Source of the DNA: a virus | Lineage: Duplodnaviria > Heunggongvirae > Uroviricota > Caudoviricetes | DNA length: 15,693 nt | Direction: 5' to 3' (one strand) | Virus record (IMG/VR): IMGVR_UViG_2778261355_000012 | Shown here: in pieces, positions 1 to 15,693 of the stretch | Layout of the letters: the number at the start of each line of letters is the position of its first letter | Position numbering within the stretch: position 1 is the stretch's first letter | The notes under the pieces: generated by a model | The model's database searches: none | Seen by the model: only the letters and a program-made list of their open reading frames with translations | Told to the model about the DNA's origin: nothing | Made by a program: the position numbers and the translations under genes

Positions 1-537
1 TTACTCGTCCAGCAGAATCACTTTGCCGATATACGGCAGATGACGGTAACGCTGTGCGTAATCAATGCCGTAACCCACCACAAACTCATCCGGGATCGAG
101 AAACCGATAAATTCTACCGGGACGTTCACTTCACGACGGGACGGTTTATCCAGCAGCGTACAAATCGCCAGCGACTTCGGTTCGCGCAGGCTTAAGATCT
201 CACGCACTTTCGACAGTGTATTCCCCGAGTCGATGATATCTTCAACAATCAGCACGTCCTTGCCACGGATATCTTCATCCAGATCTTTGAGGATTTTCAC
301 ATCACGGGTGGTGGACATGCCGCTACCGTAGCTGGAGGCGGTCATAAAGTCGACTTCATGAGATACCTGAACTTCACGGCACAGGTCCGCCATAAACATA
401 AATGAGCCACGCAGCAGACCCACCAGCACCATATCGCTGCCGCTGTCTTTGTAACGCTCAGTAATCTGACGACCCAGTTCGGCGATACGCGCTTTAATCT
501 CCGCTTCGGGGATCATTACTTCTACAATATGTTTCAT
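1..537 (-). CDS. hpt: hypoxanthine phosphoribosyltransferase
   Basis: 178-aa product [35 protein letters not shown]...[14 protein letters not shown]...[10 protein letters not shown] matches E. coli Hpt over its full length from memory; includes the PRPP-binding [13 protein letters not shown] motif; ATG at 537-535, TAA at 3-1. Confidence 0.96.
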
Positions 538-1143
538 AATTCACATAACTCACTGATTTTTGTCAGTTAAAAACAAATTCACACGTAGCAATTTATCAAA
601 AGTGATACACCGAATGATATACGGATCGATACACAGCGCCACAATCTCAAAAAAGCACCAGCACAATTAGAAGGCCGCGAGTATACAACATCAGAAACAG
701 GAGAGGGCAAAGCACGTAATAATTTTCGTTTTTCACAAACGCAAAAATTTGGCGAGGCTGGCGGTCCCGGCAACATGAAGCTACAGAGATTTTGATCCCC
801 TGCATGGTGATGATGCCCATACAAGGCTATTTCATTTCAACGGAACCGGTATGACGAACATGATCGCACCTTCTCCCGAAAACGGTGCGACCTCCATAGA
901 GGAAATGCCTATTCAGATCCCCGGTGATTTTCACCATTCAGAATCTGGCGGGTGAGTTTCTCAATTTCCGCAGTTGGTGGAAATTAAACGAATACAGCGA
1001 GTTAGAACAAGGTGACTAATGGTCACTCTGTTGCTGCGTCACCATATTGATGATCCAGCCCTGTAGTCGCGCCACTTTTCCACCAATGGTGGAAAAGCCC
1101 ACAGCAGGCCGTCCAGCCTCCCCCAATGGGGGATTGTGGAAGA

Positions 1144-1468
1144 ATCAACGGGTTAGGCCTTACCAGCAAAAAAGCACATCAACTGTAACGGAAATCGTTA
1201 TGGTTGCTGGTGGGCTAAATCATCGTTATGGTGATGCAGCCATGTAGACGTTCCGGTCTCCTCAAATCGAGGTTTCCGAAAATATCAGTGAGTTAGCGAT
1301 TAAGCTGGCGAGTAATTAAACTGTGAAAATTTCGTAGTTTGTGACTATCTGAAAGATAGTCGGTTGATCCGGCCTCAGCCGTTGGCTGTTCCCGAAAATA
1401 TCAACGGGTTAGGCTGGTTTCCCCGATGTTCGCCGCTGGCGAATTTCGAAAATATCAACCAGTTACCG
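1144..1468. repeat. direct-repeat array: three full and one partial copy of a ~22-bp motif (consensus about CGAAAATATCAACGGGTTAGGC) at the junction between hpt and the island
   Basis: Read directly: atcaacgggttaggc (~1144-1158), ccgaaaatatcagtgagttagcg (~1276-1298), ccgaaaatatcaacgggttaggc (~1392-1414), tcgaaaatatcaaccagttaccg (~1446-1468). An 8-bp-stem palindrome GACTATCT-gaa-AGATAGTC sits between copies at ~1343-1361. Function (integrase arm sites vs packaging/TerS site) is inferred only. Confidence 0.7.
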
Positions 1469-1753
1469 CCGCAACCGCTCCGGCTTCTTCCAGTGGTAAG
1501 TTATTTTTTCCTTCTCCCGATACATCTCCACGCGGCGACGGTATGCCAGCATTTCCAGAACGCGGATCCGTATGTTGCGCATATCCACATCATTAAGCTG
1601 GATACCATTACGGCGCATCACTTCCGCTACAACACGCACATAATTTTCGGCGGTCACGCTGTCCGGCTGCGTGGCCTGTTCGTCATGCTGCTGGCTGATT
1701 CCGGTAACGCGGCGGATTATTTTTAGTAGTTCGGTTTCGCTCATTCTCGTCAT
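1463..1753 (-). CDS. hypothetical protein (96 aa), last gene of the packaging operon
   Basis: ORF overlaps the TerL stop by 4 nt (coupled translation); no motif recognised; its 3' end runs into the repeat array. Confidence 0.45.
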   Translation of the reverse strand: MTRMSETELLKIIRRVTGISQQHDEQATQPDSVTAENYVRVVAEVMRRNGIQLNDVDMRNIRIRVLEMLAYRRRVEMYREKEKITYHWKKPERLRR

Positions 1754-3420
1754 ACCCCATCAAACGCCGCAAGCCGCTCTTTGTGGCTGTCGCTCATATC
1801 AAATGCAAATTCCTCATGCTCTGCCTGGAATGTGCCAAACGCCATCAGCGCCGCAACGCTCGGGTCTATCTTGTTGGATGATTTTTTCTTGTTCGGCTTG
1901 ATATTGGCGTTCGCGTCACTCTGCATCACAACATTACTCATTGACCAGGCCAGCACCGGATCGCCACGATGCACAATCACCTTCCGGTTAACAAAAACTT
2001 CGAACGATTTCGCCGCCGGACTGAAACGAAGGTATGTTTGCGGGAACGGCTCCACCTCAAATCCTGCCCCCTGTAGCTGCGTCCTCAGGTGCGTGGCGTT
2101 CCATGTATCGAAGCCCACCAGCCTGATATTGAAATTCTCTGCATCCGCCATGATGTCATCACGGATACGGTCATAATCAATGCAGTCACCCGGTGTTGTG
2201 CGTATCCAGCCCGCCTTTACCCACTGGCGATAGATGGCGCGGTTTTTATTGGCGGGGTTCTGTAGCTGAAATTCCGGCAGATAGTGACGGGAAACCAGCA
2301 TAATCTTTTTACCGACCGGAAAGGCATAGCACACGCTGGAAATATCGCTGGTTGATGATAAGTCCAGCCCCGCGTAGCACTCCTGACCGTATAAATCCGC
2401 CTCCGCGAACGTTCCGGCGCACTCCGCCCATGCACCGTTACCCATCCACGGTGTAGCCCCCTGACACCAGATATTGAATCGCTTGGTGAGCATTTCCACC
2501 CACTGCGACGGAATACCCCGCGCTTTCTGGATGGTTGAGGCCAGTTTTTCACGATCGACGGAAACATCGATATTGGGATTCGCCTTTATCCACATCGCCG
2601 GCTCGTCAACCTCGCTTTCATCATCCAGCTCGTAAATCAGCACGAACATGGATTCGTTCACCTCTTCACCATCCAGTATCTGGCAGCAATAGTCATAGTG
2701 TTGTTTACAGGCTGAAACAACGTTGCTCCCCGATGTGGTGATGGCAAATAACAGCCCCTCCGGACGCGCCCCCATTCCCAGTTCAAGCGCGGAATAAACC
2801 CCGTTGTCAGGGTGCAGGTGATATTCATCCACAATGGCAAGACTCGGGTTTGTACCTTCAATGGTTGCCGCTTTTGCTGCCAGTGGCTTTAACAGGCTGT
2901 TGGTTTTCGGGTGTATCACCTTGTGTGTCTGAATATTTACCCGCTTTCGTAACGGTCGGGATAAAAGGCACATCTGACGCGCATCATCAAACACGATCCG
3001 CGCCTGATCACGACTCACGGCGGCGGTGTAAATATCCTGCTGCCCGTTTTCCATAACCAGAAACCAGTTAGCCAGGATAGCGGCGACCGTGGATTTGGCA
3101 TTTTTTCGCGGCACTTCAATGAATGCGCTGGTGTATTTGCGCCGTCCGGTGGCCTTAACCTTAAAGCCCAGGATGCACGCAAAGGCGAACTGCTGCCACG
3201 GCTCCAGCTCAATGGGGCTACCGCGCATTGCGCCTTTTACGTGCGGACACACCCTGGAAAAGGCAATAAACCGCTCCACGACCTCCGGATCGAACGTGTA
3301 AAGGGGGTTTTCAAGGTCAGAAAAATACCGTTTAACGGCCTGTTTCAGTCGTTTACAGGCCGTAATTTTGCCGTTTTTTACGCCTTCTGCGTACTCATGC
3401 CAGGCGGTCAAGCTCGTCAT
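1750..3420 (-). CDS. terminase large subunit (TerL)
   Basis: 556-aa product with the overall organisation of phage large terminases (N-terminal ATPase, C-terminal nuclease) by recollection; sits after TerS and HNH; overlaps TerS 3' end. Confidence 0.9.
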   Translation of the reverse strand: MTSLTAWHEYAEGVKNGKITACKRLKQAVKRYFSDLENPLYTFDPEVVERFIAFSRVCPHVKGAMRGSPIELEPWQQFAFACILGFKVKATGRRKYTSAFIEVPRKNAKSTVAAILANWFLVMENGQQDIYTAAVSRDQARIVFDDARQMCLLSRPLRKRVNIQTHKVIHPKTNSLLKPLAAKAATIEGTNPSLAIVDEYHLHPDNGVYSALELGMGARPEGLLFAITTSGSNVVSACKQHYDYCCQILDGEEVNESMFVLIYELDDESEVDEPAMWIKANPNIDVSVDREKLASTIQKARGIPSQWVEMLTKRFNIWCQGATPWMGNGAWAECAGTFAEADLYGQECYAGLDLSSTSDISSVCYAFPVGKKIMLVSRHYLPEFQLQNPANKNRAIYRQWVKAGWIRTTPGDCIDYDRIRDDIMADAENFNIRLVGFDTWNATHLRTQLQGAGFEVEPFPQTYLRFSPAAKSFEVFVNRKVIVHRGDPVLAWSMSNVVMQSDANANIKPNKKKSSNKIDPSVAALMAFGTFQAEHEEFAFDMSDSHKERLAAFDGV

Positions 3421-3751
3421 CTTCCTCTGTTTCCGGTGGATTTCTGCGGCGGCTTACCGGGTCAAAACCCAGCAAAGAAGCCATTTTGATCATTATTCTT
3501 TCAGCGTCAGCCTTTGCGCTCAGGGCGGGGTTTCTGCTCTCGCTGCCCTGACTGTTAACAATGCTGAACCCGCGCGTGGCAAGGTCTTCGACGGCTTTGC
3601 GGTATATGGAGTAGTTAACGCAATACAGCTCCAGATTGCTCCAGTCGGCGGGGGTAAGGTCTTCCCGTCCGGAAAGCTGGCGCGATTTTTCCTTCCACTG
3701 CCTGACCGCGATTTCATCCAGGTAAGCGGGGGCTTTTGGTGGTCTTGCCAT
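3395..3751 (-). CDS. terminase small subunit (P27-family-like TerS)
   Basis: Track ORF 3395..3892 trimmed to internal ATG at 3751 (MARPPKAPAYLDEIAVRQWKEK...), an N-terminus typical of P27-type small terminases; placed immediately upstream of TerL. Confidence 0.7.
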   Translation of the reverse strand: MARPPKAPAYLDEIAVRQWKEKSRQLSGREDLTPADWSNLELYCVNYSIYRKAVEDLATRGFSIVNSQGSESRNPALSAKADAERIMIKMASLLGFDPVSRRRNPPETEEDDELDRLA

Positions 3752-4039
3752 GTTCTTTTTTCGCCCAATTATTTTCAAAAAAATTCCCGTGCACAAAAAT
3801 TTGAGGAGGCGGTCGGTGTCCGGCAGGGACGGTTTCGTCCTGAAAACCACCCCCACCCCCTCTGACGGCCTCACCAGCGATTGCGACAACATTCCATGAT
3901 CTCGCGGTCACGGTCGGTTAATTGCTTCGCTGTGGTGCGTTCTGTGCGCCCTGTCCTGTTGGCTTTGTGCCCTGTCTCCTGTGTCTTCCATAAGTCACGC
4001 TGCCTTATCAGTCCACGTATCAGCCTGGTTTGCTCCTGT
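3752..4039. other. non-coding gap between HNH and TerS with a palindrome GGACGgtttCGTCC (~3827-3840) and a C/G-rich tract ccacccccaccccctc (~3847-3862); candidate cos/packaging site
   Basis: No credible ORF fills the gap (track ORFs here are antisense shadows). Position between HNH and TerS parallels cos placement in HK97-like phages. Inference only. Confidence 0.35.
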
Positions 4040-4480
4040 TCAGTCATCATCGCCATACATCCAGTCGTTACGGTGTGCTGCCCGTTCTTCCTGCTCGCGA
4101 TACATGCCCGCCTTACGGTTCGCTTTCGTGGCGGGATCTTCCCGTGTCGTCTTACGGTTGTGGCACGTCTGGCACAATGCCTGGTGGTTCCACTCAGGCC
4201 AGAAGAGAACATCACCGCCGCCATTGATGGGGATGATGTGATCCACCACAAGAGCTGGCGTATAAATCCCCTTAGCCAGACAACGCACGCATAACGGGTT
4301 TTTGCTCAGGTACAGGGCGCGGTATTTGTCCCACTGTCGGGAATACCCGCGCGCGCGGCGGTGTCCCCGTCTGGCATCCTCTGCACGCCATACAGCCCGT
4401 CTGTGCTCTTCACACTTGCCGGACTTCACGCGCTTATTACAGCCCGGCTCAGTGCATCGCCTTAATGGTTGCCACGGCAT
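4040..4480 (-). CDS. HNH endonuclease (packaging-associated)
   Basis: 146 aa with paired Cys motifs (CTEPGCNKR...C...C...CHNRK) and the His/Asn core (VVDHIIPINGGG...WNHQALCQTCHN) typical of HNH; start overlaps the connector stop (TGATG). Confidence 0.85.
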   Translation of the reverse strand: MPWQPLRRCTEPGCNKRVKSGKCEEHRRAVWRAEDARRGHRRARGYSRQWDKYRALYLSKNPLCVRCLAKGIYTPALVVDHIIPINGGGDVLFWPEWNHQALCQTCHNRKTTREDPATKANRKAGMYREQEERAAHRNDWMYGDDD

Positions 4481-4782
4481 CAGTACACCCCCACATCACG
4501 ATAAACCGACCAGAGCGCAGAAATAGCCATAGGCAGTTCAGACTGCTCCACTGGTGAAACTGCTTCCCTGTTCTCGTACAGGAAAGCGATGTACATCAGG
4601 CAACCAACACGCATTGCCGGGGTAAATTCCAGCCCGTCTTCAAAACGTTTCCCGATATGCTTCTGGCAGGCTTCCAGCGCCGCATCGGTATACATTTTCA
4701 GAAGTTCGCCTTCACCGGATAAATCATCATCAAGTCGAAGATGTGCCCTGACTTCATCAGGTGTAATTCTGGCTTCACTCAT
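4480..4782 (-). CDS. head-tail connector / gp6-like DNA-packaging protein
   Basis: Track ORF trimmed to ATG at 4782 preceded by GGGAG RBS; ~100 aa, MSEARITPDEVRAHLRLDDD... resembles gp6-type head-tail connector N-termini; overlaps portal 3' end. Confidence 0.6.
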   Translation of the reverse strand: MSEARITPDEVRAHLRLDDDLSGEGELLKMYTDAALEACQKHIGKRFEDGLEFTPAMRVGCLMYIAFLYENREAVSPVEQSELPMAISALWSVYRDVGVY

Positions 4783-5989
4783 CTTTTCTCCCTTTAATTT
4801 CCACAGTCTGTTTCCATGCCTGGCTGAACTCATCACCACCTTCACGCGGCGGCATACCCTCGCGTTCGCGAGCTTCGTTCGGATTCATGATCCCGCTCTT
4901 AATCCCTTTCTCATACGTGGCATAACGTTCGGTGGGTGTGGCGCGCAGTAAATCGGCTGAATCAAACTCAACCAGATAACGGGTACCAGGTACGGGAGAA
5001 GTCACCAGCAAAGCGGCCTTGATTTGCTGTTCGAAGTTCGCCAGCCACGGGCGCATTGTCATGGTCAGAAATGCGCGGCTCGCCTCACTGAAATTGCTGT
5101 AGGTGCTGTTGCTGTATTCCTGAAGAAAAATCGGCGACACGTTGAACATCCTGGCGATGTCTTCAATGGAGAAGCGACGGGAGGCCAGCCATTCCGCATC
5201 CTGGTTACTCATCCCCAGCTGCCTGTAATCCATGCCCCCTTCAAGGATTGGCGTTTTTCCGGCATTTTTCGCCCCCTTGTAGCGTTCCAGTGCGTCTAAT
5301 GCCTGTTTACCTTTCACGCCGTCCAGCCATTCACCTGACGTGATAATCCCTGCCGCCATCATGCCATCTTTCATAATGCTGGCTCCGTGACGCTGTTGAG
5401 CAAGGCCAAGCCCCAGCGCCTCACGGCAAATCGTGACGGGGGAACGCCCCAGAAAGCCATCATCCGAGGCATAGCGGAGATGCAGAACTTCTTCCTGTAA
5501 ATACGTGCGCACCGTTCCTGTACAGGGTTCGGTGATGGTATAGCGGTATTTGTGTGTGCCTGTGCGTTCCGGTACAACACACCCCGGCGCATAAGGATGA
5601 AGTGATTTTGGCTGCCCGTCCCGCCCCCACTCAATAACCGCATAGGCGTTACCGTTCAGCAGGCAGTGACGCATCATTGTGCGTTTAAACTGGTAAGGTG
5701 TCAGGCACGAATTAGGCTGCTCATTCAGCAGAATATCTACCGGGTGACTGTCCAGCCATTCCCGCGCCTCTCTGCCCTTATCATTGCGTACCAGATACAG
5801 GTAACACGGCATCGTGGCCACCGCCTCAGCGATGACAGAAACCGCGTTCATCACAGCAGGCAATGATTCAGCCGTCCCGGCAGAAACATATTCTCCGGAT
5901 CCGGTATTTGGTACACCAGACAACGCCAGAAAATCATCAATGGACAGGTTACGCAGATCGCTTTTTTTACGACTAAAAGGCCACCACAT
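4775..5989 (-). CDS. portal protein (HK97-family-like)
   Basis: Track ORF 4775..6079 trimmed to ATG at 5989 (MWWPFSRKK...), directly after the protease stop (TGA-T-ATG); ~400 aa with conserved portal stretches (FSIEDIARMFNVSPIFL, TMTMRPWLANFEQ). Confidence 0.88.
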   Translation of the reverse strand: MWWPFSRKKSDLRNLSIDDFLALSGVPNTGSGEYVSAGTAESLPAVMNAVSVIAEAVATMPCYLYLVRNDKGREAREWLDSHPVDILLNEQPNSCLTPYQFKRTMMRHCLLNGNAYAVIEWGRDGQPKSLHPYAPGCVVPERTGTHKYRYTITEPCTGTVRTYLQEEVLHLRYASDDGFLGRSPVTICREALGLGLAQQRHGASIMKDGMMAAGIITSGEWLDGVKGKQALDALERYKGAKNAGKTPILEGGMDYRQLGMSNQDAEWLASRRFSIEDIARMFNVSPIFLQEYSNSTYSNFSEASRAFLTMTMRPWLANFEQQIKAALLVTSPVPGTRYLVEFDSADLLRATPTERYATYEKGIKSGIMNPNEAREREGMPPREGGDEFSQAWKQTVEIKGRKDE

Positions 5990-5990
5990 A

Positions 5991-6551
5991 TCACAACCCC
6001 GCCAGTTCAGCCCAGCGATGACGATTATTTCCTGCCGGGCGTAATTCAGGGTACTGTGCAAACAACGAACGGTGGGCAATCTCCACGCCGGATTCGGGAT
6101 AAGCAGGCATCGATGTTATCGTGATTTCACGGAGTTCTGCGGCGGTTACAGTACGCAGATACGGTTTTTGCGCGATATTCCACTCCTCGCATAATGCGCG
6201 AAAGCCAAAGCTCATTCCTGTAATATCGCCACGTTCCACCAGCGTAAGCACATCTTTTCCAAGCTGGGTATTTGGCGGTGTCAGTTCAAAACGTAGCCCG
6301 GTGTTATCCTCAGTCAGTACCAGTGAGCCGGATTTGGTACGCCCCAGCAGTCGGGTATAGTCATGCTCATACAGACAGCGCACATCATTACCCGCCGCCA
6401 GATAGTCAGCAAAAGCCCCCGGCGTGAACTGTTCGCGAAACTCGTCCCAGATAATTTCTGAAAGGCTGTTCCAGCGAACGGCATAACCCACCAGTTTTTT
6501 ATCGCTGGCGGTCAGTTCAGATGTACGGATTTCAAAATCGGTGTTTTTCAT
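5991..6551 (-). CDS. prohead protease (HK97 / S78-family-like)
   Basis: Track ORF 5991..6776 trimmed to ATG at 6551 (MKNTDFEIRT...) with GGAG RBS ~9 nt upstream; the upstream extension overlaps the capsid gene. GYAVRWNS...FTPGAF...LYEHD pattern fits prohead proteases. Confidence 0.82.
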   Translation of the reverse strand: MKNTDFEIRTSELTASDKKLVGYAVRWNSLSEIIWDEFREQFTPGAFADYLAAGNDVRCLYEHDYTRLLGRTKSGSLVLTEDNTGLRFELTPPNTQLGKDVLTLVERGDITGMSFGFRALCEEWNIAQKPYLRTVTAAELREITITSMPAYPESGVEIAHRSLFAQYPELRPAGNNRHRWAELAGL

Positions 6552-6570
6552 CGGTGTACTCCATAAAGCT

Positions 6571-6592
6571 GAAAAAGGAGGCCGAAGCCCCC
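6571..6592 (-). terminator. hairpin plus U-tract between capsid and protease genes (attenuator or partial terminator)
   Basis: Minus-strand RNA GGGGGC-UUCG-GCCUCC (one G-U pair) followed by UUUUUC; the protease RBS lies just downstream. Confidence 0.4.
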
Positions 6593-6600
6593 TTTGCTCA

Positions 6601-7746
6601 TTACTTGCCAGCCTGAATTTCCAGAATCTTGATGGCGTTCGAATCCACCACACCACCGCCCAGATATTTCTGGGTATAGATGTTAATGAATCCAGGCTCG
6701 CTGAAATCCGGACGGGTACGCGTACCGGTTTTATGGTCAACGATGAAATAACCGCGCTTAAAGTCACCGACTGCAATCACACCGTCCGGCATAAATTCCA
6801 GATATTCAACCGGAAGCCCCAGCAGAGAATCAGGATCACCAGCCTGTAAACGATCGCGCCAGATGTAATCACCAGTGGCATTTTTCAGTTTTTGTGCGGA
6901 GGCGGCTGTATTTGAGTTCATCACCCATACAGCTTTTTTGCGGTACTTATTGCGCAGCGTAAATTTCAGGTCAATCAGCATATCGGCGCTGAGACTGCCA
7001 GTCACTTTTTTCGTCTGGAGCGTACCGAAAGGACGGGTTTTGTCATTATCCGTAGCGCGCGGGAAAGTCAGGAAACCTTTGGCTTTTTTCTCGCCATCAC
7101 CGGAAACCAGATCCGTTTCTTCGGTATCAACGAAAGTGTCGCCAATTTCAGAAGATAACCAGCCCATAATATCGACTTCGGAAAAATCGATAATTTCCTG
7201 AGTGGTTTTCGGGTAAGCGTAGATCGGATACAGGCGGATACTGACTTCATTCAGTTTTGGGGTTGCCGTCTGGTTACGTGCCGCACCTTCTTCGCCGTGT
7301 CCCACGACCGCACCCCCGGCAGAAACCAGTTGCTTAAATTCATTACTGTGAATGGTTTTAACAGTACAGATTTTACGCATCACCGACTCATCAGAAAGCT
7401 GACGCATAATTTCTCTGTTCAGTTCCGGGATAACCGTATAACCACCATCAGCCGGAACACTGCCGGACAGGTTGCGGGTTTCCCCGGTCAGAATGTAAGA
7501 GCGTAGCTCATTTTTGGTGATTTTATCTTCGACGGGAACACCAGGCTGGTTACGTTCTTCATCAGCCACAGACTCGAGGCGGGAAATTTCTGTGTCGAGG
7601 GAATCGGCTTTTGCACGCAGTTCATCAAACTGTTTGCCTTCGTCATCGGTTAGACTGCGGTTTTCACTGTCGGCTTTTTCCAGCAGGGATCGCATCTGGT
7701 TTTTCAGGGCGGTTTTTTGCTGGCGGAGTTCGATTAATTTCTTCAT
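6601..7746 (-). CDS. major capsid protein (HK97-fold)
   Basis: 381 aa; coiled-coil N-terminal ~100 aa (scaffold/delta-like) followed by a core typical of HK97-family capsids by recollection; followed directly by protease. Confidence 0.88.
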   Translation of the reverse strand: MKKLIELRQQKTALKNQMRSLLEKADSENRSLTDDEGKQFDELRAKADSLDTEISRLESVADEERNQPGVPVEDKITKNELRSYILTGETRNLSGSVPADGGYTVIPELNREIMRQLSDESVMRKICTVKTIHSNEFKQLVSAGGAVVGHGEEGAARNQTATPKLNEVSIRLYPIYAYPKTTQEIIDFSEVDIMGWLSSEIGDTFVDTEETDLVSGDGEKKAKGFLTFPRATDNDKTRPFGTLQTKKVTGSLSADMLIDLKFTLRNKYRKKAVWVMNSNTAASAQKLKNATGDYIWRDRLQAGDPDSLLGLPVEYLEFMPDGVIAVGDFKRGYFIVDHKTGTRTRPDFSEPGFINIYTQKYLGGGVVDSNAIKILEIQAGK

Positions 7747-7983
7747 GAAGGTTTTCTCGCATTGGTTAAGATTCAGGACGTGAAACCAACACGGGGGGAG
7801 CGCCGCCCGACACTCTCGGCATCTCGCAGATCAACCCGGCATCGCGCAGGGGGTCAGGCGGCATTGTGGCGGCTCACGTCTGAGTGCCACACGCCAACAT
7901 ATACATAAAAATCAGTATGTAAACATCAACCAGAATCACCGAACAACCTGGAACAACCACGAACAAATAATTTACAAAACCTG

Positions 7984-8010
7984 AAAAAAGACCCGGAAAA
8001 AATCCGGGCC
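7984..8010 (-). terminator. rho-independent terminator ending the replication operon
   Basis: Minus-strand hairpin CCCGGA-uuuuuu-UCCGGG followed by UCUUUUUU; sits just past the stop of the 82-aa ORF and ahead of the capsid promoter region. Confidence 0.7.
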
Positions 8011-8019
8011 TTTATCGCT

Positions 8020-8268
8020 TTATTGTTTCACTGGCTCCCGCATTCTGCGTCTTATTTTCCACAAATATTCGATCATCGCTTCCACCTGCTCACGGTTGGT
8101 TGCGAAAATTTCCCCGGTCAGTGAGCTACGCAGAAAATCATGATGATCCACAAAAAATAACGCATCGGAAGAAAGCAACCGACGATATTTTTTTGCTGTC
8201 GTGGTTTCCAGATCATCAAAACCATGAAGCTTTTTATGTTGCTGAACTTCTTCGAATGTCACTGGCAT
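8020..8268 (-). CDS. hypothetical protein (82 aa)
   Basis: Start overlaps the 3' end of the FinO-like gene by 10 nt; followed by the terminator; no motif recognised. Confidence 0.45.
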   Translation of the reverse strand: MPVTFEEVQQHKKLHGFDDLETTTAKKYRRLLSSDALFFVDHHDFLRSSLTGEIFATNREQVEAMIEYLWKIRRRMREPVKQ

Positions 8269-8789
8269 GTATCCCCCTTTGCTGCCCGGCGCTGGCGCTT
8301 GTGCTTCTCATTCAGCACCATCAGCCGTGTTTCTGCCTCCTGCTGTTCCTGTGGTGTCACTTCCCCACATGGCTGGCCTTTCAGGTCGTAACGTGCGCCA
8401 CCAGCTATCAGGGCGCGGTAATAGCGCGGAGACTGCGCATAGGATGCCAGCGTCGCACGTAATACCCCCGACCCGAATGCCAGCCCCCTGACGGCGATAT
8501 CCTGCATCAGGTCGTCGAATATCCCCACCTTAAGCGGCTTCGGTGCTTTATGGCTGAATAAGTCAGGCCACATCTCAGTGAGGCGGTTAACGCGTCGGCG
8601 GTTTTTGCGCTGCCTTTTGGTCATATGCTGCCACGGTGTCGCCCCTGTGGGCTTCTGCTGTGCGTTCTGATTGCCGGGTATCACTTTATGCGCCGATGTG
8701 GTTTTATCCTGCTCTTGCGCCGCCTGCGTCGTTTTCTGCGGCGTGCCGTAAATGCCTTTCGGCTTCCGGTTAATGGTCAGCGTTGTCAT
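8259..8789 (-). CDS. ProQ/FinO-domain RNA-binding protein
   Basis: Residues ~70-155 (WPDLFSHKAPKPLKVGIFDDLMQDIA...VLRATLASYAQSPRYYRALIAGGARYDLKGQPCGEVTPQEQ) align by eye with the E. coli ProQ N-terminal domain (FPHCF...PLKIGIFQDL...[35 protein letters not shown]); basic, low-complexity N-terminus. Confidence 0.8.
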   Translation of the reverse strand: MTTLTINRKPKGIYGTPQKTTQAAQEQDKTTSAHKVIPGNQNAQQKPTGATPWQHMTKRQRKNRRRVNRLTEMWPDLFSHKAPKPLKVGIFDDLMQDIAVRGLAFGSGVLRATLASYAQSPRYYRALIAGGARYDLKGQPCGEVTPQEQQEAETRLMVLNEKHKRQRRAAKGDTCQ

Positions 8790-8825
8790 GCCTTCCCCTG
8801 TAATTACTCTGTTCGCTGTTGTGAA

Positions 8826-9251
8826 TTAAAACGGTATGTTATCCCCGTACGGGTCATCGTGCTGGCTTGTCTGTTGTTTTGCCCTGTTCAGTGCGTCAGT
8901 GGCCTGGCCCTGTTGACCTTTTTTGCCGCCCGGTCGCGCCGTTCGCGCACTGATTACGCTGTCTGCAATAACCTGCCAGCCCCGCTGCGTTTCCCCGTTC
9001 TGGCCTGTCCACTGGCTCACCTGCATGTTACCCGCCACGCTCACCAGTTCGCCTTTGTGGTGTTTTGCCAGTGCGTCGGCCTGTCTGCCAAACGCCAGGA
9101 CAGATAACCACATCGTCGCCGTTCCGTCATCTGCCTGGCTGCACGGCAGGGGAACCGCCATACTCGCCATCGCCATTTGTGTCCCTTTGCTGGTGGTCTT
9201 TAACTGCGGGTCAGCCACCAGCCGCCCGTAAGCCGCTATCTGTGCTGTCAT
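8826..9251 (-). CDS. single-stranded DNA-binding protein (SSB)
   Basis: 141 aa with OB-fold SSB pattern (GRLVADPQL...MWLSVLAFGRQA...KGELVSVAGNMQVSQWTGQNGETQRGWQV), Gly/Gln-rich linker and acidic tail ending DNIPF (canonical DDDIPF). Confidence 0.8.
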   Translation of the reverse strand: MTAQIAAYGRLVADPQLKTTSKGTQMAMASMAVPLPCSQADDGTATMWLSVLAFGRQADALAKHHKGELVSVAGNMQVSQWTGQNGETQRGWQVIADSVISARTARPGGKKGQQGQATDALNRAKQQTSQHDDPYGDNIPF

Positions 9252-9493
9252 GCTGTCTGCTCTCCGGTTTTAACGTTGATGGTTGTCACCTGTTCCGCTT
9301 CGGCAATCTCCCGTTCTGTCAGCGTGGCAAAGTTTGCTGCCGCCGTGGTCATGAATGCGCTTATCAGTTCGGGATGTGCTTTTGCGTACCCTTCTCCCGC
9401 GTTGCGGTCGATGATTTTTATCGCCACCCTCAGCCAGTGTTCTGTCAAATCAAGGGCGTGAGATTGTGGTTTTTTTGCGTGCTTCGTTGTCAC
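9248..9493 (-). CDS. hypothetical protein (81 aa, GTG start)
   Basis: GTG start with GAGGT RBS ~8 nt upstream; stop overlaps SSB start; no motif recognised. Confidence 0.45.
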   Translation of the reverse strand: MTTKHAKKPQSHALDLTEHWLRVAIKIIDRNAGEGYAKAHPELISAFMTTAAANFATLTEREIAEAEQVTTINVKTGEQTA

Positions 9494-9540
9494 AGGCTTT
9501 ACCTCACAGCAATAAAATAAAATTTTTGCATTTTAACCCT

Positions 9541-9770
9541 TCACCTGTTCACCTTTTGAGATTTTCCCTTTTTATTCATAATGTTAAGGGGTGAACAGTT
9601 TCACAAAAACTATTCACCAACTGTTCACCACTGTTCACCCTTAAAGCTCAATAAATAATCAAAAAGGTGAACAGTGAATAGTTTGGTGAACAGTTCACAA
9701 ATAACTGTTCACCCTATAATGTACTGATATAAAAGATATTTATCACAGGGTGAACAGTGGTGAACAGTTA
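9541..9770. repeat. iteron field: at least 9 perfect copies of TGTTCACC / GGTGAACA in both orientations plus variants, with an adjacent AT-rich tract; candidate replication origin
   Basis: Read directly: perfect octamers at ~9546, 9590, 9622, 9632, 9666, 9685, 9706, 9749, 9759; AT-rich tataatgtactgatataaaagatatttatc at ~9714-9743. The octamer is the one I recall as the phage P4 alpha-binding type I iteron. Confidence 0.8.
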
Positions 9771-9780
9771 TTCCATAAGT

Positions 9781-11595
9781 TTAATTTTTGCTGTCGTCAT
9801 TTGTGACCGATGCACATGATGGCATCCAGTCTTCTGAATCCTCTGTCAGTGTCACATTTGAACGCAAACCGTGCTTCGTTTTCCGTTTTATATACTCCCT
9901 GCCATATTCCGCCATTGCCCCCGGCATATCTTTACCGAAGCGCGTCAGTGTTACAGGTTTACCGAATCCGTGTGCCCTCATATATGCCAGATAGGCGTGA
10001 TAAAGATACCTGCGCGGACTGAACGGAATAATTTCGGCATTACCCACTAACAGACCATCACACATTACCGACGACATGAGATAGCCACAGAAGTCCACCA
10101 GCGAATCGCCCTCGCGTTTTATCACCAGAGCTTCTTCTGATTTCTGCTGCTCATACAGCAGGCGTTTAGCTTCGTCCTGGTCAGAAAAACGAGTAAGCAG
10201 ATGGCGAATCACAACCGCCAGCTCTCCTTCTATTTTTTCTGCCAGCATGGGGTCGCGCTCGTTCTCCGGTACAACCTCCGAAAAATTGAATATCACCCGA
10301 CGACGTGAGATCCCCCCGCTGCGGTCACTGAATGACATGGCGTTATTGTTCACCGCCAGCACGACCGCCTGAATGCGTGTTGAGTAGGGGGCTTTATGCT
10401 TCGGGTCGATTGCCACCTTGTCACCGCCTGTAATGGCCTTAATTCCTGCGCCATCACCAGCGTAGCGGGTCATATCCGGCATGATAATCAGCGAAAAGCC
10501 AACCACTAACGCGCGTTCCCTTGCATCTTCCAGCGCCTTCATGCTTGCCGATACTGTGTTGGCCTTACCCGCCAGCATGGTGCAAATCTCCGCCATCACG
10601 CTTTTACCACTTCCCCCTGGACCTGTTACCTCAATGAATAACTGCCAGTCGTACCGGTTCGCCAGCACCATGAATAATGCAGCCAGCACGCGATCCGTCT
10701 TGCGGTCATTCTCTGCCACCGAGCGGCGTAACCACTTCCAGAAATTCGGCGCATGTGTTGCCAGCGTTTCCCCCTCTGCTGGTGGGCTGAAAGGTAATTC
10801 ACTGGCAATTAACAACCAGTCGTTTTTGTTATGCTCCCGAAAATTACCTGTTCTGGTATCAAATACCCCGTTACTGAATCCAATCAGGTTACGGGCTGTA
10901 TTCCCCATTACAGGCAAACTTAACTTCATGGTATCGACCGCCGATTTAATGGCGTTCTGCGAATAGCTGATCTCCGCATCAATGAAAATCTGCGCCATAG
11001 CACGCTGTAACTCTTTATCCTGAATCGGCTCCCATACAACGCCGTTGTAATGGTGAACAGTGTCAGAGTCGGCATGAATCGCCAGTTCACCGCCATAATG
11101 TGCCAGGAGAACTTCGCCGCGCTGGCTTGCTCCCATCTGGTTAAGCGCCAGTGGTGCGGCGCTGTCTTCTGTTTTTTTCTTAACAGGAAGCTGAATCACC
11201 AGACCATCAGAAAGATTCTGGCGCTCACGGGCCAGATATTCGCGCCAGTTCTGCACCTCCTGGCCGTGCATACCCTCAGGATAAAAATTTGCATCCTGTA
11301 CGCCTGCCGCCGCCAGCTTCTGACCAATCGCCTTTATCATTACTGGCGCAAGATATCCGGCCCTGAATATGCGCACGGATTTTCTGCCTTCCGGCACAAT
11401 TTGCAGCTTATCCAGTTCGGATAACTGCTGCTCCCCAAGCCACACAGGAGGCTCATTATCTCCGGCCATACGCGCGTCATGTTCCTGCCATTGTTTTGCG
11501 TGTGACCAGGCATCACTACCCGCAAAAATAATGACTTCTGTTTCTTTGTGTTTTATGCCGCGTAACTGCTGTTTTACGTTCGGTGCCAGTTTCAT
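9781..11595 (-). CDS. replication initiator with primase/helicase-type NTPase domain (P4 alpha-like / D5-family)
   Basis: 604 aa; Walker A GPGGSGKS mid-protein; iteron field lies immediately 3' of the gene; start overlaps the upstream 95-aa ORF (ATGA). Confidence 0.8.
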   Translation of the reverse strand: MKLAPNVKQQLRGIKHKETEVIIFAGSDAWSHAKQWQEHDARMAGDNEPPVWLGEQQLSELDKLQIVPEGRKSVRIFRAGYLAPVMIKAIGQKLAAAGVQDANFYPEGMHGQEVQNWREYLARERQNLSDGLVIQLPVKKKTEDSAAPLALNQMGASQRGEVLLAHYGGELAIHADSDTVHHYNGVVWEPIQDKELQRAMAQIFIDAEISYSQNAIKSAVDTMKLSLPVMGNTARNLIGFSNGVFDTRTGNFREHNKNDWLLIASELPFSPPAEGETLATHAPNFWKWLRRSVAENDRKTDRVLAALFMVLANRYDWQLFIEVTGPGGSGKSVMAEICTMLAGKANTVSASMKALEDARERALVVGFSLIIMPDMTRYAGDGAGIKAITGGDKVAIDPKHKAPYSTRIQAVVLAVNNNAMSFSDRSGGISRRRVIFNFSEVVPENERDPMLAEKIEGELAVVIRHLLTRFSDQDEAKRLLYEQQKSEEALVIKREGDSLVDFCGYLMSSVMCDGLLVGNAEIIPFSPRRYLYHAYLAYMRAHGFGKPVTLTRFGKDMPGAMAEYGREYIKRKTKHGLRSNVTLTEDSEDWMPSCASVTNDDSKN

Positions 11596-11879
11596 TTTTT
11601 ACCCCCTGCGACCAGCATTTCACGAATTTTGCGGATATGACTTGCTGCACGTTTCTGATTTACGGCTTTACGATGGCCCACCAGCGTGAAATCACGCCGG
11701 AACTGATAAACAGGCATCACGCAGTCATATTCGTAGCCATCACGGCGGTAAGTGATGCGCCGTTCTGCCACGTCTTTTATCGTTACCGTGCCGCCATAGT
11801 TATCCCGGAAAATATCGCCGGGGCGGATTTCAGGCCGAGCGGGGCCGCTGGCAGTAAAGCCAGAAATTTTCTGTTTCAT
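11592..11879 (-). CDS. hypothetical protein (95 aa)
   Basis: Translationally coupled to the replication gene; no motif recognised. Confidence 0.5.
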   Translation of the reverse strand: MKQKISGFTASGPARPEIRPGDIFRDNYGGTVTIKDVAERRITYRRDGYEYDCVMPVYQFRRDFTLVGHRKAVNQKRAASHIRKIREMLVAGGKK

Positions 11880-11884
11880 GGTTT

Positions 11885-12112
11885 TTATTCCGCGTTTATT
11901 TTTTTATCGTGAATTTCGATCGCTTTATTTAATTCGACGATTACCGTATCGAGTAATGAAATAAACGCACCAGCAAGATTAGATTCACGCTCATCTTCCG
12001 GCGCATCACTTAAACCATCAAGCCAGATAAGAAATATTTGCCTCAAACATTCACTGTTAGTCAGTGCGTTTTCTGCATGGCTCATTGATTTAAAATAACG
12101 GTCATCATGCAT
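11885..12112 (-). CDS. hypothetical protein (75 aa)
   Basis: ATG overlaps the stop of the upstream 67-aa ORF (ATGCATGA); acidic; no motif recognised. Confidence 0.45.
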   Translation of the reverse strand: MHDDRYFKSMSHAENALTNSECLRQIFLIWLDGLSDAPEDERESNLAGAFISLLDTVIVELNKAIEIHDKKINAE

Positions 12113-12308
12113 GGCGCACCCCCTGACGAATACGGGCGGCGAATACCATCACGCAGTCATCAGGAGATTGCTGGCGTGCTTCCTGTTCGCTGGTGGCCTC
12201 AATGGTAATCACGCGCGGTTGTGCCGTGCTCAGGGCGATAAAACGCCAGATGTATTTATTCAGGTTGTACGAGTCCCGCCCTTGCGGGTGTCTGGTATAA
12301 TTTCTCAT
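12105..12308 (-). CDS. hypothetical protein (67 aa), first gene of the replication-side operon
   Basis: Track ORF 12105..13013 trimmed to ATG at 12308 with GAGGT RBS 5 nt upstream; the long N-terminal extension is Ser/Cys-rich and antisense to plus-strand genes. Confidence 0.45.
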   Translation of the reverse strand: MRNYTRHPQGRDSYNLNKYIWRFIALSTAQPRVITIEATSEQEARQQSPDDCVMVFAARIRQGVRHA

Positions 12309-12389
12309 AGCTACCTCGATACTCTCGTTATCGTTGGTGGTTAGACGCCCTGCATGTGTTGCGAGCACTGCGGGGCGTTGCTCTTTTAG

Positions 12390-12435
12390 GTGTATTTCAC
12401 CTTTGCTTTTTAATTTACTCACTGGTGAAATACAC
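12390..12435. promoter_or_regulatory. perfect 12-bp inverted repeat GTGTATTTCACC-N22-GGTGAAATACAC in a divergent promoter region (candidate operator)
   Basis: Read directly; lies in the ~190-bp gap between the minus-strand 67-aa gene start and the plus-strand 59-aa gene start; TATACT -10-like hexamer downstream at ~12466. Confidence 0.5.
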
Positions 12436-12501
12436 TTCAAGCCTTTTTTTATCATTTTTTTTGCGTATACTGACATACACCAATTTTTAGGAGATCCAGA
12501 A

Positions 12502-12681
12502 ATGGCAACTGGTGCAAAGAACGCAAAATCACAAATGACAACTGTCAGAATCCCACATGAAGTAATGGATGATATTGAGCAACTTAAAGAACCTGGCGAA
12601 AGTACCGCTGGTTTTTTAGTTACTGCCGCAAAAGGCGAGATCAAACGCCGCCAGCGTCGCAAGGCCAAAGAGCAGGAGTAA
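12502..12681 (+). CDS. small putative DNA-binding protein (59 aa, possibly ribbon-helix-helix-like)
   Basis: Track ORF 12334..12681 trimmed to ATG at 12502 with AGGAG RBS ~9 nt upstream; MATGAKNAKSQMTTVRIPHEVMDDIEQLKEPGE... then a basic tail; the RHH assignment is a weak guess. Confidence 0.5.
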   Translation: MATGAKNAKSQMTTVRIPHEVMDDIEQLKEPGESTAGFLVTAAKGEIKRRQRRKAKEQE

Positions 12682-12738
12682 CCATCACCAGCGCCGTGGT
12701 GTGAGTAACTACGGCGCATTGCTATGCAGGACAACACA

Positions 12739-12912
12739 ATGACCGATAAAGAATTGACCAAAACATTATCACCGGCACGGAAAAGACGGCGCAGAAAGAT
12801 AGAGCATGAATCAGAAAGATTCGCGCCATGTGCTTTTGCCCTTGAGCAATTCCTTAAAGAGCACAGGAAAAAGCTCTCGTTGCAAACCTTGGAACGAACC
12901 AAATCTGACTGA
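12739..12912 (+). CDS. hypothetical basic protein (57 aa; alternative start 12724)
   Basis: Follows the 59-aa gene on the same strand and is followed by a strong terminator; arginine-rich (ARKRRRRK). Confidence 0.4.
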   Translation: MTDKELTKTLSPARKRRRRKIEHESERFAPCAFALEQFLKEHRKKLSLQTLERTKSD

Positions 12913-12976
12913 TCACATTGCCCACCAGCCAGCAAATCACTATGATGTTCGGGCTTATGTTTAGTGTTTTCCCATT

Positions 12977-13008
12977 GGCGACCGCCCCCGGTCGCCTTTG
13001 TTTTATGT
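12977..13008 (+). terminator. rho-independent terminator after the plus-strand cassette
   Basis: GGCGACCG-cccc-CGGTCGCC perfect 8-bp GC stem followed by TTTGTTTT on the plus strand; prevents read-through antisense into alpA. Confidence 0.7.
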
Positions 13009-13022
13009 GTCATAACTCCCCC

Positions 13023-13307
13023 TTATGCAGCTTTCTTACCGTACGGATTATTGACTTTATCTACAGCAGGTGGGTTACGAACCCACCAAAGCACATCAGA
13101 GAGAAGCCACGCACAGCTATTGCGCCCGAAATGACAACGAGGCGGGAAACGCCCTTCATTTTCCATTTTGAAGCGAGTTGAGCGCGACAGACTGGTAATT
13201 TCCTGGCATTCCTTTTCACGGATACGGCGATCAAATTCAAAACCGTATTCTTCAAGAAGCGCCCGGCGTTGTTCTGGAGTTGGGGGAATGAATGTGGTTT
13301 TTGTCAT
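13023..13307 (-). CDS. alpA: AlpA-family transcriptional regulator (prophage CP4-57-type)
   Basis: Track ORF trimmed to ATG at 13307 with GGAGG RBS; HTH segment EITSLSRSTRFKMENEGRFPP...WLLSDVLWWV matches the AlpA pattern from memory. Confidence 0.8.
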   Translation of the reverse strand: MTKTTFIPPTPEQRRALLEEYGFEFDRRIREKECQEITSLSRSTRFKMENEGRFPPRCHFGRNSCAWLLSDVLWWVRNPPAVDKVNNPYGKKAA

Positions 13308-13389
13308 ATTGCCTCCACTGTATCTATGCTTGCGGAGGCTATTTTGCAATCTTTAATACTGGATTAAAACACAGTAGTAATCATAGAAA

Positions 13390-13422
13390 CATACTGATAA
13401 TGCTTATAAATATATCAGTATG
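13390..13422. promoter_or_regulatory. 10-bp inverted repeat CATACTGATA-N13-TATCAGTATG between the 309-aa gene and alpA
   Basis: Read directly; could be a weak AT-rich terminator for the 309-aa gene or an operator for the alpA promoter. Confidence 0.35.
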
Positions 13423-13444
13423 CTTAGGAGTATATGAGTAAGGC

Positions 13445-14374
13445 TTACTGCGATCTTTCACTCGGCCTCTTATGAGCATTACTTAAAATTGCTGCTATTT
13501 TTGTTTCTGTTTTTATTGGCAATTCACTATTAATGAACCAATCAGGTCTGGCGATCAACTCACGAGCCCAAGCAGAATAGTTAATCGTTCCATCGTTTTT
13601 TCTGCAGGTCTCATTAAAAGTATTTTGTTGCTCTTCTTTAAAACGCATAGCAACCATTAAAATTTGCTCTCGATTTCTTGCATGTCTTTCAGCAGAATGG
13701 TGCACAATTTCATTGCCATTCATCTTGTGAGGTTCTACAGATTCAAAATTATCTGTTAGCGTAAAATAATCGCCACCACAGTCAAGAAGTCGCCTTATAT
13801 CATGAGCGGTAATCCACAAGTCATTTATAGAAATATTATTCTTTAATATTTGATCGTCTTCTTCATCATAATCACTATCTTCACCAACCATTAAAAGTTG
13901 TACGGCAGGATTATCAGTTTCTGGATGACACGGGGTTAATTCAAAACCACTTAGGGAATACTCTCCAAAATTTTGTAGCTCTTCCAGCCCACTCCAAAGA
14001 CGCCACAATCCATAAGCCCTACCAATAGAGCTAAAGCATCCGTTTTCTGAGTCTTGACCGAATAAAGGCGCGTGTATAGTTTCATCTGTCTCCTCATTAT
14101 AATTGTATCTGAAAAGATGAAATCTGGAGTATTCCGTAATATTGTTCCCCATCAGTGATGTGGTCGATTTTGCATTTCTGGTATCAAACCAAGCAGTTGC
14201 AGACTCGCTATCAGTATTCATATATAAAACAGCGCGAGCATCAAATAAATTTAGGCATAAAGCTATTTTTTTAGTAACACCTAAATTCACGAGATCGCTA
14301 ATCTCGCAACCCAGCAATCTTGATGCACGTTCAATGTTGCAATACTGAAAAGGAATTTTAATGTCGTTAGCCAT
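13445..14374 (-). CDS. hypothetical protein (309 aa), AT-rich cargo gene between int and alpA
   Basis: Long clean ORF with GAGGG RBS 6 nt upstream; markedly lower GC than flanking genes (by eye); acidic central stretch EDSDYDEEDDQ; no domain recognised. Confidence 0.7.
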   Translation of the reverse strand: MANDIKIPFQYCNIERASRLLGCEISDLVNLGVTKKIALCLNLFDARAVLYMNTDSESATAWFDTRNAKSTTSLMGNNITEYSRFHLFRYNYNEETDETIHAPLFGQDSENGCFSSIGRAYGLWRLWSGLEELQNFGEYSLSGFELTPCHPETDNPAVQLLMVGEDSDYDEEDDQILKNNISINDLWITAHDIRRLLDCGGDYFTLTDNFESVEPHKMNGNEIVHHSAERHARNREQILMVAMRFKEEQQNTFNETCRKNDGTINYSAWARELIARPDWFINSELPIKTETKIAAILSNAHKRPSERSQ

Positions 14375-14472
14375 TGCGCTACCCTCAACGCCCTAAATAC
14401 TTTACGAGCCAGGCGGGTAGGGTTTCCCGCTTTTCGGTTGGCCGACCTATGCCCGTAATATCAGTTTAACCT

Positions 14473-15693
14473 CTATATCGATACAGGTAACAGCACCACA
14501 TTTTGATGATTACCCGCCAGAAGTTCTAATCGGCCATACCACTTATTCAACGCATCCATTTTCTCAGGTAAGTACAGACTACGGTTATAAATAGCCATCA
14601 CCCCCGGCAATGCATGACCAAGTAAAAGCTCTACAATATGTGGCGCAATACCCATATTATTTAAACCTGTAGAAAATGTTCTGCGCAAATCGTGAAGCGT
14701 CCATGGCTCATTATGATGAAAATCTTTGTATAGCCTACGCCCTTTAAGCGAAGCAGCCTGGCGGGAACGTTCTTCACCCAGTACAATTCCTGTTTTTCCC
14801 GTTTCCTTTTTTAGATCCTCAATCCATGGGCGAATGCCCTCTGGAATTGGACGAACTATTTTTTCACGAGTTTTGCTGTGTTCTTTAGGAACCGTCCAAA
14901 TCCATGACTGAAAATCCCATTCACTCCACCGGGATAATCTTACTTCCATTGTTCGCGCCCCAAACAGCACAAGCAACTTAAGCAGACGAAGATAATAAAA
15001 TTGCTGTTCATCGCTATAAGTACACCGCCATACATCAGCTAACTCACTATCTGACAGCACCCTATCACGCTGCCCCGATGGTTGCCCTACATCCTGGATT
15101 GTCATAAAAGCCAGGGCATCACATGAGGCATAACGGCGAACCTTGCAGAATCTTAAGGCCTGTTTACAAATCTGGAACATTCGCCCGGCAGTGATTGGCC
15201 TGGACTGGTTAATTTCATCAAAACATGCCACCCAGTGACGCGTTTCACACCGGGATAACGGATAGTGGCCAAGACGCGGATAAATATGCTTACGTAATTG
15301 CGCCCGCACCAGTTCCTCGTCACTACGTTTTTTTCTTGCGTAATGAATTAGCCAATATTCAAGGGCATCATGGACAGTTACGGGGTTAAGGTTTTCTTCT
15401 GCGCTAAGTTCTAATTCAAGTCGTGGATTCAGCCCGTCCGCATACCATTTTCGGCATAGTTCCCTCTTCTCCCTAGCCATTTTCAACGACATGTCAGGGT
15501 AACGCCCAAGAACAATGCGCTCTAACTTGCTCCCACGCCCACCAAGACGATAAGAGAAAACCCAACTAATGCATCCCATCATGGATACTTTGATGCTTAA
15601 TCCTTCACCATCCGCAATGGTAATTACTGAATCCCGCTTTACGCCGAGAAGCGATCTTAATTTTTTATCACTCAGTTTGTTTGTGCCAGCCAC
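14473..15693 (-). CDS. int: tyrosine integrase, P4-type (5' end at window edge)
   Basis: N-terminal P4-integrase-type arm-binding pattern (KLSDKKLRSLL...DGEGLSIKV...WVFSYRLGG...LGRYPDMSLKMAREKR); C-terminal catalytic signature HDLRRTF...LLGH...AIYNRSLY. First codon is GTG exactly at the edge, so it is either a GTG start or slightly truncated. Confidence 0.92.
   Translation of the reverse strand: MAGTNKLSDKKLRSLLGVKRDSVITIADGEGLSIKVSMMGCISWVFSYRLGGRGSKLERIVLGRYPDMSLKMAREKRELCRKWYADGLNPRLELELSAEENLNPVTVHDALEYWLIHYARKKRSDEELVRAQLRKHIYPRLGHYPLSRCETRHWVACFDEINQSRPITAGRMFQICKQALRFCKVRRYASCDALAFMTIQDVGQPSGQRDRVLSDSELADVWRCTYSDEQQFYYLRLLKLLVLFGARTMEVRLSRWSEWDFQSWIWTVPKEHSKTREKIVRPIPEGIRPWIEDLKKETGKTGIVLGEERSRQAASLKGRRLYKDFHHNEPWTLHDLRRTFSTGLNNMGIAPHIVELLLGHALPGVMAIYNRSLYLPEKMDALNKWYGRLELLAGNHQNVVLLPVSI

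Follow-up and report, generated by a model that had tools for sequence, protein, structure and literature searches.

A capsid-forming PICI-type satellite at the 5′ end of hpt in Escherichia coli

Many P4-like integrases target the 3′ ends of tRNA genes, so an island that carries such an integrase and lies beside a protein-coding gene, with no tRNA in view, raises a simple question: what did it use as its integration site? The window (i.e., the whole 15,693-nt stretch of DNA that was analysed) poses this question, as it runs from hpt at position 1 (minus strand) to an integrase whose start codon is at position 15693. An earlier note, made from these letters only, held that the island was inserted upstream of hpt rather than at a tRNA, and that either the target was unusual or a tRNA or att site lay beyond the integrase end of the window. 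The answer is the beginning of the hpt reading frame itself, and not intergenic DNA alone. The following sections describe the island, its junctions, the likely position of strand exchange and the effects that integration may have on hpt.

The island and its gene content

The window matches the chromosome of E. coli ATCC 43886 (NZ_CP024256.1) at 100% identity. The gene order in this source genome is can, hpt, the element and then gcd, with gcd starting 398 bp past the integrase start. The island is 15.3 kb in size, and all substantial genes across 1463–15693 are on the minus strand (Table 1).

Table 1. Features of the window and of the sequence just beyond it. Positions are those of the window unless marked L001, which is the 41.8-kb locus made of the window plus 20 kb beyond each end.
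Feature	Position	Strand	Details
hpt, hypoxanthine phosphoribosyltransferase	1..537	-	Intact 178-aa ORF; Pfam Pribosyltran
hpt-side att core, CTTCTACAATATGTTTCATA	519..538		CTTCTACA-A-TATGTTTCATA; 19/20 repeat of the far copy (family D3)
Probable strand-exchange (overlap) segment, CTTCTACA	519..526		Minus strand T-GTA-GAA-G, hpt codons 5-7; placed by SNP phasing
Element-derived base	527		A here, G in every empty site; codon 4 changes from ACT (Thr) to ATT (Ile)
Element-supplied hpt leader (hpt-proximal att arm)	539..720	-	Replaces native leader, promoter and CRP site
Palindrome CACTGATTTTTGTCAGT	551..567		ACTGATTAAAATCAGT in sister lineages; 13-29 bp outside the core
Three tandem 12-nt predicted arm-type sites, hpt-proximal arm	600..635	+	AAGTGATACACC GAATGATATACG GATCGATACACA
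Candidate outward promoter for hpt	680..710	-	-10 TATACT at 685-680; -35 TTGCCC at 710-705; 19-nt spacer
Non-coding element tail	955..1468	+	At least five repeat units, each a variable-sequence hairpin followed by GAAAATATCAACGGGTTAG
Last element ORF, 93 aa	1463..1744	-	phrog_1561, a function-unknown family
Packaging and capsid module	1750..7746	-	TerL, TerS (Terminase_4), small ORF, HNH, head-tail connector, portal, prohead protease, major capsid protein; from annotation and Pfam
Replication and regulation module	8020..13307	-	ProQ/FinO-family protein, SSB, D5-type primase, DUF4222, Icd-like protein, AlpA
Putative origin with iterons	9590-9713		Repeat family D6; adjoins the D5-type primase
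int-alpA RNA motif (Rfam RF02996)	14391..14457	-	55.2 bits (gathering score 35.8), E = 2.6e-9
Tyrosine integrase, 406 aa	14473..15693	-	GTG start at the window's final base; P4-like architecture
Three tandem 12-nt repeats, int-proximal arm	L001 35716-35751		AAGTGATACACC AAGTGATACACC ACTCGATACTAG; 36-nt block of family D4 at L001 35713-35748
gcd-side att core, CTTCTACA-G-TATGTTTCATA	L001 35868-35887		Equals window 15868-15887, outside the window

An integrase, alpA, a primase and packaging genes within 15.3 kb are the gene content and satellite size of a PICI. All seven cf-PICI proteins (capsid, protease, portal, connector, HNH, TerS and TerL) score above the Pfam gathering threshold, and no tail or lysis genes were found in the 15.3 kb by annotation or in the list of ORFs, some of which are small, hypothetical and uncharacterised. 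TerL and the capsid protein are 93% and 74% identical, respectively, to those of the cf-PICI of O157:H7 strain 86-24. We therefore classify the island as a phage satellite of the capsid-forming PICI (cf-PICI) type.

The cf-PICI prototype EcCIEDL933, as described in a preprint, shares the int/alpA/primase/capsid/packaging gene set with this element and likewise has no tail genes (bioRxiv 10.1101/2022.09.08.507074). The two differ in location: the O157:H7 cf-PICI adjoins phoQ, whereas the window's element sits at hpt. A 309-aa ORF adjoins int. PHROGs places both this ORF and the 93-aa last ORF in function-unknown families only, and neither gave a match with PADLOC or Pfam.

Junctions and occupancy of the hpt site

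Where the element is absent, hpt and gcd lie side by side in divergent orientation, as the earlier note had stated for E. coli K-12, and 205 bp separate them in the element-free genome compared. Base 538, a single base beyond the start codon of hpt, is where the match between the window and element-free genomes ends. The flanks were aligned to an island-free genome, the check which that note proposed, and the resulting three-way alignment of attB, attL and attR defines a 20-bp direct repeat at both junctions, CTTCTACA[A/G]TATGTTTCATA, with one mismatch. The gcd-side copy is outside the window, 175–194 nt beyond its last base. Read along the sense strand of hpt, the core is T-ATG-AAA-CAT-A(C/T)T-GTA-GAA-G, i.e., the start codon plus codons 2–7, and its shared form is TATGAAACATA-N-TGTAGAAG. 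The flanks are those of an hpt PICI: direct repeats with TATGAAACATA at the hpt start codon, and hpt on one side.

Because the att repeat covers hpt codons 1–7, the insertion point is inside the 5′ end of hpt. The earlier description of an insertion upstream of hpt was therefore correct in naming a non-tRNA target and needs to be shifted into the coding sequence. Likewise, the hpt-gcd interval was the right place, but the integration is not purely intergenic, with the crossover probably falling in hpt codons 5–7. Positions 539–1462, previously taken as a spacer between hpt and the island, are island DNA, consisting of the hpt-proximal att arm and the non-coding tail. The 20-bp core can be used to define predicted island boundaries exactly, and the attP junction of the circular form would read ...AATTTTTG-CTTCTACA-A-TATGTTTCATA-ATTCAC.... 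A palindrome similar to the one outside the hpt-side core also adjoins the core in a relative at the fis site (L007).

According to ARAGORN, neither the window nor the 41.8-kb locus contains a tRNA or tmRNA. An Rfam scan of the window at E ≤ 1 also gave no tRNA, returning only the int-alpA RNA and spurious microRNA matches (AT-rich origin region), with zero matches within 538–1468. An island that targets a tRNA or tmRNA has the tRNA gene or a 3′ fragment of it at the junction, and the junctions here are made of hpt codons and leader. No tRNA is present at either junction. Of the two things suspected beyond the integrase end, the att site is there, and the tRNA is not found anywhere in the 41.8 kb. 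Immediately past the integrase, where a tRNA or tmRNA gene would have pointed to a different target, the sequence is that of the native leader of hpt, followed by gcd.

The integrase is P4-like, as was supposed from the letters. Its Pfam domains all score above the cut-off (Arm-DNA-bind_3 at 59.9 bits, Phage_int_M at 29.2 and Phage_integrase at 57.8), which gives the three-domain arrangement of an N-terminal arm-binding domain, a central SAM-like domain and a C-terminal catalytic domain. It is terminal in the element. Two other lineages at the hpt site have integrases with 84% and 63% identity to it, and an integrase at a fis site shows 56% identity. We take the cross-species distribution from the literature, as our own integrase scan of species-representative genomes returned a single locus, which has the 56%-identical integrase and a fis-type site.

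P4-like integrases have arm-type repeats in both attP arms, and such repeats are present here by sequence. The 36-nt blocks in the hpt-proximal and int-proximal arms are 83% identical to each other (family D4), and they lie approximately 78–113 and 117–152 bp from the crossover. The exact sequence AGTGATACACC has three copies in the 41.8 kb, which are in the arms only and on one strand only. In the lineage with the 63%-identical integrase, ATTGATACAC occurs twice in each arm. We infer that the integrase contacts its DNA at these repeats.

The site is occupied in a small fraction of E. coli. Among 5,426 complete genomes, 71 (~1.3%) have an element-type arm adjoining hpt, and an intact attB is missing in an equal number (71/5,426). 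At least three integrase lineages are found at the site with the same junctions. Of the 71 genomes, 9 carry the window's integrase at ≥99% nucleotide identity and 19 a relative with ~80% nucleotide identity, and the remaining ~43 have more diverged arms. Two of the 19 were opened, one being a cf-PICI interrupted by ISApl1 and IS1 and the other a satellite with neither capsid nor terminase genes. One of the ~43 was also opened (L008), and it is a 13-kb satellite with a 63%-identical integrase, a P2-family capsid, an ogr/Delta-like gene, a toprim primase and MazEF. The hpt site is therefore used by satellites with at least three kinds of gene content (cf-PICI, capsid/terminase-less and P2-family-capsid). 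Near-identical copies of the element with intact att sites are present in unrelated strains from humans, pigs and chicken, which indicates recent horizontal spread as judged by sequence comparison.

Position of strand exchange and alternative explanations

We consider it very probable that the island is a cf-PICI of the published hpt PICI group and that a P4-like tyrosine integrase inserted it via attP x attB recombination at the hpt start. The integrase would recombine the element's attP with an attB that spans the start of hpt, and strand exchange in TGTAGAAG would then swap all DNA 5′ of that segment for element DNA. Codons 1–4, including the ATG, would be exchanged in this way, and so would the ribosome-binding region, the promoter and the CRP site that hpt has in common with gcd. 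The 5′ parts native to hpt would stay beside gcd, and the hpt ORF would be kept intact with a Thr4Ile change. This model draws on observed junctions, the direct repeat, SNP phasing, arm-type repeats, integrase domains, gene content and population frequency. We found no evidence against it, and its weak points are confined to the exact overlap, the integrase's arm contacts, the promoter and the expression of hpt.

Strand exchange could instead be placed in the 11-bp block TATGAAACATA, which includes the hpt ATG. Integration would then be purely intergenic, and the difference at codon 4 would be an unrelated polymorphism. The block is an exact 11-bp repeat at both junctions, and it is the one reported by TIGER; however, by the paper's own account, TIGER is unable to place a crossover inside an identity block (PMC10111431). 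Exchange in this block also predicts the host allele at codon 4 on the hpt side, but every integrant seen has the element allele there (Ile in two lineages, Tyr in the third). At position 527, the element allele is always on the hpt side and the host allele always on the gcd side, both in the three lineages examined and in the published E. coli junctions. We used a 77-nt empty site carrying the A allele as a probe against the 5,426 complete E. coli genomes, and this gave zero perfect full-length matches, with every full-length match having exactly one mismatch, so the Ile allele is absent from full-length empty attB in this set. At the protein level, Hpt is WP_000680691.1 in 3/3 opened element-bearing genomes that have the window's integrase or its 84% relative, and WP_000683335.1 in an empty-site genome. 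In the third lineage (63%-identical integrase), the hpt side reads CATTACTTCTACA-TA-ATGTTTCAT (Thr4Tyr) and the gcd side CATTACTTCTACA-GT-ATGTTTCAT.

Since codon 4 on the hpt side is element-derived, exchange would have occurred on the hpt-body side of codon 4, and since attP-attB identity in the window's lineage ends at 518/519, it would have occurred within CTTCTACA in that lineage. Phased in this way, strand exchange most likely lies in TGTAGAAG (hpt codons 5–7) rather than in TATGAAACATA, and we regard a purely intergenic crossover as very unlikely. Published Salmonella junctions add detail. The fourth base of TGT[T/A]GAAG is found in both reciprocal arrangements, the promoter side having A and the hpt side T in Sen34381, with the reverse in Sen8380 and Sen8693; the codon-4 base never changes sides in the published junctions (PMC10111431 supplement). 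Taken alone, these junctions suggest that the T/A base is inside an overlap of ~7 bp and that codon 4 is outside it. An Ile or Tyr in place of Thr at hpt codon 4 can serve as a simple marker of occupancy.

Two further explanations concern the target and the nature of the insert. The original target could have been a tRNA or tmRNA gene that is beyond the window or has since been deleted, as many P4-like integrases use tRNA 3′ ends and as the window, which ends right at the first codon of int, leaves the far junction out of view. Against this, the 41.8 kb around the element holds zero tRNA or tmRNA genes, joining the two flanks exactly restores the continuous hpt-gcd interval seen in element-free genomes, and the same junctions recur in at least three integrase lineages, so we give a lost or distant tRNA target practically no chance. 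Alternatively, the insert could be no functional satellite but a decayed HK97-like prophage remnant which became fixed at hpt: capsid, protease, portal, HNH and terminase genes of HK97 type are present, and tail and lysis genes are missing. However, its layout is that of a cf-PICI (int, int-alpA RNA, AlpA, Icd-like protein, D5 primase and iteron origin, then capsid and packaging genes), and all of its ORFs are intact. The 93% identity of TerL to that of the O157:H7 cf-PICI and the near-identical copies with intact att sites in unrelated human, pig and chicken strains also count against decay, making a prophage remnant most improbable.

Relation to known satellites and possible consequences for hpt

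The hpt site is already known (PMC10111431). Williams and colleagues (2023) describe 49 satellites “in the hpt gene” as a new PICI subfamily, with members in E. coli, Salmonella enterica and Xenorhabdus (PMC10111431). Because these published elements use the same site and non-tRNA targets are common in Gram-negative PICIs, the view that the target is unusual can be dropped. Reference E. coli PICIs in the supplement of that paper target phoQ, tqsA, clpS-cspD, rcnR-thiM, yicC and fis, and a cf-PICI preprint gives six E. coli attB sites, with hpt absent from its main text (bioRxiv 10.1101/2022.09.08.507074). As published, the hpt PICIs resemble the window in target gene, identity block (TATGAAACATA), terminal integrase, size (15–16 kb) and E. 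coli host, and their hpt-side junction, ...CATAtTGTAGAAG, is also the same (PMC10111431). The window's hpt-proximal arm, however, is unlike the arm in the published E. coli hpt-PICI alignments examined, which resemble the CFS3292 lineage instead (PMC10111431). The integrase of that lineage is 84% identical to the window's at the amino acid level.

The fis PICIs and helper-embedded PICIs have related integrases and a similar attP geometry, with co-oriented doubled motifs at distances of ~80 and ~130 bp from the centre (PMC10111431). TGTATTGC serves as the arm motif in these elements, compared with TGATACAC in the window, and the 3′ end of fis or prophage late genes is the target, whereas the window's element targets the 5′ end of hpt. 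Replacement of a gene's 5′ end, as opposed to its 3′ end at icd or fis, is the less common feature here.

Phage 21 and e14 at icd are similar to the window's element in that recombination occurs inside a housekeeping gene and attP provides a substitute end that keeps the ORF intact. Phage 21 and e14, however, replace the 3′ end of their target, for which a few C-terminal codons and a terminator suffice. The window's element replaces the 5′ end, so unlike phage 21 and e14 it must also supply the signals for starting translation and transcription. SpyCIM1 of Streptococcus pyogenes, a PICI-like island at the 5′ end of mutL, silences its target and acts as an excision-dependent switch. Both SpyCIM1 and the window's element are at the 5′ end of a housekeeping gene, but the latter restores the hpt ORF and brings a plausible promoter.

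What this analysis adds is base-level junctions in ATCC 43886, a better-supported crossover, arm-type repeats, occupancy in E. coli and a promoter-replacement proposal. The crossover in TGTAGAAG, the arm repeats and the promoter replacement were worked out here and may already be contained in the figures of PMC10111431. The main value is for annotation: where an island beside hpt has a P4-like integrase and a tRNA is absent, the island is an ordinary satellite of the hpt site and not an anomaly.

The hpt gene of the window is a chimera. Codons 8–178 are chromosomal, codons 1–4 are element-derived and codons 5–7 are the shared crossover segment, giving an Hpt that is 177/178 identical to that of an element-free strain, with Thr4Ile as the sole difference. 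The older, longer K-12 start of hpt (MVRDMKH...) is unusable here: the upstream ATG is directly followed by TGA, which supports the 178-aa annotation.

A single CRP site is common to gcd and hpt (PMC3105977). In the source genome of the window, this site (TGTGATCGTCATCACA) remains with gcd, 15.3 kb from hpt. The leader that the element supplies in its place is homologous in three element lineages (alignment A2). We also tried reading this leader as a diverged copy of the native one, but the best local alignment, GTG(A)ATTTGTTTTTAA, was reached by 26/1000 shuffles and is too weak to support that reading.

In a consensus scan of 1–1800, no promoter was called on the minus strand in the interval from the last ORF to hpt. 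The candidate promoter in Table 1 comes from a looser scan together with positional conservation: a -10-like hexamer recurs in four lineages (TATACT, TATAAT, TATACT and TACAAT) and lies at -148 to -151 relative to the ATG of hpt. The -35 of the candidate is poor and its spacer is 19 nt, and the hexamer of the third lineage is within a hairpin. Read-through into hpt is also possible, as hpt and the late operon point the same way and the stretch between them has no convincing terminator. Transcription of hpt is thus presumably either from a promoter in the element's hpt-proximal arm or via read-through from the late operon.

A broader proposal is that integration rewires the housekeeping gene hpt and, separately, that the tail hairpins with their GAAAATATCAACGGGTTAG units are a functional element which has not been described before; we put this forward as a speculation that is probably not correct. 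If it were true, hpt would be cut off from the shared CRP site and placed under a satellite promoter, directly downstream of the late capsid/terminase operon. Purine salvage would then be CRP-independent, and read-through could boost it upon satellite induction. Thr4Ile or Thr4Tyr would mark past or present occupancy. Integrants at the hpt site would in any case offer a natural test of how hpt is regulated without its CRP site.

The units of the non-coding tail could serve in packaging, RNA stability or protein binding. To see whether the tail is a lambda-type cos site, the cosN sequence GGGCGGCGACCT was searched for in the window and in all loci and gave no match. When the units are folded, hairpins form at a consistent position with mixed z-scores (-5.9 to +0.7), and we make no structural claim from them. 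The final unit overlaps the stop codon of the last ORF. The tail has mosaic matches in 1,117 E. coli genomes, and the two matches inspected were both in satellites at other att sites. Units with GAAAATATCAACGGGTTAG were present in all four of the related satellites that we inspected, which occupy three different att sites.

Start codon of hpt and the palindrome beside the att core

The older K-12 annotation of hpt begins at an in-frame ATG further upstream (MVRDMKH...). Strains that carry the element have ATG-TGA there instead (window 538-560, minus strand), so translation of hpt must begin with the ATG at 537-535, which independently supports the 178-aa gene model.

The hpt-proximal arm of the element carries the palindrome CACTGATTTTTGTCAGT, which reads ACTGATTAAAATCAGT in the sister lineages. 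In the fis-site relative, whose integrase is 56% identical to that of the window, a palindrome of almost the same sequence, AACTGATTAAAATCAGTT, lies directly against the core (L007 about 3800-3825). The palindrome of the hpt arm could be a protein-binding site common to both elements, or it could have been left over from an ancestral attP of the fis type.

Features of the element and of other hpt-site satellites
Feature	Location	Strand	Remarks
Repeat units of the non-coding tail	window 955-1468	+	predicted hairpin and conserved box
Palindrome CACTGATTTTTGTCAGT	window 551-567		hpt-proximal arm, 13-29 bp outside att core
Two 29-nt palindromic repeats GGTGAACAGTTTCACAAAAACTATTCACC	window 9590-9713		95 bp apart
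ProQ/FinO-family RNA-binding protein gene	window 8259-8789	-	satellite gene
309-aa ORF	window 13445-14374	-	phrog_7144; low GC (0.37-0.42); between int and alpA
int-alpA RNA motif	window 14391-14457	-	Rfam RF02996, 55.2 bits, E = 2.6e-9
ISApl1, IS1A	L004 2551-3525 and 14162-14859		sister cf-PICI at hpt, E. coli CFS3292
Different 13-kb satellite	L008 19069-32000		hpt site, E. coli ST131 strain 2019_APHA

Non-coding repeats

Past the last ORF lies a non-coding tail of 0.9 kb that holds at least five repeat units, each a predicted hairpin with a stem of variable sequence followed by a conserved box resembling GAAAATATCAACGGGTTAG; the final unit extends over the stop codon of this last ORF, which encodes 93 aa. 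Units of the GAAAATATCAACGGGTTAG type also occur in the CFS3292 hpt element (L004 4039-4056) and in the phoQ and clpS satellites (L005 8930-9380, L006 9130-9390), and parts of the tail are matched by 1,117 E. coli genomes. The tail has no match in Rfam and lacks the lambda cosN. Possible roles for the units are a packaging site, an mRNA 3' stabiliser, or a protein-binding array.

Downstream of the primase gene, the GGTGAACAGTTTCACAAAAACTATTCACC repeats sit in a gap that is rich in AT (GC 0.39), and this region is probably the satellite's replication origin. Plant microRNA matches that Rfam returned here were spurious.

Cargo and other satellites at hpt

The int-alpA RNA motif lies between the integrase gene and the ORF that follows it, whose 309-aa product has no match in Pfam or PADLOC. 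The position of this ORF, between int and alpA, is annotated differently in the two sister elements examined, with two DUF6387 ORFs in CFS3292 (L004) and a shorter hypothetical ORF in the other (L003).

The satellite at hpt in strain 2019_APHA encodes a P2-family major capsid protein, an ogr/Delta-like protein, a toprim primase, and a MazEF toxin-antitoxin pair, and there Thr4 of Hpt becomes Tyr, not Ile. Insertion sequences have entered the CFS3292 cf-PICI, with IS1A lying within its replication region and ISApl1, the insertion sequence that mobilises mcr-1, within its non-coding tail.

What the first reader, a model, noticed from the sequence alone, without database searches (positions are those of the whole stretch)
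1139..15693. Whole element is a capsid-encoding, tail-less phage satellite
The island carries its own major capsid, protease, portal, connector, HNH, TerS and TerL, plus int, alpA and a replication protein with ori. No tail, baseplate, tape-measure, holin or endolysin genes are present anywhere in its ~14.5 kb. This matches the capsid-forming PICI concept, in which the element builds its own heads and borrows helper-phage tails.
Basis: partly seen in the sequence, partly recalled or inferred. Interest (0 to 1): 0.7.

Follow-up and report, generated by a model that had tools for sequence, protein, structure and literature searches.

The report
Capsid-forming phage satellite (cf-PICI) at hpt
This is a 15.3 kb phage satellite in an E. 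coli chromosome that makes its own small virus heads and borrows tails from a helper phage; the family has been described since 2022, and the only unusual point is that this member lacks one of the two head-to-tail joining genes of the prototype.

Summary

**What it is**
- The window is E. coli ATCC 43886 DNA, a 100% match.
- It carries a 15,349 bp island inserted at the 5' end of hpt, between the core genes hpt and gcd.
- The island is bounded by a 20 bp direct repeat.

**Gene content (all on the minus strand)**
- Integration, control and replication: int, alpA, a D5-type primase-helicase, a 10-iteron ori and an SSB.
- Head and packaging operon: major capsid protein, protease, portal, gp6-like connector, HNH, TerS and TerL.
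- The operon is collinear with the experimentally characterised prototype EcCIEDL933 and 56-93% identical to it in protein sequence.
- No tail, lysis or defence profile matched any ORF, and gcd lies directly beyond int.
- The head genes are full length and under purifying selection (dN/dS 0.06-0.17).
- They keep the capsid residues shown to be essential in the prototype.

**Corrections**
- The island starts at about 539, not 1139.
- Its int-side att copy lies about 175-195 bp beyond the window end.

**Difference from the prototype**
- The island lacks the head completion gene (PF05521), so it has 10 of SatelliteFinder's 11 core components (Type B).
- About 143 E. coli genomes appear to share this form, and it also occurs in Erwinia and Gilliamella.

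This is a new member of a known kind, of low to moderate interest.

The parts
519..538 (.). hpt-side att core copy (CTTCTACAATATGTTTCATA); it overlaps the first codons of hpt. The int-side copy is at 15868-15887, outside the window.
   Evidence: Comparison with the empty K-12 site and with L001.
539..1111 (.). Non-coding island end next to hpt. It supplies the new hpt upstream region and contains a GTGATACACC motif (602-611) that is also present twice next to int.
   Evidence: No Pfam, PHROG or PADLOC match for its ORFs. The full stretch occurs in only 6 E. coli genomes.
1112..1468 (.). Array of four units, each a short variable dyad plus a conserved 21-mer carrying an IHF consensus. Function unknown.
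   Evidence: The same array lies in the same position in EcCIEDL933.
1463..1744 (-). Last gene of the packaging operon, a 93 aa protein of unknown function (phrog_1561). It is 86% identical to the last gene of EcCIEDL933.
1750..3411 (-). Large terminase TerL (ATPase plus nuclease domains).
   Evidence: Pfam 1.9e-51 and 2.2e-26. 93% identical to EcCIEDL933 TerL. dN/dS 0.06-0.11.
3395..3751 (-). Small terminase TerS, P27 family.
   Evidence: Pfam Terminase_4 4.8e-23. 88% identical to the prototype.
3752..3870 (.). Probable cos region. The conserved block GGGGGTGGGGGTGGTTTTCAGGAC (minus strand) lies at 3837-3860.
   Evidence: Inferred. The linear record of a cf-PICI-like relative, vB_KppS-Ant, has its ends exactly here.
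3871..4056 (-). Small 61 aa protein of unknown function (phrog_3173), conserved in EcCIEDL933.
4040..4480 (-). HNH endonuclease, the packaging partner of HK97-type terminases.
   Evidence: Pfam HNH 8.8e-10. phrog_144 7.1e-45. 84% identical to the prototype.
4480..4782 (-). gp6-like head-tail connector (Ad1 adaptor). It is the only head-tail joining gene present.
   Evidence: PF05135 4e-05. phrog_40 5.4e-29. 56% identical to the prototype, the most diverged packaging protein.
4775..5989 (-). Portal protein. Its stop overlaps the connector start, so there is no room for a head completion gene.
   Evidence: Pfam 2e-91. tblastn with EcCIEDL933 HCP finds nothing at E<=10.
5991..6551 (-). HK97-family prohead serine protease (S78).
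   Evidence: Pfam 2.1e-44. 61% identical to the prototype.
6601..7746 (-). HK97-fold major capsid protein.
   Evidence: Pfam 7.1e-61. PDB 9gyi at E=1e-184. 74% identical to EcCIEDL933 MCP, with the essential residues conserved.
8020..8268 (-). 82 aa protein of unknown function upstream of the packaging operon (phrog_1957).
8259..8789 (-). ProQ/FinO-domain protein (accessory gene). EcCIEDL933 has a PerC-family gene in this slot.
   Evidence: Pfam 4.6e-24.
8826..9251 (-). Single-stranded DNA-binding protein.
   Evidence: Pfam SSB 1.1e-15. 68% identical to the prototype.
9544..9768 (.). Replication origin: ten GGTGAACAGT iterons in both orientations within an A+T-rich stretch (window GC falls to 0.46-0.48 here).
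   Evidence: 12 matches in the whole window, 0.84 expected; 10 of them lie here. GC.
9781..11595 (-). D5-type primase-helicase (replication initiator).
   Evidence: Pfam D5_N, DUF5906 and Pox_D5.
11592..12308 (-). DUF4222 protein, a 75 aa hypothetical protein and an Icd-like protein.
12651..12968 (-). Truncated remnant of the variable gene that lies downstream of alpA in EcCIEDL933.
   Evidence: tblastn 72% identity over residues 53-158 of 247. RefSeq marks it as partial.
13023..13307 (-). AlpA-family regulator.
   Evidence: Pfam Phage_AlpA 6.4e-12.
13445..14374 (-). A+T-rich 309 aa accessory gene of unknown function (phrog_7144).
14391..14457 (-). int-alpA RNA motif (Rfam RF02996).
   Evidence: 55.2 bits against a gathering score of 35.8, E=2.6e-09.
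14473..15693 (-). Tyrosine integrase. Its start codon is the last base triplet of the window.
   Evidence: Pfam Arm-DNA-bind_3, Phage_int_M and Phage_integrase. The R, HxxR and Y motifs are visible in the sequence.

Best explanation
The element is a capsid-forming phage-inducible chromosomal island (cf-PICI) of the EcCIEDL933 lineage. It is integrated by its own tyrosine integrase into the first codons of hpt.

Inferred life cycle, by homology with EcCIEDL933:
1. A helper phage switches on alpA.
2. Int excises the 15.3 kb circle.
3. The D5-type primase-helicase and the SSB replicate it from the iteron ori.
4. The late operon builds small HK97-fold heads from the island's own capsid protein, protease and portal.
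5. The island's TerS, TerL and HNH cut a cos site, probably between the small 61 aa gene and terS, and package one unit-length genome per head.
6. The gp6-like connector caps the portal.
7. Tails and lysis come from the helper.

Unlike the prototype, this island has no head completion (gp7/Hc1-like, PF05521) gene. That layer of the neck is either taken from the helper together with the tail, or is dispensable. This makes the island a SatelliteFinder 'Type B' cfPICI, with 10 of the 11 core components.

Shown here: gene content, synteny, boundaries, intactness, purifying selection and the absence of tail and lysis genes. Inferred: induction, small capsids, cos position, helper dependence and the source of the head completion protein.
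For: **Identity and context**
- 100% match to E. coli ATCC 43886.
- Core genes lie on both sides, and the K-12 site is empty.
- The element is 15,349 bp between 20 bp att repeats. EcCIEDL933 measures 15,228 bp between its own 21 bp repeats and is given as 15.4 kb in the paper.

**Gene content**
- Profile matches for all head, packaging, replication and integration genes.
- No tail, holin, endolysin or defence matches.

**Relation to the prototype**
- Collinear with EcCIEDL933.
- Protein identities: TerL 93%, TerS 88%, HNH 84%, portal 80%, capsid 74%, protease 61%, connector 56%.
- The capsid protein matches PDB 9gyi at E=1e-184.
- The essential capsid residues are conserved.
- dN/dS is 0.06-0.17 within the lineage.

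**Not a phage fragment**
- Among 50,697 phage records, the only records spanning most of the module are small (10.7-16.5 kb: vB_KppS-Ant, Pmp8, Pmp7). Two others are unannotated fragments of 1.6 and 3.8 kb, and one is the terminal ~4 kb of a 106.5 kb Klebsiella phage record (P12620-1) that was not examined. None covers 80% of the module.

**Evidence of mobility**
- The same packaging module without a head completion gene sits at three different sites with three different integrases: hpt, thiM/rcnR and a prophage terL.

**Literature**
- hpt is a documented PICI attachment site (PMC10111431).
- The experimental basis for the family mechanism is in preprints 10.1101/2022.09.08.507074 and 10.1101/2025.02.11.637232.
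Against: - Nothing was tested experimentally for this element.
- The head completion gene is absent. It lies within the EcCIEDL933 packaging module, where individual mutation of each gene but one (hypothetical gene 1792) abolished transfer.
- The gene downstream of alpA is a truncated remnant.
- No helper prophage was looked for in ATCC 43886.
- The cos position rests on the ends of one deposited linear record. Those ends may be conventional rather than physical.
Confidence: 0.88

Rival explanations
1. The island is a cf-PICI by descent but is now defective. On this reading, loss of the head completion gene and truncation of the gene downstream of alpA have left it unable to make infectious particles, so it is a fixed chromosomal passenger.
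For: The head completion gene (PF05521) is present in EcCIEDL933 and absent here. In EcCIEDL933, individual mutation of each packaging-module gene but one abolished transfer. A pseudogene remnant lies at 12651-12968.
Against: - The form without this gene appears to be present in about 143 of 5,426 complete E. coli genomes. That count is extrapolated from the listed rows: all eight rows at 94.5% identity or more lack the gene.
- It occurs at three or more att sites with different integrases.
- All packaging genes are under purifying selection.
- The same precise gene-sized absence occurs in tail-less islands with the same packaging-module order in Erwinia psidii and Gilliamella sp..
Confidence: 0.12
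2. The region is the head-and-packaging remnant of a degraded tailed prophage whose tail and lysis genes have been deleted.
For: The structural genes are homologous to HK97-type phage genes.
Against: - Precise att repeats lie in a site that is otherwise empty.
- There are no tail or lysis fragments.
- The regulation and replication module is of the PICI type: alpA, a D5-type primase and an iteron ori.
- No examined full-length phage shares nucleotide similarity. One 106.5 kb record matched only over its terminal ~4 kb and was not inspected.
- dN/dS is well below 1.
- The size equals that of the prototype satellite.
Confidence: 0.02
3. The element is a classical PICI (EcCICFT073-like) or a P4-like satellite that remodels helper capsids instead of building its own.
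For: It shares int, alpA, a primase, ori architecture and an Icd-like gene with those families.
Against: It carries a portal, a connector, TerL, a protease and a full capsid gene. The first two are 'forbidden' components for classical PICIs in SatelliteFinder. No psu, delta, sid or rpp-like match was seen in any profile search.
Confidence: 0.01

Closest known systems
EcCIEDL933, the prototype cf-PICI of E. coli O157:H7 EDL933 (Alqurainy et al., preprint 10.1101/2022.09.08.507074)
   Same: - The gene order is the same: int, alpA, Icd-like, DUF4222, primase, ori, SSB, capsid, protease, portal, connector, HNH, small ORF, TerS, TerL, small ORF.
- Packaging proteins are 56-93% identical and of the same lengths.
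- The size is about the same (15.3 kb against 15.2-15.4 kb).
- The same four-unit repeat array follows the last gene.
   Different: - The window island has no head completion gene (PF05521) between portal and connector.
- The integrase is different (48% identity), and so is the att site (hpt instead of the roxA/phoQ region).
- The primase is D5-type instead of DUF927-type.
- A ProQ/FinO gene replaces PerC.
- There is an extra 309 aa gene between int and alpA.
- The gene downstream of alpA is truncated.
hpt-integrating PICIs and helper-embedded PICIs (Tommasini, Mageeney and Williams 2023, PMC10111431)
   Same: The integration target is hpt, and attP carries a replacement 5' end so that the gene stays intact. 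A close relative of the window's packaging module is embedded in a prophage terL gene (L004), which is the helper-embedded configuration that paper describes.
   Different: That paper classifies elements by integrase and att site and does not single out the capsid-forming type. I could not check whether this exact element is in its supplementary list.
vB_KppS-Ant (LR881103, 16.5 kb, deposited as a phage from an induced prophage)
   Same: It is the closest record in the phage collection, at 75% nucleotide identity over the head genes. It has the same int, primase and capsid-to-TerL architecture and the same small size.
   Different: It has the head completion-type gene (annotated 'gp9') between portal and connector. 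It also carries a 765 aa gene after TerL that is annotated as a tape measure protein.
HK97-type siphophage head and packaging modules (HK97, phiP27, SfII, ST64B)
   Same: They share the HK97-fold capsid, the S78 protease, the portal, the gp6-like adaptor and the HNH plus P27-family TerS plus TerL cos packaging set.
   Different: Similarity is at protein level only, at 34-39% for the connector. The phages have head completion, tail and lysis genes, and genomes of about 40 kb.

Membership tests
cf-PICI (capsid-forming PICI) | Size about 10-18 kb (criterion in 10.1101/2025.02.11.637232) | tested here: met
   15,349 bp between the att repeats.
cf-PICI (capsid-forming PICI) | Integrase, regulation module (alpA) and replication module (primase/rep plus ori) | tested here: met
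   Pfam matches for Int, AlpA and the D5-type primase-helicase. Ten iterons.
cf-PICI (capsid-forming PICI) | Own major capsid protein, prohead protease and portal | tested here: met
   Pfam 7.1e-61, 2.1e-44 and 2e-91. Full length, and dN/dS at most 0.12 against L004.
cf-PICI (capsid-forming PICI) | Own HNH, TerS and TerL | tested here: met
   84-93% identical to the EcCIEDL933 proteins.
cf-PICI (capsid-forming PICI) | Both head-tail joining genes (adaptor and connector) | tested here: not met
   Only the gp6-like PF05135 gene is present. The PF05521 head completion gene of EcCIEDL933 has no tblastn match at E<=10 and no coding space. SatelliteFinder still accepts elements with 10 or 9 of the 11 core components as Types B and C, so this is a variant, not an exclusion.
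cf-PICI (capsid-forming PICI) | No lysis genes and no tail module (forbidden components) | tested here: met
   No such match in Pfam, PHROGs or PADLOC for any ORF. The flanks are hpt/can and gcd/cueO.
cf-PICI (capsid-forming PICI) | Proteobacterial gene order: capsid, protease, portal, connectors, then hnh, terS, terL | tested here: met
cf-PICI (capsid-forming PICI) | Packaging proteins 50-90% identical to EcCIEDL933 | tested here: met
   56-93% identical.
cf-PICI (capsid-forming PICI) | Helper-phage induction through alpA, small satellite-made capsids, exclusive self-packaging, and dependence on helper tails | not testable with these tools
   Shown experimentally only for EcCIEDL933 and a few others.
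Classical Gram-negative PICI (EcCICFT073 type) | No portal and no head-tail connector or adaptor genes (forbidden components in SatelliteFinder's PICI model) | tested here: not met
   A portal and a connector are present. The rule is quoted.
P4-like satellite | The psu-delta-sid operon and the alpha primase | tested here: not met
   No such match in the Pfam or PHROG scans of all ORFs. Only an Icd-like gene and alpA are shared. Dedicated P4 profiles were not run.
Complete or degraded tailed prophage | Tail and lysis genes, or their remnants, within or next to the element | tested here: not met

The most novel reading that the evidence does not exclude
cf-PICIs that lack the head completion (gp7/Hc1-like) gene may form a functional sub-type that arises repeatedly. 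This sub-type would take from its helper not only the tail but also the head completion protein. The specificity interface between satellite and helper would then sit one layer further in, between the satellite's adaptor and the helper's Hc1.

If so, free tail-less capsids of this sub-type should not be able to pick up tails from foreign lysates unless helper Hc1 is also present. That would limit the cross-species spread reported for two-gene cf-PICIs.

Support:
- The form appears to be present in about 143 E. coli genomes (extrapolated from the listed rows).
- It sits at three or more att sites.
- It is under purifying selection.
- The same precise gene-sized absence occurs in Erwinia and Gilliamella islands.
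- The connector is the most diverged packaging protein.
- Lambdoid prophages carry Hc1 proteins 41-50% identical to the cf-PICI one.
Probability: 0.4. Interest if true: 0.45.

Novelty: new member of a known kind. Interest (0 to 1): 0.27.

Why it matters
As a cf-PICI, this island adds nothing conceptually new. The family, its mechanism, its abundance in Enterobacteriaceae (13% of genomes) and the hpt attachment site are all published.

It is useful as a clean, fully bounded example. It also represents the Type B form without a head completion gene, which has not been characterised experimentally. That form gives a direct way to ask which neck layers a satellite must encode and which it can borrow, and whether this choice limits the tail promiscuity described for cf-PICIs.

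The host is an enterotoxigenic-type human isolate, so the island is also a potential vehicle for gene transfer in a pathogen.

Tried and rejected
- **Defence genes.** PADLOC scans of the accessory ORFs (the 309 aa gene, ProQ/FinO and the small hypotheticals) gave no defence-system match.
- **Other RNAs.** The Rfam scan gave only the int-alpA motif. The microRNA-family matches at 9521-9783 are low-complexity artefacts of the A+T-rich iteron ori.
- **Promoters and terminators.** The scan gave fewer promoter-like sites than shuffled sequence and nothing decisive.
- **Connector structure.** A search of solved structures with the connector found nothing.
- **Prior cataloguing.** I looked for this exact element in the supplements of the SatelliteFinder and cf-PICI papers, but no supplementary text is held.
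- **A substitute for the head completion protein.** I considered whether one of the small unknown proteins (61, 82 or 93 aa) could replace it. I rejected this because all three also occur in EcCIEDL933 alongside its head completion gene.
- **The repeat array as cos.** I considered the four-unit repeat array as the cos site. This is less likely, because the ends of the vB_KppS-Ant record fall between the small ORF and terS.
- **The 539-1111 stretch.** No annotated feature lies under it in any of the 20 records listed (a spread of the 141 matching genomes), apart from unnamed hypothetical proteins.


Full report
**Source and context.** The 15,693-base window is identical to E. coli ATCC 43886 chromosome NZ_CP024256.1, positions 1751855-1767547. 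With 8 kb of flank on each side (L001), the gene order is can, hpt, island, gcd, cueO. In K-12 MG1655, hpt and gcd are neighbours 205 bp apart.

**Boundaries.** I compared the window, L001 and the empty K-12 site.
- A 20 bp direct repeat, CTTCTACA(A/G)TATGTTTCATA, lies at window 519-538, overlapping the first codons of hpt.
- Its second copy lies at 15868-15887, which is 175-194 bp past the end of the window.
- The native hpt upstream sequence resumes directly after that second copy.
- The island is therefore 15,349 bp, running from about 539 to about 15887.
- Integration regenerates an intact hpt with a Thr4Ile change and moves the native hpt promoter 15.3 kb away.
- hpt is a published PICI attachment site (PMC10111431).

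**Gene content.** All island genes but one are on the minus strand. Pfam matches:

| Gene | Coordinates | Match |
|---|---|---|
| TerL | 1750-3411 | nuclease 1.9e-51, ATPase 2.2e-26 |
| TerS (P27 family) | 3395-3751 | 4.8e-23 |
| HNH | 4040-4480 | 8.8e-10 |
| gp6-like connector | 4480-4782 | PF05135 4e-05; phrog_40 'adaptor Ad1' 5.4e-29 |
| Portal | 4775-5989 | 2e-91 |
| S78 prohead protease | 5991-6551 | 2.1e-44 |
| HK97-type capsid protein | 6601-7746 | 7.1e-61 |
| ProQ/FinO protein | 8259-8789 | 4.6e-24 |
| SSB | 8826-9251 | 1.1e-15 |
| D5-type primase-helicase | 9781-11595 | D5_N, DUF5906, Pox_D5 |
| DUF4222 protein | 11592-11879 | 5.6e-25 |
| AlpA | 13023-13307 | 6.4e-12 |
| Tyrosine integrase | 14473-15693 | Arm-DNA-bind_3, Phage_int_M, Phage_integrase |

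- Ten GGTGAACAGT iterons fill 9544-9768, just downstream of the primase gene. The whole window has 12 matches against 0.84 expected. This is the usual PICI arrangement of rep gene followed by ori.
- No ORF matched a tail, baseplate, tape measure, holin, endolysin or defence profile. This includes the small hypotheticals and the two spare ORFs in the 924 bp non-coding end.
- Annotated genes cover 84% of the island portion of the window. The only gap large enough to hide a gene is 539-1462.

**Comparison with the prototype.** EcCIEDL933 lies at L003 30329 to about 45510, between roxA and phoQ.
- The two islands are collinear.
- Protein identities: TerL 93%, TerS 88%, last small ORF 86%, HNH 84%, portal 80%, small ORF after HNH 75%, capsid 74%, SSB 68%, protease 61%, connector 56%, alpA 49%, Int 48%.
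- Lengths are equal or within four residues.
- This lies within (TerL slightly above) the 50-90% range the authors report for family members.
- The window capsid protein matches PDB 9gyi, a 385 aa 'Major head protein' deposited as four chains, at E=1e-184. The next matches are the Rhodobacter gene transfer agent capsids.
- The five residues whose mutation reduced or abolished EcCIEDL933 transfer (D257, K290, D295, E319, R345) are conserved, and the 227-248 'connector loop' is present (residues).

**Intactness and selection.** There are no internal stops. dN/dS against a relative in strain rl0044 (L004) is 0.06-0.17 for TerL, TerS, HNH, connector, portal, protease and capsid. Against EcCIEDL933 it is 0.11-0.36, with the connector pair not computable because dS is saturated.

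**Relation to phages.** A sensitive nucleotide search of the 6.3 kb head and packaging module against 50,697 phage records found six records, none covering 80% of the module:
- Three are small: vB_KppS-Ant (16.5 kb), Pasteurella Pmp8 (15.3 kb) and Pmp7 (10.7 kb). vB_KppS-Ant has the int, primase and capsid-to-TerL architecture of a cf-PICI.
- Two are unannotated fragments of 1.6 and 3.8 kb.
- One is a 106.5 kb Klebsiella phage record (P12620-1) that matches only over its terminal ~4 kb. I did not examine it further.

The closest connectors in ordinary tailed phages are 34-39% identical (SfII, ST64B, phiP27). This fits the published finding that cf-PICI modules are distinct from phage modules.

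**The one real difference.**
- EcCIEDL933 has a 112 aa gene between portal and connector that matches PF05521, the phage head completion protein (7.3e-23).
- The window has no such gene. The portal stop overlaps the connector start (4775-4782), and tblastn with the EcCIEDL933 protein finds nothing at E<=10.
- That gene lies within the EcCIEDL933 packaging module, where individual mutation of each gene but one (hypothetical gene 1792) abolished transfer. The adaptor and connector pair determine which tails are used.
- A stricter screening list names both genes. SatelliteFinder accepts 10 or 9 of its 11 core components as Types B and C, and notes that many such elements are functional. On that definition, this island is a Type B cfPICI.

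**Is the form without this gene a dead end?** The evidence says probably not.
- In 5,426 complete E. coli genomes, 534 carry the portal-connector region. Of these, 143 match at 90% identity or more; all eight listed examples at 94.5% or more have the contiguous portal, connector, HNH order. The roughly 390 matching at 80-90% show the head completion gene inserted in the listed examples.
- The module without the gene occurs at hpt (the window), at thiM/rcnR in ETEC-2264 and inside a prophage terL in rl0044, each with a different integrase.
- A scan of species-representative genomes with the connector protein found the same abutting portal-connector arrangement in Erwinia psidii (L007) and Gilliamella sp. 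App6-5 (L010).
- Related Gilliamella, Frischella and Pasteurellaceae islands keep the gene.
- L007 and L010 have a primase (L010 also alpA) upstream and housekeeping genes downstream, with no tail genes among the ORFs tested.
- In Gilliamella, the difference is a clean 343 bp gene-sized indel between flanks that are 86-88% identical.
- Lambdoid prophages encode head completion proteins 41-50% identical to the cf-PICI one, so supply in trans by a helper is plausible. It is untested.

**Probable cos site.** The linear record of vB_KppS-Ant begins 22 bp before terS and ends 37 bp after the small ORF that follows HNH. Its last bases fall in a block, GGGGTGGGGGNGGTTTTCAGGAC, that is conserved in the window (3837-3860), in EcCIEDL933 and in rl0044. 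cf-PICIs are reported to have cohesive ends. This places cos in the 119 bp gap at 3752-3870, the usual position for HNH, TerS and TerL systems. It remains an inference from how one record was deposited.

**Mechanism.** By homology with EcCIEDL933, the cycle is inferred to run as follows:
1. A helper activates alpA.
2. Int excises the island.
3. The primase-helicase and SSB replicate it at the iteron ori.
4. The island builds T=4 HK97-fold heads.
5. It cuts and packages its own 15.3 kb genome.
6. It completes particles with helper tails and, here, possibly with helper head completion protein.
7. It is released by helper lysis.

None of these steps was shown for this element.

**Verdict.** The element is a new member of a known kind, and the family, its detection rules and its attachment site are already published. 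Interest is low to moderate. The only open question it raises is how cf-PICIs without a head completion gene join heads to tails.

Noticed in passing
window 1112-1468: Four repeat units lie just after the last packaging gene. Each is a short dyad whose sequence differs between copies but keeps its symmetry (CCCCCAATGGGGG, CCTCAAATCGAGG, CAGCCGTTGGCTG, GCCGCTGGC), followed by a conserved GAAAATATCAACGGGTTAGGC. The only three perfect IHF consensus sites (WATCAANNNNTTR) in the whole window are in this array, against 0.78 expected. The same array sits in the same place in EcCIEDL933 although its att module differs. The RNA fold z-score of the minus strand is -4.4. Function unknown.
   Followed up: partly
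window 14391-14457 (minus strand): The Rfam int-alpA RNA motif (RF02996) scores 55.2 bits against a gathering score of 35.8. It lies in the 98 bp gap between the integrase stop and the 309 aa gene, so here it precedes an accessory gene instead of alpA itself.
   Followed up: no
window 519-640 and L001 23868-23960: Integration replaces the first codons and the whole upstream region of hpt. Hpt becomes Thr4Ile, and the native promoter region ends up 15.3 kb away next to gcd. The island-supplied upstream sequence partly mimics the native one (TTAAAAACAAAT...CAC). hpt expression in this strain must therefore depend on island DNA.
   Followed up: partly
window 8259-8789 (minus strand): The satellite encodes a ProQ/FinO-domain RNA-binding protein in the variable slot just before the packaging operon. 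EcCIEDL933 and the rl0044 relative carry a PerC-family regulator there. There was no defence-system match.
   Followed up: partly
window 13445-14374 (minus strand): A 309 aa gene lies between int and alpA in the most A+T-rich part of the window (GC 0.39). It has no Pfam or PADLOC match, only phrog_7144 of unknown function. A DUF6387 gene occupies the same slot in the ETEC-2264 relative. It looks like a swappable accessory cargo position.
   Followed up: partly
window 12651-12968 (minus strand): This is a truncated remnant (residues 53-158 of 247, 72% identity) of the variable gene of unknown function that follows alpA in EcCIEDL933. RefSeq marks it as partial. The mechanical 302 aa ORF at 12105-13013 is therefore not a real gene.
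   Followed up: partly
L004 8119-24798 (E. coli rl0044, NZ_CP121356.1): A close relative of the window's packaging module (94-99% identical proteins, and also without a head completion gene) is integrated inside the terL gene of an HK97-like prophage that has its own connector, head completion and tail genes. This is a capsid-forming example of the published helper-embedded PICI configuration.
   Followed up: partly
L006 2036-4333 (vB_KppS-Ant, LR881103.1): This 16.5 kb record, deposited as a phage, has the int, primase and capsid-to-TerL architecture of a cf-PICI. It carries a 765 aa gene after TerL that is annotated 'tail length tape measure protein'. That annotation is worth checking, because a real tail gene would be unusual for this family.
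   Followed up: no
E. coli hits H3-H6 (for example NZ_AP043633.1 145839-161053): Four genomes carry the same island at what appears to be the same site, at 98.7% identity over 86% of its length. Under the match they have a 'helicase RepA family protein' annotated where the other relatives list a 'DNA primase family protein'. This suggests whole-module exchange of the replication genes.
   Followed up: no
window 6601-7746 (minus strand): After PDB 9gyi, the best solved-structure matches to the capsid protein are the capsids of the Rhodobacter capsulatus gene transfer agent (6tb9, 6tba; E about 1e-47). No HK97 or other tailed-phage capsid reached the E<=1e-5 cut-off.
   Followed up: no

Follow-up and report, generated by a model that had tools for sequence, protein, structure and literature searches.

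What is the function of the stretch that lies between the last gene of a phage satellite and its attachment site? PICIs are major gene-transfer vehicles in Enterobacteriaceae, and their int, alpA, pri-rep/ori, cos/rpp and capsid modules have already been dissected. The components of the stretch between orf93 and att are familiar, and the stretch itself (0.3–1.3 kb in the islands examined) has not been dissected before. The window analysed here, the whole of a 15,693-nucleotide viral sequence (IMG/VR record IMGVR_UViG_2778261355_000012), carries at this place several copies of a short motif, together with palindromes and a direct repeat. The original prediction located them at the junction between island and chromosome and interpreted them as integrase arm sites with IHF sites, or as a recognition site of the small terminase TerS.

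Island organization and the position of the junction

The window is 100% identical to E. coli ATCC 43886 and consists of E. coli hpt (1–537, minus strand, at the window start) and a capsid-forming PICI of ~15.35 kb, inserted between hpt and gcd. All island genes are transcribed from the minus strand. The integrase gene (14473–15693) comes first in island gene order, followed by genes for an HTH regulator and an Icd-like protein, the P4-family primase gene (9781–11595), the SSB gene, and the ProQ/FinO-domain gene (8259–8789). The major capsid, prohead protease, portal, and connector genes lie between the latter and the HNH endonuclease gene (4040–4480), which is followed by a small ORF, the P27-family small terminase gene (3395–3751), the large terminase gene (1750–3411), and, as the last island gene, a 93-aa ORF, orf93 (1463–1744). 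This content and order match those of the capsid-forming PICI prototype EcCIEDL933 (bioRxiv 10.1101/2022.09.08.507074). The orf93 product belongs to phrog_1561, of unknown function; its AlphaFold model contains three helices (pLDDT 74), and neither a Pfam match nor a Foldseek match in the PDB with E < 0.69 was obtained. The non-coding stretch from orf93 to hpt (539–1462, 924 bp) holds the array.

In island-free E. coli, the window is matched only at 1–538, in nearly all of 5426 complete genomes, which places the island/chromosome junction at 538/539. The att core, defined by comparing the empty site (locus L002) with both island ends (locus L001), is an 18-bp sequence, TTCTACA(A/G)TATGTTTCAT, which is present also in the empty site. 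It is found at 521–538 as attL (TTCTACAATATGTTTCAT), overlapping hpt codons 1–6, and at the int end (L001 31871–31888), with one A/G difference between the two. This difference lies in hpt codon 4, so that Thr4 is changed to Ile by integration; the sequence upstream of hpt is thereafter supplied by the island. With the core at 521–538, the repeats start 540–930 bp within the island and not at its junction, as had been proposed. Furthermore, the repeats are absent from the island-free locus and are thus island DNA.

The features expected of an attP arm are located much closer to the core. An IHF-like site, AATCAGTGAGTTA (546–558, minus strand), abuts the att core, with ATCAG in place of ATCAA, and is identical at 15 of 16 positions to the core of array unit 2 in inverted orientation. 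At 597–633 (plus strand), the sequence CAAAAGTGATACACC and two degenerate copies form probable Int arm-type repeats, situated 60–95 bp from the core; the same 15-mer recurs twice on the int side (L001 31713–31739). The arms of an attP share a short repeat at ~50–200 bp from the core, and the repeat found in this arrangement is GTGATACAC, not the array motif, which was searched for beyond the int end and is absent there. Judged from these sequences, the real attP-arm features are probably those at 546–633, comprising one IHF-like site and the CAAAAGTGATACACC repeats.

Architecture of the repeat array

The four copies of the ~22-bp motif are confirmed and exceed chance. All lie on the plus strand, at 1138–1158, 1278–1298, 1394–1414, and 1448–1468. 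The 14-nt motif core, at up to three mismatches, has five matches in the window, four of them in the array, against 1.07 expected, and none of 200 shuffles reached five; the 21-mer motif, at the same limit, has two matches against 0.00 expected. According to the repeat finder, the repeated unit is longer than first reported, extending over ~47 nt and joining a palindrome to the motif. Each unit, counted at 47–54 bp over the whole set, is built from a 13-bp palindrome (6+1+6), 4–5 bp, a short A-tract, and an IHF consensus.

The units, all on the plus strand, differ in the sequence of their palindromes. Unit 1 (1112–1158) contains (T)CCCCCA-A-TGGGGG(A), whose core CCCCCA-A-TGGGGG (CCCCCAATGGGGG) occupies 1120–1132, followed by the IHF consensus AATCAACGGGTTA. 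In unit 2 (1252–1298), the palindrome CCTC-AAATC-GAGG precedes a near-consensus site, TATCAGTGAGTTA, with ATCAG. Unit 3 (1368–1414) combines CAGCC-GTT-GGCTG with the consensus TATCAACGGGTTA, and unit 4 (1422–1468) combines TTCGCC-GCT-GGCGAA with the consensus TATCAACCAGTTA. The TTA of unit 4 is the complement of the orf93 stop codon, and units 4 and 3 are separated by 54 bp. A decayed fifth unit is present at 965–1005 (plus strand), in which the imperfect palindrome TTTCCGCAGTTGGTGGAAA is followed by the degenerate motif GAATACAGCGAGTTAG. The units have no consistent reading frame, and unit 2 contains a stop codon. The ORF at 1047–1247 (plus strand) has no Pfam, PHROG or tblastn match.

The other predicted palindromes and the 11-bp direct repeat are likewise present. 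A perfect palindrome with 11-nt arms, CTTTTCCACCA-A-TGGTGGAAAAG, is found at 1075–1097 inside a fragment of a Rha/Ant-family gene. This fragment, of 44 nt at about 1074–1117, has 93% nucleotide identity to the antirepressor gene of Salmonella phage SSU5 and, read in the frame of that gene, gives TFPPMVEKPTAGRPA; in the phage collection it was the only part of the region to be found. The right end of phi80 (rha-to-cosQ), suggested by the Rha fragment as a source of the region, was rejected: phi80 is without an orf93 or unit homologue. The literature searched offered nothing usable on a connection between rha and IHF. In the spacer between units 2 and 3, a palindrome with an 8-bp stem, GACTATCT-GAA-AGATAGTC (1343–1361), forms an 8-bp helix in the folds of both strands, and related islands have a different palindrome, GCGCAAAATTGCGC, at the equivalent place. 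The two copies of the direct repeat ATCGTTATGGT (1194–1204 and 1222–1232, plus strand) flank a Chi site, GCTGGTGG (1206–1213, plus strand). Of 48 distinct related loci, 44 have a Chi in the same orientation downstream of orf93.

Predicted IHF sites in the array

IHF is a host protein that bends DNA sharply, with the classical consensus WATCAANNNNTTR. The array motif GAAAATATCAACGGGTTAGGC contains tATCAAcgggTTA, a match to this consensus. Perfect matches occur three times in the 15.7-kb window, all on one strand and all in the array, at 1143, 1399, and 1453 (units 1, 3, and 4), whereas unit 2 has a match with a single mismatch at 1283. GAAAA(T) precedes each of these four sites. Hence, the IHF part of the original proposal is borne out by sequence, with perfect consensus matches, while the arm-site part is not, the array lying 600–930 bp from the core and its motif having no copy at the int end.

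Conservation among the units is concentrated in the consensus. The 27 unique units compared come from the window, from E. coli genomes, and from 80 IMG/VR loci recovered by means of orf93. In all of them, the motif has G1, A4, A7-T8-C9-A10, and T16-T17-A18 as invariant positions. Position 6 is A or T only, and positions 12–15, the NNNN of the consensus, vary together with the 3' flank. The units were collected at up to five mismatches to the 21-mer, which inflates the overall conservation and selects no particular positions. Such a profile is as expected if the IHF consensus itself is conserved, and binding of IHF by the array units is predicted on this basis. In the array, no gap separates the A-tract from WATCAA; the lambda H' site has its A-tract approximately one helical turn upstream. 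This spacing counts against the IHF reading.

Symmetry of the palindromes

The palindromes keep their symmetry and their register while their sequences change. In nearly all units, the dyad axis precedes the first motif base by 12 bp, and in two units by 13 bp. Over 25 unique units, complementarity was counted in the cells of the six symmetric pairs; it amounts to 92.7%, whereas shuffling gives 68.3%, and the observed value was reached in none of 500 shuffles. All six pairs have changed on both sides. The covariation score is 0.636, compared with 0.206 for shuffled units and at most 0.22 with slid partners. At least seven arm sequences share one register, one of them from a low-GC contig of another lineage; they include CCTCAA/TTGAGG, CCCCCA/TGGGGG, CAGCC/GGCTG, TTCGCC/GGCGAA, TTCCACAG/CTGTGGAA, CCTGCA/TGCAGG, and ACGCCA/TGGCGT.

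The symmetry could be kept by selection for a hairpin, by selection for a dimeric partner, or by a known mutational process in which quasi-palindromes are corrected through template switching. Counts of G-T and A-C mismatches in the arms have no strand bias, and consequently no RNA strand is identified. In addition, the palindromes are short, which makes them weak as RNA hairpins or cruciforms.

Distribution and probable growth of the array

Partial matches to the 924-bp region occur in 1131 of the 5426 complete E. coli genomes. The pair formed by units 3 and 4 is found in 400 of them, at one to three places each, always on the chromosome and in all cases adjoining an orf93 homologue. Within PICIs, the module is located directly downstream of the orf93 homologue at the int-distal end, and its first unit usually overlaps the orf93 stop codon. 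It is common to PICIs with a lambda cos (EcCICFT073, O157 SS17, and the clpS island) and capsid-forming PICIs. EcCICFT073, inserted at phoQ, carries three units, the clpS island four, and an O157:H7 capsid-forming PICI, which may be EcCIEDL933-like, six; the module is also present in a capsid-forming PICI at phoQ.

An island has between 0 and 6 copies, a number that is unrelated to the type of terminase. Capsid-forming PICIs with TerL ~92% and TerS ~88% identical have zero, one or four copies; since some near-identical islands lack the units, any role of the array is dispensable and accessory. The Klebsiella capsid-forming PICI has no array copies, and neither do the islands of Klebsiella and Enterobacter that carry short orf93 homologues. 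A search of genome contigs with orf93 yielded only one Shigella locus. At the equivalent place in locus L017, an unrelated repeat is found, GTGAC in four copies.

In two loci, the neighbouring gene differs: in a low-GC contig (L120), the gene before a single unit is a GP3_package small-terminase gene, and in L170 one or a few units come after a perC gene. Both are co-directional with the upstream gene, and the polarity of the array relative to its neighbour gene and to att is not fixed. The unfixed polarity fits an architectural role at the DNA level and gives no clue to the process. The 3' flank of the internal units, GTTACCGCGCCGAC, resembles the end of orf93, GTTACCGCCGCAAC, which suggests growth by tandem duplication of a ~54-bp segment. 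Where islands are mosaic, their blocks of homology stop at the edges of units. Beyond the array of the O157 capsid-forming PICI there is a terminator-like hairpin, so that the array would sit in a 3' untranslated region.

A predicted IHF array and alternative explanations

The best reading of these results, put forward tentatively, is that of an extragenic array of predicted IHF sites, similar to RIP/BIME-1, with an accessory role in read-through, topology or recombination. The array would have grown by tandem duplication of the ~54-bp segment spanning the orf93 stop codon, and recombination between units would account for both gain and loss of copies. IHF may bind at each unit. A spacing of 54 bp corresponds to approximately five helical turns, and successive bends would then be roughly in phase, so that the island's terminal ~0.4 kb would be folded up as a compact nucleoprotein segment. 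Symmetric despite their sequence drift, the palindromes would be hairpin-capable elements or sites for a dimeric partner. Given this build and position, an accessory, non-essential role is expected at the end of the late (packaging) operon, where the array might modulate local topology, recombination, or read-through, the last of these towards att/int or into the flanking host DNA. It is not expected to take part in integration, in the cutting of DNA or in the start of replication; on the evidence given above and below, the att, cos, and ori readings of the array are excluded.

A more specific form of this reading, considered unlikely, is that of a satellite-specific cis element, in which host IHF would fold the int-distal end. 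Together with the correctly oriented Chi that nearly always comes after it, such an element would control the fate of the end of replicating or injected DNA, or, in the circular form of the island, it would gate transcription that reads from the packaging operon through attP to int. If either were true, the array would be a kind of PICI control site new to the field and overlooked so far for want of annotation in the region.

It is likewise unlikely that the units are neutral or selfish repeat DNA, that is, functionless and duplication-prone remnants within an accessory region in decay, whose symmetry is kept by template switching and whose IHF consensus goes back to a single ancestral site. 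Presence and copy number, from 0 to 6, do vary among close islands, and the decayed copy at 965–1005, the Rha/Ant gene fragment in the region, and the unrelated GTGAC repeats at the equivalent place of L017 also speak for this reading. However, the variation in the 27 units avoids the IHF consensus positions and concentrates in the NNNN and the flanks, and the palindrome register is held across at least seven arm types, including that of the other lineage. If the array is nevertheless inert, it is still a clean natural case of palindromes that stay symmetric while their sequence changes.

An element acting in RNA is a still less probable explanation. According to this account, the palindromes would form stem-loops, either in the late operon's 3' untranslated region or in an antisense transcript, that terminate weakly, hinder decay or bind a protein (such as that of the ProQ/FinO gene), and the IHF match would be incidental. 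The compensatory changes in the stems and the position immediately after a stop codon are in its favour, both strands fold better than shuffled sequences (z = -5.3 and -7.0), and on the plus strand each hairpin is followed by UU(U)CC. The ProQ/FinO gene of the island would supply a partner, but array-bearing classical PICIs have no annotated ProQ gene. A terminator scan of 500–1800 gave three weak matches against 1.4 expected, none of them a unit palindrome, and the tails were only TT(T)CC; no unit passes the scan. Likewise, no promoter was found in a scan of 500–1800. Rfam returned nothing in 539–1470, and its sole significant match in the whole window was the int-alpA RNA (14391–14457). Moreover, the stems have only 4–6 bp, the arms lack a G-T/A-C strand bias, the orientation relative to the upstream gene is not fixed, and an RNA element leaves the IHF-specific pattern of conservation unexplained.

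It is very unlikely that the array is part of attP, providing distal Int arm and IHF sites of the intasome. IHF is the classical accessory factor of attP, the array would lie upstream of attP and int in the excised circle, and unit 2 is nearly identical to the inverted IHF-like site beside the core (15/16). Against this, the array motif is separated from the core by 600–930 bp, a distance that differs in other islands, and the int arm has no copy of it. The core has an arm repeat and an IHF-like site of its own at no more than ~100 bp, and these have counterparts on the int side. The array is also common to islands at hpt, phoQ, and clpS, which have different integrases, att sites, and arm repeats, and it is missing from others.

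A packaging signal, whether a TerS recognition site, a cosB-like site or an accessory terminase site, is slightly less plausible again. The array lies near the packaging genes, and in classical PICIs it lies ~350 bp from cos1; the single unit of L120 follows a small-terminase gene, and lambda cosB contains an IHF site. In EcCICFT073-type islands, however, exact lambda cosN sequences are found both ~65 bp upstream of the start of orf93 and past the rpp gene. Between cosN and the array lies orf93, and the cosB side of cos1 faces away from both orf93 and the array. This placement agrees with the published mapping of cos1 and cos2 (PMC6092414, PMC6739421). The cosB of PICIs has a single R site and no IHF site (Feiss analysis, PMC9026076), and the HK97-type TerS binds one 15-bp site at 15–29 bp from the cut (bioRxiv 10.1101/2023.07.17.549218). 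The proposed TerS site therefore finds no support: the array is present in EcCICFT073-type PICIs with lambda/phi80 terminase, as well as in islands without the present terminase genes, and its copy number is uncoupled from TerS and TerL.

The cos of the capsid-forming PICI probably lies elsewhere in the window. Near matches to lambda cosN in the window are at chance level only, and the PICI literature searched does not give the cos position of capsid-forming PICIs. A related capsid-forming PICI from Klebsiella is available as a linear record (LR881103), whose ends fall between terS and the small ORF that follows HNH, corresponding to ~3835–3845 of the window. Assuming that the ends of this record are physical ends, the cos is likely near ~3835–3845, beside a G-rich tract and next to GGGGGTGGGGGTGGTTTTCAGGAC; by analogy, this is the usual place of cos in HK97-type phages.

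It is barely credible that the array serves replication, as an origin or as a second cis region comparable to P4 crr. The primase of the island belongs to the P4 family, P4 uses two iteron regions, and the palindromes at 1077–1095 resemble inverted DnaA-box-like sequences; nevertheless, nine P4-type iterons, TGTTCACC, are located at 9546–9766, directly after the primase gene, and none in the array. Elsewhere, TGTTCACC occurs only twice, inside the primase gene, and the stretch 9546–9766 is the lowest-GC part of the island (0.37). The origin of Gram-negative PICIs has been mapped to the same position, 3' of pri-rep (PMC6092414). Finally, the order, orientation or sequence of the units does not, to our knowledge, fit CRISPR leader/repeat mimicry, an integron attC, an oriT, a sigma-54 enhancer, or matS/dif/Ter sites.

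The preferred reading, an accessory array of predicted IHF sites, concerns an arrangement that appears to be previously undescribed in the PICI literature searched. The stretch follows a conserved grammar of orf93, IHF/palindrome units, Chi, and attP arm, which is common to two PICI lineages with unrelated packaging. EcCICFT073 is one of the two model islands, and the presence of the array there and in the O157:H7 island makes a role for host IHF in satellites testable by deletion. Simultaneously, the map of the island is corrected with respect to its exact junction, arm sites, origin, and likely cos position.

Comparison with known systems

The array shares with several known systems the combination of IHF sites and short repeats, but there are clear differences in their arrangement. 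In lambda-type attP arms, IHF sites (H1, H2, and H') are combined with Int arm sites, and both these arms and the array place IHF consensus sites near the att of an integrating element. The array, however, lies too far from the core, its distance varies between islands, and the island has arm repeats and a core-proximal IHF-like site of its own. Lambda cosB (R3-I1-R2-R1) and PICI cos1 (cosQ-cosN-R3-rpp) resemble it in having an IHF site and/or short repeats near packaging genes; in contrast, the array accompanies two unrelated terminase systems, is absent from some islands with the same terminase, and is carried by islands whose cos sites lie elsewhere. P1 parS has an IHF site, and F sopC consists of 43-bp repeats, each with an inverted repeat. 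Such centromere-like arrays are similar in their tandem dyad units of ~50 bp and in IHF as an architectural partner. The dyads of the array, however, are not conserved in sequence, so that one sequence-specific protein could not bind all of them, and the island is without partition genes.

The closest likeness is to the RIP/BIME-1 elements of E. coli, repetitive extragenic sequences in which REP palindromes flank an IHF site. In both, palindromes alternate with IHF consensus sites outside genes and after the last gene of an operon, and both are clustered, copy-variable, and dispensable. Compared with RIP/BIME-1, the palindromes of the array measure 13 bp instead of ~35 bp, differ between copies, and do not look REP-like by eye. 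Furthermore, the array is confined to PICI ends, at one to three places per genome in 400 of 5426 genomes, and is not dispersed. The relation to RIP/BIME-1 is therefore best regarded as a likeness of architecture, by analogy, and not as membership of that family.

Junction with hpt and the probable attP arm

The island is integrated at the first codons of hpt (window 521-620), whereby residue 4 is changed from Thr to Ile and the entire hpt promoter region is exchanged for island DNA. A TTAAAAACAAAT(T)CAC block, also present upstream of the native hpt, is retained in the island-borne replacement. Between the late operon, the minus-strand packaging genes ending with orf93, and hpt, no convincing terminator was found; therefore, induction of the island might drive hpt. 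The true attP arm is probably formed by window 546-633 together with positions 31713-31739 of L001, the locus containing both island ends. Arm-type repeats (CAAAAGTGATACACC) are situated in these two segments, on both sides of the island, and an IHF-like site within window 546-633 is separated from the att core by 8 bp.

In the non-coding tail, window 1074-1121 carries 44 nt of a Rha/Ant-family gene, and a diverged copy of this fragment occupies 961-1010. The fragment shares 93% identity with ant of Salmonella phage SSU5 and reads in frame as TFPPMVEKPTAGRPA. The perfect 19-bp palindrome corresponds to its FPPMVEK codons, and the same palindrome exists in the intact SSU5 gene, an odd feature inside a coding sequence.

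Chi sites, replication origin and RNA-related elements

The 15.7 kb window contains 12 copies of Chi (GCTGGTGG), compared with 0.52 expected, distributed over positions 420-12929 on both strands; 11 of the 12 lie within the island, and one (1206-1213) falls within the array region. Among distinct related loci, 44 of 48 carry a Chi 200-750 bp downstream of orf93, always in the orientation recognisable by RecBCD entering from the orf93/cos side. No RecBCD inhibitor was found among those island genes that carry an annotation (most of the small ORFs are unannotated hypotheticals); the Chi sites therefore look like a means of protecting linear or rolling-circle DNA.

The origin of the island is located immediately behind the primase gene, at window 9546-9766, where nine TGTTCACC iterons in both orientations surround an AT-rich core. 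This sequence is the type I iteron of P4, and the Rfam microRNA matches in the same region are spurious. On the minus strand, the gap that separates int from the next ORF (13445-14374) contains an int-alpA RNA motif (Rfam RF02996, 14391-14457) immediately downstream of the integrase gene; the motif scores 55 bits, above the gathering score of 35.8. A ProQ/FinO-domain protein, belonging to a class of RNA chaperones, is encoded at window 8259-8789 on the minus strand (Pfam E = 4.6e-24); the PICI literature covered by the search mentions no role for it.

Comparison with other PICIs

The orf93 product (phrog_1561, window 1463-1744, minus strand), for which no fold match was found, shares a C-terminal Y(H/Q)W(K/R)KPER motif with a 62-aa short form encoded in the related loci L088 (4598-4786), L089 and L093 (both 2501-2692). 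In classical as well as capsid-forming PICIs from Escherichia, Shigella, Klebsiella and Enterobacter, one or the other is the final gene ahead of att; further homologues occur in Salmonella, Raoultella and Atlantibacter. In PICIs without the IHF array, four GTGAC repeats with a 10-bp period directly follow orf93 (L017, 3284-3420), possibly constituting another protein-binding repeat at the position of the array; in L017 they precede a canonical terminator, GACGT-gacca-ACGTC-TTTTTT.

The cos region of the capsid-forming PICI likely resides at window ~3752-3870 on the minus strand, with the candidate site GGGGGTGGGGGTGGTTTTCAGGAC|GAAACC situated in the interval that separates terS from the small ORF following HNH. 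The linear record of the Klebsiella capsid-forming PICI vB_KppS-Ant (LR881103) has its ends at the equivalent point.

Follow-up and report, generated by a model that had tools for sequence, protein, structure and literature searches.

The terminal gene and its island

The DNA analyzed here (the window) is the entire 15,693-nt stretch of the IMG/VR virus record IMGVR_UViG_2778261355_000012. Its first 4.5 kb showed 100% identity to the chromosome of E. coli ATCC 43886, and the window is a capsid-forming PICI (cf-PICI) of this strain, located between hpt and gcd. Based on the RefSeq/PGAP annotation of the identical region and on Pfam scans, the island spans approximately 15 kb and encodes all of its genes on the minus strand. 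It carries, in order, genes for an integrase, an AlpA-type regulator, a DUF4222 protein, a primase, SSB, a ProQ/FinO-domain protein, the major capsid protein, a prohead protease, a portal protein, a gp6-like connector, HNH, a P27-type TerS, TerL, and finally a 93-aa ORF, which is the subject of this analysis. The right end of the island (attR side) lies at approximately position 828, where it adjoins hpt and where the match to islands at other loci begins. The features between TerL and this end are as follows.

1750..3411, minus strand: TerL, the large terminase and upstream neighbor of the gene (Pfam TerL_ATPase and TerL_nuclease, PGAP)
1463..1744, minus strand: gene for the 93-aa protein (ORF list, PGAP CDS WP_032199952.1, phrog_1561, homologues, dN/dS)
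1428..1466, minus strand: array unit 1, IHF consensus TATCAACCAGTTA (plus strand), hairpin TTCGCC-agc-GGCGAA
1368..1414, minus strand: array unit 2, perfect IHF consensus TATCAACGGGTTA, hairpin CAGCC-aac-GGCTG
1252..1298, minus strand: array unit 3, near-consensus IHF core, hairpin CCTC-gattt-GAGG
1179..1209, minus strand: 31-nt patch (CCATAACGATTTCCGTTACAGTTGATG...) with a small palindrome, antisense match to the Ant of Stx-type phages
1112..1158, minus strand: array unit 4, perfect IHF consensus AATCAACGGGTTA, hairpin TCCCCC-att-GGGGGA
828..1111, minus strand: non-coding tail to the right end of the island, with further palindromes such as TTTCCACCAATGGTGGAAA

Six packaging and head genes of the island's own were recognized by Pfam (major capsid, prohead protease, portal, HNH, TerS, and TerL), and the order capsid-protease-portal-connector(s)-hnh-terS-terL, which is the arrangement of proteobacterial cf-PICIs, is present in the window. 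The expected location of the cos site of a cf-PICI is the hnh-terS interval. The hallmarks of enterobacterial PICIs, namely an integrase, an AlpA-type regulator, and a primase/replication module, were annotated by PGAP, and the int-alpA RNA motif RF02996 was found at 14391-14457. No tail or lysis genes occur in the annotated region from int to the end of the island (approximately 15 kb, where cf-PICIs range from 10 to 18 kb). This layout is the one described for the cf-PICI EcCIEDL933 (Alqurainy et al., bioRxiv 10.1101/2022.09.08.507074), whose proteins are 74-93% identical to their counterparts in the window. The two islands differ in that EcCIEDL933 carries head-closure and PerC genes, both of which are missing from the window island; tblastn with the EcCIEDL933 head-closure protein found no counterpart in the window, which has only a gp6-like connector/adaptor at 4480-4782. 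The element is thus an enterobacterial cf-PICI and not the staphylococcal-type island that an earlier note on this sequence had suggested.

The same note had described the terminal gene as a 96-aa ORF coupled to TerL by a 4-nt overlap. An ATG-initiated ORF of 96 codons does exist at 1463-1753 on the minus strand, and it overlaps the TerL ORF (1750-3420/3411; 93% identity to the TerL of EcCIEDL933) by the 4 nt ATGA. The start used by the family, however, is likely the second ATG at 1744, which gives a protein of 93 aa and leaves 1753 as an alternative in-frame start. PGAP called the gene at 1463-1744 (WP_032199952.1), the profile of its protein family begins at ORF residue 4, most homologues are 93 aa long, and in EcCIEDL933 and one Shigella island the gene starts 13-15 nt past the terL stop with GAGG in front. 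Since the family start lies at 1744, the ATGA overlap is specific to the window allele and probably unused. The ORF, the overlap, and the close coupling therefore stand, with the coupling taking the form of a 5-nt gap between the terL stop and the start at 1744. No promoter-like site was found in 540-1800. As the note had claimed, the gene is the last of the packaging operon and lies beside att-proximal repeats, which form a repeat-rich non-coding stretch extending to approximately 828.

A conserved protein-coding family of phage satellites

The ORF had been called an orphan, a label that does not survive comparison with sequence databases. ORF residues 4-96 aligned with positions 1-93 of the 93-position profile phrog_1561 (E=6.1e-55), an uncharacterized PHROG family. 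Homologues formed 903 clusters at 90% identity, every one of which was named "hypothetical". Using blastn, a homologue was detected in 1,567 of 5,426 complete E. coli genomes (approximately 29%), a single genome carrying as many as six copies. When 1.84 billion cluster representatives were searched exhaustively with HMMER, only 34 clusters were returned, and the family is therefore narrow. The genera named among its sources are Escherichia (including E. albertii), Shigella, Citrobacter, and Salmonella. A scan of GTDB genomes with a single-protein query recovered one locus, and an alignment is the better choice of query. In 50,697 phage records, no homologue was found in bona fide phages by tblastn with the protein or by blastn with the DNA.

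Pairwise comparison of nine alleles gave dN/dS values of 0.17-0.52 with dS reaching more than 1, indicating purifying selection. The most conserved feature of the family is the near-invariant C-terminal sequence Y-x-W-K-K-P-E-R-L-R-R. Within the last 11 codons, two alleles (L015 and L006) differed by five synonymous changes and one non-synonymous change, and a Citrobacter allele carried four synonymous changes in the C-terminal codons with the peptide kept. Because the codons change while the peptide is retained, the C-terminal tail is selected at the protein level, and a mere constraint on the DNA was ruled out as the cause of its conservation. The ORF is a genuine protein-coding gene.

To place the gene in its genomic context, we compared its surroundings across islands. 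The late operon ends with the family gene in several kinds of islands whose packaging modules are unrelated. In EcCIEDL933, it follows terL, as in the window; this homologue (WP_000133425.1, inferred to be EDL933_1795) is 86% identical, is followed by the same first array units, and, unlike the window allele, starts 13 nt past the terL stop with no overlap. The condition under which the earlier note would have given up its reading, namely that the ORF is not conserved in related islands, is thus contradicted. In EcCICFT073, a classical Rpp-type PICI, the homologue c1505 encodes a 93-aa protein of approximately 87% identity and is likewise the last gene of the island with the same array downstream, whereas its upstream neighbor is not terL but rppA together with an inverted lambda-type cos (cos2). 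In islands encoding a protease-capsid fusion and a DUF1441 protein, the family gene follows after a 3-nt gap. In classical PICIs as a group, the gene upstream encodes a TerS mimic or a TerS-like protein (RppA, Nu1-like, or DUF1441), and in some of them a cos site intervenes. In Citrobacter and Salmonella islands, an Rpp-like HTH protein lies upstream and no terminase is present; here the protein is 43% identical, with the same tail. Small islands without a packaging module also carry the gene, with cargo (a Q-like gene) beyond it. Across 80 IMG/VR loci, the upstream neighbor was TerL in 22, RppA in 16, a 180-aa protein of the Phage_Nu1 family in approximately 30, and the protease-capsid fusion in four.

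Because the gene closes the late operon in both cf-PICIs and classical PICIs, it is a backbone gene rather than a TerL-specific one: it follows whichever packaging-specificity gene the island uses and is neither a partner of TerL nor variable cargo. We are accordingly highly confident that it is a conserved PICI gene that ends the late operon, neither orphan nor cargo. The claim that the locus is an accessory position holds weakly, in that the gene is dispensable for the laboratory transfer of EcCICFT073, but it conflicts with the place of the gene among the most conserved of the PICI backbone.

A downstream array of IHF-type sites and hairpins

From the stop codon of the gene to approximately 1112, the window contains an array of four units of about 48 bp and one extra patch. 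Each unit consists of a TAAC-N3-5-TGAT core, an A/T-rich spacer of 8-11 nt, and a hairpin that differs between units; on the opposite strand, the core is often a perfect IHF consensus, WATCAANNNNTTR. The TAA stop codon (1463-1465) forms the TTA of the perfect IHF consensus in unit 1, and this junction also occurs in EcCIEDL933, EcCICFT073, and a further island locus, L008. Family loci carry between one and seven such units, and a few carry none.

Perfect IHF consensus sites cluster in the array, which holds all three of those in the window, against an expectation of approximately 0.03 per kb, and almost none occur elsewhere in family loci. In 85% of 26 distinct units, a perfect hairpin of 5 bp or more was present at the same offset, compared to 10% in shuffled sequences, and the 75 distinct units collected across all loci contained 36 different hairpins. 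Treated as RNA, the region 1020-1470 folds far better than shuffled sequences (z = -7.3). Rfam identified no family in the array, and the counts of G-U versus A-C mismatches in the hairpins did not discriminate between RNA and DNA structure.

Linkage between gene and array was assessed in the 53 loci with at least 300 nt of downstream sequence. At least one unit was found within 600 nt in 49 of these loci and none in the other four; the stop codon lay inside the first unit in 43, and approximately ten had a different sequence directly after the stop. The array begins 300-850 bp from the island end, or approximately 2.3 kb from att in L008, an island in which the gene and its array are followed by cargo (a Q-like gene and others). 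Because this 2.3 kb of cargo separates the L008 array from att, the array is linked to the gene rather than to att, and the same arrangement rules it out as an arm of attP. Excision yields a circle in which gene, array, attP, and int follow one another in the same orientation. The array was also rejected as the cos site of the island: it contains no lambda-type cosN, and both cosN copies of EcCICFT073 lie upstream of the gene.

Resemblance of array units to phage anti-repressor genes

Comparison of the array with phage records gave short matches, all of which fell within anti-repressor-type genes or at positions without informative annotation. In all five loci examined, the strand that has the sense of the late operon matched the antisense strand of the phage gene. 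Unit 3 resembled codons 41-57 of lambdoid Roi/Ant genes in antisense, with approximately 82-87% identity over 45-55 nt, and such matches occurred in PhiR49_2, HK75, HK140, HK620, Kapi1 (a known PICI helper), and Stx phages. Unit 2 of EcCIEDL933 matched codons 41-57 of the Ant gene of phiP27, and its hairpin is the variant specific to the phiP27 allele, CAGCCATTGGCGG, rather than CCTCAATTTGAGG. The patch at 1179-1209 was identical at 30 of 31 positions, again in antisense, to codons 50-60 of the Ant gene of Stx phages, which is unrelated to the Roi/Ant of unit 3. The band of 95-99% identity comprised 236 phage records; every sampled record was a match to an Stx-type Ant, and most of the 236 appear to be of this kind. 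Unit 4 had weak matches to phage anti-repressor genes, and a patch in L008 matched the KilA-N gene of a Salmonella phage.

Judged from these alignments, the units look like multiplied copies of intragenic Roi/IHF-type sites. HK022 Roi reportedly recognizes a binding site within the roi gene, with an IHF site beside it. The likeness between the two systems is that the gene of a DNA-binding protein, on the PICI side that of a putative binding protein, contains or borders an IHF site with an adjacent palindrome, and the PICI units are homologous to codons 41-57 of the roi family, a segment of the HK022 Roi-site type. The systems differ in that the PICI protein is unrelated to Roi and in that the units are multiplied, non-coding, antisense to roi, and furnished with many different palindromes. 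The source anti-repressor genes encode the motif I-N-x-L, which might partly account for the presence of the IHF motif. No similarity of the ORF itself to Roi, Ant, or KilA-N proteins was found.

Features of the 93-aa protein

The protein has a molecular mass of 11.3 kDa and a pI of 10.1. Its N-terminal third is acidic (pI 4.9), whereas the C-terminal two thirds are very basic, with 17 K/R in 62 residues. It is laid out as an acidic N-terminal helix, a flexible linker rich in Q, E, T, and P, a basic helix-loop-long-helix, and the C-terminal tail, and both its length and its helix pattern are kept in divergent alleles. An AlphaFold2 model built from a 14-sequence alignment, of moderate confidence (mean pLDDT 69, pTM 0.47), placed helices at residues 3-14, 32-45, and 52-82, with residues 15-31 as a disordered linker and the tail left free.

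The homology and structure searches that the earlier note had proposed diverged in their outcome, the former leading to phrog_1561 and the latter to no significant relatives. No canonical DNA- or RNA-binding fold was recognized in the AlphaFold2 model (pLDDT 69), and Foldseek returned no significant match (best E values of 0.78 against the PDB and 0.18 against BFVD), a weak result given the moderate confidence of the model. A profile search of the PDB yielded only noise at E>=1. In agreement with the note, no domain was recognized: the ORF matched nothing in Pfam or NCBIfam, so that phrog_1561 is the sole family found, and Pfam gave nothing for any of the 14 alignment members at E<=10. There was also no match among the PADLOC defense profiles at E<=1 and none to the excisionase-type profile Phage_AlpA/HTH_17, and HTH, MerR, and Nu1 signals were absent from the protein in a scan in which RppA and its relatives were positive.

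This last result separates the protein from the Rpp proteins (RppA/B/C), which, like SaPI Ppi, are also small satellite proteins of the packaging region and which redirect or block helper packaging. In many islands, the gene directly upstream of the 93-aa gene encodes Rpp. The N-terminal part of Rpp is a MerR/Nu1-like winged helix and its C-terminus a coiled coil; it binds the TerS of lambda and blocks this phage. In contrast, the 93-aa protein shows no such fold or Pfam signal, is modeled with three helices and no wing, and in the form of c1505 apparently does not block lambda.

Published experiments that bear on the gene

Some published experiments on two E. coli PICIs that carry the gene can be read for its effects. 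By locating the Table S5 primers of PMC6739421 in the CFT073 sequence, we assigned the EcCICFT073 homologue to c1505, cloned as pJP2220 (pBAD18-c1505), and rppA to c1503. In the screen of cloned EcCICFT073 genes for inhibition of lambda, only c1503 was inhibitory (Fillol-Salom et al., Mol Cell 2019, PMC6739421). c1505 was thus apparently among the clones without lambda inhibition, lambda being the only phage used against clones other than c1503. In the same study, strain JP13413, which carries the deletion c1504-07::cat, served as the "wt" reference of the transfer assays (PMC6739421). On our coordinates, this deletion maps to L017 22104-23001 and removes cos2, the gene, and the whole array. 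Because the marked island transfers without them, neither the gene nor the array is required for lambda- or phi80-mediated transfer. A helper-specific role would be invisible in lambda transfer assays, since lambda lacks roi.

For EcCIEDL933, mutation of "hypothetical gene 1792" severely reduced transfer (Alqurainy et al., bioRxiv 10.1101/2022.09.08.507074), and He et al. gave the capsid gene as "gene 1786". Counting along EcCIEDL933 from 1786 makes hnh 1791, a 60-aa ORF 1792, terS 1793, terL 1794, and the 93-aa gene 1795. Based on this capsid number and the gene order, the number 1792 most likely denotes the 60-aa ORF that separates hnh from terS and not the 93-aa gene. This ORF of the hnh-terS (cos) region has a homologue in the window at 3871-4056. 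EcCIEDL933 was also reported not to interfere with its helper or reduce helper titers (Alqurainy et al., bioRxiv 10.1101/2022.09.08.507074). The effect on helper reproduction that the earlier note had considered is therefore disfavored, both by the apparent lack of lambda inhibition by c1505 and by the absence of helper interference by EcCIEDL933.

Possible roles of the gene and the array

One tentative possibility is that the 93-aa protein is a small, putative nucleic-acid-binding factor that acts on the adjacent array. We favor a role of this kind because gene and array are tightly linked physically, because the C-terminal half of the protein is basic and ends in an invariant tail, and because the gene is conserved across islands in which the array is the only neighboring feature shared. 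In such a mechanism, the basic protein would engage the array at the DNA level, jointly with IHF, or at the RNA level, where the array would form the 3' untranslated region of the late transcript, and the protein would serve to tune the relationship between island and helper rather than to build or fill capsids. A tuning role fits with the continued transfer of EcCICFT073 after deletion of both gene and array. The variety of the hairpin sequences speaks against a single sequence-specific binding protein, and the linkage of gene and array is strong but not obligatory. The two could also be independent elements that both merely lie at the end of the operon.

A more specific form of the array-directed role, which we regard as rather improbable, is that gene and array make up a module, shared by enterobacterial PICIs, that senses or tames the helper and in which the array is a set of copies of the intragenic regulatory sites of roi, ant, and kilA-N alleles derived from different helpers. 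The array and IHF might act as operator decoys that capture the Roi/Ant proteins of the helper. Alternatively, the array might serve as a 3'-UTR antisense RNA against anti-repressor mRNAs, possibly with the assistance of the ProQ/FinO-domain protein. In either variant, the 93-aa protein would be a dedicated cofactor of the array. FinP/FinO of F-like plasmids offers a pure analogy for the second variant: the island encodes a ProQ/FinO-domain protein, and the array, if transcribed, would be a stem-loop RNA antisense to anti-repressor mRNAs.

As an ORF call, the gene is ordinary, being a catalogued hypothetical gene in a known type of element; the link of the gene-plus-array module to helper anti-repressor genes is unexpected. 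It is among the most widespread uncharacterized satellite genes of E. coli and is present in both of the experimentally best-studied E. coli PICIs, yet it was deleted as filler to make space for a marker. Attached to the gene is an array assembled from fragments of the anti-repressor genes of helper phages, and standard laboratory constructs lack both. These findings point to a layer of satellite-helper interaction that is undetectable in lambda and phi80 transfer assays, and for annotation they argue against labeling the ORF as "orphan" or "cargo".

Another explanation, to which we give little weight, is an accessory role in packaging or head completion, in which the protein would work with the terminase, a TerS-like protein, or the portal in cos recognition, translocation, or head closure. 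The gene almost always comes right after TerL, RppA, a Nu1-like protein, or DUF1441, often with gaps of 3-17 nt; it would be co-transcribed with the late operon, as no promoter-like site occurs in 540-1800; and its invariant C-terminal peptide is typical of a docking motif. Against this, proteins of 75-90% identity occur both in islands with their own HK97/P27-type TerS, TerL, and HNH and in islands that use the lambda-type terminase of the helper with Rpp, and the family extends to islands without packaging genes. EcCICFT073 is still packaged and transferred without the gene, which by the inferred numbering is also not among the EcCIEDL933 genes whose mutation abolished transfer, and the protein has no homologue in true phages. 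Lambda gpW, a small head-completion gene directly after the large terminase gene, shares this position but has no sequence or predicted-fold similarity; in contrast to gpW, the PICI gene is also found in islands that use complete helper heads and is dispensable there. A prophage of CFT073 carries a gpW-type "head-tail joining protein" after terL.

It is about equally doubtful that the gene is accessory cargo, encoding a protein for helper interference, anti-phage defense, or competition between satellites at the 3' end of the island. PICIs have been reported to carry immune systems in variable regions beside the packaging module, the gene is non-essential for transfer, and clones other than c1503 were tried against lambda only. 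However, PICI lineages carry the gene almost universally and in conserved synteny, which is not the pattern of variable cargo, and the cargo of L008 (the Q-like gene and others) sits past both gene and array. PADLOC gave no match, c1503 alone inhibited lambda, and EcCIEDL933 leaves helper titers unreduced.

Considerably less probable is a recombination directionality factor (RDF) or a factor of attP architecture, that is, a small basic protein that would shape the intasome together with IHF. In its favor, RDFs are as a rule small and basic, the stretch from the gene to the att end contains a cluster of perfect IHF consensus sites, and gene, array, attP, and int are co-oriented in the excised circle. 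However, the array lies 300-850 bp from the island end, with approximately 2.3 kb of cargo before att in L008; the gene is at the int-distal end, and expression with the late operon is the wrong timing for excision; the island already encodes an AlpA/Vis-type protein; and EcCICFT073 without gene and array still yields cat-selected transductants.

Finally, we consider it highly improbable that the frame has no protein function and is kept only for overlapping cis elements, or as a leader-like ORF that places ribosomes at unit 1, since, although the last ten codons and unit 1 are near-identical as DNA between proteins only 43% identical and the stop codon is embedded in a unit and spanned by a weak terminator-like hairpin, dN/dS stays at 0.17-0.52 over the whole gene at high dS, the C-terminal codons change synonymously with the peptide kept, and length and helix pattern are conserved in divergent alleles.

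A repeat array beside the 93-aa gene

At the end of the 93-aa gene, the last gene of the late operon, lies an array of units that combine an IHF-consensus core with a variable hairpin; the stop codon of the gene falls within the first unit. The array had been described earlier as "att-proximal repeats", and matching arrays were identified in four comparison loci with PICIs.

Window 1112-1466: array of IHF-consensus core and variable hairpin units
L003 14756-15182: matching array
L017 (E. coli CFT073, island EcCICFT073) 22655-22890: matching array
L008 (small PICI without packaging genes) 10315-10600: matching array
L006 10255-10700: matching array

Several array units showed antisense homology to internal segments of the lambdoid anti-repressor genes roi, ant and kilA-N, with the matched segments corresponding to codons about 41-57 or 50-60 and with allele-matched hairpins among them. 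The array may serve as an operator decoy or as an antisense RNA. The island also encodes a ProQ/FinO-domain protein.

Window 8259-8789, minus strand: ProQ/FinO-domain protein gene

This protein, which is kept in most PICI lineages examined (seen in L005-L012), may act as an RNA chaperone on the structured 3' array.

In L008, dense iterons were observed at 9600-9900 (GTGCGCAAAA, approximately five copies, and CGATCACAAAA, four copies), directly upstream of the 105-aa homologue in this small PICI without packaging genes.

cos sites and the HNH region

In EcCICFT073, rppA (c1503) is flanked by two perfect lambda cosN sequences in mutually inverted orientation (L017 21559 and 22309). Because the cosN between rppA and the 93-aa gene falls inside the marked deletion c1504-07::cat, it is presumably the non-essential cos2.

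Window 3871-4056, minus strand: 61-aa ORF overlapping the 3' end of HNH

The 61-aa ORF shares 75% identity with a 60-aa ORF of the prototype island EcCIEDL933, which by inferred numbering is "hypothetical gene 1792", whose mutation in EcCIEDL933 severely reduced transfer. Since this ORF together with the spacer at 3751-4045 is probably where the island's cos site is located, the gene 1792 mutant phenotype may reflect an effect in cis.

Between portal and HNH (window 4480-5989), the only head-tail connector gene is a gp6-like connector/adaptor, whereas EcCIEDL933 carries a "head closure" (connector) gene and PerC, both of which are missing from the window island. This is notable, since tail specificity has been reported to depend on adaptor and connector.

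Integrase and primase regions of the island

Window 14391-14457, minus strand: RNA motif int-alpA (RF02996 in Rfam, 55 bits; gathering score 35.8)
Window 12105-13013, minus strand: mechanically called 302-aa ORF, absent from the PGAP annotation

The RF02996 motif sits between integrase and the next gene. Directly downstream of primase, the non-coding segment at 9521-9783, to which Rfam assigned only spurious microRNA-precursor matches, is probably a structured region and likely the replication origin. In place of the 302-aa ORF, PGAP has an Icd-like gene, a pseudogene fragment and, on the opposite strand, a YlcI/YnfO gene; the long ORF is probably spurious.

Follow-up and report, generated by a model that had tools for sequence, protein, structure and literature searches.

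Capsid-forming PICIs (cf-PICIs) package only their own DNA in self-made capsids and spread across genera. Their hnh-terS-terL packaging module has already been described, and the succession of capsid, protease, portal and connectors, followed by hnh-terS-terL, is the order found in Proteobacterial cf-PICIs (Alqurainy et al., 10.1101/2022.09.08.507074). In EcCIEDL933, mutants in genes of the packaging module lose transfer, packaging of the island and of its helper is mutually exclusive, and the packaged DNA forms a discrete, island-sized band (10.1101/2022.09.08.507074). Cohesive cos ends have been reported for one cf-PICI, KpCIDSM30104, whose packaged DNA re-anneals through them (He et al., 10.1101/2025.02.11.637232). 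Among the phages with mapped ends, the minimal TerS-binding site of HK97 extends from +15 to +29 and includes an A-tract, the overhang being of 10 nt (10.1101/2023.07.17.549218), and in the model proposed for this phage the motor is stalled, and cleavage triggered, by TerS bound just past the cut (PMC10359639). In phage SfI, reported to have packaging genes identical to the SfV ones, a 10-nt gap relative to the prophage, 5'-TGCCCGCCCC-3', was disclosed when virion DNA was sequenced by run-off (PMC3636060). In the searchable literature, we found no description of a cf-PICI cos sequence, nor of the cis-acting signal behind the packaging exclusivity of these islands. For HK97-like systems, textbook knowledge would lead one to expect a cos site between hnh and terS, and it is also the feature that a specialist would predict for a cf-PICI from its hnh-terS-terL layout.

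The DNA analyzed here (the window, 15,693 nucleotides) is 100% identical to E. coli ATCC 43886, and its island shows about 85% identity over the segment to the prototype-type island of O157 Sakai/EDL933-type strains. Judged from its sequence, the window corresponds to an EcCIEDL933-like cf-PICI of 15.1 kb, with all island genes on the minus strand. Pfam searches identified the host gene hpt (hypoxanthine phosphoribosyltransferase, 1-537), the large terminase TerL (1750-3411, minus; PF03354 and PF20441), a P27-family small terminase TerS of 118 aa (3395-3751, minus; PF05119, also called by PGAP) and an HNH endonuclease (4040-4480, minus; PF01844), as well as a head-tail connector, a portal, a prohead protease and a major capsid protein. 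To these, the PGAP annotation of ATCC 43886, where the island is situated between hpt and gcd, adds an SSB, a ProQ/FinO protein, an Icd-like protein, an HTH regulator, an integrase (int, 14473-15693) and a primase (9781-11595); no tail or lysis genes appear in the annotation of this identical genome. The island has, then, an integrase and a regulation and replication module with its primase, and its own capsid, protease, portal and connector followed by hnh-terS-terL. A 15-bp direct repeat, CAAAAGTGATACACC, is a candidate att site at positions 597-611, 60 nt past hpt, and its partner copy is found 20 bp past int, immediately outside the window (L001, 25414-25428). Since these repeats flank the island, the unit measures 15,116 bp, within the range of about 10-18 kb used to define cf-PICIs. 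The final island gene ahead of the att site, directly after terL, is a 96-aa ORF (1463-1753, minus) that matches phrog_1561 (E=6e-55), of unknown function.

A preliminary description of this DNA had taken positions 3752-4039, between the HNH and TerS genes, as a non-coding gap of about 290 bp. This part of it had to be abandoned: about 60% of the supposed gap is occupied by a 61-aa gene (3871-4056, minus; PGAP in the identical genome), whose start overlaps the HNH stop and whose product matches phrog_3173 (E=6.6e-26), of unknown function. The frame was intact across 70 distinct nucleotide variants, with indels in multiples of three; pairwise dN/dS in this set had a median of 0.33. With the small gene at 3871-4056 and TerS starting at 3751, the true intergenic region is therefore 3752-3870, that is, 119 bp. 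We also considered, and rejected, a 165-aa TerS ORF (3395-3892) reading through this region: the Pfam match begins only at residue 64, PGAP places the start at 3751 instead, and 33 of 60 relatives do not keep the frame open upstream, 31 of them losing it within 9 codons. The small gene might correspond to the "hypothetical gene 1792" of EcCIEDL933, mutation of which lowered transfer. Its protein is basic, translationally coupled to the HNH stop, and displays a C-terminal motif, RDRE(V/L)MECFRNR(W), in which most alleles show CF and that of the window CC.

Conservation within these 119 bp was studied in an initial alignment that set the window against a Klebsiella element and five divergent E. 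coli islands, and in three larger sets: 80 viral-collection loci picked by TerS protein only, over 120 loci ascertained by Block 1, and 57 metagenome loci picked by Block 2 only. Read on the gene (minus) strand, the region consists of Block 1 (3837-3859; GGGGTGGGGGnnGTTTTCAGGAC, also given as GGGGTGGGGGTGGTTTTCAGGAC), made of a G-run plus GTTTTCAGGAC; a spacer of 19 nt (3818-3836), variable in sequence and fixed in length; Block 2 (3769-3817; ACCGACCGCCTCCTCAAATTTTTGTGCACGGGAATTTTTTTGAAAATAA), with a GC-rich core followed by CTCAAATTTTT and GCACGGnnATTTTTTTGAAAATAA; 17 poorly conserved nucleotides; and the terS start codon. The consensus of Block 2 is ACCnnCnGCCyCCTCAAATTTTTnnGCACGGnnATTTTTTTGAAAATAA (3769-3817). 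Block 1 was exact in 71 of the 81 sequences ascertained by TerS only, the other 10 having 1-3 mismatches, and it was present in all 57 loci ascertained by Block 2, in 56 of them at exactly 31 nt; likewise, the spacer length was invariant in 56 of these 57 independent loci. Mean pairwise identity was 0.93 for Block 1 and 0.85 for Block 2 versus 0.62 for the spacer and 0.52-0.53 for the flanks, the first 60 nt of terS standing at 0.82. The blocks are single-copy in each island, and they reach as far as the Pasteurella islands Pmp7 and Pmp8, which have a TerS 61% identical and keep the G-run and an 80%-identical Block 2; in the comparison with Pmp8, Block 2 identity was 0.80 versus 0.50 for the first 60 nt of TerS. 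The small gene is missing in the Pasteurella islands and in loci L195 and L200, all of which still carry both blocks, so that the conserved unit is about 100 bp of non-coding DNA with a rigid geometry. A conserved hairpin in the variable spacer was tried and dropped, as stems of 3-4 bp could be drawn in many of the variants and not in all.

The closest counterpart with a mapped end was SfV/SfI. The island proteins are homologous to those of SfV, TerS being 36% identical to orf1 (E=7e-21), TerL 30% identical to orf2 over 548 aa (E=2e-79) and HNH 37% identical to orf53 (E=1e-17); orf53 lies at the right end of the SfV genome, and the SfV TerS is also of the P27 family. We located the SfI 10-mer TGCCCGCCCC in the SfV record between the hnh stop and terS, where the gene strand reads GAGGGGAGGGGCGGG, 31 nt, TGCCCGCCCC, ATCGTTTTTTTATACCCGCGAAAAATG and, further on, terS. 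The window reads GAGGGGGTGGGGGTGG, 31 nt, CGACCGCCTC, CTCAAATTTTTGTGCACGGGAATTTTTTTG and, further on, terS. Both thus place between hnh and terS a G-run (GAGGGGAGGGGCGGG in SfV and GAGGGGGTGGGGGTGG in the island) 31 nt before a GC-rich 10-mer with a shared core (CCGCC in the window, CCCGCCCC in the Klebsiella island), and both have a T-run and an A/T tract after it. In a global alignment, the whole SfV hnh-terS spacer was collinear with 3752-3870 with a score of 62, versus a mean of 34.7 (sd 5.8) for dinucleotide shuffles (z about 4.7; 0 of 1000 shuffles reached it), a signal part of which is a shared compositional layout. The best local alignments alone were not significant, their scores being reached by 10% of shuffles for SfV and by 38% for HK97. 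The two systems differ in that the island is a 15-kb tail-less satellite whereas SfV and SfI are 37-kb phages, in that the island has the small phrog_3173 gene inserted between hnh and cos, and in the sequences of Block 1 and of the A/T tract; moreover, the end was mapped in SfI, whereas that of the island is predicted by alignment. On the basis of this alignment with TGCCCGCCCC, the predicted cohesive end (cosN) of the island is the 10-nt CGACCGCCTC at 3806-3815 (minus), give or take a few nucleotides.

A similar plan was found in HK97 and in HK106, the helper of EcCIEDL933. The HK106 cos region is identical to that of HK97 over the stretch read, and the HK106 annotation calls the HK97 TerS similar to its own; the HK106 record was re-opened at the terS ATG and, therefore, provides the cos sequence only, with no ends. 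In these phages, a G-run is followed by 32 nt, by CGCCGCCAAA, by the record start and by a T7 tract at +24 to +30, which in HK97 overlaps the minimal TerS site; the T7 tract of the island, counted from the predicted cut, covers +23 to +29. Common to the island, SfV and HK97/HK106 are, accordingly, a G-run, an interval of 31-32 nt, a GC-rich 10-mer and an A/T tract spanning roughly +21 to +30, the G-runs of HK97 and SfV being at the same distance from the cut as that of the island. HK97 and the island also share the order hnh, cos, terS, a homologous HNH (36% identity with gp74, E=6e-17) and a GC-rich cut region (GACCGCCGCCAAA in HK97, GACCGCCTCCTCAAA in the island). In contrast, the sequence of the TerS site is CTAACCCGATTTTTT in HK97 and CACGGGAATTTTTTT in the island, and the island TerS has no detectable sequence similarity to HK97 gp1. 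These differences in TerS and in its putative site would fit separate packaging specificities of helper and satellite. The preliminary description had suggested a satellite-specific cos and a comparison with related islands and helper cos sites as a way to examine it; the comparison agrees with the suggestion, in that the TerS-site sequence of the helper, whose cos is HK97-identical, is a different one.

The relationship to other cos systems is more distant. Phage lambda needs no HNH protein, has a TerS of the Nu1 type and generates a 12-nt 5' overhang. Its cosQ-cosN-cosB arrangement is like that proposed for the island in having an upstream termination element, a site of staggered cutting and a downstream TerS-binding region beside the terminase genes. 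The island TerS belongs to PF05119 (P27) and has an HNH gene adjacent, and its cos resembles that of lambda in logic only. SaPIbov5-type cos SaPIs, P4 and EcCICFT073 with its Rpp are also phage satellites packaged from cos, but they carry the cos of the helper or retarget the helper TerS via Rpp, whereas the present island has its own TerS, TerL and HNH and, very probably, a cos of its own.

A DNA search of phage records yielded a virion-derived sequence of a sister island. The "phage" vB_KppS-Ant (LR881103.1, 16,548 bp) is by gene content a cf-PICI and, judging from the host strain, it is very probably KpCIDSM30104. Its publication presents it as a filamentous ssDNA phage that represents a novel genus. 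The DNA came from particles grown on K. pneumoniae DSM 30104 and was processed with Nextera XT and assembled with SPAdes; the sequence is >99% identical to the DSM 30104 chromosome, and no reordering of the contig is described in the paper (PMC8006926). The record begins at ACGAAAAGG, 22 nt before terS, reading ACGAAAAGGAAAACAGTAAGTT-ATG, and ends in GGGGTGGGGGAGGTTTTCAGGAC, that is, it stops at GTTTTCAGGAC. In the chromosomal copy (ATCC 13883, NZ_KN046818.1), there are 69 extra bp between these two ends, GAACACGAGGGCGCCAGGCACCACCCGCCCCCTCAAATTTTTTCGCACGGTGATTTTTTTGAAAATAAA, including Block 2. The gap thus brackets the termini of the sister island to the spacer plus Block 2, and the predicted cohesive end falls within the 69 bp that are missing from the record, the Klebsiella island having CACCCGCCCC at the predicted place of the cut. 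A circular or permuted template would give contig ends that overlap, and Ant has a gap instead. We infer that the gap reflects fixed molecular ends, the last 20-40 bp of which were lost in tagmentation, although an assembly dropout could in principle create it as well. After terL, the Ant record has an annotated 766-aa "tape measure" gene (2036-4333) with no counterpart in the window. Besides Ant, the search returned only an unverified contig of 1.6 kb that spans the site uncut, and a 106-kb record, Klebsiella phage P12620-1 (PQ569648.1), with a cf-PICI-like terS and terL start; the sequence upstream of its terS is unrelated, and the record looks chimeric or rearranged. In the Block 2 scan, none of the 57 metagenome loci had a contig ending at the predicted cut. 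Two IMG/VR contigs from draft isolate genomes, L068 and L027, end in the spacer, 22 and 12 nt after Block 1, respectively; they are ambiguous and were not counted as physical ends because an assembly break where the sequence shared between co-resident islands begins is the likelier cause.

We consider it very probable that the 119-bp region 3752-3870 is the cos site of the cf-PICI, of the HK97/SfV type, that is, HNH-associated and with fixed ends. The main proposal of the preliminary description, that the island has its own cos between hnh and terS, is in this way supported by a conserved non-coding signal, by the bracketing of the region by the Ant ends, by the homology of the packaging proteins to those of SfV/SfI and by the collinearity with SfV and HK97. 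The blocks (3769-3859) stand between hnh, with its small gene, and terS, and the packaging proteins have homologues in phages whose cos ends are mapped. Within the region, Block 2 would comprise cosN and cosB, the predicted TerS-binding site being GCACGGGAATTTTTTTGAAAATAA (3769-3792, minus); this cosB prediction is by analogy with HK97, whose TerS has no detectable similarity to that of the island. Block 1, which occupies a position like that of lambda cosQ, may be an upstream cos element with a cosQ-like role. From the run-off gap of SfI and from HK97, we infer that the overhang would be 3'. The exact nick positions, the role assigned to each block and the dependence of cleavage on HNH are likewise putative.

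Two other readings take the region to be a signal of a different kind. Pac sites are in or near terS genes in many phages, and the region could then be a pac from which headful packaging starts near terS with no fixed cohesive ends. We regard this as very improbable, as an HNH gene beside a TerL of the HK97/SfV type is a signature of cos phages, the Ant record shows a gap and no terminal overlap, the sister island has reported cohesive ends (10.1101/2025.02.11.637232), and the packaged DNA of EcCIEDL933 is a discrete island-sized band (10.1101/2022.09.08.507074). The blocks could also be an expression element of terS-terL, such as a promoter, an operator, an attenuator or a translational control, and not a packaging signal. 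They are indeed directly upstream of terS, and the A/T-rich part of Block 2 could resemble a promoter or an UP element. However, no sigma-70-like match was found on the gene strand of the intergenic region, its single terminator-like match is at chance level, it has no Rfam match, and its single-strand fold is not unusually stable (z-score -1.35). Moreover, the least conserved part of the region is the 17 nt beside the start codon, where a signal for ribosome binding would be expected (identity 0.52), and the layout agrees position by position with the mapped cos regions of SfV and HK97. That the blocks serve expression instead of packaging seems to us, on these grounds, unlikely; a dual or secondary regulatory role beside packaging is possible.

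The preliminary description had also drawn attention to a palindrome and to a C-tract. The palindrome, GGACGGTTTCGTCC on the plus strand (GGACG-gttt-CGTCC, 3827-3840), does exist, but it proved to be neither conserved nor beyond chance. It could be thought that this GGACGgtttCGTCC hairpin is the functional core of the region, for example a cleavage or recognition site, given that it is a perfect 5-bp palindrome unique within the window. Palindromes of this kind (5-bp stem, 3-8 nt loop) are, nevertheless, expected by chance in 288 bp: there are three in 3752-4039 versus 1.5 expected, and 21% of dinucleotide shuffles reach three. Its left arm is at the end of Block 1, of which the palindrome takes in the last 4 nt, and its right arm is in the variable spacer. 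EcCIEDL933/Sakai-type islands carry GGACAAACCCGACC in its place; the palindrome is thus lacking in the EcCIEDL933-type islands, which have been studied experimentally, and it is lacking in those of Klebsiella and Pasteurella as well. Finally, the SfI-based alignment puts the cut about 12 nt further towards terS (from 3827 to 3806-3815). We judged the palindrome to be incidental, and there is very little chance that it is the core. The C-tract, ccacccccaccccctc (3847-3862), fared better. It is the G-run of the near-invariant 23-nt Block 1 and, therefore, a conserved element that flanks the predicted cut, some 31 nt upstream of it, and not the cut itself.

If the region is a cos site of the HK97/SfV type, packaging could be envisaged as follows. 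After excision and replication, the P27-family TerS of the island would bind the A/T-tract part of Block 2 (about 3769-3792) and recruit the TerL and HNH of the island, and these would introduce staggered nicks in the GC-rich core just upstream, generating the 10-nt end CGACCGCCTC. The DNA would enter in the order terS, terL, att, int and on to the capsid genes, hnh and the small gene, and packaging would stop at the next cos on the concatemer, where Block 1 (3837-3859) would be met at a fixed distance of 31 nt before the cut. One 15.1-kb unit would thus fill the small capsid made by the island. Since both the cos sequence and the TerS are unlike those of an HK97-like helper, this would explain why packaging of island and helper is mutually exclusive. 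A region of this kind, about 100 bp long and with its cut site and TerS-binding tract predicted, lends itself directly to testing, and it could help to detect cf-PICIs as a compact marker or offer a handle by which their cargo is engineered. We also entertain, as a speculation with perhaps a small chance of being right, that Block 1 is an undescribed termination or recognition element of HNH-dependent cos systems, which in cf-PICIs may be read by the phrog_3173 protein or by HNH. If this were true, such a reading would add a second satellite-specific layer beyond TerS and cosB.

Several minor features were observed around Block 1. An inverted repeat, GGTTT-N8-AAACC, is present at 3831-3848, inside and just after the block, and the equivalent place in SfV has GGTCA-N8-TGACC, which would represent two compensatory changes with respect to the island in this one comparison. 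A single-strand fold pairs the G-run with the cut-site run, the fold being no better than those of shuffles. Within 3806-3862, the G-run of Block 1 imperfectly matches the reverse complement of the C-rich stretch where the cut is predicted, with agreement at 8 of 10 positions between GAGGGGGTGG and the reverse complement of CCGCCTCCTC, and in SfV the GGGGCGGG of the G-run is the exact reverse complement of the cohesive-end core CCCGCCCC.

Follow-up and report, generated by a model that had tools for sequence, protein, structure and literature searches.

The window (15,693 nt of the Caudoviricetes record IMGVR_UViG_2778261355_000012) carries a head-and-packaging block on its minus strand, in the order major capsid protein, prohead protease, portal, gp6-like connector, HNH endonuclease, a 61-aa ORF, a 119-nt gap, TerS and TerL (Table 1). 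Both Pfam and PHROGs agreed on the identities of these genes, and RefSeq annotates the identical locus of E. coli ATCC 43886 in agreement with the gene calls. The ORF identities and their order bore out the initial annotation, which had placed capsid, protease, portal and connector before HNH-TerS-TerL. A possible misassignment of the 381-aa protein was tested, and its identity as the capsid held, with PF05065, phrog_10 and a match to the solved 385-aa 'Major head protein' PDB 9GYI (E=1e-184). A GGAG lies just upstream of the protease start at 6551. The 61-aa ORF was present in 13 of 59 loci (window counted) and in many viral contigs, and the 93-aa ORF coupled to TerL, for which a Pfam scan gave no match, was also found in L027, a relative of the EDL933 type.

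Table 1. Features of the packaging operon and its upstream region in window coordinates, listed in minus-strand order.
Feature	Position	Strand	Basis or remark
Intrinsic terminator after upstream 82-aa ORF	7984..8010	-	read from sequence
Sigma-70-like promoter candidate of the packaging operon, TTTACA-16 nt-TATGTT	7896..7923	-	consensus scan
Conserved structured 5' leader upstream of capsid gene	7747..7890	-	SL1, SL2, C-rich linker, SL3
SL1 (GTGGCACTCAGACGTGAGCCGCCAC)	7890-7866	-	leader stem-loop
SL2	7862-7802	-	leader stem
C-rich linker of leader	7801-7792	-	
SL3, 3' arm within ribosome-binding zone	7787-7750	-	leader stem
Major capsid protein, HK97 fold, 381 aa incl. N-terminal delta/scaffold region	6601..7746	-	PF05065 Phage_capsid, E=7e-61; phrog_10, 1e-85
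Terminator-like hairpin, cUUCGg loop and U run, in 49-nt capsid-protease gap	6572..6595	-	fold energy, conservation
Prohead serine protease (S78), 186 aa	5991..6551	-	PF04586 Peptidase_S78, 2e-44
Portal protein, 404 aa	4775..5989	-	PF04860 Phage_portal, 2e-91
gp6-like head-tail connector (PHROG Ad1), 100 aa	4480..4782	-	PF05135, 2e-05 to 4e-05; phrog_40, 2e-28
HNH endonuclease, packaging accessory of HK97-type terminases	4040..4480	-	PF01844, 9e-10; phrog_144, 7e-45
61-aa ORF, no assigned function	3871..4056	-	phrog_3173, 7e-26; annotated in RefSeq
Candidate cos region	3752..3870	-	motifs conserved across genera
G-rich box of candidate cos region	3860-3847	-	
CCGACCGCCTCC of candidate cos region	3816-3805	-	
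TCAAATTTTTGTGCACGG of candidate cos region	3804-3787	-	
AT-rich box of candidate cos region	3786-3769	-	
TerS (P27 family; Terminase_4)	3395..3751	-	PF05119, 5e-23; phrog_83, 4e-38
TerL, ATPase and nuclease	1750..3420	-	PF03354 and PF20441; start ATG 3420 or TTG 3411
93-aa ORF coupled to TerL stop, no assigned function	1463..1744	-	phrog_1561, 6e-55

Tight translational coupling throughout the block had also been proposed, which is true of most junctions but not of two. Protease and portal are separated by 1 nt (TGAtATG), portal and connector overlap by 8 nt (ATGAGTGA), connector and HNH by 1 nt (TGATG), HNH and the 61-aa ORF by 17 nt, and TerS and TerL by 17-26 nt, while TerL and the 93/96-aa ORF are joined by an ATGA overlap or a gap of 5 nt. 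The exceptions are the conserved gaps of 49 nt between capsid and protease and of 119 nt between the 61-aa ORF and TerS. In the relatives, the only uncoupled junctions were likewise capsid-protease, with a median gap of 44 nt, and the one before TerS, with at least 109 nt; all remaining junctions were at most 5 nt or overlapping in 84-100% of loci. Our analysis adds that coupling in this layout breaks at exactly two conserved points, namely at the post-capsid hairpin and at the candidate cos gap.

The hairpin that had been suggested after the capsid gene is present in the first of these gaps. It reads AAAGGGGGC-UUCG-GCCUCCUUU (6595-6574), followed by UU, begins 5 nt past the tandem capsid stops UAAUGA and folds at -16.7 kcal/mol (z=-2.8), a stability that 1 of 200 shuffles matched. 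With a stem of nine pairs, including one G-U, and five consecutive U across the stem end and tail, the segment has the GC-rich stem, short loop and immediate U tract of an intrinsic terminator. The built-in terminator scan missed it, as it did the textbook terminator further upstream. A hairpin was found at 165 of 181 related capsid-protease junctions, with 37 helix variants, and 94% of the related gaps of at least 25 nt contained one of -8 kcal/mol or lower, compared with 5% of shuffles. The 16 junctions without a hairpin, which have gaps of 1-19 nt among those listed individually, indicate that it is dispensable in some lineages. Furthermore, the U run after the fully extended stem was short in most relatives (3-4 U in 69 of 98 distinct hairpins), so that termination may be weak and the hairpin may mainly affect RNA stability; it may influence expression ratios. 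HK97, SfI and phiP27 also have a GC-rich hairpin directly after the capsid gene, which in HK97 is annotated as a putative terminator. The hairpin is therefore real and conserved, yet not tied to the capsid-first order, and we regard it as inherited from HK97-type phages rather than adapted to the rearranged order.

Upstream of the capsid gene, an intrinsic terminator (GGCCCGGA-UUUUU-UCCGGGUC, then UUUUUU; -18.1 kcal/mol, z=-5.6, equalled by 0 of 200 shuffles) separates the replication and accessory genes from the packaging operon. It is followed by the candidate promoter, around which the bases are conserved in relatives, and by a structured 5' leader. SL1 is a near-invariant 25-nt stem-loop at the probable 5' end of the transcript. 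Exact copies occur in 20 of the 58 genome relatives, and over 120 viral contigs have it as well; its distance to the capsid ATG is 120-146 nt in every case. For SL2, 44 distinct outer helices were found, with compensatory double changes at 8 of 9 pairs. A comparison of the leader with Rfam gave no family matches; it is conserved, covarying and apparently undescribed. The capsid gene has the weakest Shine-Dalgarno sequence in the operon and SL3 covers that zone, which fits poorly with a simple rule that the first gene is the most expressed. Tentatively, the ~145-nt leader may be a cis-regulatory RNA of an undescribed kind, governing the whole packaging operon of a capsid-forming phage-inducible chromosomal island (cf-PICI). 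It could set how much transcription passes the post-capsid hairpin, in the manner of a put-type processive antiterminator, or it could switch translation.

The second uncoupled point, the gap before TerS, holds a cos-like site in common with phiP27. In the window, CCGACCGCCTCC adjoins TCAAATTTTT, as in the annotated cos site of phiP27, CGCCCGCCCC, and both ends of the linear record vB_KppS-Ant fall inside this gap.

The block belongs to an int-alpA-primase island of ~15.1 kb, which in E. coli ATCC 43886 is flanked by hpt and gcd. Imperfect direct repeats of 36 nt, 15,116 nt apart at window positions 597-632 and 15713-15748 (L001 coordinates minus 3000), are consistent with att sites. Membership in the cf-PICIs was assessed by the criteria of He et al. 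2025 together with the cfPICI model of SatelliteFinder. The island lies within the expected size of about 10-18 kb and encodes a tyrosine integrase (PF00589/PF13356), AlpA (PF05930) and a D5_N/Pox_D5 primase-helicase, as well as the Rfam int-alpA RNA (RF02996, 55 bits). No tail, holin or lysin genes were found in the RefSeq feature table or in Pfam, PHROG and PADLOC scans of the function-less ORFs. From the eight-gene order of cf-PICIs, seven genes are present in the stated sequence and the PF05521 gene is absent. The pointer to cf-PICIs in the initial annotation proved correct.

The missing PF05521 head-completion gene ('adaptor' in papers) normally lies between portal and connector and occurs in 48 of 59 loci. 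Its slot is empty here, since the two flanking ORFs overlap, and the 10 loci without the gene included 7 other relatives with the same gap-free arrangement (overlap 8-20 nt). The ability of the island to join tails is therefore only putative. The SatelliteFinder cfPICI model has 11 components, and Type B variants with 10 components are common; in these terms, the island would be a 10-of-11-component Type B cfPICI. It is not a complete HK97-like temperate prophage, as the gene order differs, tail and lysis genes are absent and its length is 15.1 kb.

All 58 complete relatives (Enterobacterales, Orbales and Pasteurella) have the same capsid-first order, as do all informative contigs in a set of 120 viral ones. 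Taken with the excess of hairpins over shuffles described above, this places both the order and the post-capsid hairpin beyond chance. The order is real but already published as the standard proteobacterial cf-PICI layout, since Alqurainy et al. (10.1101/2022.09.08.507074) state exactly this conserved order, and He et al. (10.1101/2025.02.11.637232) use it as a search and detection criterion for cf-PICIs. As a published signature, the gene order itself adds little. The proteobacterial cf-PICIs (prototype EcCIEDL933; EcCIGN02175, KpCIDSM30104) share with the island the int-alpA-primase backbone, the size of ~15 kb and the lack of tail and lysis genes, and the island capsid is ~74% identical to the EDL933-type E. 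coli protein cluster P0024, which in turn hardly differs from the solved capsid protein PDB 9GYI. The capsid of EcCIEDL933 is T=4. In contrast to these cf-PICIs, the island has one head-tail joining gene only, without PF05521, and carries a ProQ/FinO-family gene and an SSB gene upstream of the operon; its SL1 sequence differs from that of L027. Classical Gram-negative PICIs (EcCICFT073 type) share the left half with int, alpA and primase-replication genes and the int-alpA RNA motif, but have no genes of their own for capsid, portal, connectors or TerL and instead redirect the capsids and terminase of the helper. The cf-PICIs of Firmicutes have equal gene content and a satellite life-style; in one group portal-protease-capsid comes first, in another HNH-TerS-TerL, and their origin is independent according to Alqurainy et al. 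(10.1101/2022.09.08.507074).

A synteny comparison with the nearest true phages, HK97, phiP27 and SfI, agreed with the earlier claim that the order departs from HK97-like phages: all three have the canonical (HNH-cos-)TerS-TerL-portal-protease-capsid-Ad1-Hc1. They share with the island a homologous HK97-fold capsid (33-37% identity), S78 protease, portal, gp6-like connector and HNH-cos-TerS-TerL, whereas the phages continue into tail genes and the island has none following, with its head genes reversed upstream of HNH. That the terminase genes come last is true of the integrated map, but this is largely due to where the integrated element is opened. Opened at the cos-like site instead, the element would give packaged DNA that starts with TerS-TerL and ends with HNH; in phiP27, HNH-cos-TerS are adjacent, and HK97 begins with TerS-TerL. 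What our analysis adds is that the only genuine rearrangement is the reversal of capsid-protease-portal and Hc1-Ad1 and their move upstream of HNH, the terminase position being explained by the map opening.

As a whole, the block is best explained as the packaging operon of a ~15.1-kb cf-PICI satellite, including the expression model that follows (probability about 0.85). The satellite would make its own small HK97-fold capsids and take only tails from a helper phage, while its own HNH-TerS-TerL would package the island's own cos DNA. One long transcript would start from a promoter ~150 nt upstream of the capsid gene, which would stand first as its product is needed in by far the largest amount. 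A T=4 shell contains about 235 capsid copies, compared with 12 portal subunits and catalytic amounts of terminase. Through a leaky terminator or a 3'-stabilising hairpin after the capsid gene, short capsid-only transcripts would accumulate, and polymerases reading through would express a single translationally coupled series of genes, from protease, portal and connector to HNH and the 61-aa ORF. Past the cos gap, TerS, TerL and the 93-aa ORF would form a second coupled series. With such a graded supply, the gene order would run roughly from the most-needed to the least-needed product. We infer this by stoichiometry and polarity from what is generally known about HK97-type capsids and bacterial operons.

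The order might alternatively be nothing more than the canonical phage map circularly permuted through the position of the attachment site, as HNH-cos-TerS-TerL are arranged as in phiP27 and a map opened at cos has TerS-TerL first, as in HK97. However, permutation cannot make capsid-protease-portal from portal-protease-capsid, nor Hc1-Ad1 from Ad1-Hc1, on the same strand. For the head genes it is already refuted by the gene orders of the compared phages, and we consider it extremely improbable. It is also very unlikely that the block is what remains of a decayed and rearranged HK97-like prophage, its odd order being a by-product of deletion and rearrangement. The absence of tail and lysis genes and of a head-tail gene common to most relatives would suit a remnant, but every ORF is intact and coupled, the backbone is of the PICI type, and the order and gaps are kept across several bacterial families at 57-88% capsid identity. 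The closeness of the capsid to cluster P0024, and of this cluster to PDB 9GYI, also argues against decay, as do the ten-component Type B cfPICIs being common and similar elements having been obtained from induced particles (vB_KppS-Ant).

With regard to expression, the block could be divided into two or more transcription units, the hairpin fully terminating a monocistronic capsid message and the genes from protease or from TerS onward having their own promoters. The two conserved non-coding gaps of 49 and 119 nt would agree with this, and a promoter could lie in the cos gap, where the sequence near TerS is rich in A and T. Nevertheless, the promoter scan of the minus strand gave only the candidate at 7923-7896 and one site inside the portal gene, with no promoter-like site in or near either gap; the 49-nt gap is taken up by the hairpin and the protease ribosome-binding site; and 7 distinct relatives with a gap below 25 nt and no hairpin imply co-transcription. 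Separate units are therefore improbable. It is possible, though doubtful, that the hairpin does not terminate transcription but serves as a 3'-exonuclease barrier or processing-site marker stabilising the capsid message after cleavage. Such a stabilising role has been deduced for hairpins that follow major structural genes in the late operons of phages, where the polymerase is antiterminated. The strong SfI hairpin lacks a U run, in many relatives the stem is followed by only 3-4 U, and HK97 retains its hairpin though its late genes are transcribed by Q-modified polymerase, all of which would favor a barrier; the conserved two-stem leader could itself give terminator resistance. On the other hand, the stem in the window runs straight into the U tract, the classic A-tract/U-tract arrangement of an intrinsic terminator.

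For the cf-PICI packaging operon as read here, the two uncoupled points and the inherited hairpin bear on how the satellite sets its capsid:portal:terminase ratios. If the regulatory role suggested for the leader is true, it could help explain cf-PICI capsid production even without a helper phage. The leader RNA would then be a possible handle on the switching-on of cf-PICI capsid production, which matters because cf-PICIs move DNA between species.

The packaging operon of the island begins with the capsid gene and ends with the terminase genes, an order that the initial annotation had described as unlike that of HK97-like phages. A comparison of synteny with HK97, phiP27, SfI and relatives among the phage-inducible chromosomal islands that form capsids (cf-PICIs) confirmed this, and the protein identities were borne out by Pfam, PHROGs, PDB and RefSeq, which rule out misassigned genes. 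The capsid protein matched PDB 9GYI, a solved major head protein of 385 aa, with E=1e-184. The sequence of this entry is nearly that of a large E. coli capsid protein cluster (P0024), and its four chains agree with the T=4 capsid of the prototype EcCIEDL933, in which the asymmetric unit has four subunits (He et al., 10.1101/2025.02.11.637232). The next solved structures were capsid proteins of the Rhodobacter capsulatus gene transfer agent (6TB9/6TBA, E ~2e-47), and no phage capsid chain among the solved structures, including that of HK97, matched the window capsid by sequence within a cutoff of 1e-05.

HK97, phiP27 and SfI, whose capsid proteins are the most similar among true phages (33-37% identity), share the order TerS-TerL-portal-protease-capsid-Ad1-Hc1, followed by tail genes, with Ad1 being the gp6-like connector and Hc1 the head-completion gene (PF05521, "adaptor" in the cf-PICI papers). 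The phiP27 genome has HNH and an annotated cos site directly upstream of TerS, and HNH, gap, TerS and TerL are arranged likewise in the window. If the island map is opened at this gap, it begins with TerS-TerL as in HK97 and ends with HNH, the gene just upstream of cos in phiP27; the terminase therefore comes last because of the point at which the integrated map is opened. A pure circular permutation of the whole order, however, is ruled out for the head genes by the gene orders compared. Capsid, protease and portal (with Hc1-Ad1 in relatives) are reversed on the same strand, which goes beyond permutation, and the reversal is thus a genuine rearrangement.

The gap before TerS contains motifs conserved from Escherichia to Pasteurella, namely a G-rich box, CCGACCGCCTCC, TCAAATTTTTGTGCACGG and an AT-rich box. 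In the window, CCGACCGCCTCC adjoins TCAAATTTTT, as does CGCCCGCCCC, the annotated cos site of phiP27. The linear record of vB_KppS-Ant starts and ends within this gap, with ~70 nt of it missing, as truncated physical ends would look. From these sequence features, we infer that the gap is the cos site of the island.

The capsid-first order is an already published hallmark of proteobacterial cf-PICIs, for which it was stated by Alqurainy et al. (10.1101/2022.09.08.507074), including (hnh-terS-terL). In SatelliteFinder, the cfPICI model has 11 core components, and elements with 10 of them still qualify as "Type B". We found the same order in 58 of 58 complete relatives, which are mostly GTDB species representatives (Enterobacterales, Orbales) and include two records with a phage label, vB_KppS-Ant and Pmp8 (a Pasteurella element). 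Of 120 IMG/VR contigs, all that were informative had it as well. The observed order is well beyond chance, and its initial interpretation was essentially right.

Multiple cf-PICI-like loci occur in many genomes of Xenorhabdus, and in one locus of Xenorhabdus kozodoii (L026, ~1489-4560) the capsid-protease pair is tandemly duplicated ahead of an otherwise standard module. Four GenBank "phage" records also hold cf-PICI-type sequence: LR881103.1 (L002, 16.5 kb) and OR544139.1 (L003, 15.3 kb) represent entire elements and have their genes in cf-PICI order, OR850982.1 comprises a 3.8-kb fragment that lacks annotation, and PQ569648.1 (L208, 106 kb) shows capsid, protease and portal in cf-PICI order at its end. 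In vB_KppS-Ant, the ORF immediately 3' of TerL encodes 765 aa and bears the annotation tape measure protein.

Over all of its 15,693 nt, the window is 100% identical to part of the chromosome of E. coli ATCC 43886; the same island is present in one further genome, and its packaging half is ~98% identical in many others. The island lies between hpt (window 1-537) and gcd, with all of its genes on the minus strand, and is flanked by 36-nt imperfect direct repeats (83% identity, 15,116 nt apart), which are plausible attachment sites. The left copy is found at window 597-632, and the right copy, ~20 nt past the right end of the window, at 18713-18748 of the host locus L001. The left part, read in transcription order, is a PICI backbone made up of tyrosine integrase, int-alpA RNA, a 309-aa ORF, AlpA (PF05930), several small regulators and a primase-helicase of the D5 type; genes for SSB and a ProQ/FinO-family protein follow. 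No tail, holin or lysin genes were found in the island among RefSeq features or in Pfam, PHROG and PADLOC scans of the ORFs lacking an assigned function. The int-alpA RNA is located between the integrase and the 309-aa ORF, not immediately before alpA; this ORF, without a Pfam or PADLOC match, occupies the slot that PICIs use for accessory genes. Window 1112-1465, which separates the 93-aa ORF from the att-like repeat, contains four direct repeats (34-47 nt long, spaced by 54-140 nt) that share the core TTGATATTTTCG on the gene strand.

Features and gene junctions of the island in window coordinates
Feature	Coordinates or extent	Strand	Basis or remark
int-alpA RNA	14391-14457	-	Rfam RF02996, 55.2 bits, above gathering score
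309-aa ORF between int and alpA	13445-14374	-	phrog_7144, unknown-function PHROG
ProQ/FinO-family RNA-binding protein	8259-8789	-	just upstream of packaging operon
Three-stem conserved 5' leader	7747-7890	-	promoter-like site 7896-7923 beside it
Major capsid	7746-6601	-	PF05065, 7e-61
Protease	6551-5991	-	S78, 2e-44
Portal	5989-4775	-	2e-91
gp6-like connector	4782-4480	-	PHROG Ad1
HNH	4480-4040	-	PF01844, phrog_144
61-aa ORF, overlaps HNH end	3871-4056	-	phrog_3173; conserved, in coupled string
Candidate cos site (119-nt gap)	3870-3752	-	conserved motifs; resemblance to annotated phiP27 cos
TerS	3751-3395	-	PF05119, phrog_83
TerL	3420-1750	-	PF03354, PF20441
93-aa ORF after TerL	1463-1744	-	phrog_1561; conserved, in coupled string; also in the EDL933-type relative (L027)
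Capsid>protease	49-nt gap		read from sequence
Protease>portal	1-nt spacer		read from sequence
Portal>connector	8-nt overlap (4775-4782)		read from sequence
Connector>HNH	TGATG, 1-nt overlap		read from sequence
HNH>61-aa ORF	17-nt overlap		read from sequence
61-aa ORF>TerS	119-nt gap		read from sequence
TerS>TerL	17-26-nt overlap		read from sequence
TerL>93/96-aa ORF	ATGA overlap or 5-nt gap		read from sequence

Translational coupling had been proposed for the operon throughout. This holds for most junctions but not for two, as the string is broken between capsid and protease and again before TerS. Across relatives, the median length of the former gap is 44 nt and the latter is never shorter than 109 nt; the remaining junctions are at most 5 nt or overlapping in 84-100% of loci. 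The island is also without the PF05521 head-completion gene, which is present between portal and connector in 48 of 59 loci (window included). Nine other relatives from various genera are without it as well, seven of which have a portal-connector overlap of 8-20 nt as in the window. The adaptor-connector pair sets tail specificity (He et al., 10.1101/2025.02.11.637232), which bears on what tails, if any, the island might use.

Within the capsid-protease gap (6595-6572), a hairpin of AAAGGGGGC-UUCG-GCCUCCUUU followed by UU reaches -16.7 kcal/mol, a stability equalled by 1 of 200 shuffles. Only the isolated hairpin stands out; the whole 86-nt junction folded with an unremarkable z-score of -0.6. 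A consensus promoter and terminator scan of window 1000-9600 missed both this hairpin and a textbook terminator at 8010-7984, so its negatives do not mean absence, and hairpins were called from folding and separate scans instead. Among 181 related junctions, 165 had a comparable hairpin; counted by distinct sequence, these were 98 of 111, and the helix came in 37 variants. Of the capsid-protease gaps of at least 25 nt, 94% had one, vs 5% of shuffles. The MAFFT alignment of the hairpin mixed two stem registers and was excluded from pair counts, with helices tabulated per sequence instead. As the GGGG/CCCC core is nearly invariant, covariation support is modest. In elements from Proteus and Pasteurella, this position is taken by hairpins of other sequence, and the case for the hairpin rests on this positional conservation with differing sequences, in phages too. 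SfI and phiP27 carry a strong hairpin directly after the capsid stop, as in the window, and in HK97 the RefSeq "putative terminator" after the capsid gene is GGGGGCGGG-GAAA-CCCGCCC followed by UUUU (-21 kcal/mol). These analogous hairpins indicate that the one in the window is a companion that HK97-type modules have passed on together with the capsid gene, rather than an adaptation to the gene order of cf-PICIs.

The most likely mechanism of expression would then run as follows. The strong terminator at 8010-7984 (-18.1 kcal/mol) would close off the upstream genes, and a sigma-70-like promoter candidate (7923-7896) would start the packaging transcript. With the capsid gene first, some polymerases may halt at the hairpin, or it may guard the 3' end, giving an excess of capsid message, and the remaining polymerases would continue through two translationally coupled strings split by cos. 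The order would thereby descend from the most needed product to the catalytic ones, from capsid to portal and connector and then terminase; a T=4 capsid takes ~235 capsid subunits, against 12 portal and connector subunits. Counting against the simple model are short U runs in many relatives, 16 junctions without a hairpin and the weak ribosome-binding site of the capsid gene. One may speculate that the ProQ/FinO protein could bind the leader or terminator-like hairpins. Among genome relatives, its gene was found only in window-type elements, with a few viral contigs besides, which makes it an unlikely general hairpin partner.

The 5' leader begins with SL1 (7890-7866), a nearly invariant 25-mer, GTGGCACTCAGACGTGAGCCGCCAC, which is identical in 20 genome relatives of many genera and in >120 viral contigs and invariably located 120-146 nt before the capsid start. 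Its rare variants preserve pairing (ATGGC...GCCAT, GTGAC...GTCAC, CTCC...GGAG), and the EDL933-type relative keeps the GACG loop within GTGGTGCCAGGACGCTGGGGCCAC. The second stem, SL2 (7862-7802), occurs with 44 different outer helices and shows compensatory double changes at 8 of 9 pairs. A C-rich linker follows, and then a third stem, SL3 (GGTTTCACGT...ACGGAAACC in most relatives), the 3' arm of which lies over the ribosome-binding zone. The heptamers GACGTGA of SL1 and TCACGTC of SL3 are reverse complements of each other. Readings of SL1 as a sigma-54 promoter (-12 TTGC absent) or as ops (consensus absent) were rejected by eye. An Rfam search of the leader gave no matching family and nothing near threshold, a full-text search for the SL1 sequence returned no paper, and blastn of the leader against deposited phages hit cf-PICI-like records only. 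Neither cf-PICI paper (10.1101/2022.09.08.507074; 10.1101/2025.02.11.637232) mentions hairpin, terminator or promoter. The layout of two stems just after a promoter recalls the put RNA of HK022. Of the features described, the leader RNA alone may deserve study in its own right.

Follow-up and report, generated by a model that had tools for sequence, protein, structure and literature searches.

Work on FinO-domain proteins has dealt with chromosomal members (ProQ, RocC and NMB1681) and plasmid members (FinO, FopA and PcnR). The domain binds a terminator hairpin together with its 3'-OH tail through a Tyr/Arg pocket, and in the RocC–RocR structure a Gly/Tyr/Arg pocket holds the 3'-terminal nucleotide (PMC9674577). 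Plasmid FinO-like proteins with N-terminal extensions are reported to be highly selective, recognizing one RNA or a few each (PMC9977716, PMC7491321). Among phage satellites, ProQ/FinO-like genes have been mentioned as annotations in the E. cloacae PICI AVS0889 and in a Vibrio episomal cf-PISP (PMC13612085, PMC13230959), and no functional study of a phage-satellite FinO-domain protein was found in the literature searched. The prototype of the capsid-forming PICIs (cf-PICIs), EcCIEDL933, undergoes induction and replication, builds capsids and is transferred (10.1101/2022.09.08.507074). The gene analysed here is an already-annotated member of the known FinO-domain family (the same CDS carries the RefSeq name 'ProQ/FINO family protein', WP_001735910.1); satellite members of that family had been mentioned only in passing before.

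The window, by which we mean the whole 15,693-nt stretch of DNA that was analysed, matches the chromosome of E. coli ATCC 43886 at 100% identity, and the island lies there between hpt and gcd. The element is a cf-PICI, a phage satellite of E. coli: within ~15 kb it has int, alpA and a primase gene as well as its own capsid, protease, portal, connector, HNH, TerS and TerL genes, and neither the ORF list nor Pfam revealed tail or lysis genes in the window. The genes between hpt and the left-hand end of the island at int are on the minus strand, int included and two small plus-strand genes excepted. Their order is int, orf309, alpA, the Icd-like gene, orf75, DUF4222, the P4/D5-type primase-helicase, orf81, SSB, the FinO-domain ORF and orf82, and after orf82 come capsid, protease, portal, connector, HNH, TerS, TerL and orf96. 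This order matches that of EcCIEDL933 (10.1101/2022.09.08.507074). The coordinates of individual features are collected in Table 1. The AT-rich segment between the primase gene and orf81, which holds the iteron array, is the probable satellite origin, judging from its repeats. The YlcI gene and the 62-aa ORF (region 12309-13022) diverge from icd and converge on alpA. A 302-aa minus-strand ORF at 12105-13013 is probably spurious outside its Icd-like part (12105-12308).

Table 1. Positions of features in the window, with strand and the basis of each assignment or a remark.
Feature	Position	Strand	Basis or remark
hpt	1-537		
Intrinsic terminator closing the operon	7984..8013	-	AAAGGCCCGGA-UUUUU-UCCGGGUCUUU, then U run; 6 nt past the orf82 stop
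orf82 (phrog_1957, no Pfam match)	8020..8268	-	Start overlaps FinO-type stop by 10 nt (ATGCCAGTGA)
FinO-type CDS, 176 aa, ATG start	8259..8789	-	Stop codon included; ORF list; RefSeq WP_001735910.1
Basic stretch KRQRKNRRR, FinO domain and C-terminal helix, codons 56-172	8274..8624	-	AlphaFold2, Foldseek, alignment
Low-complexity Q/T/K-rich linker, codons 15-55	8625..8747	-	pLDDT <50 for residues 10-50; composition
Conserved N-terminal motif MTxLTINRKPKGIY, codons 1-14	8748..8789	-	Alignments A1 and A2
FinO cassette, 549 nt, relative to FinO-less cf-PICIs	8278..8826	-	Alignment with L097, L136 and L112
SSB gene, directly upstream of the FinO-type gene	8826..9251	-	Pfam PF00436, TIGR00621
Iteron array, GGTGAACAG, at least 9 copies, both orientations	9545..9769	none	Repeat families D1 and D2; 24 inverted pairs
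P4/D5-type primase-helicase (replication gene)	9781..11595	-	Pfam D5_N, DUF5906, Pox_D5; TIGR01613
YlcI/YnfO (DUF3950)	12502-12681	+	Within otherwise minus-strand island
62-aa ORF (orf62p)	12724-12912	+	Forms mini-operon 12502-12912 with YlcI
Terminator ending the YlcI/orf62p mini-operon	12977-12996	+	GGCGACCG-CCCC-CGGTCGCC, then U run; strong
int-alpA RNA motif, between int and orf309	14391-14457	-	Rfam RF02996, 55.2 bits vs gathering score 35.8
Integrase	14473-15693	-	

The ORF downstream of ssb was examined for the FinO domain that the original prediction had assigned to it, and the assignment was borne out. An HMM search gave 84.9 bits and E=4.6e-24 for Pfam PF04352, whose cut-off is 27 bits, residues 64-168 corresponding to profile positions 5-108 of 109. 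Searches with phmmer against PDB sequences returned ProQ-NTD (7.8e-12) and FinO (6.8e-11), and also NMB1681, Lpp1663 and RocC, with a bias of 0.0. An AlphaFold2 model built from the single sequence was too poor for use (pLDDT 52); the model built on a 62-homologue alignment had pLDDT values of 83-92 across residues 60-170. A Foldseek comparison of this structure with the PDB put FinO (1DVO) at the top, with an rmsd of 1.9 A over 102 columns. NMB1681 and RocC came next, and the top 27 matches were all FinO-domain structures. Because the PDB sequences were matched without compositional bias and the model recovered the FinO fold, the PF04352 match is not one of compositional similarity only, the outcome that the prediction had itself named as its refutation. 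Sequence and modelled fold thus provide a secure domain call for a genuine FinO/ProQ-family protein, which is predicted to bind RNA. Across 60 unique homologous CDSs, the whole gene had a median dN/dS of ~0.25; the domain alone gave 0.22 and residues 2-57 gave 0.26. Low values in both domain and extension indicate purifying selection and hence a gene that is functional throughout; a ratio of ~0.25 rules out a pseudogene or remnant.

The protein is neither ProQ nor FinO proper. It scored 59.2 bits with the NCBIfam ProQ equivalog model (NF003434, cut-off 127) and 66.6 bits with the NCBIfam FinO model (NF010317, cut-off 136). It has no linker and no C-terminal Tudor-like domain of the kind found in ProQ, stopping ~30 residues past the domain, and its gene lies in a PICI context rather than at the distal end of an F-type tra operon, with all 1565 E. 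coli matches being chromosomal.

Residues implicated in RNA recognition were compared with those of characterized family members. AlphaFold2 predicted helices at residues 58-73, 90-101, 107-118, 121-129 and 146-172 and a beta-hairpin at 132-143. K87, G89, R111, Y123, R133 and D135 align with ProQ K35, G37, R58, Y70, R80 and D82, respectively. The residues of the 3'-nucleotide pocket, G89, Y123 and R133 (equivalent to G37, Y70 and R80 in ProQ and to G52, Y87 and R97 in RocC), are kept in at least 90% of the 62 homologues. R111, which matches ProQ R58 and RocC R75, is present as well, with His or Cys in its place in a few homologues. The N-cap position, on the other hand, is Gly106 with no flanking lysines, where ProQ (S53), FinO (SHKKLR) and RocC (S70) have serine; hairpin recognition may therefore differ from that of the three known proteins.

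The N-terminal 55 residues are of low complexity (36/55 are Q/T/N/S/P/G/A), basic (pI 10.1) and predicted to be disordered, and are directly followed by a stretch with 8 K/R within 14 residues. ProQ has no such extension, in line with the original description of this region as unlike ProQ. The first residues of the extension are highly conserved in the family: T5, I6 and R8 were invariant, and L4 and K9 nearly so, in an alignment of 17 sequences (A1), and L4, T5, I6 and K9 each reached at least 90% in an alignment of 62 sequences (A2). The motif TL[TS][IL][KN]RKP is present in distant relatives and in FinO, and some distant relatives start MTEQKRPTLTIKRKPK, bridging to the MTEQKRPVLTLKRK of FinO. 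A motif HMM built without FinO scored the FinO N-terminus at 11.8 bits, a level reached by 1/5000 shuffles. Leaving out the bridging sequences lowered the score to 5.0 bits (73/4730 shuffles as high), and an HMM built from the close family only gave 1.2 bits, no better than shuffles. These comparisons support, with moderate strength, homology between the extension and its N-terminal counterpart in FinO, and on its sequence we classify it as FinO-like and not as a new feature. The strand-exchange activity of FinO resides in its N-terminal region.

Homologues were sought in genomes, virus collections and protein libraries. The protein family comprised 298 matches of 160-180 aa; Escherichia was the source of nearly all of them, and Shigella, Salmonella and Citrobacter of some. 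At the DNA level, homologues occupied 1565 places, up to nine per genome, spread over 1095 of the 5426 complete genomes of E. coli (~20%). FinO-domain proteins of plasmids reached at most ~43% identity, over the domain only. A library of 1.8 billion cluster representatives yielded 2117 matches at E<=1e-3 and just 9 at E<=1e-30, which indicates a narrow clade of a large family. A peptide-pattern scan of genome contigs found 2 loci only, the patterns being narrow.

All 80 homologue-encoding loci in IMG/VR have the backbone int-(alpA)-icd-DUF4222-primase-[orf81]-[SSB]-FinO; these loci are redundant, and counts of them, here and below, describe patterns and not independent events. The FinO-type gene follows either ssb or, directly, the primase gene and origin, and it is paired with at least two unrelated types of primase. 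The most abundant variant, P0043, is in a PICI context too. In the P0043 loci (L008 7587-8003; L165-L168 7479-7895) the gene has a 20-nt overlap with that for a 138-aa protein of no known family, and further downstream are three large proteins of ~840, 600-690 and 820-920 aa without Pfam matches, which could be defence cargo. A second context was also observed, in which solitary, oppositely oriented homologues of 64-67% identity lie in large non-satellite islands (L002 8976-9452, L003 8967-9491). Their neighbours are Rpn-family, inovirus-Gp2-family and zinc-ribbon genes, with an Afa/Dr adhesin operon in L003.

Comparison with related satellites showed that the FinO-type gene is an optional cargo cassette. 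It was present in 11/72 DUF4222-seeded PICI loci long enough to be judged, and 85% of related PICI loci are without it. Alignment of the window with FinO-less cf-PICIs breaks exactly at 8826/8827 and at 8277-8286, that is, at the edges of the gene, so that the cassette consists of the gene without extra non-coding DNA. The slot is empty in the near-identical cf-PICIs L097 and L136, where ~20 nt separate ssb from orf82; int, orf309 and alpA of L097 are 99-100% identical to those of the window. The slot is filled by a PerC-family gene of ~97 aa (PF06069) in L098, L112 and others, and EcCIEDL933 has the order SSB-PerC-orf82-capsid, again with no FinO-type gene. Among the sampled cf-PICIs, this slot (window 8269-8825) held FinO only in 17, PerC only in 16, neither in 2 and both in 0. 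Classical PICIs with FinO, in contrast, had PerC directly downstream in 62/63 cases. A limit on the genome size that the small capsid can hold may explain the exclusivity of FinO and PerC in cf-PICIs. Since many near-identical satellites and the functional EcCIEDL933 lack the FinO-type gene, it is not part of core replication control. RNA-mediated control of replication, immunity or helper interference, which the original prediction had suggested for it, is thus not supported as a core function, given its presence in only 11 of the 72 loci, its absence from EcCIEDL933 and the lack of a co-inherited RNA (see below).

The junctions of the cassette (8790-8826 and 8269-8285, minus strand) share Shine-Dalgarno-like sequences, ACAGGGGAAGGC-ATG and AAAGGGGGATAC-ATG, and FinO-less L097 has AACAGGGGAGATAC-ATG. 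The similarity of the sequences at both junctions suggests that gene-sized modules are swapped by recombination at ribosome-binding sites. A satellite ssb was missing from 40/80 FinO-carrying loci and present in 58/61 FinO-less loci; ssb and the FinO-type gene therefore assort independently.

The prediction had also placed the gene in a replication operon with SSB and the replication gene, downstream of the origin. Its position held good: the gene comes after the iteron origin in an operon-like array and shares its strand with the primase and SSB genes. Co-transcription is an interpretation of the spacing. The spacer from the ssb stop to the FinO-type start is 36 nt long and carries the Shine-Dalgarno-like GGGGAAGG, the far end of the gene overlaps orf82 by 10 nt, no minus-strand promoter-like or terminator-like site was predicted between ssb, the FinO-type gene and orf82, and a terminator follows orf82; from these features we infer that co-transcription of the FinO-type gene with the operon is plausible. 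An internal promoter may be present and may allow expression without induction. All 21 FinO-carrying loci with orf82 next downstream show this 10-nt overlap, and in 54 loci the PerC start lies 4 nt before the end of the FinO-type gene, the usual ATGA overlap. The operon terminator has an RNA fold z of -3.5, with 0/200 shuffles folding as well. It follows orf82 in 21/21 FinO-carrying orf82 loci, with paired stem variants (CCCGG/CCGGG, CCTGG/CCAGG), and follows PerC in 34/57 PerC loci; it is not limited to FinO-carrying elements. orf82 itself is located just upstream of the capsid gene in most sampled cf-PICI loci, a few being without a detectable copy. It might correspond to 'hypothetical gene 1792', mutation of which impairs the transfer of EcCIEDL933.

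Every characterized FinO-like protein encoded by a mobile element regulates that element via a cognate antisense RNA (PMC9977716, PMC7491321). On the model behind the original proposal, the window protein would be the partner of a satellite-encoded antisense RNA controlling replication or immunity, comparable with FopA–Inc/repZ, with FinO–FinP/traJ and with copy-number control by PcnR, and the location of its gene, within the replication module and adjoining the origin, agrees with such a role. We judge this model unlikely, however, since no antisense or structured RNA co-inherited with the FinO-type gene was found. Rfam was run at a permissive E-value on the window as a whole and also on two sub-regions, and the int-alpA RNA (RF02996) was the only real family; matches to microRNA families were spurious and came from the iteron array. 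The int-alpA RNA was rejected as a partner on a crude pattern, its core being found in four FinO-less loci and in 0 FinO-carrying loci. Three of these four loci share the integrase type of the window, two of them at 99% identity, and one match has a degenerate core. The backbone does contain an opposite-strand mini-operon, that of YlcI and orf62p, which is convergent with alpA and ends in a strong terminator, the best opposite-strand terminator in the window; but both the mini-operon and its terminator are equally common in FinO-less loci, and the terminator was discarded as the mark of a FinO-specific antisense RNA.

Association tests gave the same outcome. Coverage of the window by FinO-carrying and by FinO-less loci differed over the FinO-type gene only, and a 60-mer association scan of 80 FinO-carrying versus 61 FinO-less loci detected only a linked PerC allele. 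Nor did the CDS appear to contain an embedded antisense RNA, for the synonymous-site profile is nearly flat (0.08-0.27) with no marked valley; an antisense 'terminator' at 8597-8614 was dismissed as a weak stem of 5-6 pairs in a stretch of above-average synonymous variation. The 5' UTR of the capsid operon, considered as a structured target, was not unusually structured (z = -1.05). The pairing of the gene with unrelated primases and its absence from most related PICI loci likewise weigh against dedicated control by an antisense partner. A cognate antisense RNA from the shared PICI backbone is possible.

The best explanation, which we hold with moderate confidence, is that the gene encodes an accessory FinO-type RNA chaperone, expressed from the operon, with a modulatory action on backbone RNA or on host, helper or plasmid RNA. 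This reading is favoured because the cassette is dispensable, is exchangeable with or coupled to PerC, and has no RNA gene with it. Its mechanism is drawn by analogy from the family. In the predicted architecture the TLxI(K/N)RKP motif comes first, a basic, disordered linker leads from it to a basic helix, and the FinO domain is followed by a C-terminal helix, with no ProQ-type C-terminal domain. The slot is variable and lies at the 3' end of the replication operon in enterobacterial PICI satellites, after ssb or the origin. The gene would be transcribed with the operon on satellite induction, with probable translational coupling to the next gene, which is orf82 in cf-PICIs and PerC in classical PICIs. 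The pocket of G89, Y123 and R133, together with R111, would then bind the hairpin and 3' U-tail of one or a few transcripts, and the N-terminal extension may make binding specific and supply chaperone activity, in keeping with proposals for FinO and further plasmid FinO-like proteins. Candidate ligands are a shared PICI backbone transcript, for example the terminator of its own operon, and an RNA that comes from the host, from the helper phage or from a plasmid in the same cell. These are the most likely ligands because the satellite cycle runs without the gene and no RNA gene travels with it; the effect of the protein would then be modulatory and not essential.

A different possibility is that the protein is trans-acting cargo directed against the host or a competitor, comparable with PerC, with helper-phage antisense RNAs, the FinP-type RNAs of F-like plasmids or the ligands of host ProQ as its targets. 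The alternation of the gene with PerC in one cf-PICI slot, their coupling in nearly all classical PICIs that have FinO, the solitary homologues in large non-satellite islands and the occurrence of homologues in ~20% of complete E. coli genomes, with up to nine copies in one genome, are all consistent with such cargo. PADLOC, however, gave no match to known defence systems and so no link to them, and identity to FinO is only ~35% over the domain, which makes a trans-acting role of this kind doubtful. We consider it quite unlikely that satellites carry the chaperone as exchangeable cargo, with PerC as its alternative or partner, and that on induction it captures terminator RNAs of helper phage, F-like plasmid or host (e.g. 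lysis-lysogeny or conjugation antisense RNAs) and thereby exerts RNA-level interference. It is very improbable that the protein is a replication accessory factor acting with SSB on ssDNA or RNA-primer/DNA hybrids at the origin, and not on regulatory RNA: although the window, like half of the FinO-carrying loci, has the gene directly after ssb and near the origin, the other half have no satellite ssb while nearly all FinO-less loci do, and the FinO pocket recognizes the terminal ribose 3'-OH of RNA (PMC9674577).

The role of the accessory chaperone is directly testable, given natural near-isogenic cf-PICIs with and without the cassette and the EcCIEDL933 system. If its ligands are helper-phage, plasmid or host RNAs, it adds an RNA-chaperone layer to the conflict between satellite, helper and host; should its action be confined to tuning the operon that encodes it, it would extend the FinO theme in an ordinary way.

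Among known systems, the FinO-domain genes of AVS0889 and the cf-PISP belong to PICI-type satellites of other species, a likeness that comes from annotation alone. The chromosomal proteins RocC, Lpp1663 and NMB1681 have the same fold (target-normalized TM-score at most 0.84, for RocC), but identity is 24-34% and domain context, hosts and partners differ. ProQ, the chromosomal global RNA-binding protein of E. coli and Salmonella, shares the FinO domain and its key residues with the window protein, which differs in having an N-terminal extension, in lacking the linker and Tudor-like C-terminal domain, and in being the product of an accessory rather than a core gene. FopA (pCol1B9) and PcnR, FinO-domain replication repressors of mobile elements, resemble it by description; FopA likewise has an N-terminal extension with two positive stretches and no ProQ C-terminal domain (PMC7491321). 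Replication of the satellite, on the other hand, proceeds via a primase-helicase and iterons and not via an antisense-controlled rep gene, and no cognate antisense RNA was found. The best structural match is FinO of F-like plasmids (1DVO), with 35% identity across the domain. The window gene is not beside traX and has no FinP/traJ pair, the N-cap reads GSGVLR here and SHKKLR in FinO, and the region before the domain aligns ~10 residues shorter (the domain alignment starts at V67 here and at V77 in FinO). Through intermediate sequences, FinO and the window protein share an N-terminal TLxxKRK motif (TLxIKRK), and both are mobile-element-encoded proteins of ~180 aa that lack a C-terminal domain and have a disordered, basic extension at the N-terminus.

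Follow-up and report, generated by a model that had tools for sequence, protein, structure and literature searches.

A field of P4-type iterons directly 3' of rep as the probable replication origin of a capsid-forming PICI of Escherichia coli

The field at approximately 9505-9769 of the window (the whole stretch of viral DNA analysed here, 15,693 bp) is, judged from its sequence and with a probability that we put at roughly 85%, the replication origin of a capsid-forming PICI (cf-PICI). A sequence-only reading had proposed this field as the origin of the island, and that proposal is very probably correct, because the iteron scaffold of the field is that of the P4 ori and of the EcCICFT073 ori, and because it is the sole iteron cluster in the island. 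One compact field here unites two elements that are separate in satellite phage P4, in that its Rep-proximal half has the layout of ori whilst its distal end has the layout of crr.

The window is a cf-PICI of E. coli, as its gene content matches that of a capsid-forming PICI. The whole of the window was recovered unchanged in a locus from the genome of E. coli ATCC 43886, where the island is situated between hpt and gcd, and the stretch harbouring rep and the field (9400-11700) was 100% identical to that strain. The RefSeq annotation of the island begins with an integrase, an HTH regulator, an Icd-like gene and DUF4222, continues with a 'DNA primase family protein', a small ORF, SSB and ProQ/FinO, and ends with the major capsid protein, prohead protease, portal, head-tail connector, HNH, TerS and TerL; tail or lysis genes were not found in the RefSeq annotation of the ATCC 43886 locus. 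The genes of the island are intact, and its organisation comprises a unidirectional int, an alpA-like regulator, rep with ori, head and packaging genes and a specific att site, as in cf-PICIs. The island had been described from its letters as otherwise unlike P4. This holds for the capsid and packaging half, in which the island has capsid and terminase genes of its own that are unrelated to P4, but not for the integrase (25% identity, E 3e-20) or the AlpA/Vis-like regulator (31% identity, E 2e-13), both of which are distant homologues of P4 proteins. The P4 cnr gene (ORF106), which is located upstream of alpha, has no homologue in the island. The DUF4222 gene, which occupies the position of cnr, was considered as a Cnr homologue and rejected, there being no sequence similarity between the two.

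Exact searches of the window retrieved 11 perfect copies of the octamer TGTTCACC, against an expectation of 0.47 +/- 0.64 derived from 200 dinucleotide shuffles, the richest of which contained three copies and none of which (0/200) reached 11. Nine of these copies fall within 9546-9766 (221 bp), four on the plus strand and five on the minus strand (Table 1), in agreement with the count of at least nine perfect octamers, in both orientations and within ~230 bp, that had been made from the letters. A single-mismatch copy, TATTCACC, starts at 9611, and half-sites with two mismatches are located at ~9539 and ~9675. The cluster is housed in a gap (9494-9780) that contains no ORF of 50 aa or more and has a GC content of 33%, relative to 49% for the window, and it begins 14 nt beyond the TAA stop codon of the 604-aa rep gene, such that the AT-rich setting immediately 3' of the replication gene had also been described accurately. 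No second iteron cluster was found across the whole island, including ~400 bp past the end of the window. Outside of the field there are just two isolated perfect copies of TGTTCACC, at 10347-10354 (+) and 11052-11059 (-), both inside the rep ORF; these are probably due to chance, since related loci carry TGTTCACC solely in the field 3' of rep, and a P4 ori2-like site formed by the pair was rejected on the same grounds.

The sites are helically phased with a period of ~10.6 bp (R = 0.89 for the best-fitting period, and 0.81 for one of 10.5 bp, a value reached by a fraction of 0.0002 of random placements), and the iterons therefore lie on one face of the helix. Between them are AT-rich spacers with A+T contents of 75-81%. 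Within the field, it is the spacer at 9714-9748 that melts most readily, with the 25-mer at 9715-9739 being the least stable in the region (-23.7 kcal/mol, versus a window mean of -34.0 +/- 3.2), and the start-to-start spacing of 43 bp across this spacer is shared by the P4 ori and all relatives. We propose this spacer as the DNA-unwinding element.

Table 1. Coordinates of the putative origin field, the Rep initiator and adjacent genes in the window
Feature	Coordinates	Strand	Description
Putative origin field (whole)	9505..9769	- (read in rep direction)	Nine perfect and one near-perfect iterons, four AT-rich spacers, distal AT tract
Rep-proximal half	9666..9768	-	Colinear with P4 ori core (P4 9310-9416); iterons at +0, +10, -53, +74, (+84 degenerate), +93
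Distal end	9540..9595	-	Colinear with P4 crr repeat unit; iteron, then AT-rich spacer reading TGAATAAAAAGGGAAAA, then tandem iteron pair
Central direct-iteron triple, 10-11 bp spacing	9611..9639	+	TATTCACC at 9611, TGTTCACC at 9622 and 9632
AT-rich spacer, 35 bp, 77% A+T	9714..9748		Between inverted iteron 9706-9713 and tandem pair 9749-9766
Distal AT tract, 76% A+T	9505..9538		Kept as ATATTTTTTAATTTTAT in relatives; downstream operon next
Iteron TGTTCACC	9546..9553	+	Exact search
Iteron TGTTCACC	9590..9597	-	Exact search
Iteron TGTTCACC	9666..9673	-	Exact search
Iteron TGTTCACC	9685..9692	-	Exact search
Iteron TGTTCACC	9706..9713	+	Exact search
Tandem iteron pair	9749..9766 (9749-9756, 9759-9766)	-	14 nt past rep stop codon
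rep, 604 aa	9781..11595	-	N-terminal domain, D5_N, SF3 helicase, winged-helix origin-binding domain
Origin-binding domain, aa 496-592	9820..10110	-	phmmer match to PDB 1KA8
Candidate wing, aa 569-583 (IKRKTKHGLRSNVTL)	9847..9891	-	Varies together with iteron sequence across islands
N-terminal module of ~135 aa	11191..11595	-	In place of P4 alpha primase
DUF4222 gene	11592..11879	-	Overlaps rep start
Downstream replication-module genes	8826..9493	-	81-aa ORF (9248-9493, phrog_1231), SSB (8826-9251)

In satellite phage P4, the alpha protein reportedly binds type I iterons and needs both ori and crr (Flensburg & Calendar 1987; Ziegelin et al. 1993/1995; Yeo et al. 2002). The P4 record (NC_001609) annotates ori at 9310-9413 and crr at 4291-4590, the latter directly 3' of alpha, and names TGTTCACC as the 'ori type 1 repeat' of the two elements; all 11 perfect copies of the octamer in P4 fall inside them, hence the identification of the octamer, in the sequence-only reading, as the alpha iteron of ori and crr proved right. 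Not only is the octamer of P4 identical to that of the island, but the layout of ori is equal to within 1-3 bp. Read in the direction of rep, the iterons of the window are arranged as +0 +10 -53 +74 (+84 degenerate) +93 -127 -137 -148 +169 -213 and those of the P4 ori as +0 +10 -53 +75 +86 +96, whilst a unit of the P4 crr is arranged as -0 +14 +32 -75 -84. Local alignment of window positions 9666-9768 with the P4 ori gave a score of 59 (shuffles 17.4 +/- 2.5), and alignment of 9540-9595 with both P4 crr units gave scores of 46-47 (shuffles 16.5 +/- 2.2). The P4 crr units also end in an A/T run similar to the distal AT tract of the window. When the field was searched by blastn against 50,697 phage records, the only matches were to vB_KppS-Ant, which is a deposited cf-PICI, and to the annotated P4 ori (E 4e-5). 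From these alignments, the single field of the island looks like the ori and crr of P4 placed side by side.

In both P4 and the island, the initiator gene is directly followed on its 3' side by an iteron field, though in P4 there is a second field, and the two are separated by a few kb, with ori 2.3 kb upstream of alpha, whereas the island has one compound field. The position of the field is ambiguous when taken alone, because it is crr and not ori that directly follows alpha in P4. It might on this basis be argued, also from the alignment of the distal end with a crr unit, that the field is a crr-like cis enhancer that merely holds Rep and that, as in P4, initiation occurs at a distinct origin in another part of the island. 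We regard this as very improbable, given that the Rep-proximal half is colinear with ori rather than crr and that neither the island nor the sequence past the end of the window contains another cluster that could serve as such an origin. In the P4-like elements of Xenorhabdus and Photorhabdus, alpha-type genes of ~813 aa have kept the scaffold directly 3' (loci L026-L085, ~3495-3945 in each), and the layout there is ori-like (+0 +10 -53 +74 +94 ...), not the crr layout that P4 has in this position. The split arrangement of ori and crr in P4 may thus be the exception, although the upstream reach of the Xenorhabdus and Photorhabdus loci was too short to exclude a second cluster.

The Rep protein of the island is related to P4 alpha throughout its core. 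Pfam matches were obtained to D5_N (residues 161-290), DUF5906 of the SF3 helicase family (324-432) and Pox_D5 (495-590), and residues 137-594 were 49.7% identical to alpha by tblastn, such that the D5_N, SF3 helicase and winged-helix origin-binding domains of the two proteins are homologous; alpha contains the same three Pfam domains, with Zn_Ribbon_Prim and Toprim in front of them. The C-terminus of Rep had been predicted to be a DNA-binding domain of the P4 alpha type, and residues 496-592 indeed gave a match, with an E value of 3.4e-24, to the alpha origin-binding domain of known structure (PDB 1KA8). The accompanying suggestion of a different primase/helicase architecture was half right, as the N-terminal ~135 aa have been replaced but the helicase is alpha-like. 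Alpha has a zinc-ribbon/Toprim primase, whereas the N-terminal module of Rep is either unrelated to it or degenerate. Zn_Ribbon_Prim and Toprim were both detected in alpha and neither was matched in Rep, the N-terminal ~135 aa of which had no match in Pfam or NCBIfam at all; the EGYATA motif is absent from Rep, with AGSDAW aligned at its position in alpha; and the module resembled a DnaG-type primase with an hhalign probability of 0.2%, and Toprim by a weak fold resemblance only. As Rep is without a recognisable primase active site, the mechanism of P4 is not transferable to it in full.

The N-terminal ~135 aa of Rep are ~97% identical to those of the EcCICFT073 Rep, encoded at 4493-4900 of locus L086, in comparison with only ~45% for the remaining ~450 aa, a pattern of identity that is that of a recombination mosaic. 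In other E. coli proteins (P0171, P0178 and P0125) the same N-terminal domain is joined to helicases of the AAA_25/RepA-like kind as well as to other modules. Rep gave no match to a Rep_3-type family, and being an SF3 helicase fusion it does not fit the iteron plasmids of the RepA/pi type, whose Rep proteins have a WH1-WH2 architecture and recruit the host DnaB and DnaG.

The distribution of the iteron among relatives was surveyed in 80 loci, retrieved with an alignment of five C-terminal domains from a collection containing one genome per species. In loci of the TGTTCACC type, the octamer was overrepresented within the 450 bp that follow rep on its 3' side. The ten loci closest to the window, which encode Rep proteins of ~600 aa and originate from Citrobacter, Kluyvera, Klebsiella, Raoultella, Pluralibacter and Pectobacterium, had three to eight copies of TGTTCACC in these 450 bp and none in the remaining ~5-6 kb of the locus; there were zero copies outside of the field 3' of rep in L006-L014. 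Other close homologues of Rep were accompanied by variant iterons, namely TCTCCACC in Yersinia, Rahnella, Erwinia, Serratia and Edaphovirga, and TGTCTACC in E. ruysiae, Enterobacter and Kluyvera georgiana. The spacing scaffold was kept in almost all of these variant loci (for instance +0 +10 -53 +74 +85 +93 ... -202 -210), an exception being the TGTCTACC locus of E. ruysiae (L017). Homologues of Rep followed by this scaffold are spread over the Enterobacterales. No iterons were detected within 170 bp 3' of the homologue in Pasteurella Pmp7, which is therefore uninformative.

The type of iteron tracks residues 569-583 of the DNA-binding domain, which read KRKTKHG-IRSNVTL, RKKSTKG-NMRSNIRL or KRKQCTRGPDKGRTISNVLL, and likewise goes with the identity of residue 540 (R/K/E, Q or S). 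In winged-helix domains, the contacts with DNA are made by helix 3 and the wing (PMC2777425), and residues 569-583 sit at the place where the wing is expected. An AF2 model of the origin-binding domain, built from a 12-sequence alignment, had a mean pLDDT of 36 and was unusable, hence it is from winged-helix topology that we infer this segment to be the beta-hairpin wing. The correspondence between wing and iteron is not one-to-one, since the iterons of EcCICFT073 are TGTCTACC-like although the sequence of its wing is a different one. The three octamers on one scaffold form a natural specificity series (L016-L025, ~3490-3940 in each, and L086, 6248-6500).

These comparisons also bear on whether the field could be an inactive relic of a decaying island, as many chromosomal satellites are defective, or else a packaging (cos/pac) site, for which the strong single-strand fold arising from its inverted repeats (z = -6.9) might be cited. 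The nine octamers are however all perfect, the island genes are intact, and the repeats co-vary with the DNA-binding domain of Rep and not with the terminase. Across 12 islands of the TGTTCACC type from seven genera, the iteron columns were 95% conserved compared with 76% for the spacers. Moreover, the field (9500-9785) was matched in 594 of 5,426 complete E. coli genomes (~11%), and was at least 90% identical in 593 of those 594 carriers. A relic or packaging site is therefore very improbable.

In plasmids, an iteron origin often serves for control as well, and the field is placed between rep and the genes that come after it, where a scan for promoters and terminators found nothing on the coding strand, such that read-through transcription from rep probably crosses it; an Rfam search of the field also gave no match. 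The iterons could accordingly be chiefly operators or copy-control sites of Rep, which regulate this read-through or act by handcuffing rather than firing replication. Such an account would leave unexplained both the P4-ori layout and the easily melted AT-rich spacers, as well as the loss of plasmid maintenance upon deletion of the homologous region of EcCICFT073 (PMC6092414). As a replacement for the origin reading it is hence very unlikely, and control is more likely to be a role added to that of an origin than an alternative to it.

The origins of E. coli PICIs lie 3' of rep and have two sets of iterons around an AT-rich region (Fillol-Salom 2018, PMC6092414). The island conforms to this description of Gram-negative PICIs (PMC6092414), in that the putative origin follows pri-rep immediately on its 3' side and has AT-rich DNA bordered by sets of iterons. 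In EcCICFT073, the rep-ori segment maintains a plasmid, and deletion of either rep or ori impairs this maintenance, with deletion of ori resulting in fewer colonies rather than in none (PMC6092414). EcCICFT073 and the island have the same order of DUF4222, rep, ori, small ORF and ssb, their Rep proteins are 55% identical, and the field 3' of the EcCICFT073 rep has the same scaffold (+0 +9 -57 +77 +88 +97 -130 -141 -209 -218). They differ in that the iteron of EcCICFT073 is TGTCTACC-like whereas that of the island is TGTTCACC, in the much greater divergence of the DNA-binding domain, and in that EcCICFT073 is a cos-type PICI which, unlike the island, is without a full head and terminase set of its own.

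A deposited relative is vB_KppS-Ant (Escherichia phage, LR881103), an induced element of 16.5 kb with the gene content of a cf-PICI. Its Rep is 75% identical to that of the window and is followed by eight perfect copies of TGTTCACC in the same layout, whereas the spacers differ, such that the field is 72% identical overall. The primase of Serratia phage Scapp, an alpha homologue, shares the core of D5_N, SF3 helicase and Pox_D5 and has iterons directly 3' of its gene, but its N-terminus is a Prim-Pol domain of the AEP type, its DNA-binding domain is only 30% identical and its iteron is TTGCACTTTT-like. In staphylococcal PICIs (SaPIs), too, the origin follows rep immediately on its 3' side and includes an AT-rich region between sets of iterons, and the helicase of the SaPI5 primase-helicase (PDB 7OLA) is related to that of the island Rep (E 1.4e-10); the homology is distant, however, and the iterons and DNA-binding domain of the SaPIs differ from those of the island.

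A mechanism can be drawn for the island by analogy with P4 alpha (Ziegelin et al. 1993/1995; Yeo et al. 2002). Once the island is induced, the 604-aa Rep would use its C-terminal winged-helix domain to bind the TGTTCACC iterons, and the placement of the iterons on one helix face, in two orientations around AT-rich spacers, would gather several Rep molecules at the field. Rep would then oligomerise around the spacers and load its own SF3 helicase, by which the DNA would be opened, most likely at 9714-9748, and the host DNA polymerase III together with the SSB of the island would copy the excised circle. It is by this analogy that we infer binding by Rep, melting and the site of initiation at the field, and the co-variation of iteron and DNA-binding domain supports the binding indirectly.

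Both the P4 replicon and the rep-ori module of Gram-negative PICIs have been described already, and the island element belongs to the latter. In the published account, the homology of Pri-Rep to P4 is termed 'distant', the layout of PICI origins is considered common to no other known bacterial replicon, and P4 and the PICIs are viewed as having evolved independently (PMC6092414). A link between PICI iterons and P4 was not found in the literature searched, and a full-text search for TGTTCACC returned unrelated primer matches only. The link to P4, comprising an identical octamer, the same spacing and 50% identity of the initiator core, refines the known picture modestly and does not reveal a system of a new kind. 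It nonetheless qualifies the published views on the unique origin layout of PICIs and on the independent evolution of P4 and PICIs, and it supplies a mechanistic model, with a solved DNA-binding domain, for the replication of cf-PICIs. Cross-talk or incompatibility is predicted between P4-like satellites and cf-PICIs that have TGTTCACC in common, and the three natural variants of the iteron, with their matching changes in the protein, could be used for the mapping of specificity.

It is also possible, though we would place the odds at somewhat below even, that a large family of initiators spanning P4-like satellites, PICIs and cf-PICIs has the P4-type scaffold of phased iterons (+0 +10 -53 +74 +85 +93 onward) as its common, perhaps even ancestral, origin. 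Were this so, small changes in the wing of the winged-helix domain would re-programme specificity, with three iteron 'alleles' seen so far, and the priming module would be interchangeable, being DnaG-type in P4, a Prim-Pol in Scapp and probably an inactive Toprim-like domain here. The annotation of PICI proteins as 'DNA primase' would then be incorrect, and where a P4-like element and a cf-PICI with the same iteron reside together, cross-activation or mutual exclusion could result.

Several further observations were made on the island and its carriers. Complete E. coli genomes had up to six copies of the putative origin each, two of the matches overall were located on plasmids, and the putative origin was annotated as a feature in none of ten sampled E. 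coli records. A gene for an RNA chaperone of the ProQ/FinO family (8259-8789, -) lies between ssb and the capsid gene. The 302-aa ORF at 12105-13013 (-) is probably not real, since its Icd-like domain is confined to the C-terminus (aa 254-297) and RefSeq instead places there a short Icd-like gene and a fragment of a pseudogene, together with a YlcI/YnfO gene that runs on the other strand. The Rfam int-alpA RNA motif RF02996 was identified at 14391-14457 (-), between the integrase gene and a 309-aa ORF, with a score of 55 bits against a gathering score of 35.8. The island is flanked by a 15-bp direct repeat, CAAAAGTGATACACC, found at 597-611 of the window and at 18314-18328 of L001, just past the end of the window, and this repeat is a candidate for the attL/attR core.

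What the first reader, a model, noticed from the sequence alone, without database searches (positions are those of the whole stretch)
11592..12308. Three translationally coupled small ORFs upstream of the replication gene
ORFs of 67, 75 and 95 aa with overlapping stop/start codons lead the replication operon. None is recognisable. The equivalent position in other satellites and prophages often holds derepression or helper-interference factors.
Basis: inference. Interest (0 to 1): 0.4.

Follow-up and report, generated by a model that had tools for sequence, protein, structure and literature searches.

The report
Leader genes of a satellite's replication operon
The three small genes are real and conserved but mostly ordinary: they head the replication operon of a phage-satellite island in E. 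coli, two belong to known families (Icd/Kil cell-division inhibitor, RgdR/DUF4222), and the first is probably the tail of a longer gene.

Summary
The window is 100% identical to E. coli ATCC 43886. It is a ~15-kb capsid-forming PICI-type satellite next to hpt.

The three minus-strand ORFs exist exactly as described (67, 75 and 95 aa). Only two junctions overlap; ORF2 and ORF3 are 5 nt apart.

"None is recognisable" is wrong.
- **ORF1** is Icd-like (NF033153, 72 bits). It is homologous to P1 Icd and the Kil end of P4 Eta.
- **ORF3** is DUF4222, 57% identical to the EHEC regulator RgdR. Its model is a Tudor/KOW-like barrel plus a basic helix.
- **ORF2** is an α-hairpin of a small unnamed family. 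That family usually sits directly upstream of DUF4222.

All three are intact, with pN/pS of 0.12–0.43. In 84 of 88 relatives the DUF4222 stop overlaps the replication gene start by 4 nt, across three helicase types that share one N-terminal domain.

ORF1 is also the last 67 codons of a 302-codon ORF. That ORF starts with a strong Shine-Dalgarno 10 nt after alpA. Its frame stays open in most relatives although its residues evolve neutrally, and a YlcI/YnfO gene lies antisense inside it.

No similarity to P4 ε or Cnr was found. These are new members of known kinds, of modest interest.

The parts
12105..12308 (-). ORF1: Icd/Kil-family unit (67 aa counted from the internal ATG at 12308). PGAP calls it 'host cell division inhibitor Icd-like protein'.
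   Evidence: NF033153 at 72.2 bits against a cut-off of 25. 32% identity to P1 Icd, E 7e-7. P4 Eta residues 85-132 hit the same model at 73.9 bits. pN/pS 0.43 over 40 alleles. GAGG lies 7 nt before the ATG.
12105..13013 (-). 302-codon ORF in the ORF1 frame (long, Eta-like form of the Icd-like protein). Its start is coupled to alpA.
   Evidence: TAA GGGGGAGTT ATG lies directly after alpA. There are 0 in-frame stops in the 600 nt upstream of the Icd unit, against 13 and 11 in the other frames. 19 of 25 sequence clusters of relatives are open in this frame. 300-425-aa proteins covering the whole query at 70-89% identity are annotated as Icd-like/Ash in many genomes. However, pN/pS is 1.12 in the 12309-12512 stretch.
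11885..12112 (-). ORF2: 75-aa alpha-helical hairpin protein of a small unnamed family. It is the usual upstream neighbour of DUF4222.
   Evidence: phrog_2196, E 1.6e-22. About a dozen 63-88-aa families at 50% clustering. AF2 pLDDT 91, helices 4-32 and 38-74. No significant fold match. The family sits directly upstream of DUF4222 in 63 of 88 loci and in distant members. This allele is present in 65 of 5426 E. coli genomes.
11592..11879 (-). ORF3: DUF4222 / RgdR-family protein (95 aa). Its stop overlaps the primase start by 4 nt.
9781..11595 (-). Replication protein (604 aa): a shared N-terminal domain (about residues 1-135, 11191-11595) fused to a D5_N/SF3 helicase like the C-terminal half of P4 alpha.
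   Evidence: Pfam D5_N, DUF5906 and Pox_D5. 49% identity to P4 alpha residues 313-776. The N-terminal ~135 aa are 60-88% identical to the N-termini of the DUF927-type and RepA/AAA_25-type replication proteins of related islands.
13023..13307 (-). alpA (AlpA-family HTH), the activator gene upstream of the operon.
   Evidence: PF05930 at 46 bits. AlpA is the activator of E. coli PICIs (PMC6092414).
12502..12681 (+). YlcI/YnfO-family gene, antisense inside the 302-codon ORF.
   Evidence: NF041551 at 64 bits. Mismatch pattern pos3 > pos1 > pos2 in its own frame. pN/pS 0.37. Embedded antisense in 50 of 57 related long ORFs.
12385..12440 (.). Operator-like 17-nt inverted repeat (a third half-site lies at 12471-12481), between the ORF1 internal start and the YlcI start.
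   Evidence: the repeat finder I1 and I16. Function not tested.

Best explanation
The interval is the front of the AlpA-led early (replication) operon of a ~15-kb capsid-forming PICI-type satellite, integrated between hpt and gcd in E. coli ATCC 43886. It holds three real coding units.

1. ORF1 is an Icd/Kil-family unit. It is also the C-terminal 67 codons of a 302-codon ORF that begins 10 nt after alpA.
2. ORF2 is a 75-aa alpha-hairpin protein and the usual partner of DUF4222.
3. ORF3 is a 95-aa RgdR-family (DUF4222) protein. It has a Tudor/KOW-like barrel plus a basic helix, and its stop overlaps the start of the replication protein.

Shown here: family membership, intactness and purifying selection, the fixed gene order and junction geometry, the shared N-terminal domain of the replication proteins, and the open long frame.

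Inferred mechanism:
- Once a helper phage switches on alpA, ribosomes pass in a nearly gap-free relay: alpA, long Icd ORF, ORF2, ORF3, rep. The replication protein is therefore made only when the leader is translated, as in P1 icd-ant and P4 eta-alpha.
- The Icd unit arrests host division or growth during induction.
- ORF2 and ORF3 act together on the replication protein's shared N-terminal domain, or on DNA/RNA polymerase, to set up or tune replication.
- The effects of RgdR on host virulence genes and motility would be a side activity of that function.
For: - Identity of the island: 100% match and PGAP gene list; int-alpA RNA motif; ori-like iterons after the primase.
- ORF1: NF033153; P1 Icd similarity; P4 Eta C-terminus hits the same model; P1 icd overlaps ant1 by 4 nt and is annotated as required for ant expression.
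- Long ORF: strong Shine-Dalgarno after alpA; frame open in 19 of 25 clusters; long forms annotated widely.
- ORF3: PF13973; 57% identity to RgdR; fold.
- Synteny: a 4-nt overlap with rep in 84 of 88 relatives across three helicase types that share one N-terminal domain. DUF4222 also overlaps the replication gene in lambdoid Klebsiella phages.
- The ORF2-family/DUF4222 pair is kept even at 30-35% identity.
- pN/pS is 0.12-0.43.
- Literature: AlpA activates downstream PICI genes (PMC6092414). Translation of P4 eta prevents termination (PMC10111431). RgdR binds DNA non-specifically and alters LEE and motility (PMC3378721). [quoted passage not shown]
Against: - No experiment exists on this island. 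Every functional step is by analogy.
- ORF2/ORF3 are separated by 5 nt and ORF3 has a weak Shine-Dalgarno, so coupling there is only plausible.
- The stretch upstream of ORF1 shows no amino-acid constraint (pN/pS 1.12; uniform mismatch positions). It is Cys/Ser-rich, like antisense translation. PGAP in this genome calls the short form plus YlcI.
- No C4/CI-type RNA was found, so the P1/P4 regulatory analogy is incomplete.
- ORF3 has PGD where RgdR has the RGD motif.
- In distant relatives two further small ORFs separate DUF4222 from the primase, so direct coupling to rep is not universal.
Confidence: 0.6

Rival explanations
1. One reading: ORF2 and/or ORF3 are helper-directed factors, such as derepression of the helper prophage (like P4 epsilon) or interference with helper reproduction.
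For: - ORF2 occupies the position that epsilon holds after eta/kil in P4.
- The stretch between the Icd unit and DUF4222 is a variable cassette region with 1-5 small ORFs. The ORF2 allele is rare, in 65 of 5426 genomes. Both are typical of arms-race genes.
Against: - No similarity to epsilon, Cnr or orf151.
- No PADLOC hit.
- DUF4222 occurs in the same place in ordinary lambdoid phages.
- The ORF2 family is tied to DUF4222 over long evolutionary distance.
- The prototype EcCIEDL933 does not reduce helper titres.
Confidence: 0.12
2. The block from the Icd-like gene through the primase acts mainly as a phage-triggered growth-arrest (abortive-infection-like) module. [quoted passage not shown]
For: In ECOR61, a prophage-borne block of six linked genes arrested growth when phage gene orf24 was expressed. 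[quoted passage not shown] The window has the same kind of block, including the long Icd form.
Against: - The identity of the ECOR61 genes with those here was not checked.
- The arrest could simply be satellite induction.
- The primase plus ori, SSB and a full capsid/packaging module point to a replicating, transferable element.
- This rival does not exclude the main explanation.
Confidence: 0.2
3. ORF1 is only a stand-alone 67-aa gene expressed from its own promoter in the 12309-12501 spacer. The 302-codon frame is an untranslated shadow of the YlcI gene and of a decayed upstream gene.
For: - PGAP annotates the short form, YlcI and a pseudogene fragment here.
- About 20 relatives have a closed frame just upstream, with stand-alone 65-67-aa genes.
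- pN/pS is about 1 upstream.
- The wobble positions of the YlcI frame and the antisense frame coincide (shown directly by the sequence), which favours open shadow frames.
- An operator-like palindrome and a possible promoter lie in the spacer.
Against: - The openness extends well beyond YlcI, through sequence with no coding constraint on either strand, in 19 of 25 divergent clusters. The two other sense frames carry 3-10 stops there, and no antisense frame is stop-free over the 600 nt upstream.
- In-frame indels preserve the frame.
- A strong Shine-Dalgarno and ATG lie right after alpA.
- Both forms may coexist, as with P4 eta and kil.
Confidence: 0.2
4. The three ORFs are chance open frames in a non-coding leader.
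For: The window contains 106 ORFs of at least 40 aa, most of them spurious.
Against: - Curated family hits.
- Hundreds of intact homologues.
- pN/pS below 0.5.
- Depletion of stop-creating changes in frame.
- Confident fold predictions.
Confidence: 0.01

Closest known systems
P1 Icd (icd-ant1/2, immI operon) and P4 Kil/Eta (left operon)
   Same: ORF1 matches the same curated Icd-like model as both. It is the first small protein unit of an operon and overlaps the next gene, as P1 icd overlaps ant1 by 4 nt. As in P4, the short unit is nested at the 3' end of a longer ORF that follows the AlpA/Vis homologue and precedes the primase gene.
   Different: - No C4/CI antisense RNA or seqA-type site was detected by Rfam.
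- Direct identity to P4 Eta is negligible, and only 32% to P1 Icd.
- The N-terminal extension here is not an Ash domain and carries an antisense YlcI/YnfO gene.
- Cell-division inhibition is untested.
RgdR (ECs1581) of EHEC O157:H7 island OI-51/CP-933C, DUF4222 family
   Same: 57% identical, with the same architecture. It sits in the same place: 5 nt after an ORF2-family gene, with its stop overlapping the replication gene, in an island with the same capsid-forming gene set.
   Different: - 95 aa against 99 aa.
- PGD instead of the RGD motif at residues 20-22.
- The other type of C-terminal tail.
- The downstream helicase is D5/P4-type instead of DUF927.
- Whether it affects host transcription is unknown.
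Capsid-forming PICIs (prototype EcCIEDL933) and classical E. coli PICIs (EcCICFT073)
   Same: int, alpA, rep plus ori, SSB, then capsid, protease, portal, connector, HNH, TerS and TerL with no tail genes, in about 15 kb. AlpA-dependent induction is described for this class.
   Different: The small ORFs between alpA and rep have not been individually characterised in the PICI papers I could read. This island sits at hpt and carries a ProQ/FinO gene instead of PerC.
P4 epsilon (helper derepression) and P4 Cnr (copy-number control, directly upstream of alpha)
   Same: Positional analogy only. Epsilon follows eta/kil with an 8-nt overlap, as ORF2 follows ORF1. Cnr directly precedes the primase gene, as ORF3 does.
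   Different: No sequence similarity by BLASTP or HMM. The folds were not compared.

Membership tests
Icd-like (NCBIfam NF033153; P1 Icd / P4 Kil) | Sequence match to the curated family model above its cut-off | tested here: met
   72.2 bits against a cut-off of 25, residues 19-62. Pairwise to P1 Icd: 32% identity, E 7e-7.
Icd-like (NCBIfam NF033153; P1 Icd / P4 Kil) | Leader position with stop/start overlap to the next gene of the operon | tested here: met
   8-nt overlap with ORF2. P1 icd/ant1 overlap by 4 nt. P4 eta/epsilon overlap by 8 nt.
Icd-like (NCBIfam NF033153; P1 Icd / P4 Kil) | Control by a C4/CI-type antisense RNA acting on the leader | tested here: not met
   No C4 or isrK hit in the window at E <= 1, nor in 12250-13450 at E <= 10. 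This is a feature of the P1/P4 systems, not of the protein family.
Icd-like (NCBIfam NF033153; P1 Icd / P4 Kil) | Inhibits host cell division or kills when expressed | not testable with these tools
   Needs expression in E. coli and microscopy or viability counts.
DUF4222 / RgdR | Pfam PF13973 match above the gathering score | tested here: met
   87.1 bits against 27, residues 16-67.
DUF4222 / RgdR | RGD tripeptide at residues 20-22, reported as important for T3S activation | tested here: not met
   The window has R19-P20-G21-D22 (alignment). RgdR has M19-R20-G21-D22. A CGD variant was reported inactive on T3S (PMC3378721).
DUF4222 / RgdR | Encoded in a P4-like/PICI island directly upstream of the replication gene | tested here: met
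   (84 of 88 with a 4-nt overlap).
DUF4222 / RgdR | Regulates LEE1 and motility; binds DNA non-specifically | not testable with these tools
   Experimental property (PMC3378721).
Capsid-forming PICI | int, alpA and rep/ori, plus own capsid, protease, portal, connector and terminase, no tail genes, about 15 kb | tested here: met
   PGAP annotation of the identical record and Pfam scans.
Capsid-forming PICI | Induced by a helper phage and packaged in its own small capsids with helper tails | not testable with these tools
   Experimental.
P4 epsilon / P4 Cnr | Sequence similarity to epsilon (95 aa) or Cnr (ORF106, DUF5375) | tested here: not met
   No alignment at E <= 0.1 by BLASTP, and no HMM hit.

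The most novel reading that the evidence does not exclude
From alpA to the replication gene the island encodes one uninterrupted relay of translationally coupled ORFs. Within it, the ~235 codons upstream of the Icd unit are kept open only so that they are translated: the frame is conserved while the residues are free to drift. This would be a P4-eta-like device that lets transcription reach rep only when alpA is being translated. A bona fide YlcI/YnfO gene with its own terminator is embedded antisense in that leader, so that convergent transcription or an antisense RNA would take the place of the P1/P4 C4/CI immunity RNA.
Probability: 0.3. Interest if true: 0.6.

Novelty: new member of a known kind. 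Interest (0 to 1): 0.3.

Why it matters
Islands carrying DNA similar to this region (matches mostly to parts of the 1.3-kb query) are found in about a third of complete E. coli genomes (1831 of 5426). The small genes between alpA and rep are still 'hypothetical' in the PICI literature I could read.

This analysis ties three separately described things to one conserved operon front: the virulence regulator RgdR, the Icd/Kil toxic leader peptides of P1 and P4, and the growth-arrest block seen in ECOR61. That gives them a common, testable context.

It also flags annotation inconsistency. The same gene is called as 67 aa in some genomes and as 300-425 aa in others. The practical value is modest: it gives better names and clear deletion and reporter experiments, not a new kind of system.

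Tried and rejected
- **Rfam for a P1/P4-type immunity RNA near ORF1.** Nothing was found. The MIR/RUF2 hits at 9521-9783 are artefacts of the ori iterons.
- **tblastn of ORF1 against phage genomes.** One hit only, in a 16.5-kb 'phage', so it was not informative about P1 or P4. A direct comparison with P4 Eta was insignificant; the link comes through the curated profile and P1 Icd.
- **ORF2 fold search.** Only generic helical hairpins, best E 0.47, so no function was inferred.
- **PDB sequence searches for ORF1 and DUF4222.** No hits.
- **PADLOC.** No hits.
- **Scan of one genome per species with the DUF4222 alignment.** Only 2 loci, because the patterns were too specific. I used IMG/VR instead.
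- **Does the DUF4222 C-terminal tail type track the helicase type?** It does not, so a helicase-specific adaptor role for the tail was rejected.
- **My first reading of the 12309-12513 stretch.** I took it as unconstrained, because new in-frame stops were only slightly depleted (12 versus 18 and 20). One cluster dominated that count. Cluster-wise counting and the protein database show the frame is kept open.
- **Indel lengths from blastn alignments.** Too noisy to use.
- I scanned YlcI as 12514-12681. The gene is 12502-12681, same frame, four codons longer.
Full report
**What the window is.** The 1.3 kb around the finding is 100% identical to the chromosome of E. coli ATCC 43886. The annotated record shows a ~15-kb island between hpt and gcd. 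All of these genes are on the window's minus strand, in this order:
- integrase
- a 309-aa unknown
- an AlpA-type HTH
- the finding's three ORFs
- a primase/helicase
- a small unknown
- SSB
- ProQ/FinO
- another small unknown
- major capsid, prohead protease, portal, head-tail connector, HNH, TerS and TerL

There are no tail or lysis genes. Pfam and NCBIfam scans agree. Rfam finds the int-alpA RNA motif at 14391-14457. Iteron-like repeats lie just downstream of the primase. This is the gene set of the capsid-forming PICIs described for EcCIEDL933 (bioRxiv 10.1101/2022.09.08.507074).

**The observation.** The 604-aa replication gene starts at 11595.
- ORF1/ORF2 overlap by 8 nt (ATGCATGA).
- ORF3/primase overlap by 4 nt (ATGA).
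- ORF2 and ORF3 are separated by 5 nt, so 'overlapping stop/start codons' holds for two of the three junctions.

**They are recognisable.**
- ORF1 matches the curated model 'host cell division inhibitor Icd-like' (NF033153, 72 bits against a cut-off of 25). It is 32% identical to P1 Icd (E 7e-7).
- The obsolete 'cI ORF' of P4 is the Eta reading frame. Its residues 85-132 match the same model at 74 bits. That C-terminal piece, beginning MATTLTPSHPEF..., is what the P4 literature calls Kil. The 65-codon length is from my memory. The eta/kil relationship is as summarised in PMC10111431.
- The PHROG label 'transcriptional repressor' for ORF1's families looks like a carry-over of the old P4 'cI protein' annotation. 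It should be ignored.
- ORF3 is a DUF4222 protein (PF13973, 87 bits).
- In the O157:H7-type island L003, the DUF4222 protein has D10, R20-G21-D22, Q27, K35, H45 and R61. These are the residues reported for RgdR/ECs1581 (PMC3378721; sequence). ORF3 is 57% identical to it but has PGD instead of RGD.
- ORF2 has no Pfam or NCBIfam family. It matches phrog_2196, 8 near-identical clusters and about a dozen 63-88-aa families in an exhaustive profile search.

**Are they genes?** Yes.
- Pooled over distinct ungapped alleles, pN/pS is 0.43 (ORF1, 40 alleles), 0.12 (ORF2, 7) and 0.42 (ORF3, 14). For comparison it is 0.22 for the primase N-terminus.
- Substitutions that would create in-frame stops are depleted: 0-3 in frame against 2-22 out of frame.
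- Mismatches are enriched at third codon positions for ORF3 (51%) and ORF2 (45%), but only weakly for ORF1 (37%).
- All 88 DUF4222 genes in 86 related loci are open.

**Conserved anatomy across relatives.** I collected 6 E. coli and Shigella-group loci and 80 IMG/VR loci, and classified their ORFs with HMMs and BLAST.
- The order is Int - (AlpA) - Icd-like - 0 to 4 small ORFs - ORF2-family - DUF4222 - replication protein - SSB.
- The DUF4222 stop overlaps the replication start by exactly 4 nt in 84 of 88 cases.
- The helicase module is D5/P4-type in 42 cases, RepA/AAA_25-type in 38 and DUF927-type in 8.
- These three protein types are unrelated in their helicase parts. They share a homologous N-terminal ~135 residues at 60-88% identity.
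- The conserved block is therefore [ORF2 family] - 5 nt - [DUF4222] - (-4 nt) - [Rep N-domain].
- An ORF2-family gene lies directly upstream of DUF4222 in 63 of 88 loci. The gap is 5 nt in 46, 6 nt in 7 and 17 nt in 9.
- Members only 30-35% identical to ORF2 still sit immediately before a DUF4222 gene, in AlpA-led operons that end in a Zn-ribbon/Toprim/DUF927 primase.
- The two DUF4222 C-terminal tail types do not track the helicase type.
- Outside satellites, lambdoid Klebsiella phages carry a 70-aa DUF4222 gene between the cII-like gene and the replication gene, overlapping the latter.

**Structures.**
- ORF2 is predicted with confidence (pLDDT 91) as a two-helix hairpin. Foldseek finds nothing significant.
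- The ORF3 core (residues 23-68, pLDDT 91-93) is a five-stranded SH3/Tudor/KOW-like barrel. It is followed by a flexible linker and a basic helix at 75-92.
- This is fold-level resemblance only. It fits the reported non-specific DNA binding and pleiotropic transcriptional effects of RgdR, but it proves no target.

**ORF1 is probably the end of a longer gene.**
- The ORF1 frame is open for 302 codons, from 13013 to 12105.
- Its ATG follows the alpA stop by 10 nt and has a strong Shine-Dalgarno: TAA GGGGGAGTT ATG.
- In the 600 nt upstream of the Icd unit there are 0 in-frame stops, against 13 and 11 in the other sense frames. 50 of 81 related loci also have none, while the other frames average 11, and no antisense frame is open.
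- I grouped the 210 nt just upstream of the unit into 25 clusters at 85% identity. 19 clusters have no in-frame stop, although the other frames carry 3-10.
- A database search with the 302-aa translation returns 2163 clusters. The top 120 are 241-503-aa proteins (most 300-427 aa). Nearly all cover 94-100% of the query, at 62-90% identity, and many are named 'Icd-like' or 'ash family'. One is present on at least 1000 contigs.
- In the alignment the frame survives stretches of about 40-50% identity and in-frame indels.
- Yet the stretch 12309-12512 evolves with pN/pS 1.12 and uniform mismatch positions, and its translation is Cys/Ser-rich.
- About 20 relatives have a closed frame and a stand-alone 65-67-aa gene. 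The internal GAGG-ATG is conserved.

The simplest reading is nested long and short forms, as for P4 eta and kil. The long leader would matter more for being translated than for its sequence. That last step is inference.

**The antisense gene.** A YlcI/YnfO-family gene (12502-12681, plus strand; NF041551 at 64 bits) lies antisense inside the long ORF.
- Third codon positions of the two frames coincide.
- In that overlap the mismatch pattern is pos3 > pos1 > pos2 for the YlcI frame, and its pN/pS is 0.37. So YlcI is the frame constrained at protein level.
- A plus-strand terminator-like hairpin at 12977-13006 would end its transcript just before alpA.
- 50 of 57 related long ORFs contain such an antisense ORF.
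- An operator-like palindrome lies between the ORF1 internal start and the YlcI start.
- No C4/CI-type RNA is detectable.

**How it most likely works.**
- Shown in the literature: AlpA is the helper-induced activator of E. coli PICIs and activates downstream genes (PMC6092414). It is required for EcCIEDL933 induction.
- Inferred here: transcription from alpA runs into the long Icd ORF, ORF2, ORF3 and rep. The short or negative spacers make Rep synthesis depend on translation of the leader.
- Precedents: P1 icd is annotated as required for ant expression and overlaps ant1 by 4 nt. Translation of P4 eta prevents termination.
- The Icd unit probably arrests division or growth. [quoted passage not shown]
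- ORF2 and ORF3, always together and always attached to the shared Rep N-domain, most likely form an accessory pair for replication initiation or its control. The positional analogy is P4 Cnr. RgdR's effects on LEE and motility would be collateral.
It has no support: no similarity to epsilon, Cnr or orf151, no defence-library hit, and the prototype does not harm its helper.

**Verdict.** The feature is real and correctly located, but it is not unrecognisable and not very surprising.
- Two of the three genes belong to named families with some experimental history. The third belongs to a small unnamed family.
- The useful additions are:
  - the tight ORF2-family/DUF4222/Rep-N-domain block;
  - the link between RgdR and the PICI replication operon;
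  - the evidence that the '67-aa ORF' is the tail of a long, open but sequence-unconstrained leader ORF with an antisense gene inside it.
- Novelty: new members of known kinds.
- Interest: 0.3. The leader and antisense architecture is the only part that could be worth more.

Noticed in passing
window 12502-12681 (+), inside 12105-13013 (-): A YlcI/YnfO-family gene lies antisense within the 302-codon Icd-frame ORF, with wobble positions aligned. The same embedding occurs in 50 of 57 related loci. PGAP annotates either the long ORF or YlcI plus a short Icd gene, depending on the genome.
   Followed up: partly
window 12977-13006 (+): A terminator-like hairpin (GGCGACCGCCCCCGGTCGCC followed by TTTGTTTTAT) lies on the plus strand. 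It would stop the YlcI transcript just short of alpA, giving convergent transcription over the leader of the replication operon.
   Followed up: no
window 12385-12401 / 12424-12440, and 12471-12481: A 17-nt inverted repeat (GGTGTATTTCACC / GGTGAAATACAC) plus a third half-site lies in the spacer between the ORF1 internal start and the YlcI start. It looks like an operator. A weak -35/-10 pair on the minus strand (TTGAAG, 17 nt, TAAATT) overlaps it by eye.
   Followed up: no
window 14391-14457 (-): The int-alpA RNA motif (RF02996, 55 bits) lies between the integrase and a 309-aa ORF of unknown function (13445-14374; only phrog_7144), not directly before alpA.
   Followed up: no
window 9521-9783: AT-rich iteron-like repeats (GTGAACAG and variants) lie immediately downstream of the primase gene and are probably the island's origin. 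They produce spurious Rfam microRNA hits.
   Followed up: no
window 11191-11595 (-), and L003:7064-9196, L007:2260-3675: Three otherwise unrelated replication proteins (D5/SF3, DUF927, RepA/AAA_25) share a 60-88% identical N-terminal ~135-aa domain with no Pfam match. It travels with DUF4222 as a recombination or functional unit.
   Followed up: partly
window 8259-8789 (-): The island encodes a ProQ/FinO-family RNA chaperone (PF04352, 85 bits) between SSB and the capsid module. Related islands carry a PerC-family regulator at about this place.
   Followed up: no
window 11592-11690 (-), alignment A2: DUF4222 proteins are mosaics of one core with two alternative C-terminal tails (...VAGGKK or ...FRGKK). 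The tail type does not correlate with the helicase type downstream.
   Followed up: yes
L003 (NZ_CP015023.1 5133429-5151935): The O157:H7 island that encodes RgdR (OI-51/CP-933C type, with PerC/PchE) has the full capsid-forming PICI gene set. It is probably the same element as the published prototype EcCIEDL933. I could not confirm this from the papers read.
   Followed up: partly

Follow-up and report, generated by a model that had tools for sequence, protein, structure and literature searches.

In this phage satellite, the stretch from alpA to the replication operon is probably an immunity switch, made up of a gene for a YlcI-type repressor and three operator boxes, and set antisense inside a long open reading frame (ORF) that bridges alpA and the operon. 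The initial annotation had suggested a compact divergent genetic switch here, and this reading is supported: the boxes lie over two predicted back-to-back promoters, and their sequence co-varies with the predicted DNA-reading strand of the adjoining protein. The features are listed in Table 1, with positions numbered in the window, that is, the whole stretch of 15,693 nucleotides that was analysed.

Table 1. Features in and around the proposed switch
Feature	Position	Strand	Details
Icd-like ORF, 67 aa	12105-12308	minus	NCBIfam NF033153, E = 2.6e-20; own Shine-Dalgarno sequence GAGG
Long bridging ORF, 302 codons	12105..13013	minus	begins 9 nt past the alpA stop
Leader hairpin of predicted P_L	12345..12378	minus	followed by conserved motif UCUAACCAC
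O1, GTGTATTTCAC	12390..12400		opposite orientation to O2 and O3; exact copy; about +5 to +15 of predicted P_L
Predicted P_L (Icd-like/primase operon)	12412..12440	minus	-35 TTGAAG 12440-12435; 17-nt spacer; -10 TAAATT 12417-12412
O2, GTGAAATACAC	12425..12435		fills the P_L spacer; final base is the final base of the -35 hexamer; exact copy
Predicted P_R -10 TATACT (ribbon-helix-helix gene)	12466..12471	plus	preceded by a conserved T-rich tract; no clear -35
O3, CTGACATACAC	12470..12480		shares its first two bases with the end of the P_R -10; also overlaps the predicted start site
ylcI, 59-aa YlcI/YnfO-family protein	12502-12681	plus	AGGAG 12489-12493 upstream
Hairpin between the plus-strand genes	12691..12717	plus	no T-run; outer 5-bp stem kept in E. 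coli variants
ORF2, 57 aa (62 aa from 12724)	12739-12912	plus	small basic protein
Intrinsic terminator	12977..13006	plus	stops 5 nt short of the ATG that opens the long minus-strand ORF
alpA	13023-13307	minus	Pfam Phage_AlpA, E = 4.8e-12; PGAP annotation; literature role PMC6092414

The window is a capsid-forming phage-inducible chromosomal island (phage satellite) integrated between hpt and gcd. In the RefSeq annotation of the identical region, hpt and gcd enclose int, alpA, primase, SSB, major capsid, protease, portal, connector, HNH and terS/terL genes. The features that define Gram-negative islands of the capsid-forming type were all found: int and alpA, a primase/replication module with an adjoining origin, capsid and packaging genes of its own without tail or lysis genes, a length of about 15 kb and a dedicated site. 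An iteron array (GGTGAACAG) at 9540-9775, directly downstream of the primase gene, is separate from the operator boxes. AlpA is the known cycle activator of Gram-negative phage-inducible chromosomal islands (PMC6092414). The Icd-like ORF opens the minus-strand Icd-like/primase operon, and its Shine-Dalgarno sequence and ATG are kept in related loci. The initial annotation had correctly placed the start of this operon, and also alpA, which is convergent with both small plus-strand ORFs and is the upstream partner of the long minus-strand ORF. The module was matched in 1751 of 5426 complete E. coli genomes (about a third), with up to six copies per genome. For comparison we used 71 related loci, drawn from more than 20 enterobacterial genera and from further E. 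coli strains.

The stretch had been treated as intergenic. The switch elements are in place, but the stretch lies inside the 302-codon ORF. This ORF extends, in antisense, across ORF2 and ylcI as well as the two promoters and the three boxes, and its 3′ end is the Icd-like ORF. Its junction with alpA reads TAA-GGGGGAGTT-ATG (13025-13011), and a stop, Shine-Dalgarno sequence and ATG follow the upstream gene in this manner in many genera. Over the 190-nt promoter region upstream of ylcI, where the open frame was judged against the other five, the frame of the long ORF contained no stop in 56 of 62 loci, compared with none of the 62 for either of the other two minus frames. The stops in this region, summed, numbered 321 and 337 in two of the minus frames and 23 in the third. 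Within ylcI, the minus frame was free of stops in all 68 distinct genes, against about 28 expected from synonymous resampling.

A functional protein product of the long ORF, such as a long Icd-like isoform or the relic of a Bro-N antirepressor, would be compatible with the switch. A gene with a Bro-N domain does occupy the same zone in two related loci, PGAP annotates 'BRO-N' and 'Icd-like' fragments on the minus strand, and Eta of satellite P4 has been classed as a Bro-network protein (PMC10111431). We nevertheless regard such a product as unlikely. The long ORF of the window encodes no Pfam domain, its replacements are no milder than those in non-coding frames, and in the ORF2 segment no amino-acid-level constraint was found on the minus frame. 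The register of this frame relative to conserved nucleotide motifs shifts among lineages. By eye, Cys, Ser and Leu abound in the translation, a tendency of non-coding frames. The comparisons indicate that selection keeps the long minus-strand ORF open without constraint at the level of amino acids.

Within this frame lies the perfect 12-bp inverted repeat with a 22-nt gap that the initial annotation reported. Its arms are GTGTATTTCACC at 12390-12401 and GGTGAAATACAC at 12424-12435, and they reach 17 nt if two mismatches are allowed. The window contains only one other perfect inverted repeat of 12 bp or more whose arms are at most 40 nt apart, at 9704 in the replication-origin iterons; the mean number expected from 40 first-order Markov resamplings is 0.05. 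An 11-bp box, GTG-N5-CAC, occurs in three copies, starting at 12390, 12425 and 12470. Words resembling the box with up to two mismatches number 7 in the window against 4.4 expected, a count that is not significant by itself. The positions of the boxes are fixed relative to the ylcI start: O1 lies at -99 to -113 in most related loci, O2 at -76 to -78 in those with an intact upstream region, and O3 at -32 in nearly all; within a locus, the core of O3 is that of O1 and O2. In most relatives the boxes form three direct repeats; in the lineage of the window box 1, and no other, is turned round. This comparison indicates that the 'palindrome' is O1 and O2 in opposite orientation and that the functional unit is the 11-bp box. 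The palindromic operator of the initial annotation is thus retained as candidate operator DNA, its arms being two of three boxes over divergent promoters, but not as a palindrome.

The promoters were recognised by their conservation among 64 distinct upstream regions. TTGA of the P_L -35 hexamer is present in 60-62 of these regions, and the T, A and final T of the -10 hexamer in 54, 49 and 48 respectively. The P_R -10 hexamer is TATACT in 49 and TATAAT in four. A consensus promoter scan called neither promoter, and P_L, with 8 of 12 consensus matches, falls below its threshold; we therefore infer the activity of P_L, as well as that of P_R and the two transcription start sites, expected near 12405 (minus strand) and 12478 (plus strand), from conservation. 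The overlap of O3 with the P_R -10 and start site suggests autoregulation.

Both small plus-strand ORFs and the good ribosome binding site described in the initial annotation are present, and the ylcI Shine-Dalgarno sequence is conserved in relatives. The 59-aa protein scores 64 bits against NCBIfam NF041551 (curated cut-off 30) and has 179 homologue clusters across Enterobacterales. Substitutions in ylcI fall 19/16/92 at the three codon positions. The Pfam family DUF3950 is reached by YnfO of E. coli K-12 and by one variant among the related loci, and not by the protein of the window. Compared with YlcI and YnfO of the K-12 prophages DLP12 and Qin (DUF3950), the protein shares NF041551, an R-x-P after a short strand and a G-x-S-type turn, but identity is only about 20% over 25 residues; ynfO adjoins nohA and ydfO in a lambdoid late region. 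A search for YlcI in 50,697 phage records gave no match, and a literature search found nothing functional on YlcI, YnfO or DUF3950.

Structure prediction, which the initial annotation had proposed as a check, gave a confident ribbon-helix-helix model for the 59-aa protein (AlphaFold2, pLDDT 88). An extended segment is followed by a helix (residues 19-28), a G-E-S turn and a second helix (35-58), which is the strand-helix-helix order of ribbon-helix-helix (MetJ/Arc) proteins. The G-x-S/T/N turn expected at the start of helix B is G32-E33-S34; in 105 homologues E33 and S34 never vary, and G32 hardly does. The model superposes on known ribbon-helix-helix repressors. Profile searches for the fold stayed below threshold: the best E value for Pfam RHH_1 was 0.009, with matches in 5 of the 105 members, and RHH_5 matched one member below its cut-off. 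A sequence profile search of the PDB with the 59-aa protein gave nothing at E <= 10, and the best Foldseek match to its model had E = 2.5. From the model, the 59-aa protein is predicted to be a ribbon-helix-helix DNA-binding repressor.

The sequence of the boxes follows that of the protein. In the related loci about 14 types of box core map one-to-one onto protein residues 11-15, with pairs such as QMTTV-AAATA, LQVSV-AACAC, KKLEA-TCAGC, QQLNA-AATCG, KRFDV-TCGGA and QKMSA-GCACC. Hardly any variation is seen at residues K9, S10 and R16 or at the GTG/CAC ends of the boxes. As gene and boxes are less than 120 bp apart, some co-variation is expected from linkage alone. The window was also compared with locus L004, another copy of this island in an identical position. 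The two show 100% identity in AlpA, Int, the Icd-like protein, a 75-aa protein and ORF2, and the DNA differs only between about 12324 and 12636, that is, in the boxes, the promoters and ylcI codons 1-44; the flanking DNA is identical. The boxes of the L004 type are GTGAATCGCAC. This swap places the specificity partner of the boxes within a cassette of about 310 bp, which also encodes an antisense stretch of the long ORF.

The boxes might instead be bound by another factor, with YlcI acting elsewhere. AlpA activates island genes (PMC6092414), the PHROGs label of the Icd-like family is 'transcriptional repressor', and short repeated boxes may be iterons, so that AlpA, the Icd-like protein, the primase or replication initiator and a helper-phage protein were all considered. 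This appears quite improbable. Between the window and L004 the boxes differ although AlpA and the Icd-like protein do not, and two further loci that share one AlpA (WP_001206975.1) also differ in box type. Conversely, two loci carry the protein and boxes of the window with AlpA only 44-50% and primase only 48-52% identical, and the island has its separate iteron array. A helper protein acting in trans would leave unexplained why about 14 box types track the adjoining gene. The 59-aa protein, as a dimer, most likely binds the three GTG-N5-CAC boxes. The sub-sites of classic ribbon-helix-helix proteins abut. A classic binding mode is at odds with the arrangement here, in which a single dimer would occupy each 11-bp box and the boxes are 35 and 45 bp apart.

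The initial annotation had left room for the 302-aa minus-strand ORF to be the real gene. Its frame does appear selected to stay open, but selection at the amino-acid level acts on the plus-strand genes; both strands are in use, and the switch stands. In the opposite view, which is that of PGAP in O157:H7, only the long ORF would be real and the plus-strand ORFs would be shadow frames with coinciding third codon positions. The openness of the minus frame across the promoter region would fit, and in one related locus, whose cassette is of the Arc/HicB type, PGAP calls a 247-aa minus-strand ORF and no plus-strand gene; moreover the third codon positions of all three ORFs coincide, and codon periodicity alone cannot separate them. 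The nature of the substitutions points the other way. In ylcI, synonymous and non-synonymous changes number 2677 and 1136 when read in the plus frame, as against 2314 and 1516 in the minus frame. For ORF2, whose third codon positions coincide with those of the minus frame (substitutions by class, 18/14/24), we used the conservativeness of replacements in place of periodicity. Among five frames tested, that of ORF2 had the most synonymous changes and the mildest replacements, with a mean BLOSUM62 score of +0.02 compared with about -1.0 in the minus frame and in three clearly non-coding frames. Together with the shifting register of the minus frame and its lack of a Pfam domain, and with the curated family match, the confident model and the conserved Shine-Dalgarno sequence and -10 of YlcI, this makes a minus-strand gene alone very improbable.

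ORF2 is probably a real gene, as judged from these substitutions. In 12 E. coli variants it is uninterrupted, with a length of 57-59 aa, and its homologues form 45 clusters, all from Escherichia or Shigella, with a conserved core ERFAPCAFALEKFLKE. It matches no Pfam or NCBIfam family and belongs to a PHROG family of unknown function. The structure check likewise proposed for this protein gave a helical hairpin with pLDDT 70, an uninformative model. The two small genes share one orientation and one terminator, and the initial annotation had considered a toxin-antitoxin-like module; in a type II system, a ribbon-helix-helix antitoxin would autoregulate through the palindrome and be paired with a small toxin. 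We find this reading very hard to sustain. None of the 60 loci outside Escherichia in which ylcI and the boxes are kept has ORF2, and in several of them alpA lies only about 170 nt beyond ylcI. No toxin domain was found in ORF2 with Pfam or NCBIfam, the two genes are separated by 57 nt with a hairpin in the gap, and two of the three boxes lie on the divergent replication promoter and not on the promoter of the pair itself.

The strong terminator attributed to the plus-strand genes is present: a hairpin at 12977-12996 is followed by TTTGTTTTAT, and hairpin and TTTGTTTT run are kept, with compensatory changes in the stem, in 17 loci from about nine genera. The leader hairpin of P_L shows compensatory changes in 11 of 15 predicted pairs (22 loci) and matches no Rfam family. 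A scan of the whole window at the Rfam gathering score gave a single match, the int-alpA motif at 14391-14457, without C4 or isrK, and a permissive scan (E <= 10) of 12200-13100 gave only matches at chance level. The switch thus contains no C4, CI or isrK RNA by either scan. That the inverted repeat is itself a nucleic-acid hairpin (attenuator, terminator or cruciform) and not a pair of protein sites is exceedingly improbable: although a consensus scan marked AGGTGTATTTCACCT and a T-run (12388-12402) as resembling a plus-strand terminator, O1 and O2 are direct repeats in most lineages and cannot pair there, a third copy lies 45 bp off at a promoter, and the arms in the window would enclose the P_L -10 hexamer.

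We propose that the immunity switch works as follows. Dimers of the 59-aa protein on O2, in the P_L spacer, and on O1, in the early transcribed region, would hold the Icd-like/primase operon off, and binding to O3, at its own -10 and start, would provide autoregulation. Once alpA has been switched on by a helper phage, transcription running leftward would pass through the long ORF, and translation of this ORF would shield the RNA from termination by Rho. Transcription would then extend into the replication operon with no need of P_L, and the repressor gene would meanwhile be transcribed antisense. Box binding, repression and promoter activity are inferred from the arrangement and conservation of these elements, and read-through from alpA with protection from Rho is suggested by analogy with P4.

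The order in the immunity region of satellite P4 is PLL, vis, PLE, nested eta/kil, CI RNA and alpha. Termination is prevented there when the long ORF is translated on transcripts from the promoter upstream (PMC10111431, summarising Forti et al. 1999). The island resembles P4 in having an AlpA/Vis-type gene, a probably coupled junction, a long ORF with an internal, presumably constitutive promoter, a small cell-killing or division-inhibitor gene at its end, and a primase operon. As with nested eta and kil, the 302-codon ORF (13013 to 12105) encloses P_L and has the Icd-like ORF as its end, and most of the 62 loci are built likewise. From the sequence of the junction, coupling of the long ORF to alpA is predicted. 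By analogy, the Icd-like ORF may be the counterpart of kil, and the long ORF may be compared with eta. Searching the 50,697 phage records with the Icd-like protein by tblastn returned one satellite-like record and no P4. The two systems differ in the immunity factor, which in P4 is the CI RNA acting on seqA/seqC and in the window an antisense protein gene with three operator boxes and no C4 or isrK match; the long ORF of the window also lacks a Bro-N domain. The 'Bro zone' of Gram-negative phage-inducible chromosomal islands, which lies between the int/alpA and replication zones and holds Bro-network genes and immunity, has the same position as the switch, and hpt islands are named among its carriers (PMC10111431). 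The immunity described there is by RNA only (CI/seqA homologues), and that work mentions no YlcI/DUF3950 or ribbon-helix-helix gene and no operator boxes.

Among protein repressors, Arc, Mnt (P22 immI), CopG, omega of pSM19035 and AmrZ are likewise small ribbon-helix-helix proteins that read short repeats through an N-terminal beta-strand. For omega, the sites are repeats of 7 bp, which it binds whether they are direct or inverted (title of PDB 2bnw). The flipped O1 of the window is comparable to this use of repeats in either orientation. The protein of the window differs from the Arc/Mnt type in showing no significant sequence similarity, in its 11-bp boxes with GTG/CAC ends at distances of 35 and 45 bp, and in being encoded antisense within another ORF. 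Stl repressors are large proteins of the helix-turn-helix type, which lose their activity when they bind a protein of the helper phage. The island differs from these in having a predicted 59-aa ribbon-helix-helix protein and in an induction that is thought to proceed via AlpA. It is nevertheless like the Stl/Rpr system of SaPIs in that an island-encoded repressor, divergent from the replication operon, would keep the island silent (PMC6092414).

The global repressor of Gram-negative islands has been called unclear (PMC6092414), and a literature search found no repressor of these islands. With a candidate repressor, three operators and the reading residues now named, this question becomes testable. 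For annotation, a regulatory cassette with real genes may sit antisense in a frame that is selected to be open merely for translation. Such an arrangement explains the conflicting PGAP calls ('Icd-like' and 'BRO-N' pseudogene fragments, or a 247-aa hypothetical protein) that replace the small genes. As a wider and more tentative proposal, to which we give slightly less than even weight, ribbon-helix-helix proteins of the YlcI/YnfO type may fill the vacant role of master (immunity) repressor in Gram-negative phage-inducible chromosomal islands and in P4-like satellites. Such a protein-based immunity system would have at least 14 orthogonal specificities, swapped as cassettes of operator plus reading head, and would lie antisense in a bridging ORF that is translated only for AlpA-driven read-through; the switch would be flipped by convergent, ribosome-protected transcription and not by inactivation of the repressor. 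The many specificity classes and the clean swap would explain how several satellites can reside in one cell without cross-repression, and they provide a natural stock of small orthogonal repressor-operator pairs.

The initial annotation had described a perfect 12-bp inverted repeat, a 59-aa ORF with a good ribosome-binding site, a 57-aa ORF (ORF2) and a terminator on the plus strand, together with a convergent alpA and a 302-aa minus-strand ORF, and all were located in the sequence. The window contains two inverted repeats of this kind, against 0.05 expected. Comparison with 60 loci, drawn from more than 20 genera of Enterobacterales, that encode proteins related to the 59-aa one, and with 11 more E. 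coli variants, revealed a common upstream plan: first a leader hairpin and box 1, then about 22 nt that include TA...T, and box 2, which abuts TTGA on the opposite strand, followed by a T-rich tract, TATACT, box 3, a ribosome-binding site and ATG. The boxes are 11 bp long and start approximately 32, 77 and 99-113 nt 5' of the ATG. Their 5-bp core is identical among the three boxes within a locus, and differs from lineage to lineage. In most lineages boxes 1-3 are direct repeats; box 1 is flipped in the lineage of the window, which accounts for the palindrome seen there. The operator unit is the triple box rather than the palindrome.

Coordinates of features in the window
Feature	Position	Strand	Remarks
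Inverted repeat	12390-12401 / 12424-12435		12 bp, perfect; gap 22 nt
Boxes 1, 2 and 3	12390-12400, 12425-12435, 12470-12480		GTG-N5-CAC
P_L (predicted)	-35 12440-12435; -10 12417-12412	minus	TTGAAG, 17-nt spacer, TAAATT; precedes Icd-like operon
P_R (predicted)	12466-12471	plus	TATACT
Leader hairpin (predicted)	12345-12378	minus	P_L leader
ylcI (59 aa)	12502-12681	plus	AGGAG upstream
ORF2 (57 aa)	12739-12912	plus	
Terminator	12977-12996	plus	then T-run
Long minus ORF	12105-13013	minus	302 codons
Icd-like ORF	12105-12308	minus	3' end of long minus ORF
PGAP pseudogene fragments	12683-12935	minus	
Inverted repeat upstream of alpA	13387-13399 / 13413-13425		13 nt
Tandem direct repeat upstream of alpA	13400-13439		20 nt
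int-alpA RNA motif	14391-14457	minus	RF02996, full-length match
ProQ/FinO-family gene	8259-8789	minus	
Iteron array	9540-9775		directly downstream of primase stop
Second 12-bp inverted repeat	9704 / 9747		perfect; within iteron array

The predicted leftward promoter, P_L, is conserved over 64 distinct regions (TTGA in 60-62; for the -10, T in 54, A in 49 and the last T in 48). Its spacer contains box 2; box 1 occupies approximately +5 to +15. The TATACT of the predicted rightward promoter, P_R, is kept in 49 of the 64, and its final two bases also belong to box 3. Provided that these predicted promoters are active, this layout is the usual geometry for repression of a divergent operon combined with autoregulation. 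The leader hairpin, which is followed by the conserved motif UCUAACCAC, shows compensatory changes at 11 of 15 pairs (22 loci) and had no match in Rfam; possible roles are as a site of processing, of protein binding or of Rho loading. The island also encodes a ProQ/FinO-family RNA-binding protein; its possible targets in the switch are the structured leader and the sense/antisense RNA pair.

The boxes fall into approximately 14 classes whose core type corresponds one-to-one with residues 11-15 of the protein encoded next to them, while K9, S10, R16 and P18 of the protein and the GTG and CAC ends of the boxes are near-constant. Linkage by itself could account for part of this co-variation, and natural recombinants are therefore important. 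In one of them, L004, the same island occupies the same site, and its Int, AlpA, Icd-like protein and ORF2, together with the 309-aa and 75-aa proteins, are 100% identical to those of the window. The two align at only about 65% across approximately 12324-12636, a stretch between identical flanks that takes in all three boxes, both predicted promoters and the first 44 codons of ylcI. Two other loci, L002 and L003, retain the protein and boxes of the window with AlpA 44-50% and primase 48-52% identical, and L067 and L069 have one AlpA in common and different box types. Given these recombinants, the specificity partner cannot be AlpA, the Icd-like protein, ORF2 or primase; primase has a separate iteron array of its own. 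The repressor is likely to be the adjacent ribbon-helix-helix protein, which would bind the boxes. For the Icd-like protein, the PHROG families matched (phrog_6196, E = 6e-42) carry the label 'transcriptional repressor', which may go back to older annotation of immunity regions of the P4 type; islands whose boxes differ encode an identical Icd-like protein.

The 59-aa protein falls within the curated YlcI/YnfO family model, and literature and PHROG look-ups found no function for this family. Among 18 distinct ylcI genes of one specificity class, substitutions at the three codon positions numbered 19, 16 and 92, indicating translation of ylcI and purifying selection on it. Residues 11-15, the variable ones, map to the predicted DNA-reading strand. 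In many E. coli variants (L066, L068-L072) YlcI is 101 aa long, with about 42 extra residues after GEIARRQ that end in a second, similar helix (..VAREELQRRK..); this insert may be an internal duplication.

Judged by its conservation, ORF2 probably encodes a genuine small protein. All 12 E. coli variants have it intact, its frame has the highest synonymous count and mildest replacements among the frames tested, and its homologues form 45 clusters with a common conserved core. It was found only in Escherichia and Shigella; the 60 loci from other species and genera lack it, and no recognisable domain was found in it. ORF2 is therefore an accessory gene and not half of a conserved pair, and the suggested toxin-antitoxin-like module is rejected. 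The other suggestion, a compact genetic switch, was right in substance, but its operator is the triple box and not the palindrome, and its binding and promoter activities are predicted ones.

One minus-strand frame is free of stops across every ylcI gene, and in most loci reaches the Icd-like ORF via the promoter region. In the 190 nt upstream of ylcI the three minus frames contained 321, 337 and 23 stops in total, and were stop-free in 0, 0 and 56 of 62 loci, respectively. Within ylcI the frame was open in 68 of 68 distinct genes, compared with about 28 predicted by synonymous resampling. The long ORF starts 9 nt past the alpA stop, behind a strong SD, and similar stop-SD-ATG junctions occur in many genera. 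No amino-acid-level constraint was seen on this frame, replacements in the ORF2 segment being as radical as in non-coding frames; its register relative to conserved motifs shifts from lineage to lineage, and no Pfam domain was found in it. Thus openness is kept, and not protein sequence. In satellite P4, kil has been shown experimentally to be the 3' end of eta, an ORF coupled to an alpA homologue and starting upstream of the constitutive promoter, and eta translation from the late promoter blocks termination (PMC10111431). The window likewise has a long ORF apparently coupled to alpA, a predicted internal promoter and a small ORF as the 3' end. P4 immunity, however, depends on the CI RNA, whereas the window, in which an Rfam scan found no C4 or isrK match, has an opposite-strand protein gene with operators. 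The long minus ORF does not compete with the plus-strand genes but is a bridging frame like P4 eta, with a putative role for Rho.

The plus-strand terminator (12977-13006) sits just inside the long-ORF start in 17 loci of about nine genera (including the window, L007, L008, L012-L016, L027, L036, L038, L042 and L047), with compensatory stem changes, and this overlap gives the long ORF a conserved N-terminal peptide, ..KTKA..GRQ... The PGAP fragments in the window and their equivalents in L002, L003, L066 and L067 are called 'hypothetical', 'Icd-like' or 'BRO-N', and in L004 PGAP annotates the plus-strand 57-aa ORF instead; these conflicting calls arise because the bridging frame is open.

The window is identical to a segment of the E. 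coli ATCC 43886 chromosome in the hpt-gcd interval, where the small YlcI/YnfO gene is the only annotated gene not on the minus strand (window orientation). The others encode, in order, integrase, 309-aa protein, AlpA, Icd-like protein, two small proteins, primase, SSB, ProQ/FinO protein, major capsid, protease, portal, connector, HNH, and small and large terminase. By this gene make-up the window is a capsid-forming phage-inducible chromosomal island (phage satellite); a subfamily of islands at hpt has already been named (PMC10111431). The region under study was matched in 1751 of 5426 complete E. coli genomes, at up to six places per genome. L069 is a RefSeq 'plasmid' (NZ_CP148328.1, 10,790 bp) with genes for Int, AlpA, YlcI, an Icd-like protein and primase; it resembles a circular satellite that had been excised and was assembled as a replicon. 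The int-alpA RNA motif (55 bits; gathering score 35.8) lies between the integrase stop and the 309-aa ORF start, with alpA one gene beyond. The repeats upstream of alpA are candidate sites for AlpA autoactivation or a helper-phage signal. The iteron array, in which GGTGAACAG / CTGTTCACC recurs about a dozen times and in both orientations, is probably the replication origin, and holds the only other perfect 12-bp inverted repeat in the window.

A second type of cassette was found in L065, the roxA-site island of E. coli O157:H7. At the same antisense position it has an unannotated 63-aa ORF (2302-2493, plus strand) that weakly resembles ribbon-helix-helix proteins of the Arc and HicB types and is preceded by two GGTGACCAC boxes; PGAP annotates only the 247-aa minus-strand ORF ('hypothetical protein') that encloses it. 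The switch design may therefore be general, with different ribbon-helix-helix families in use.
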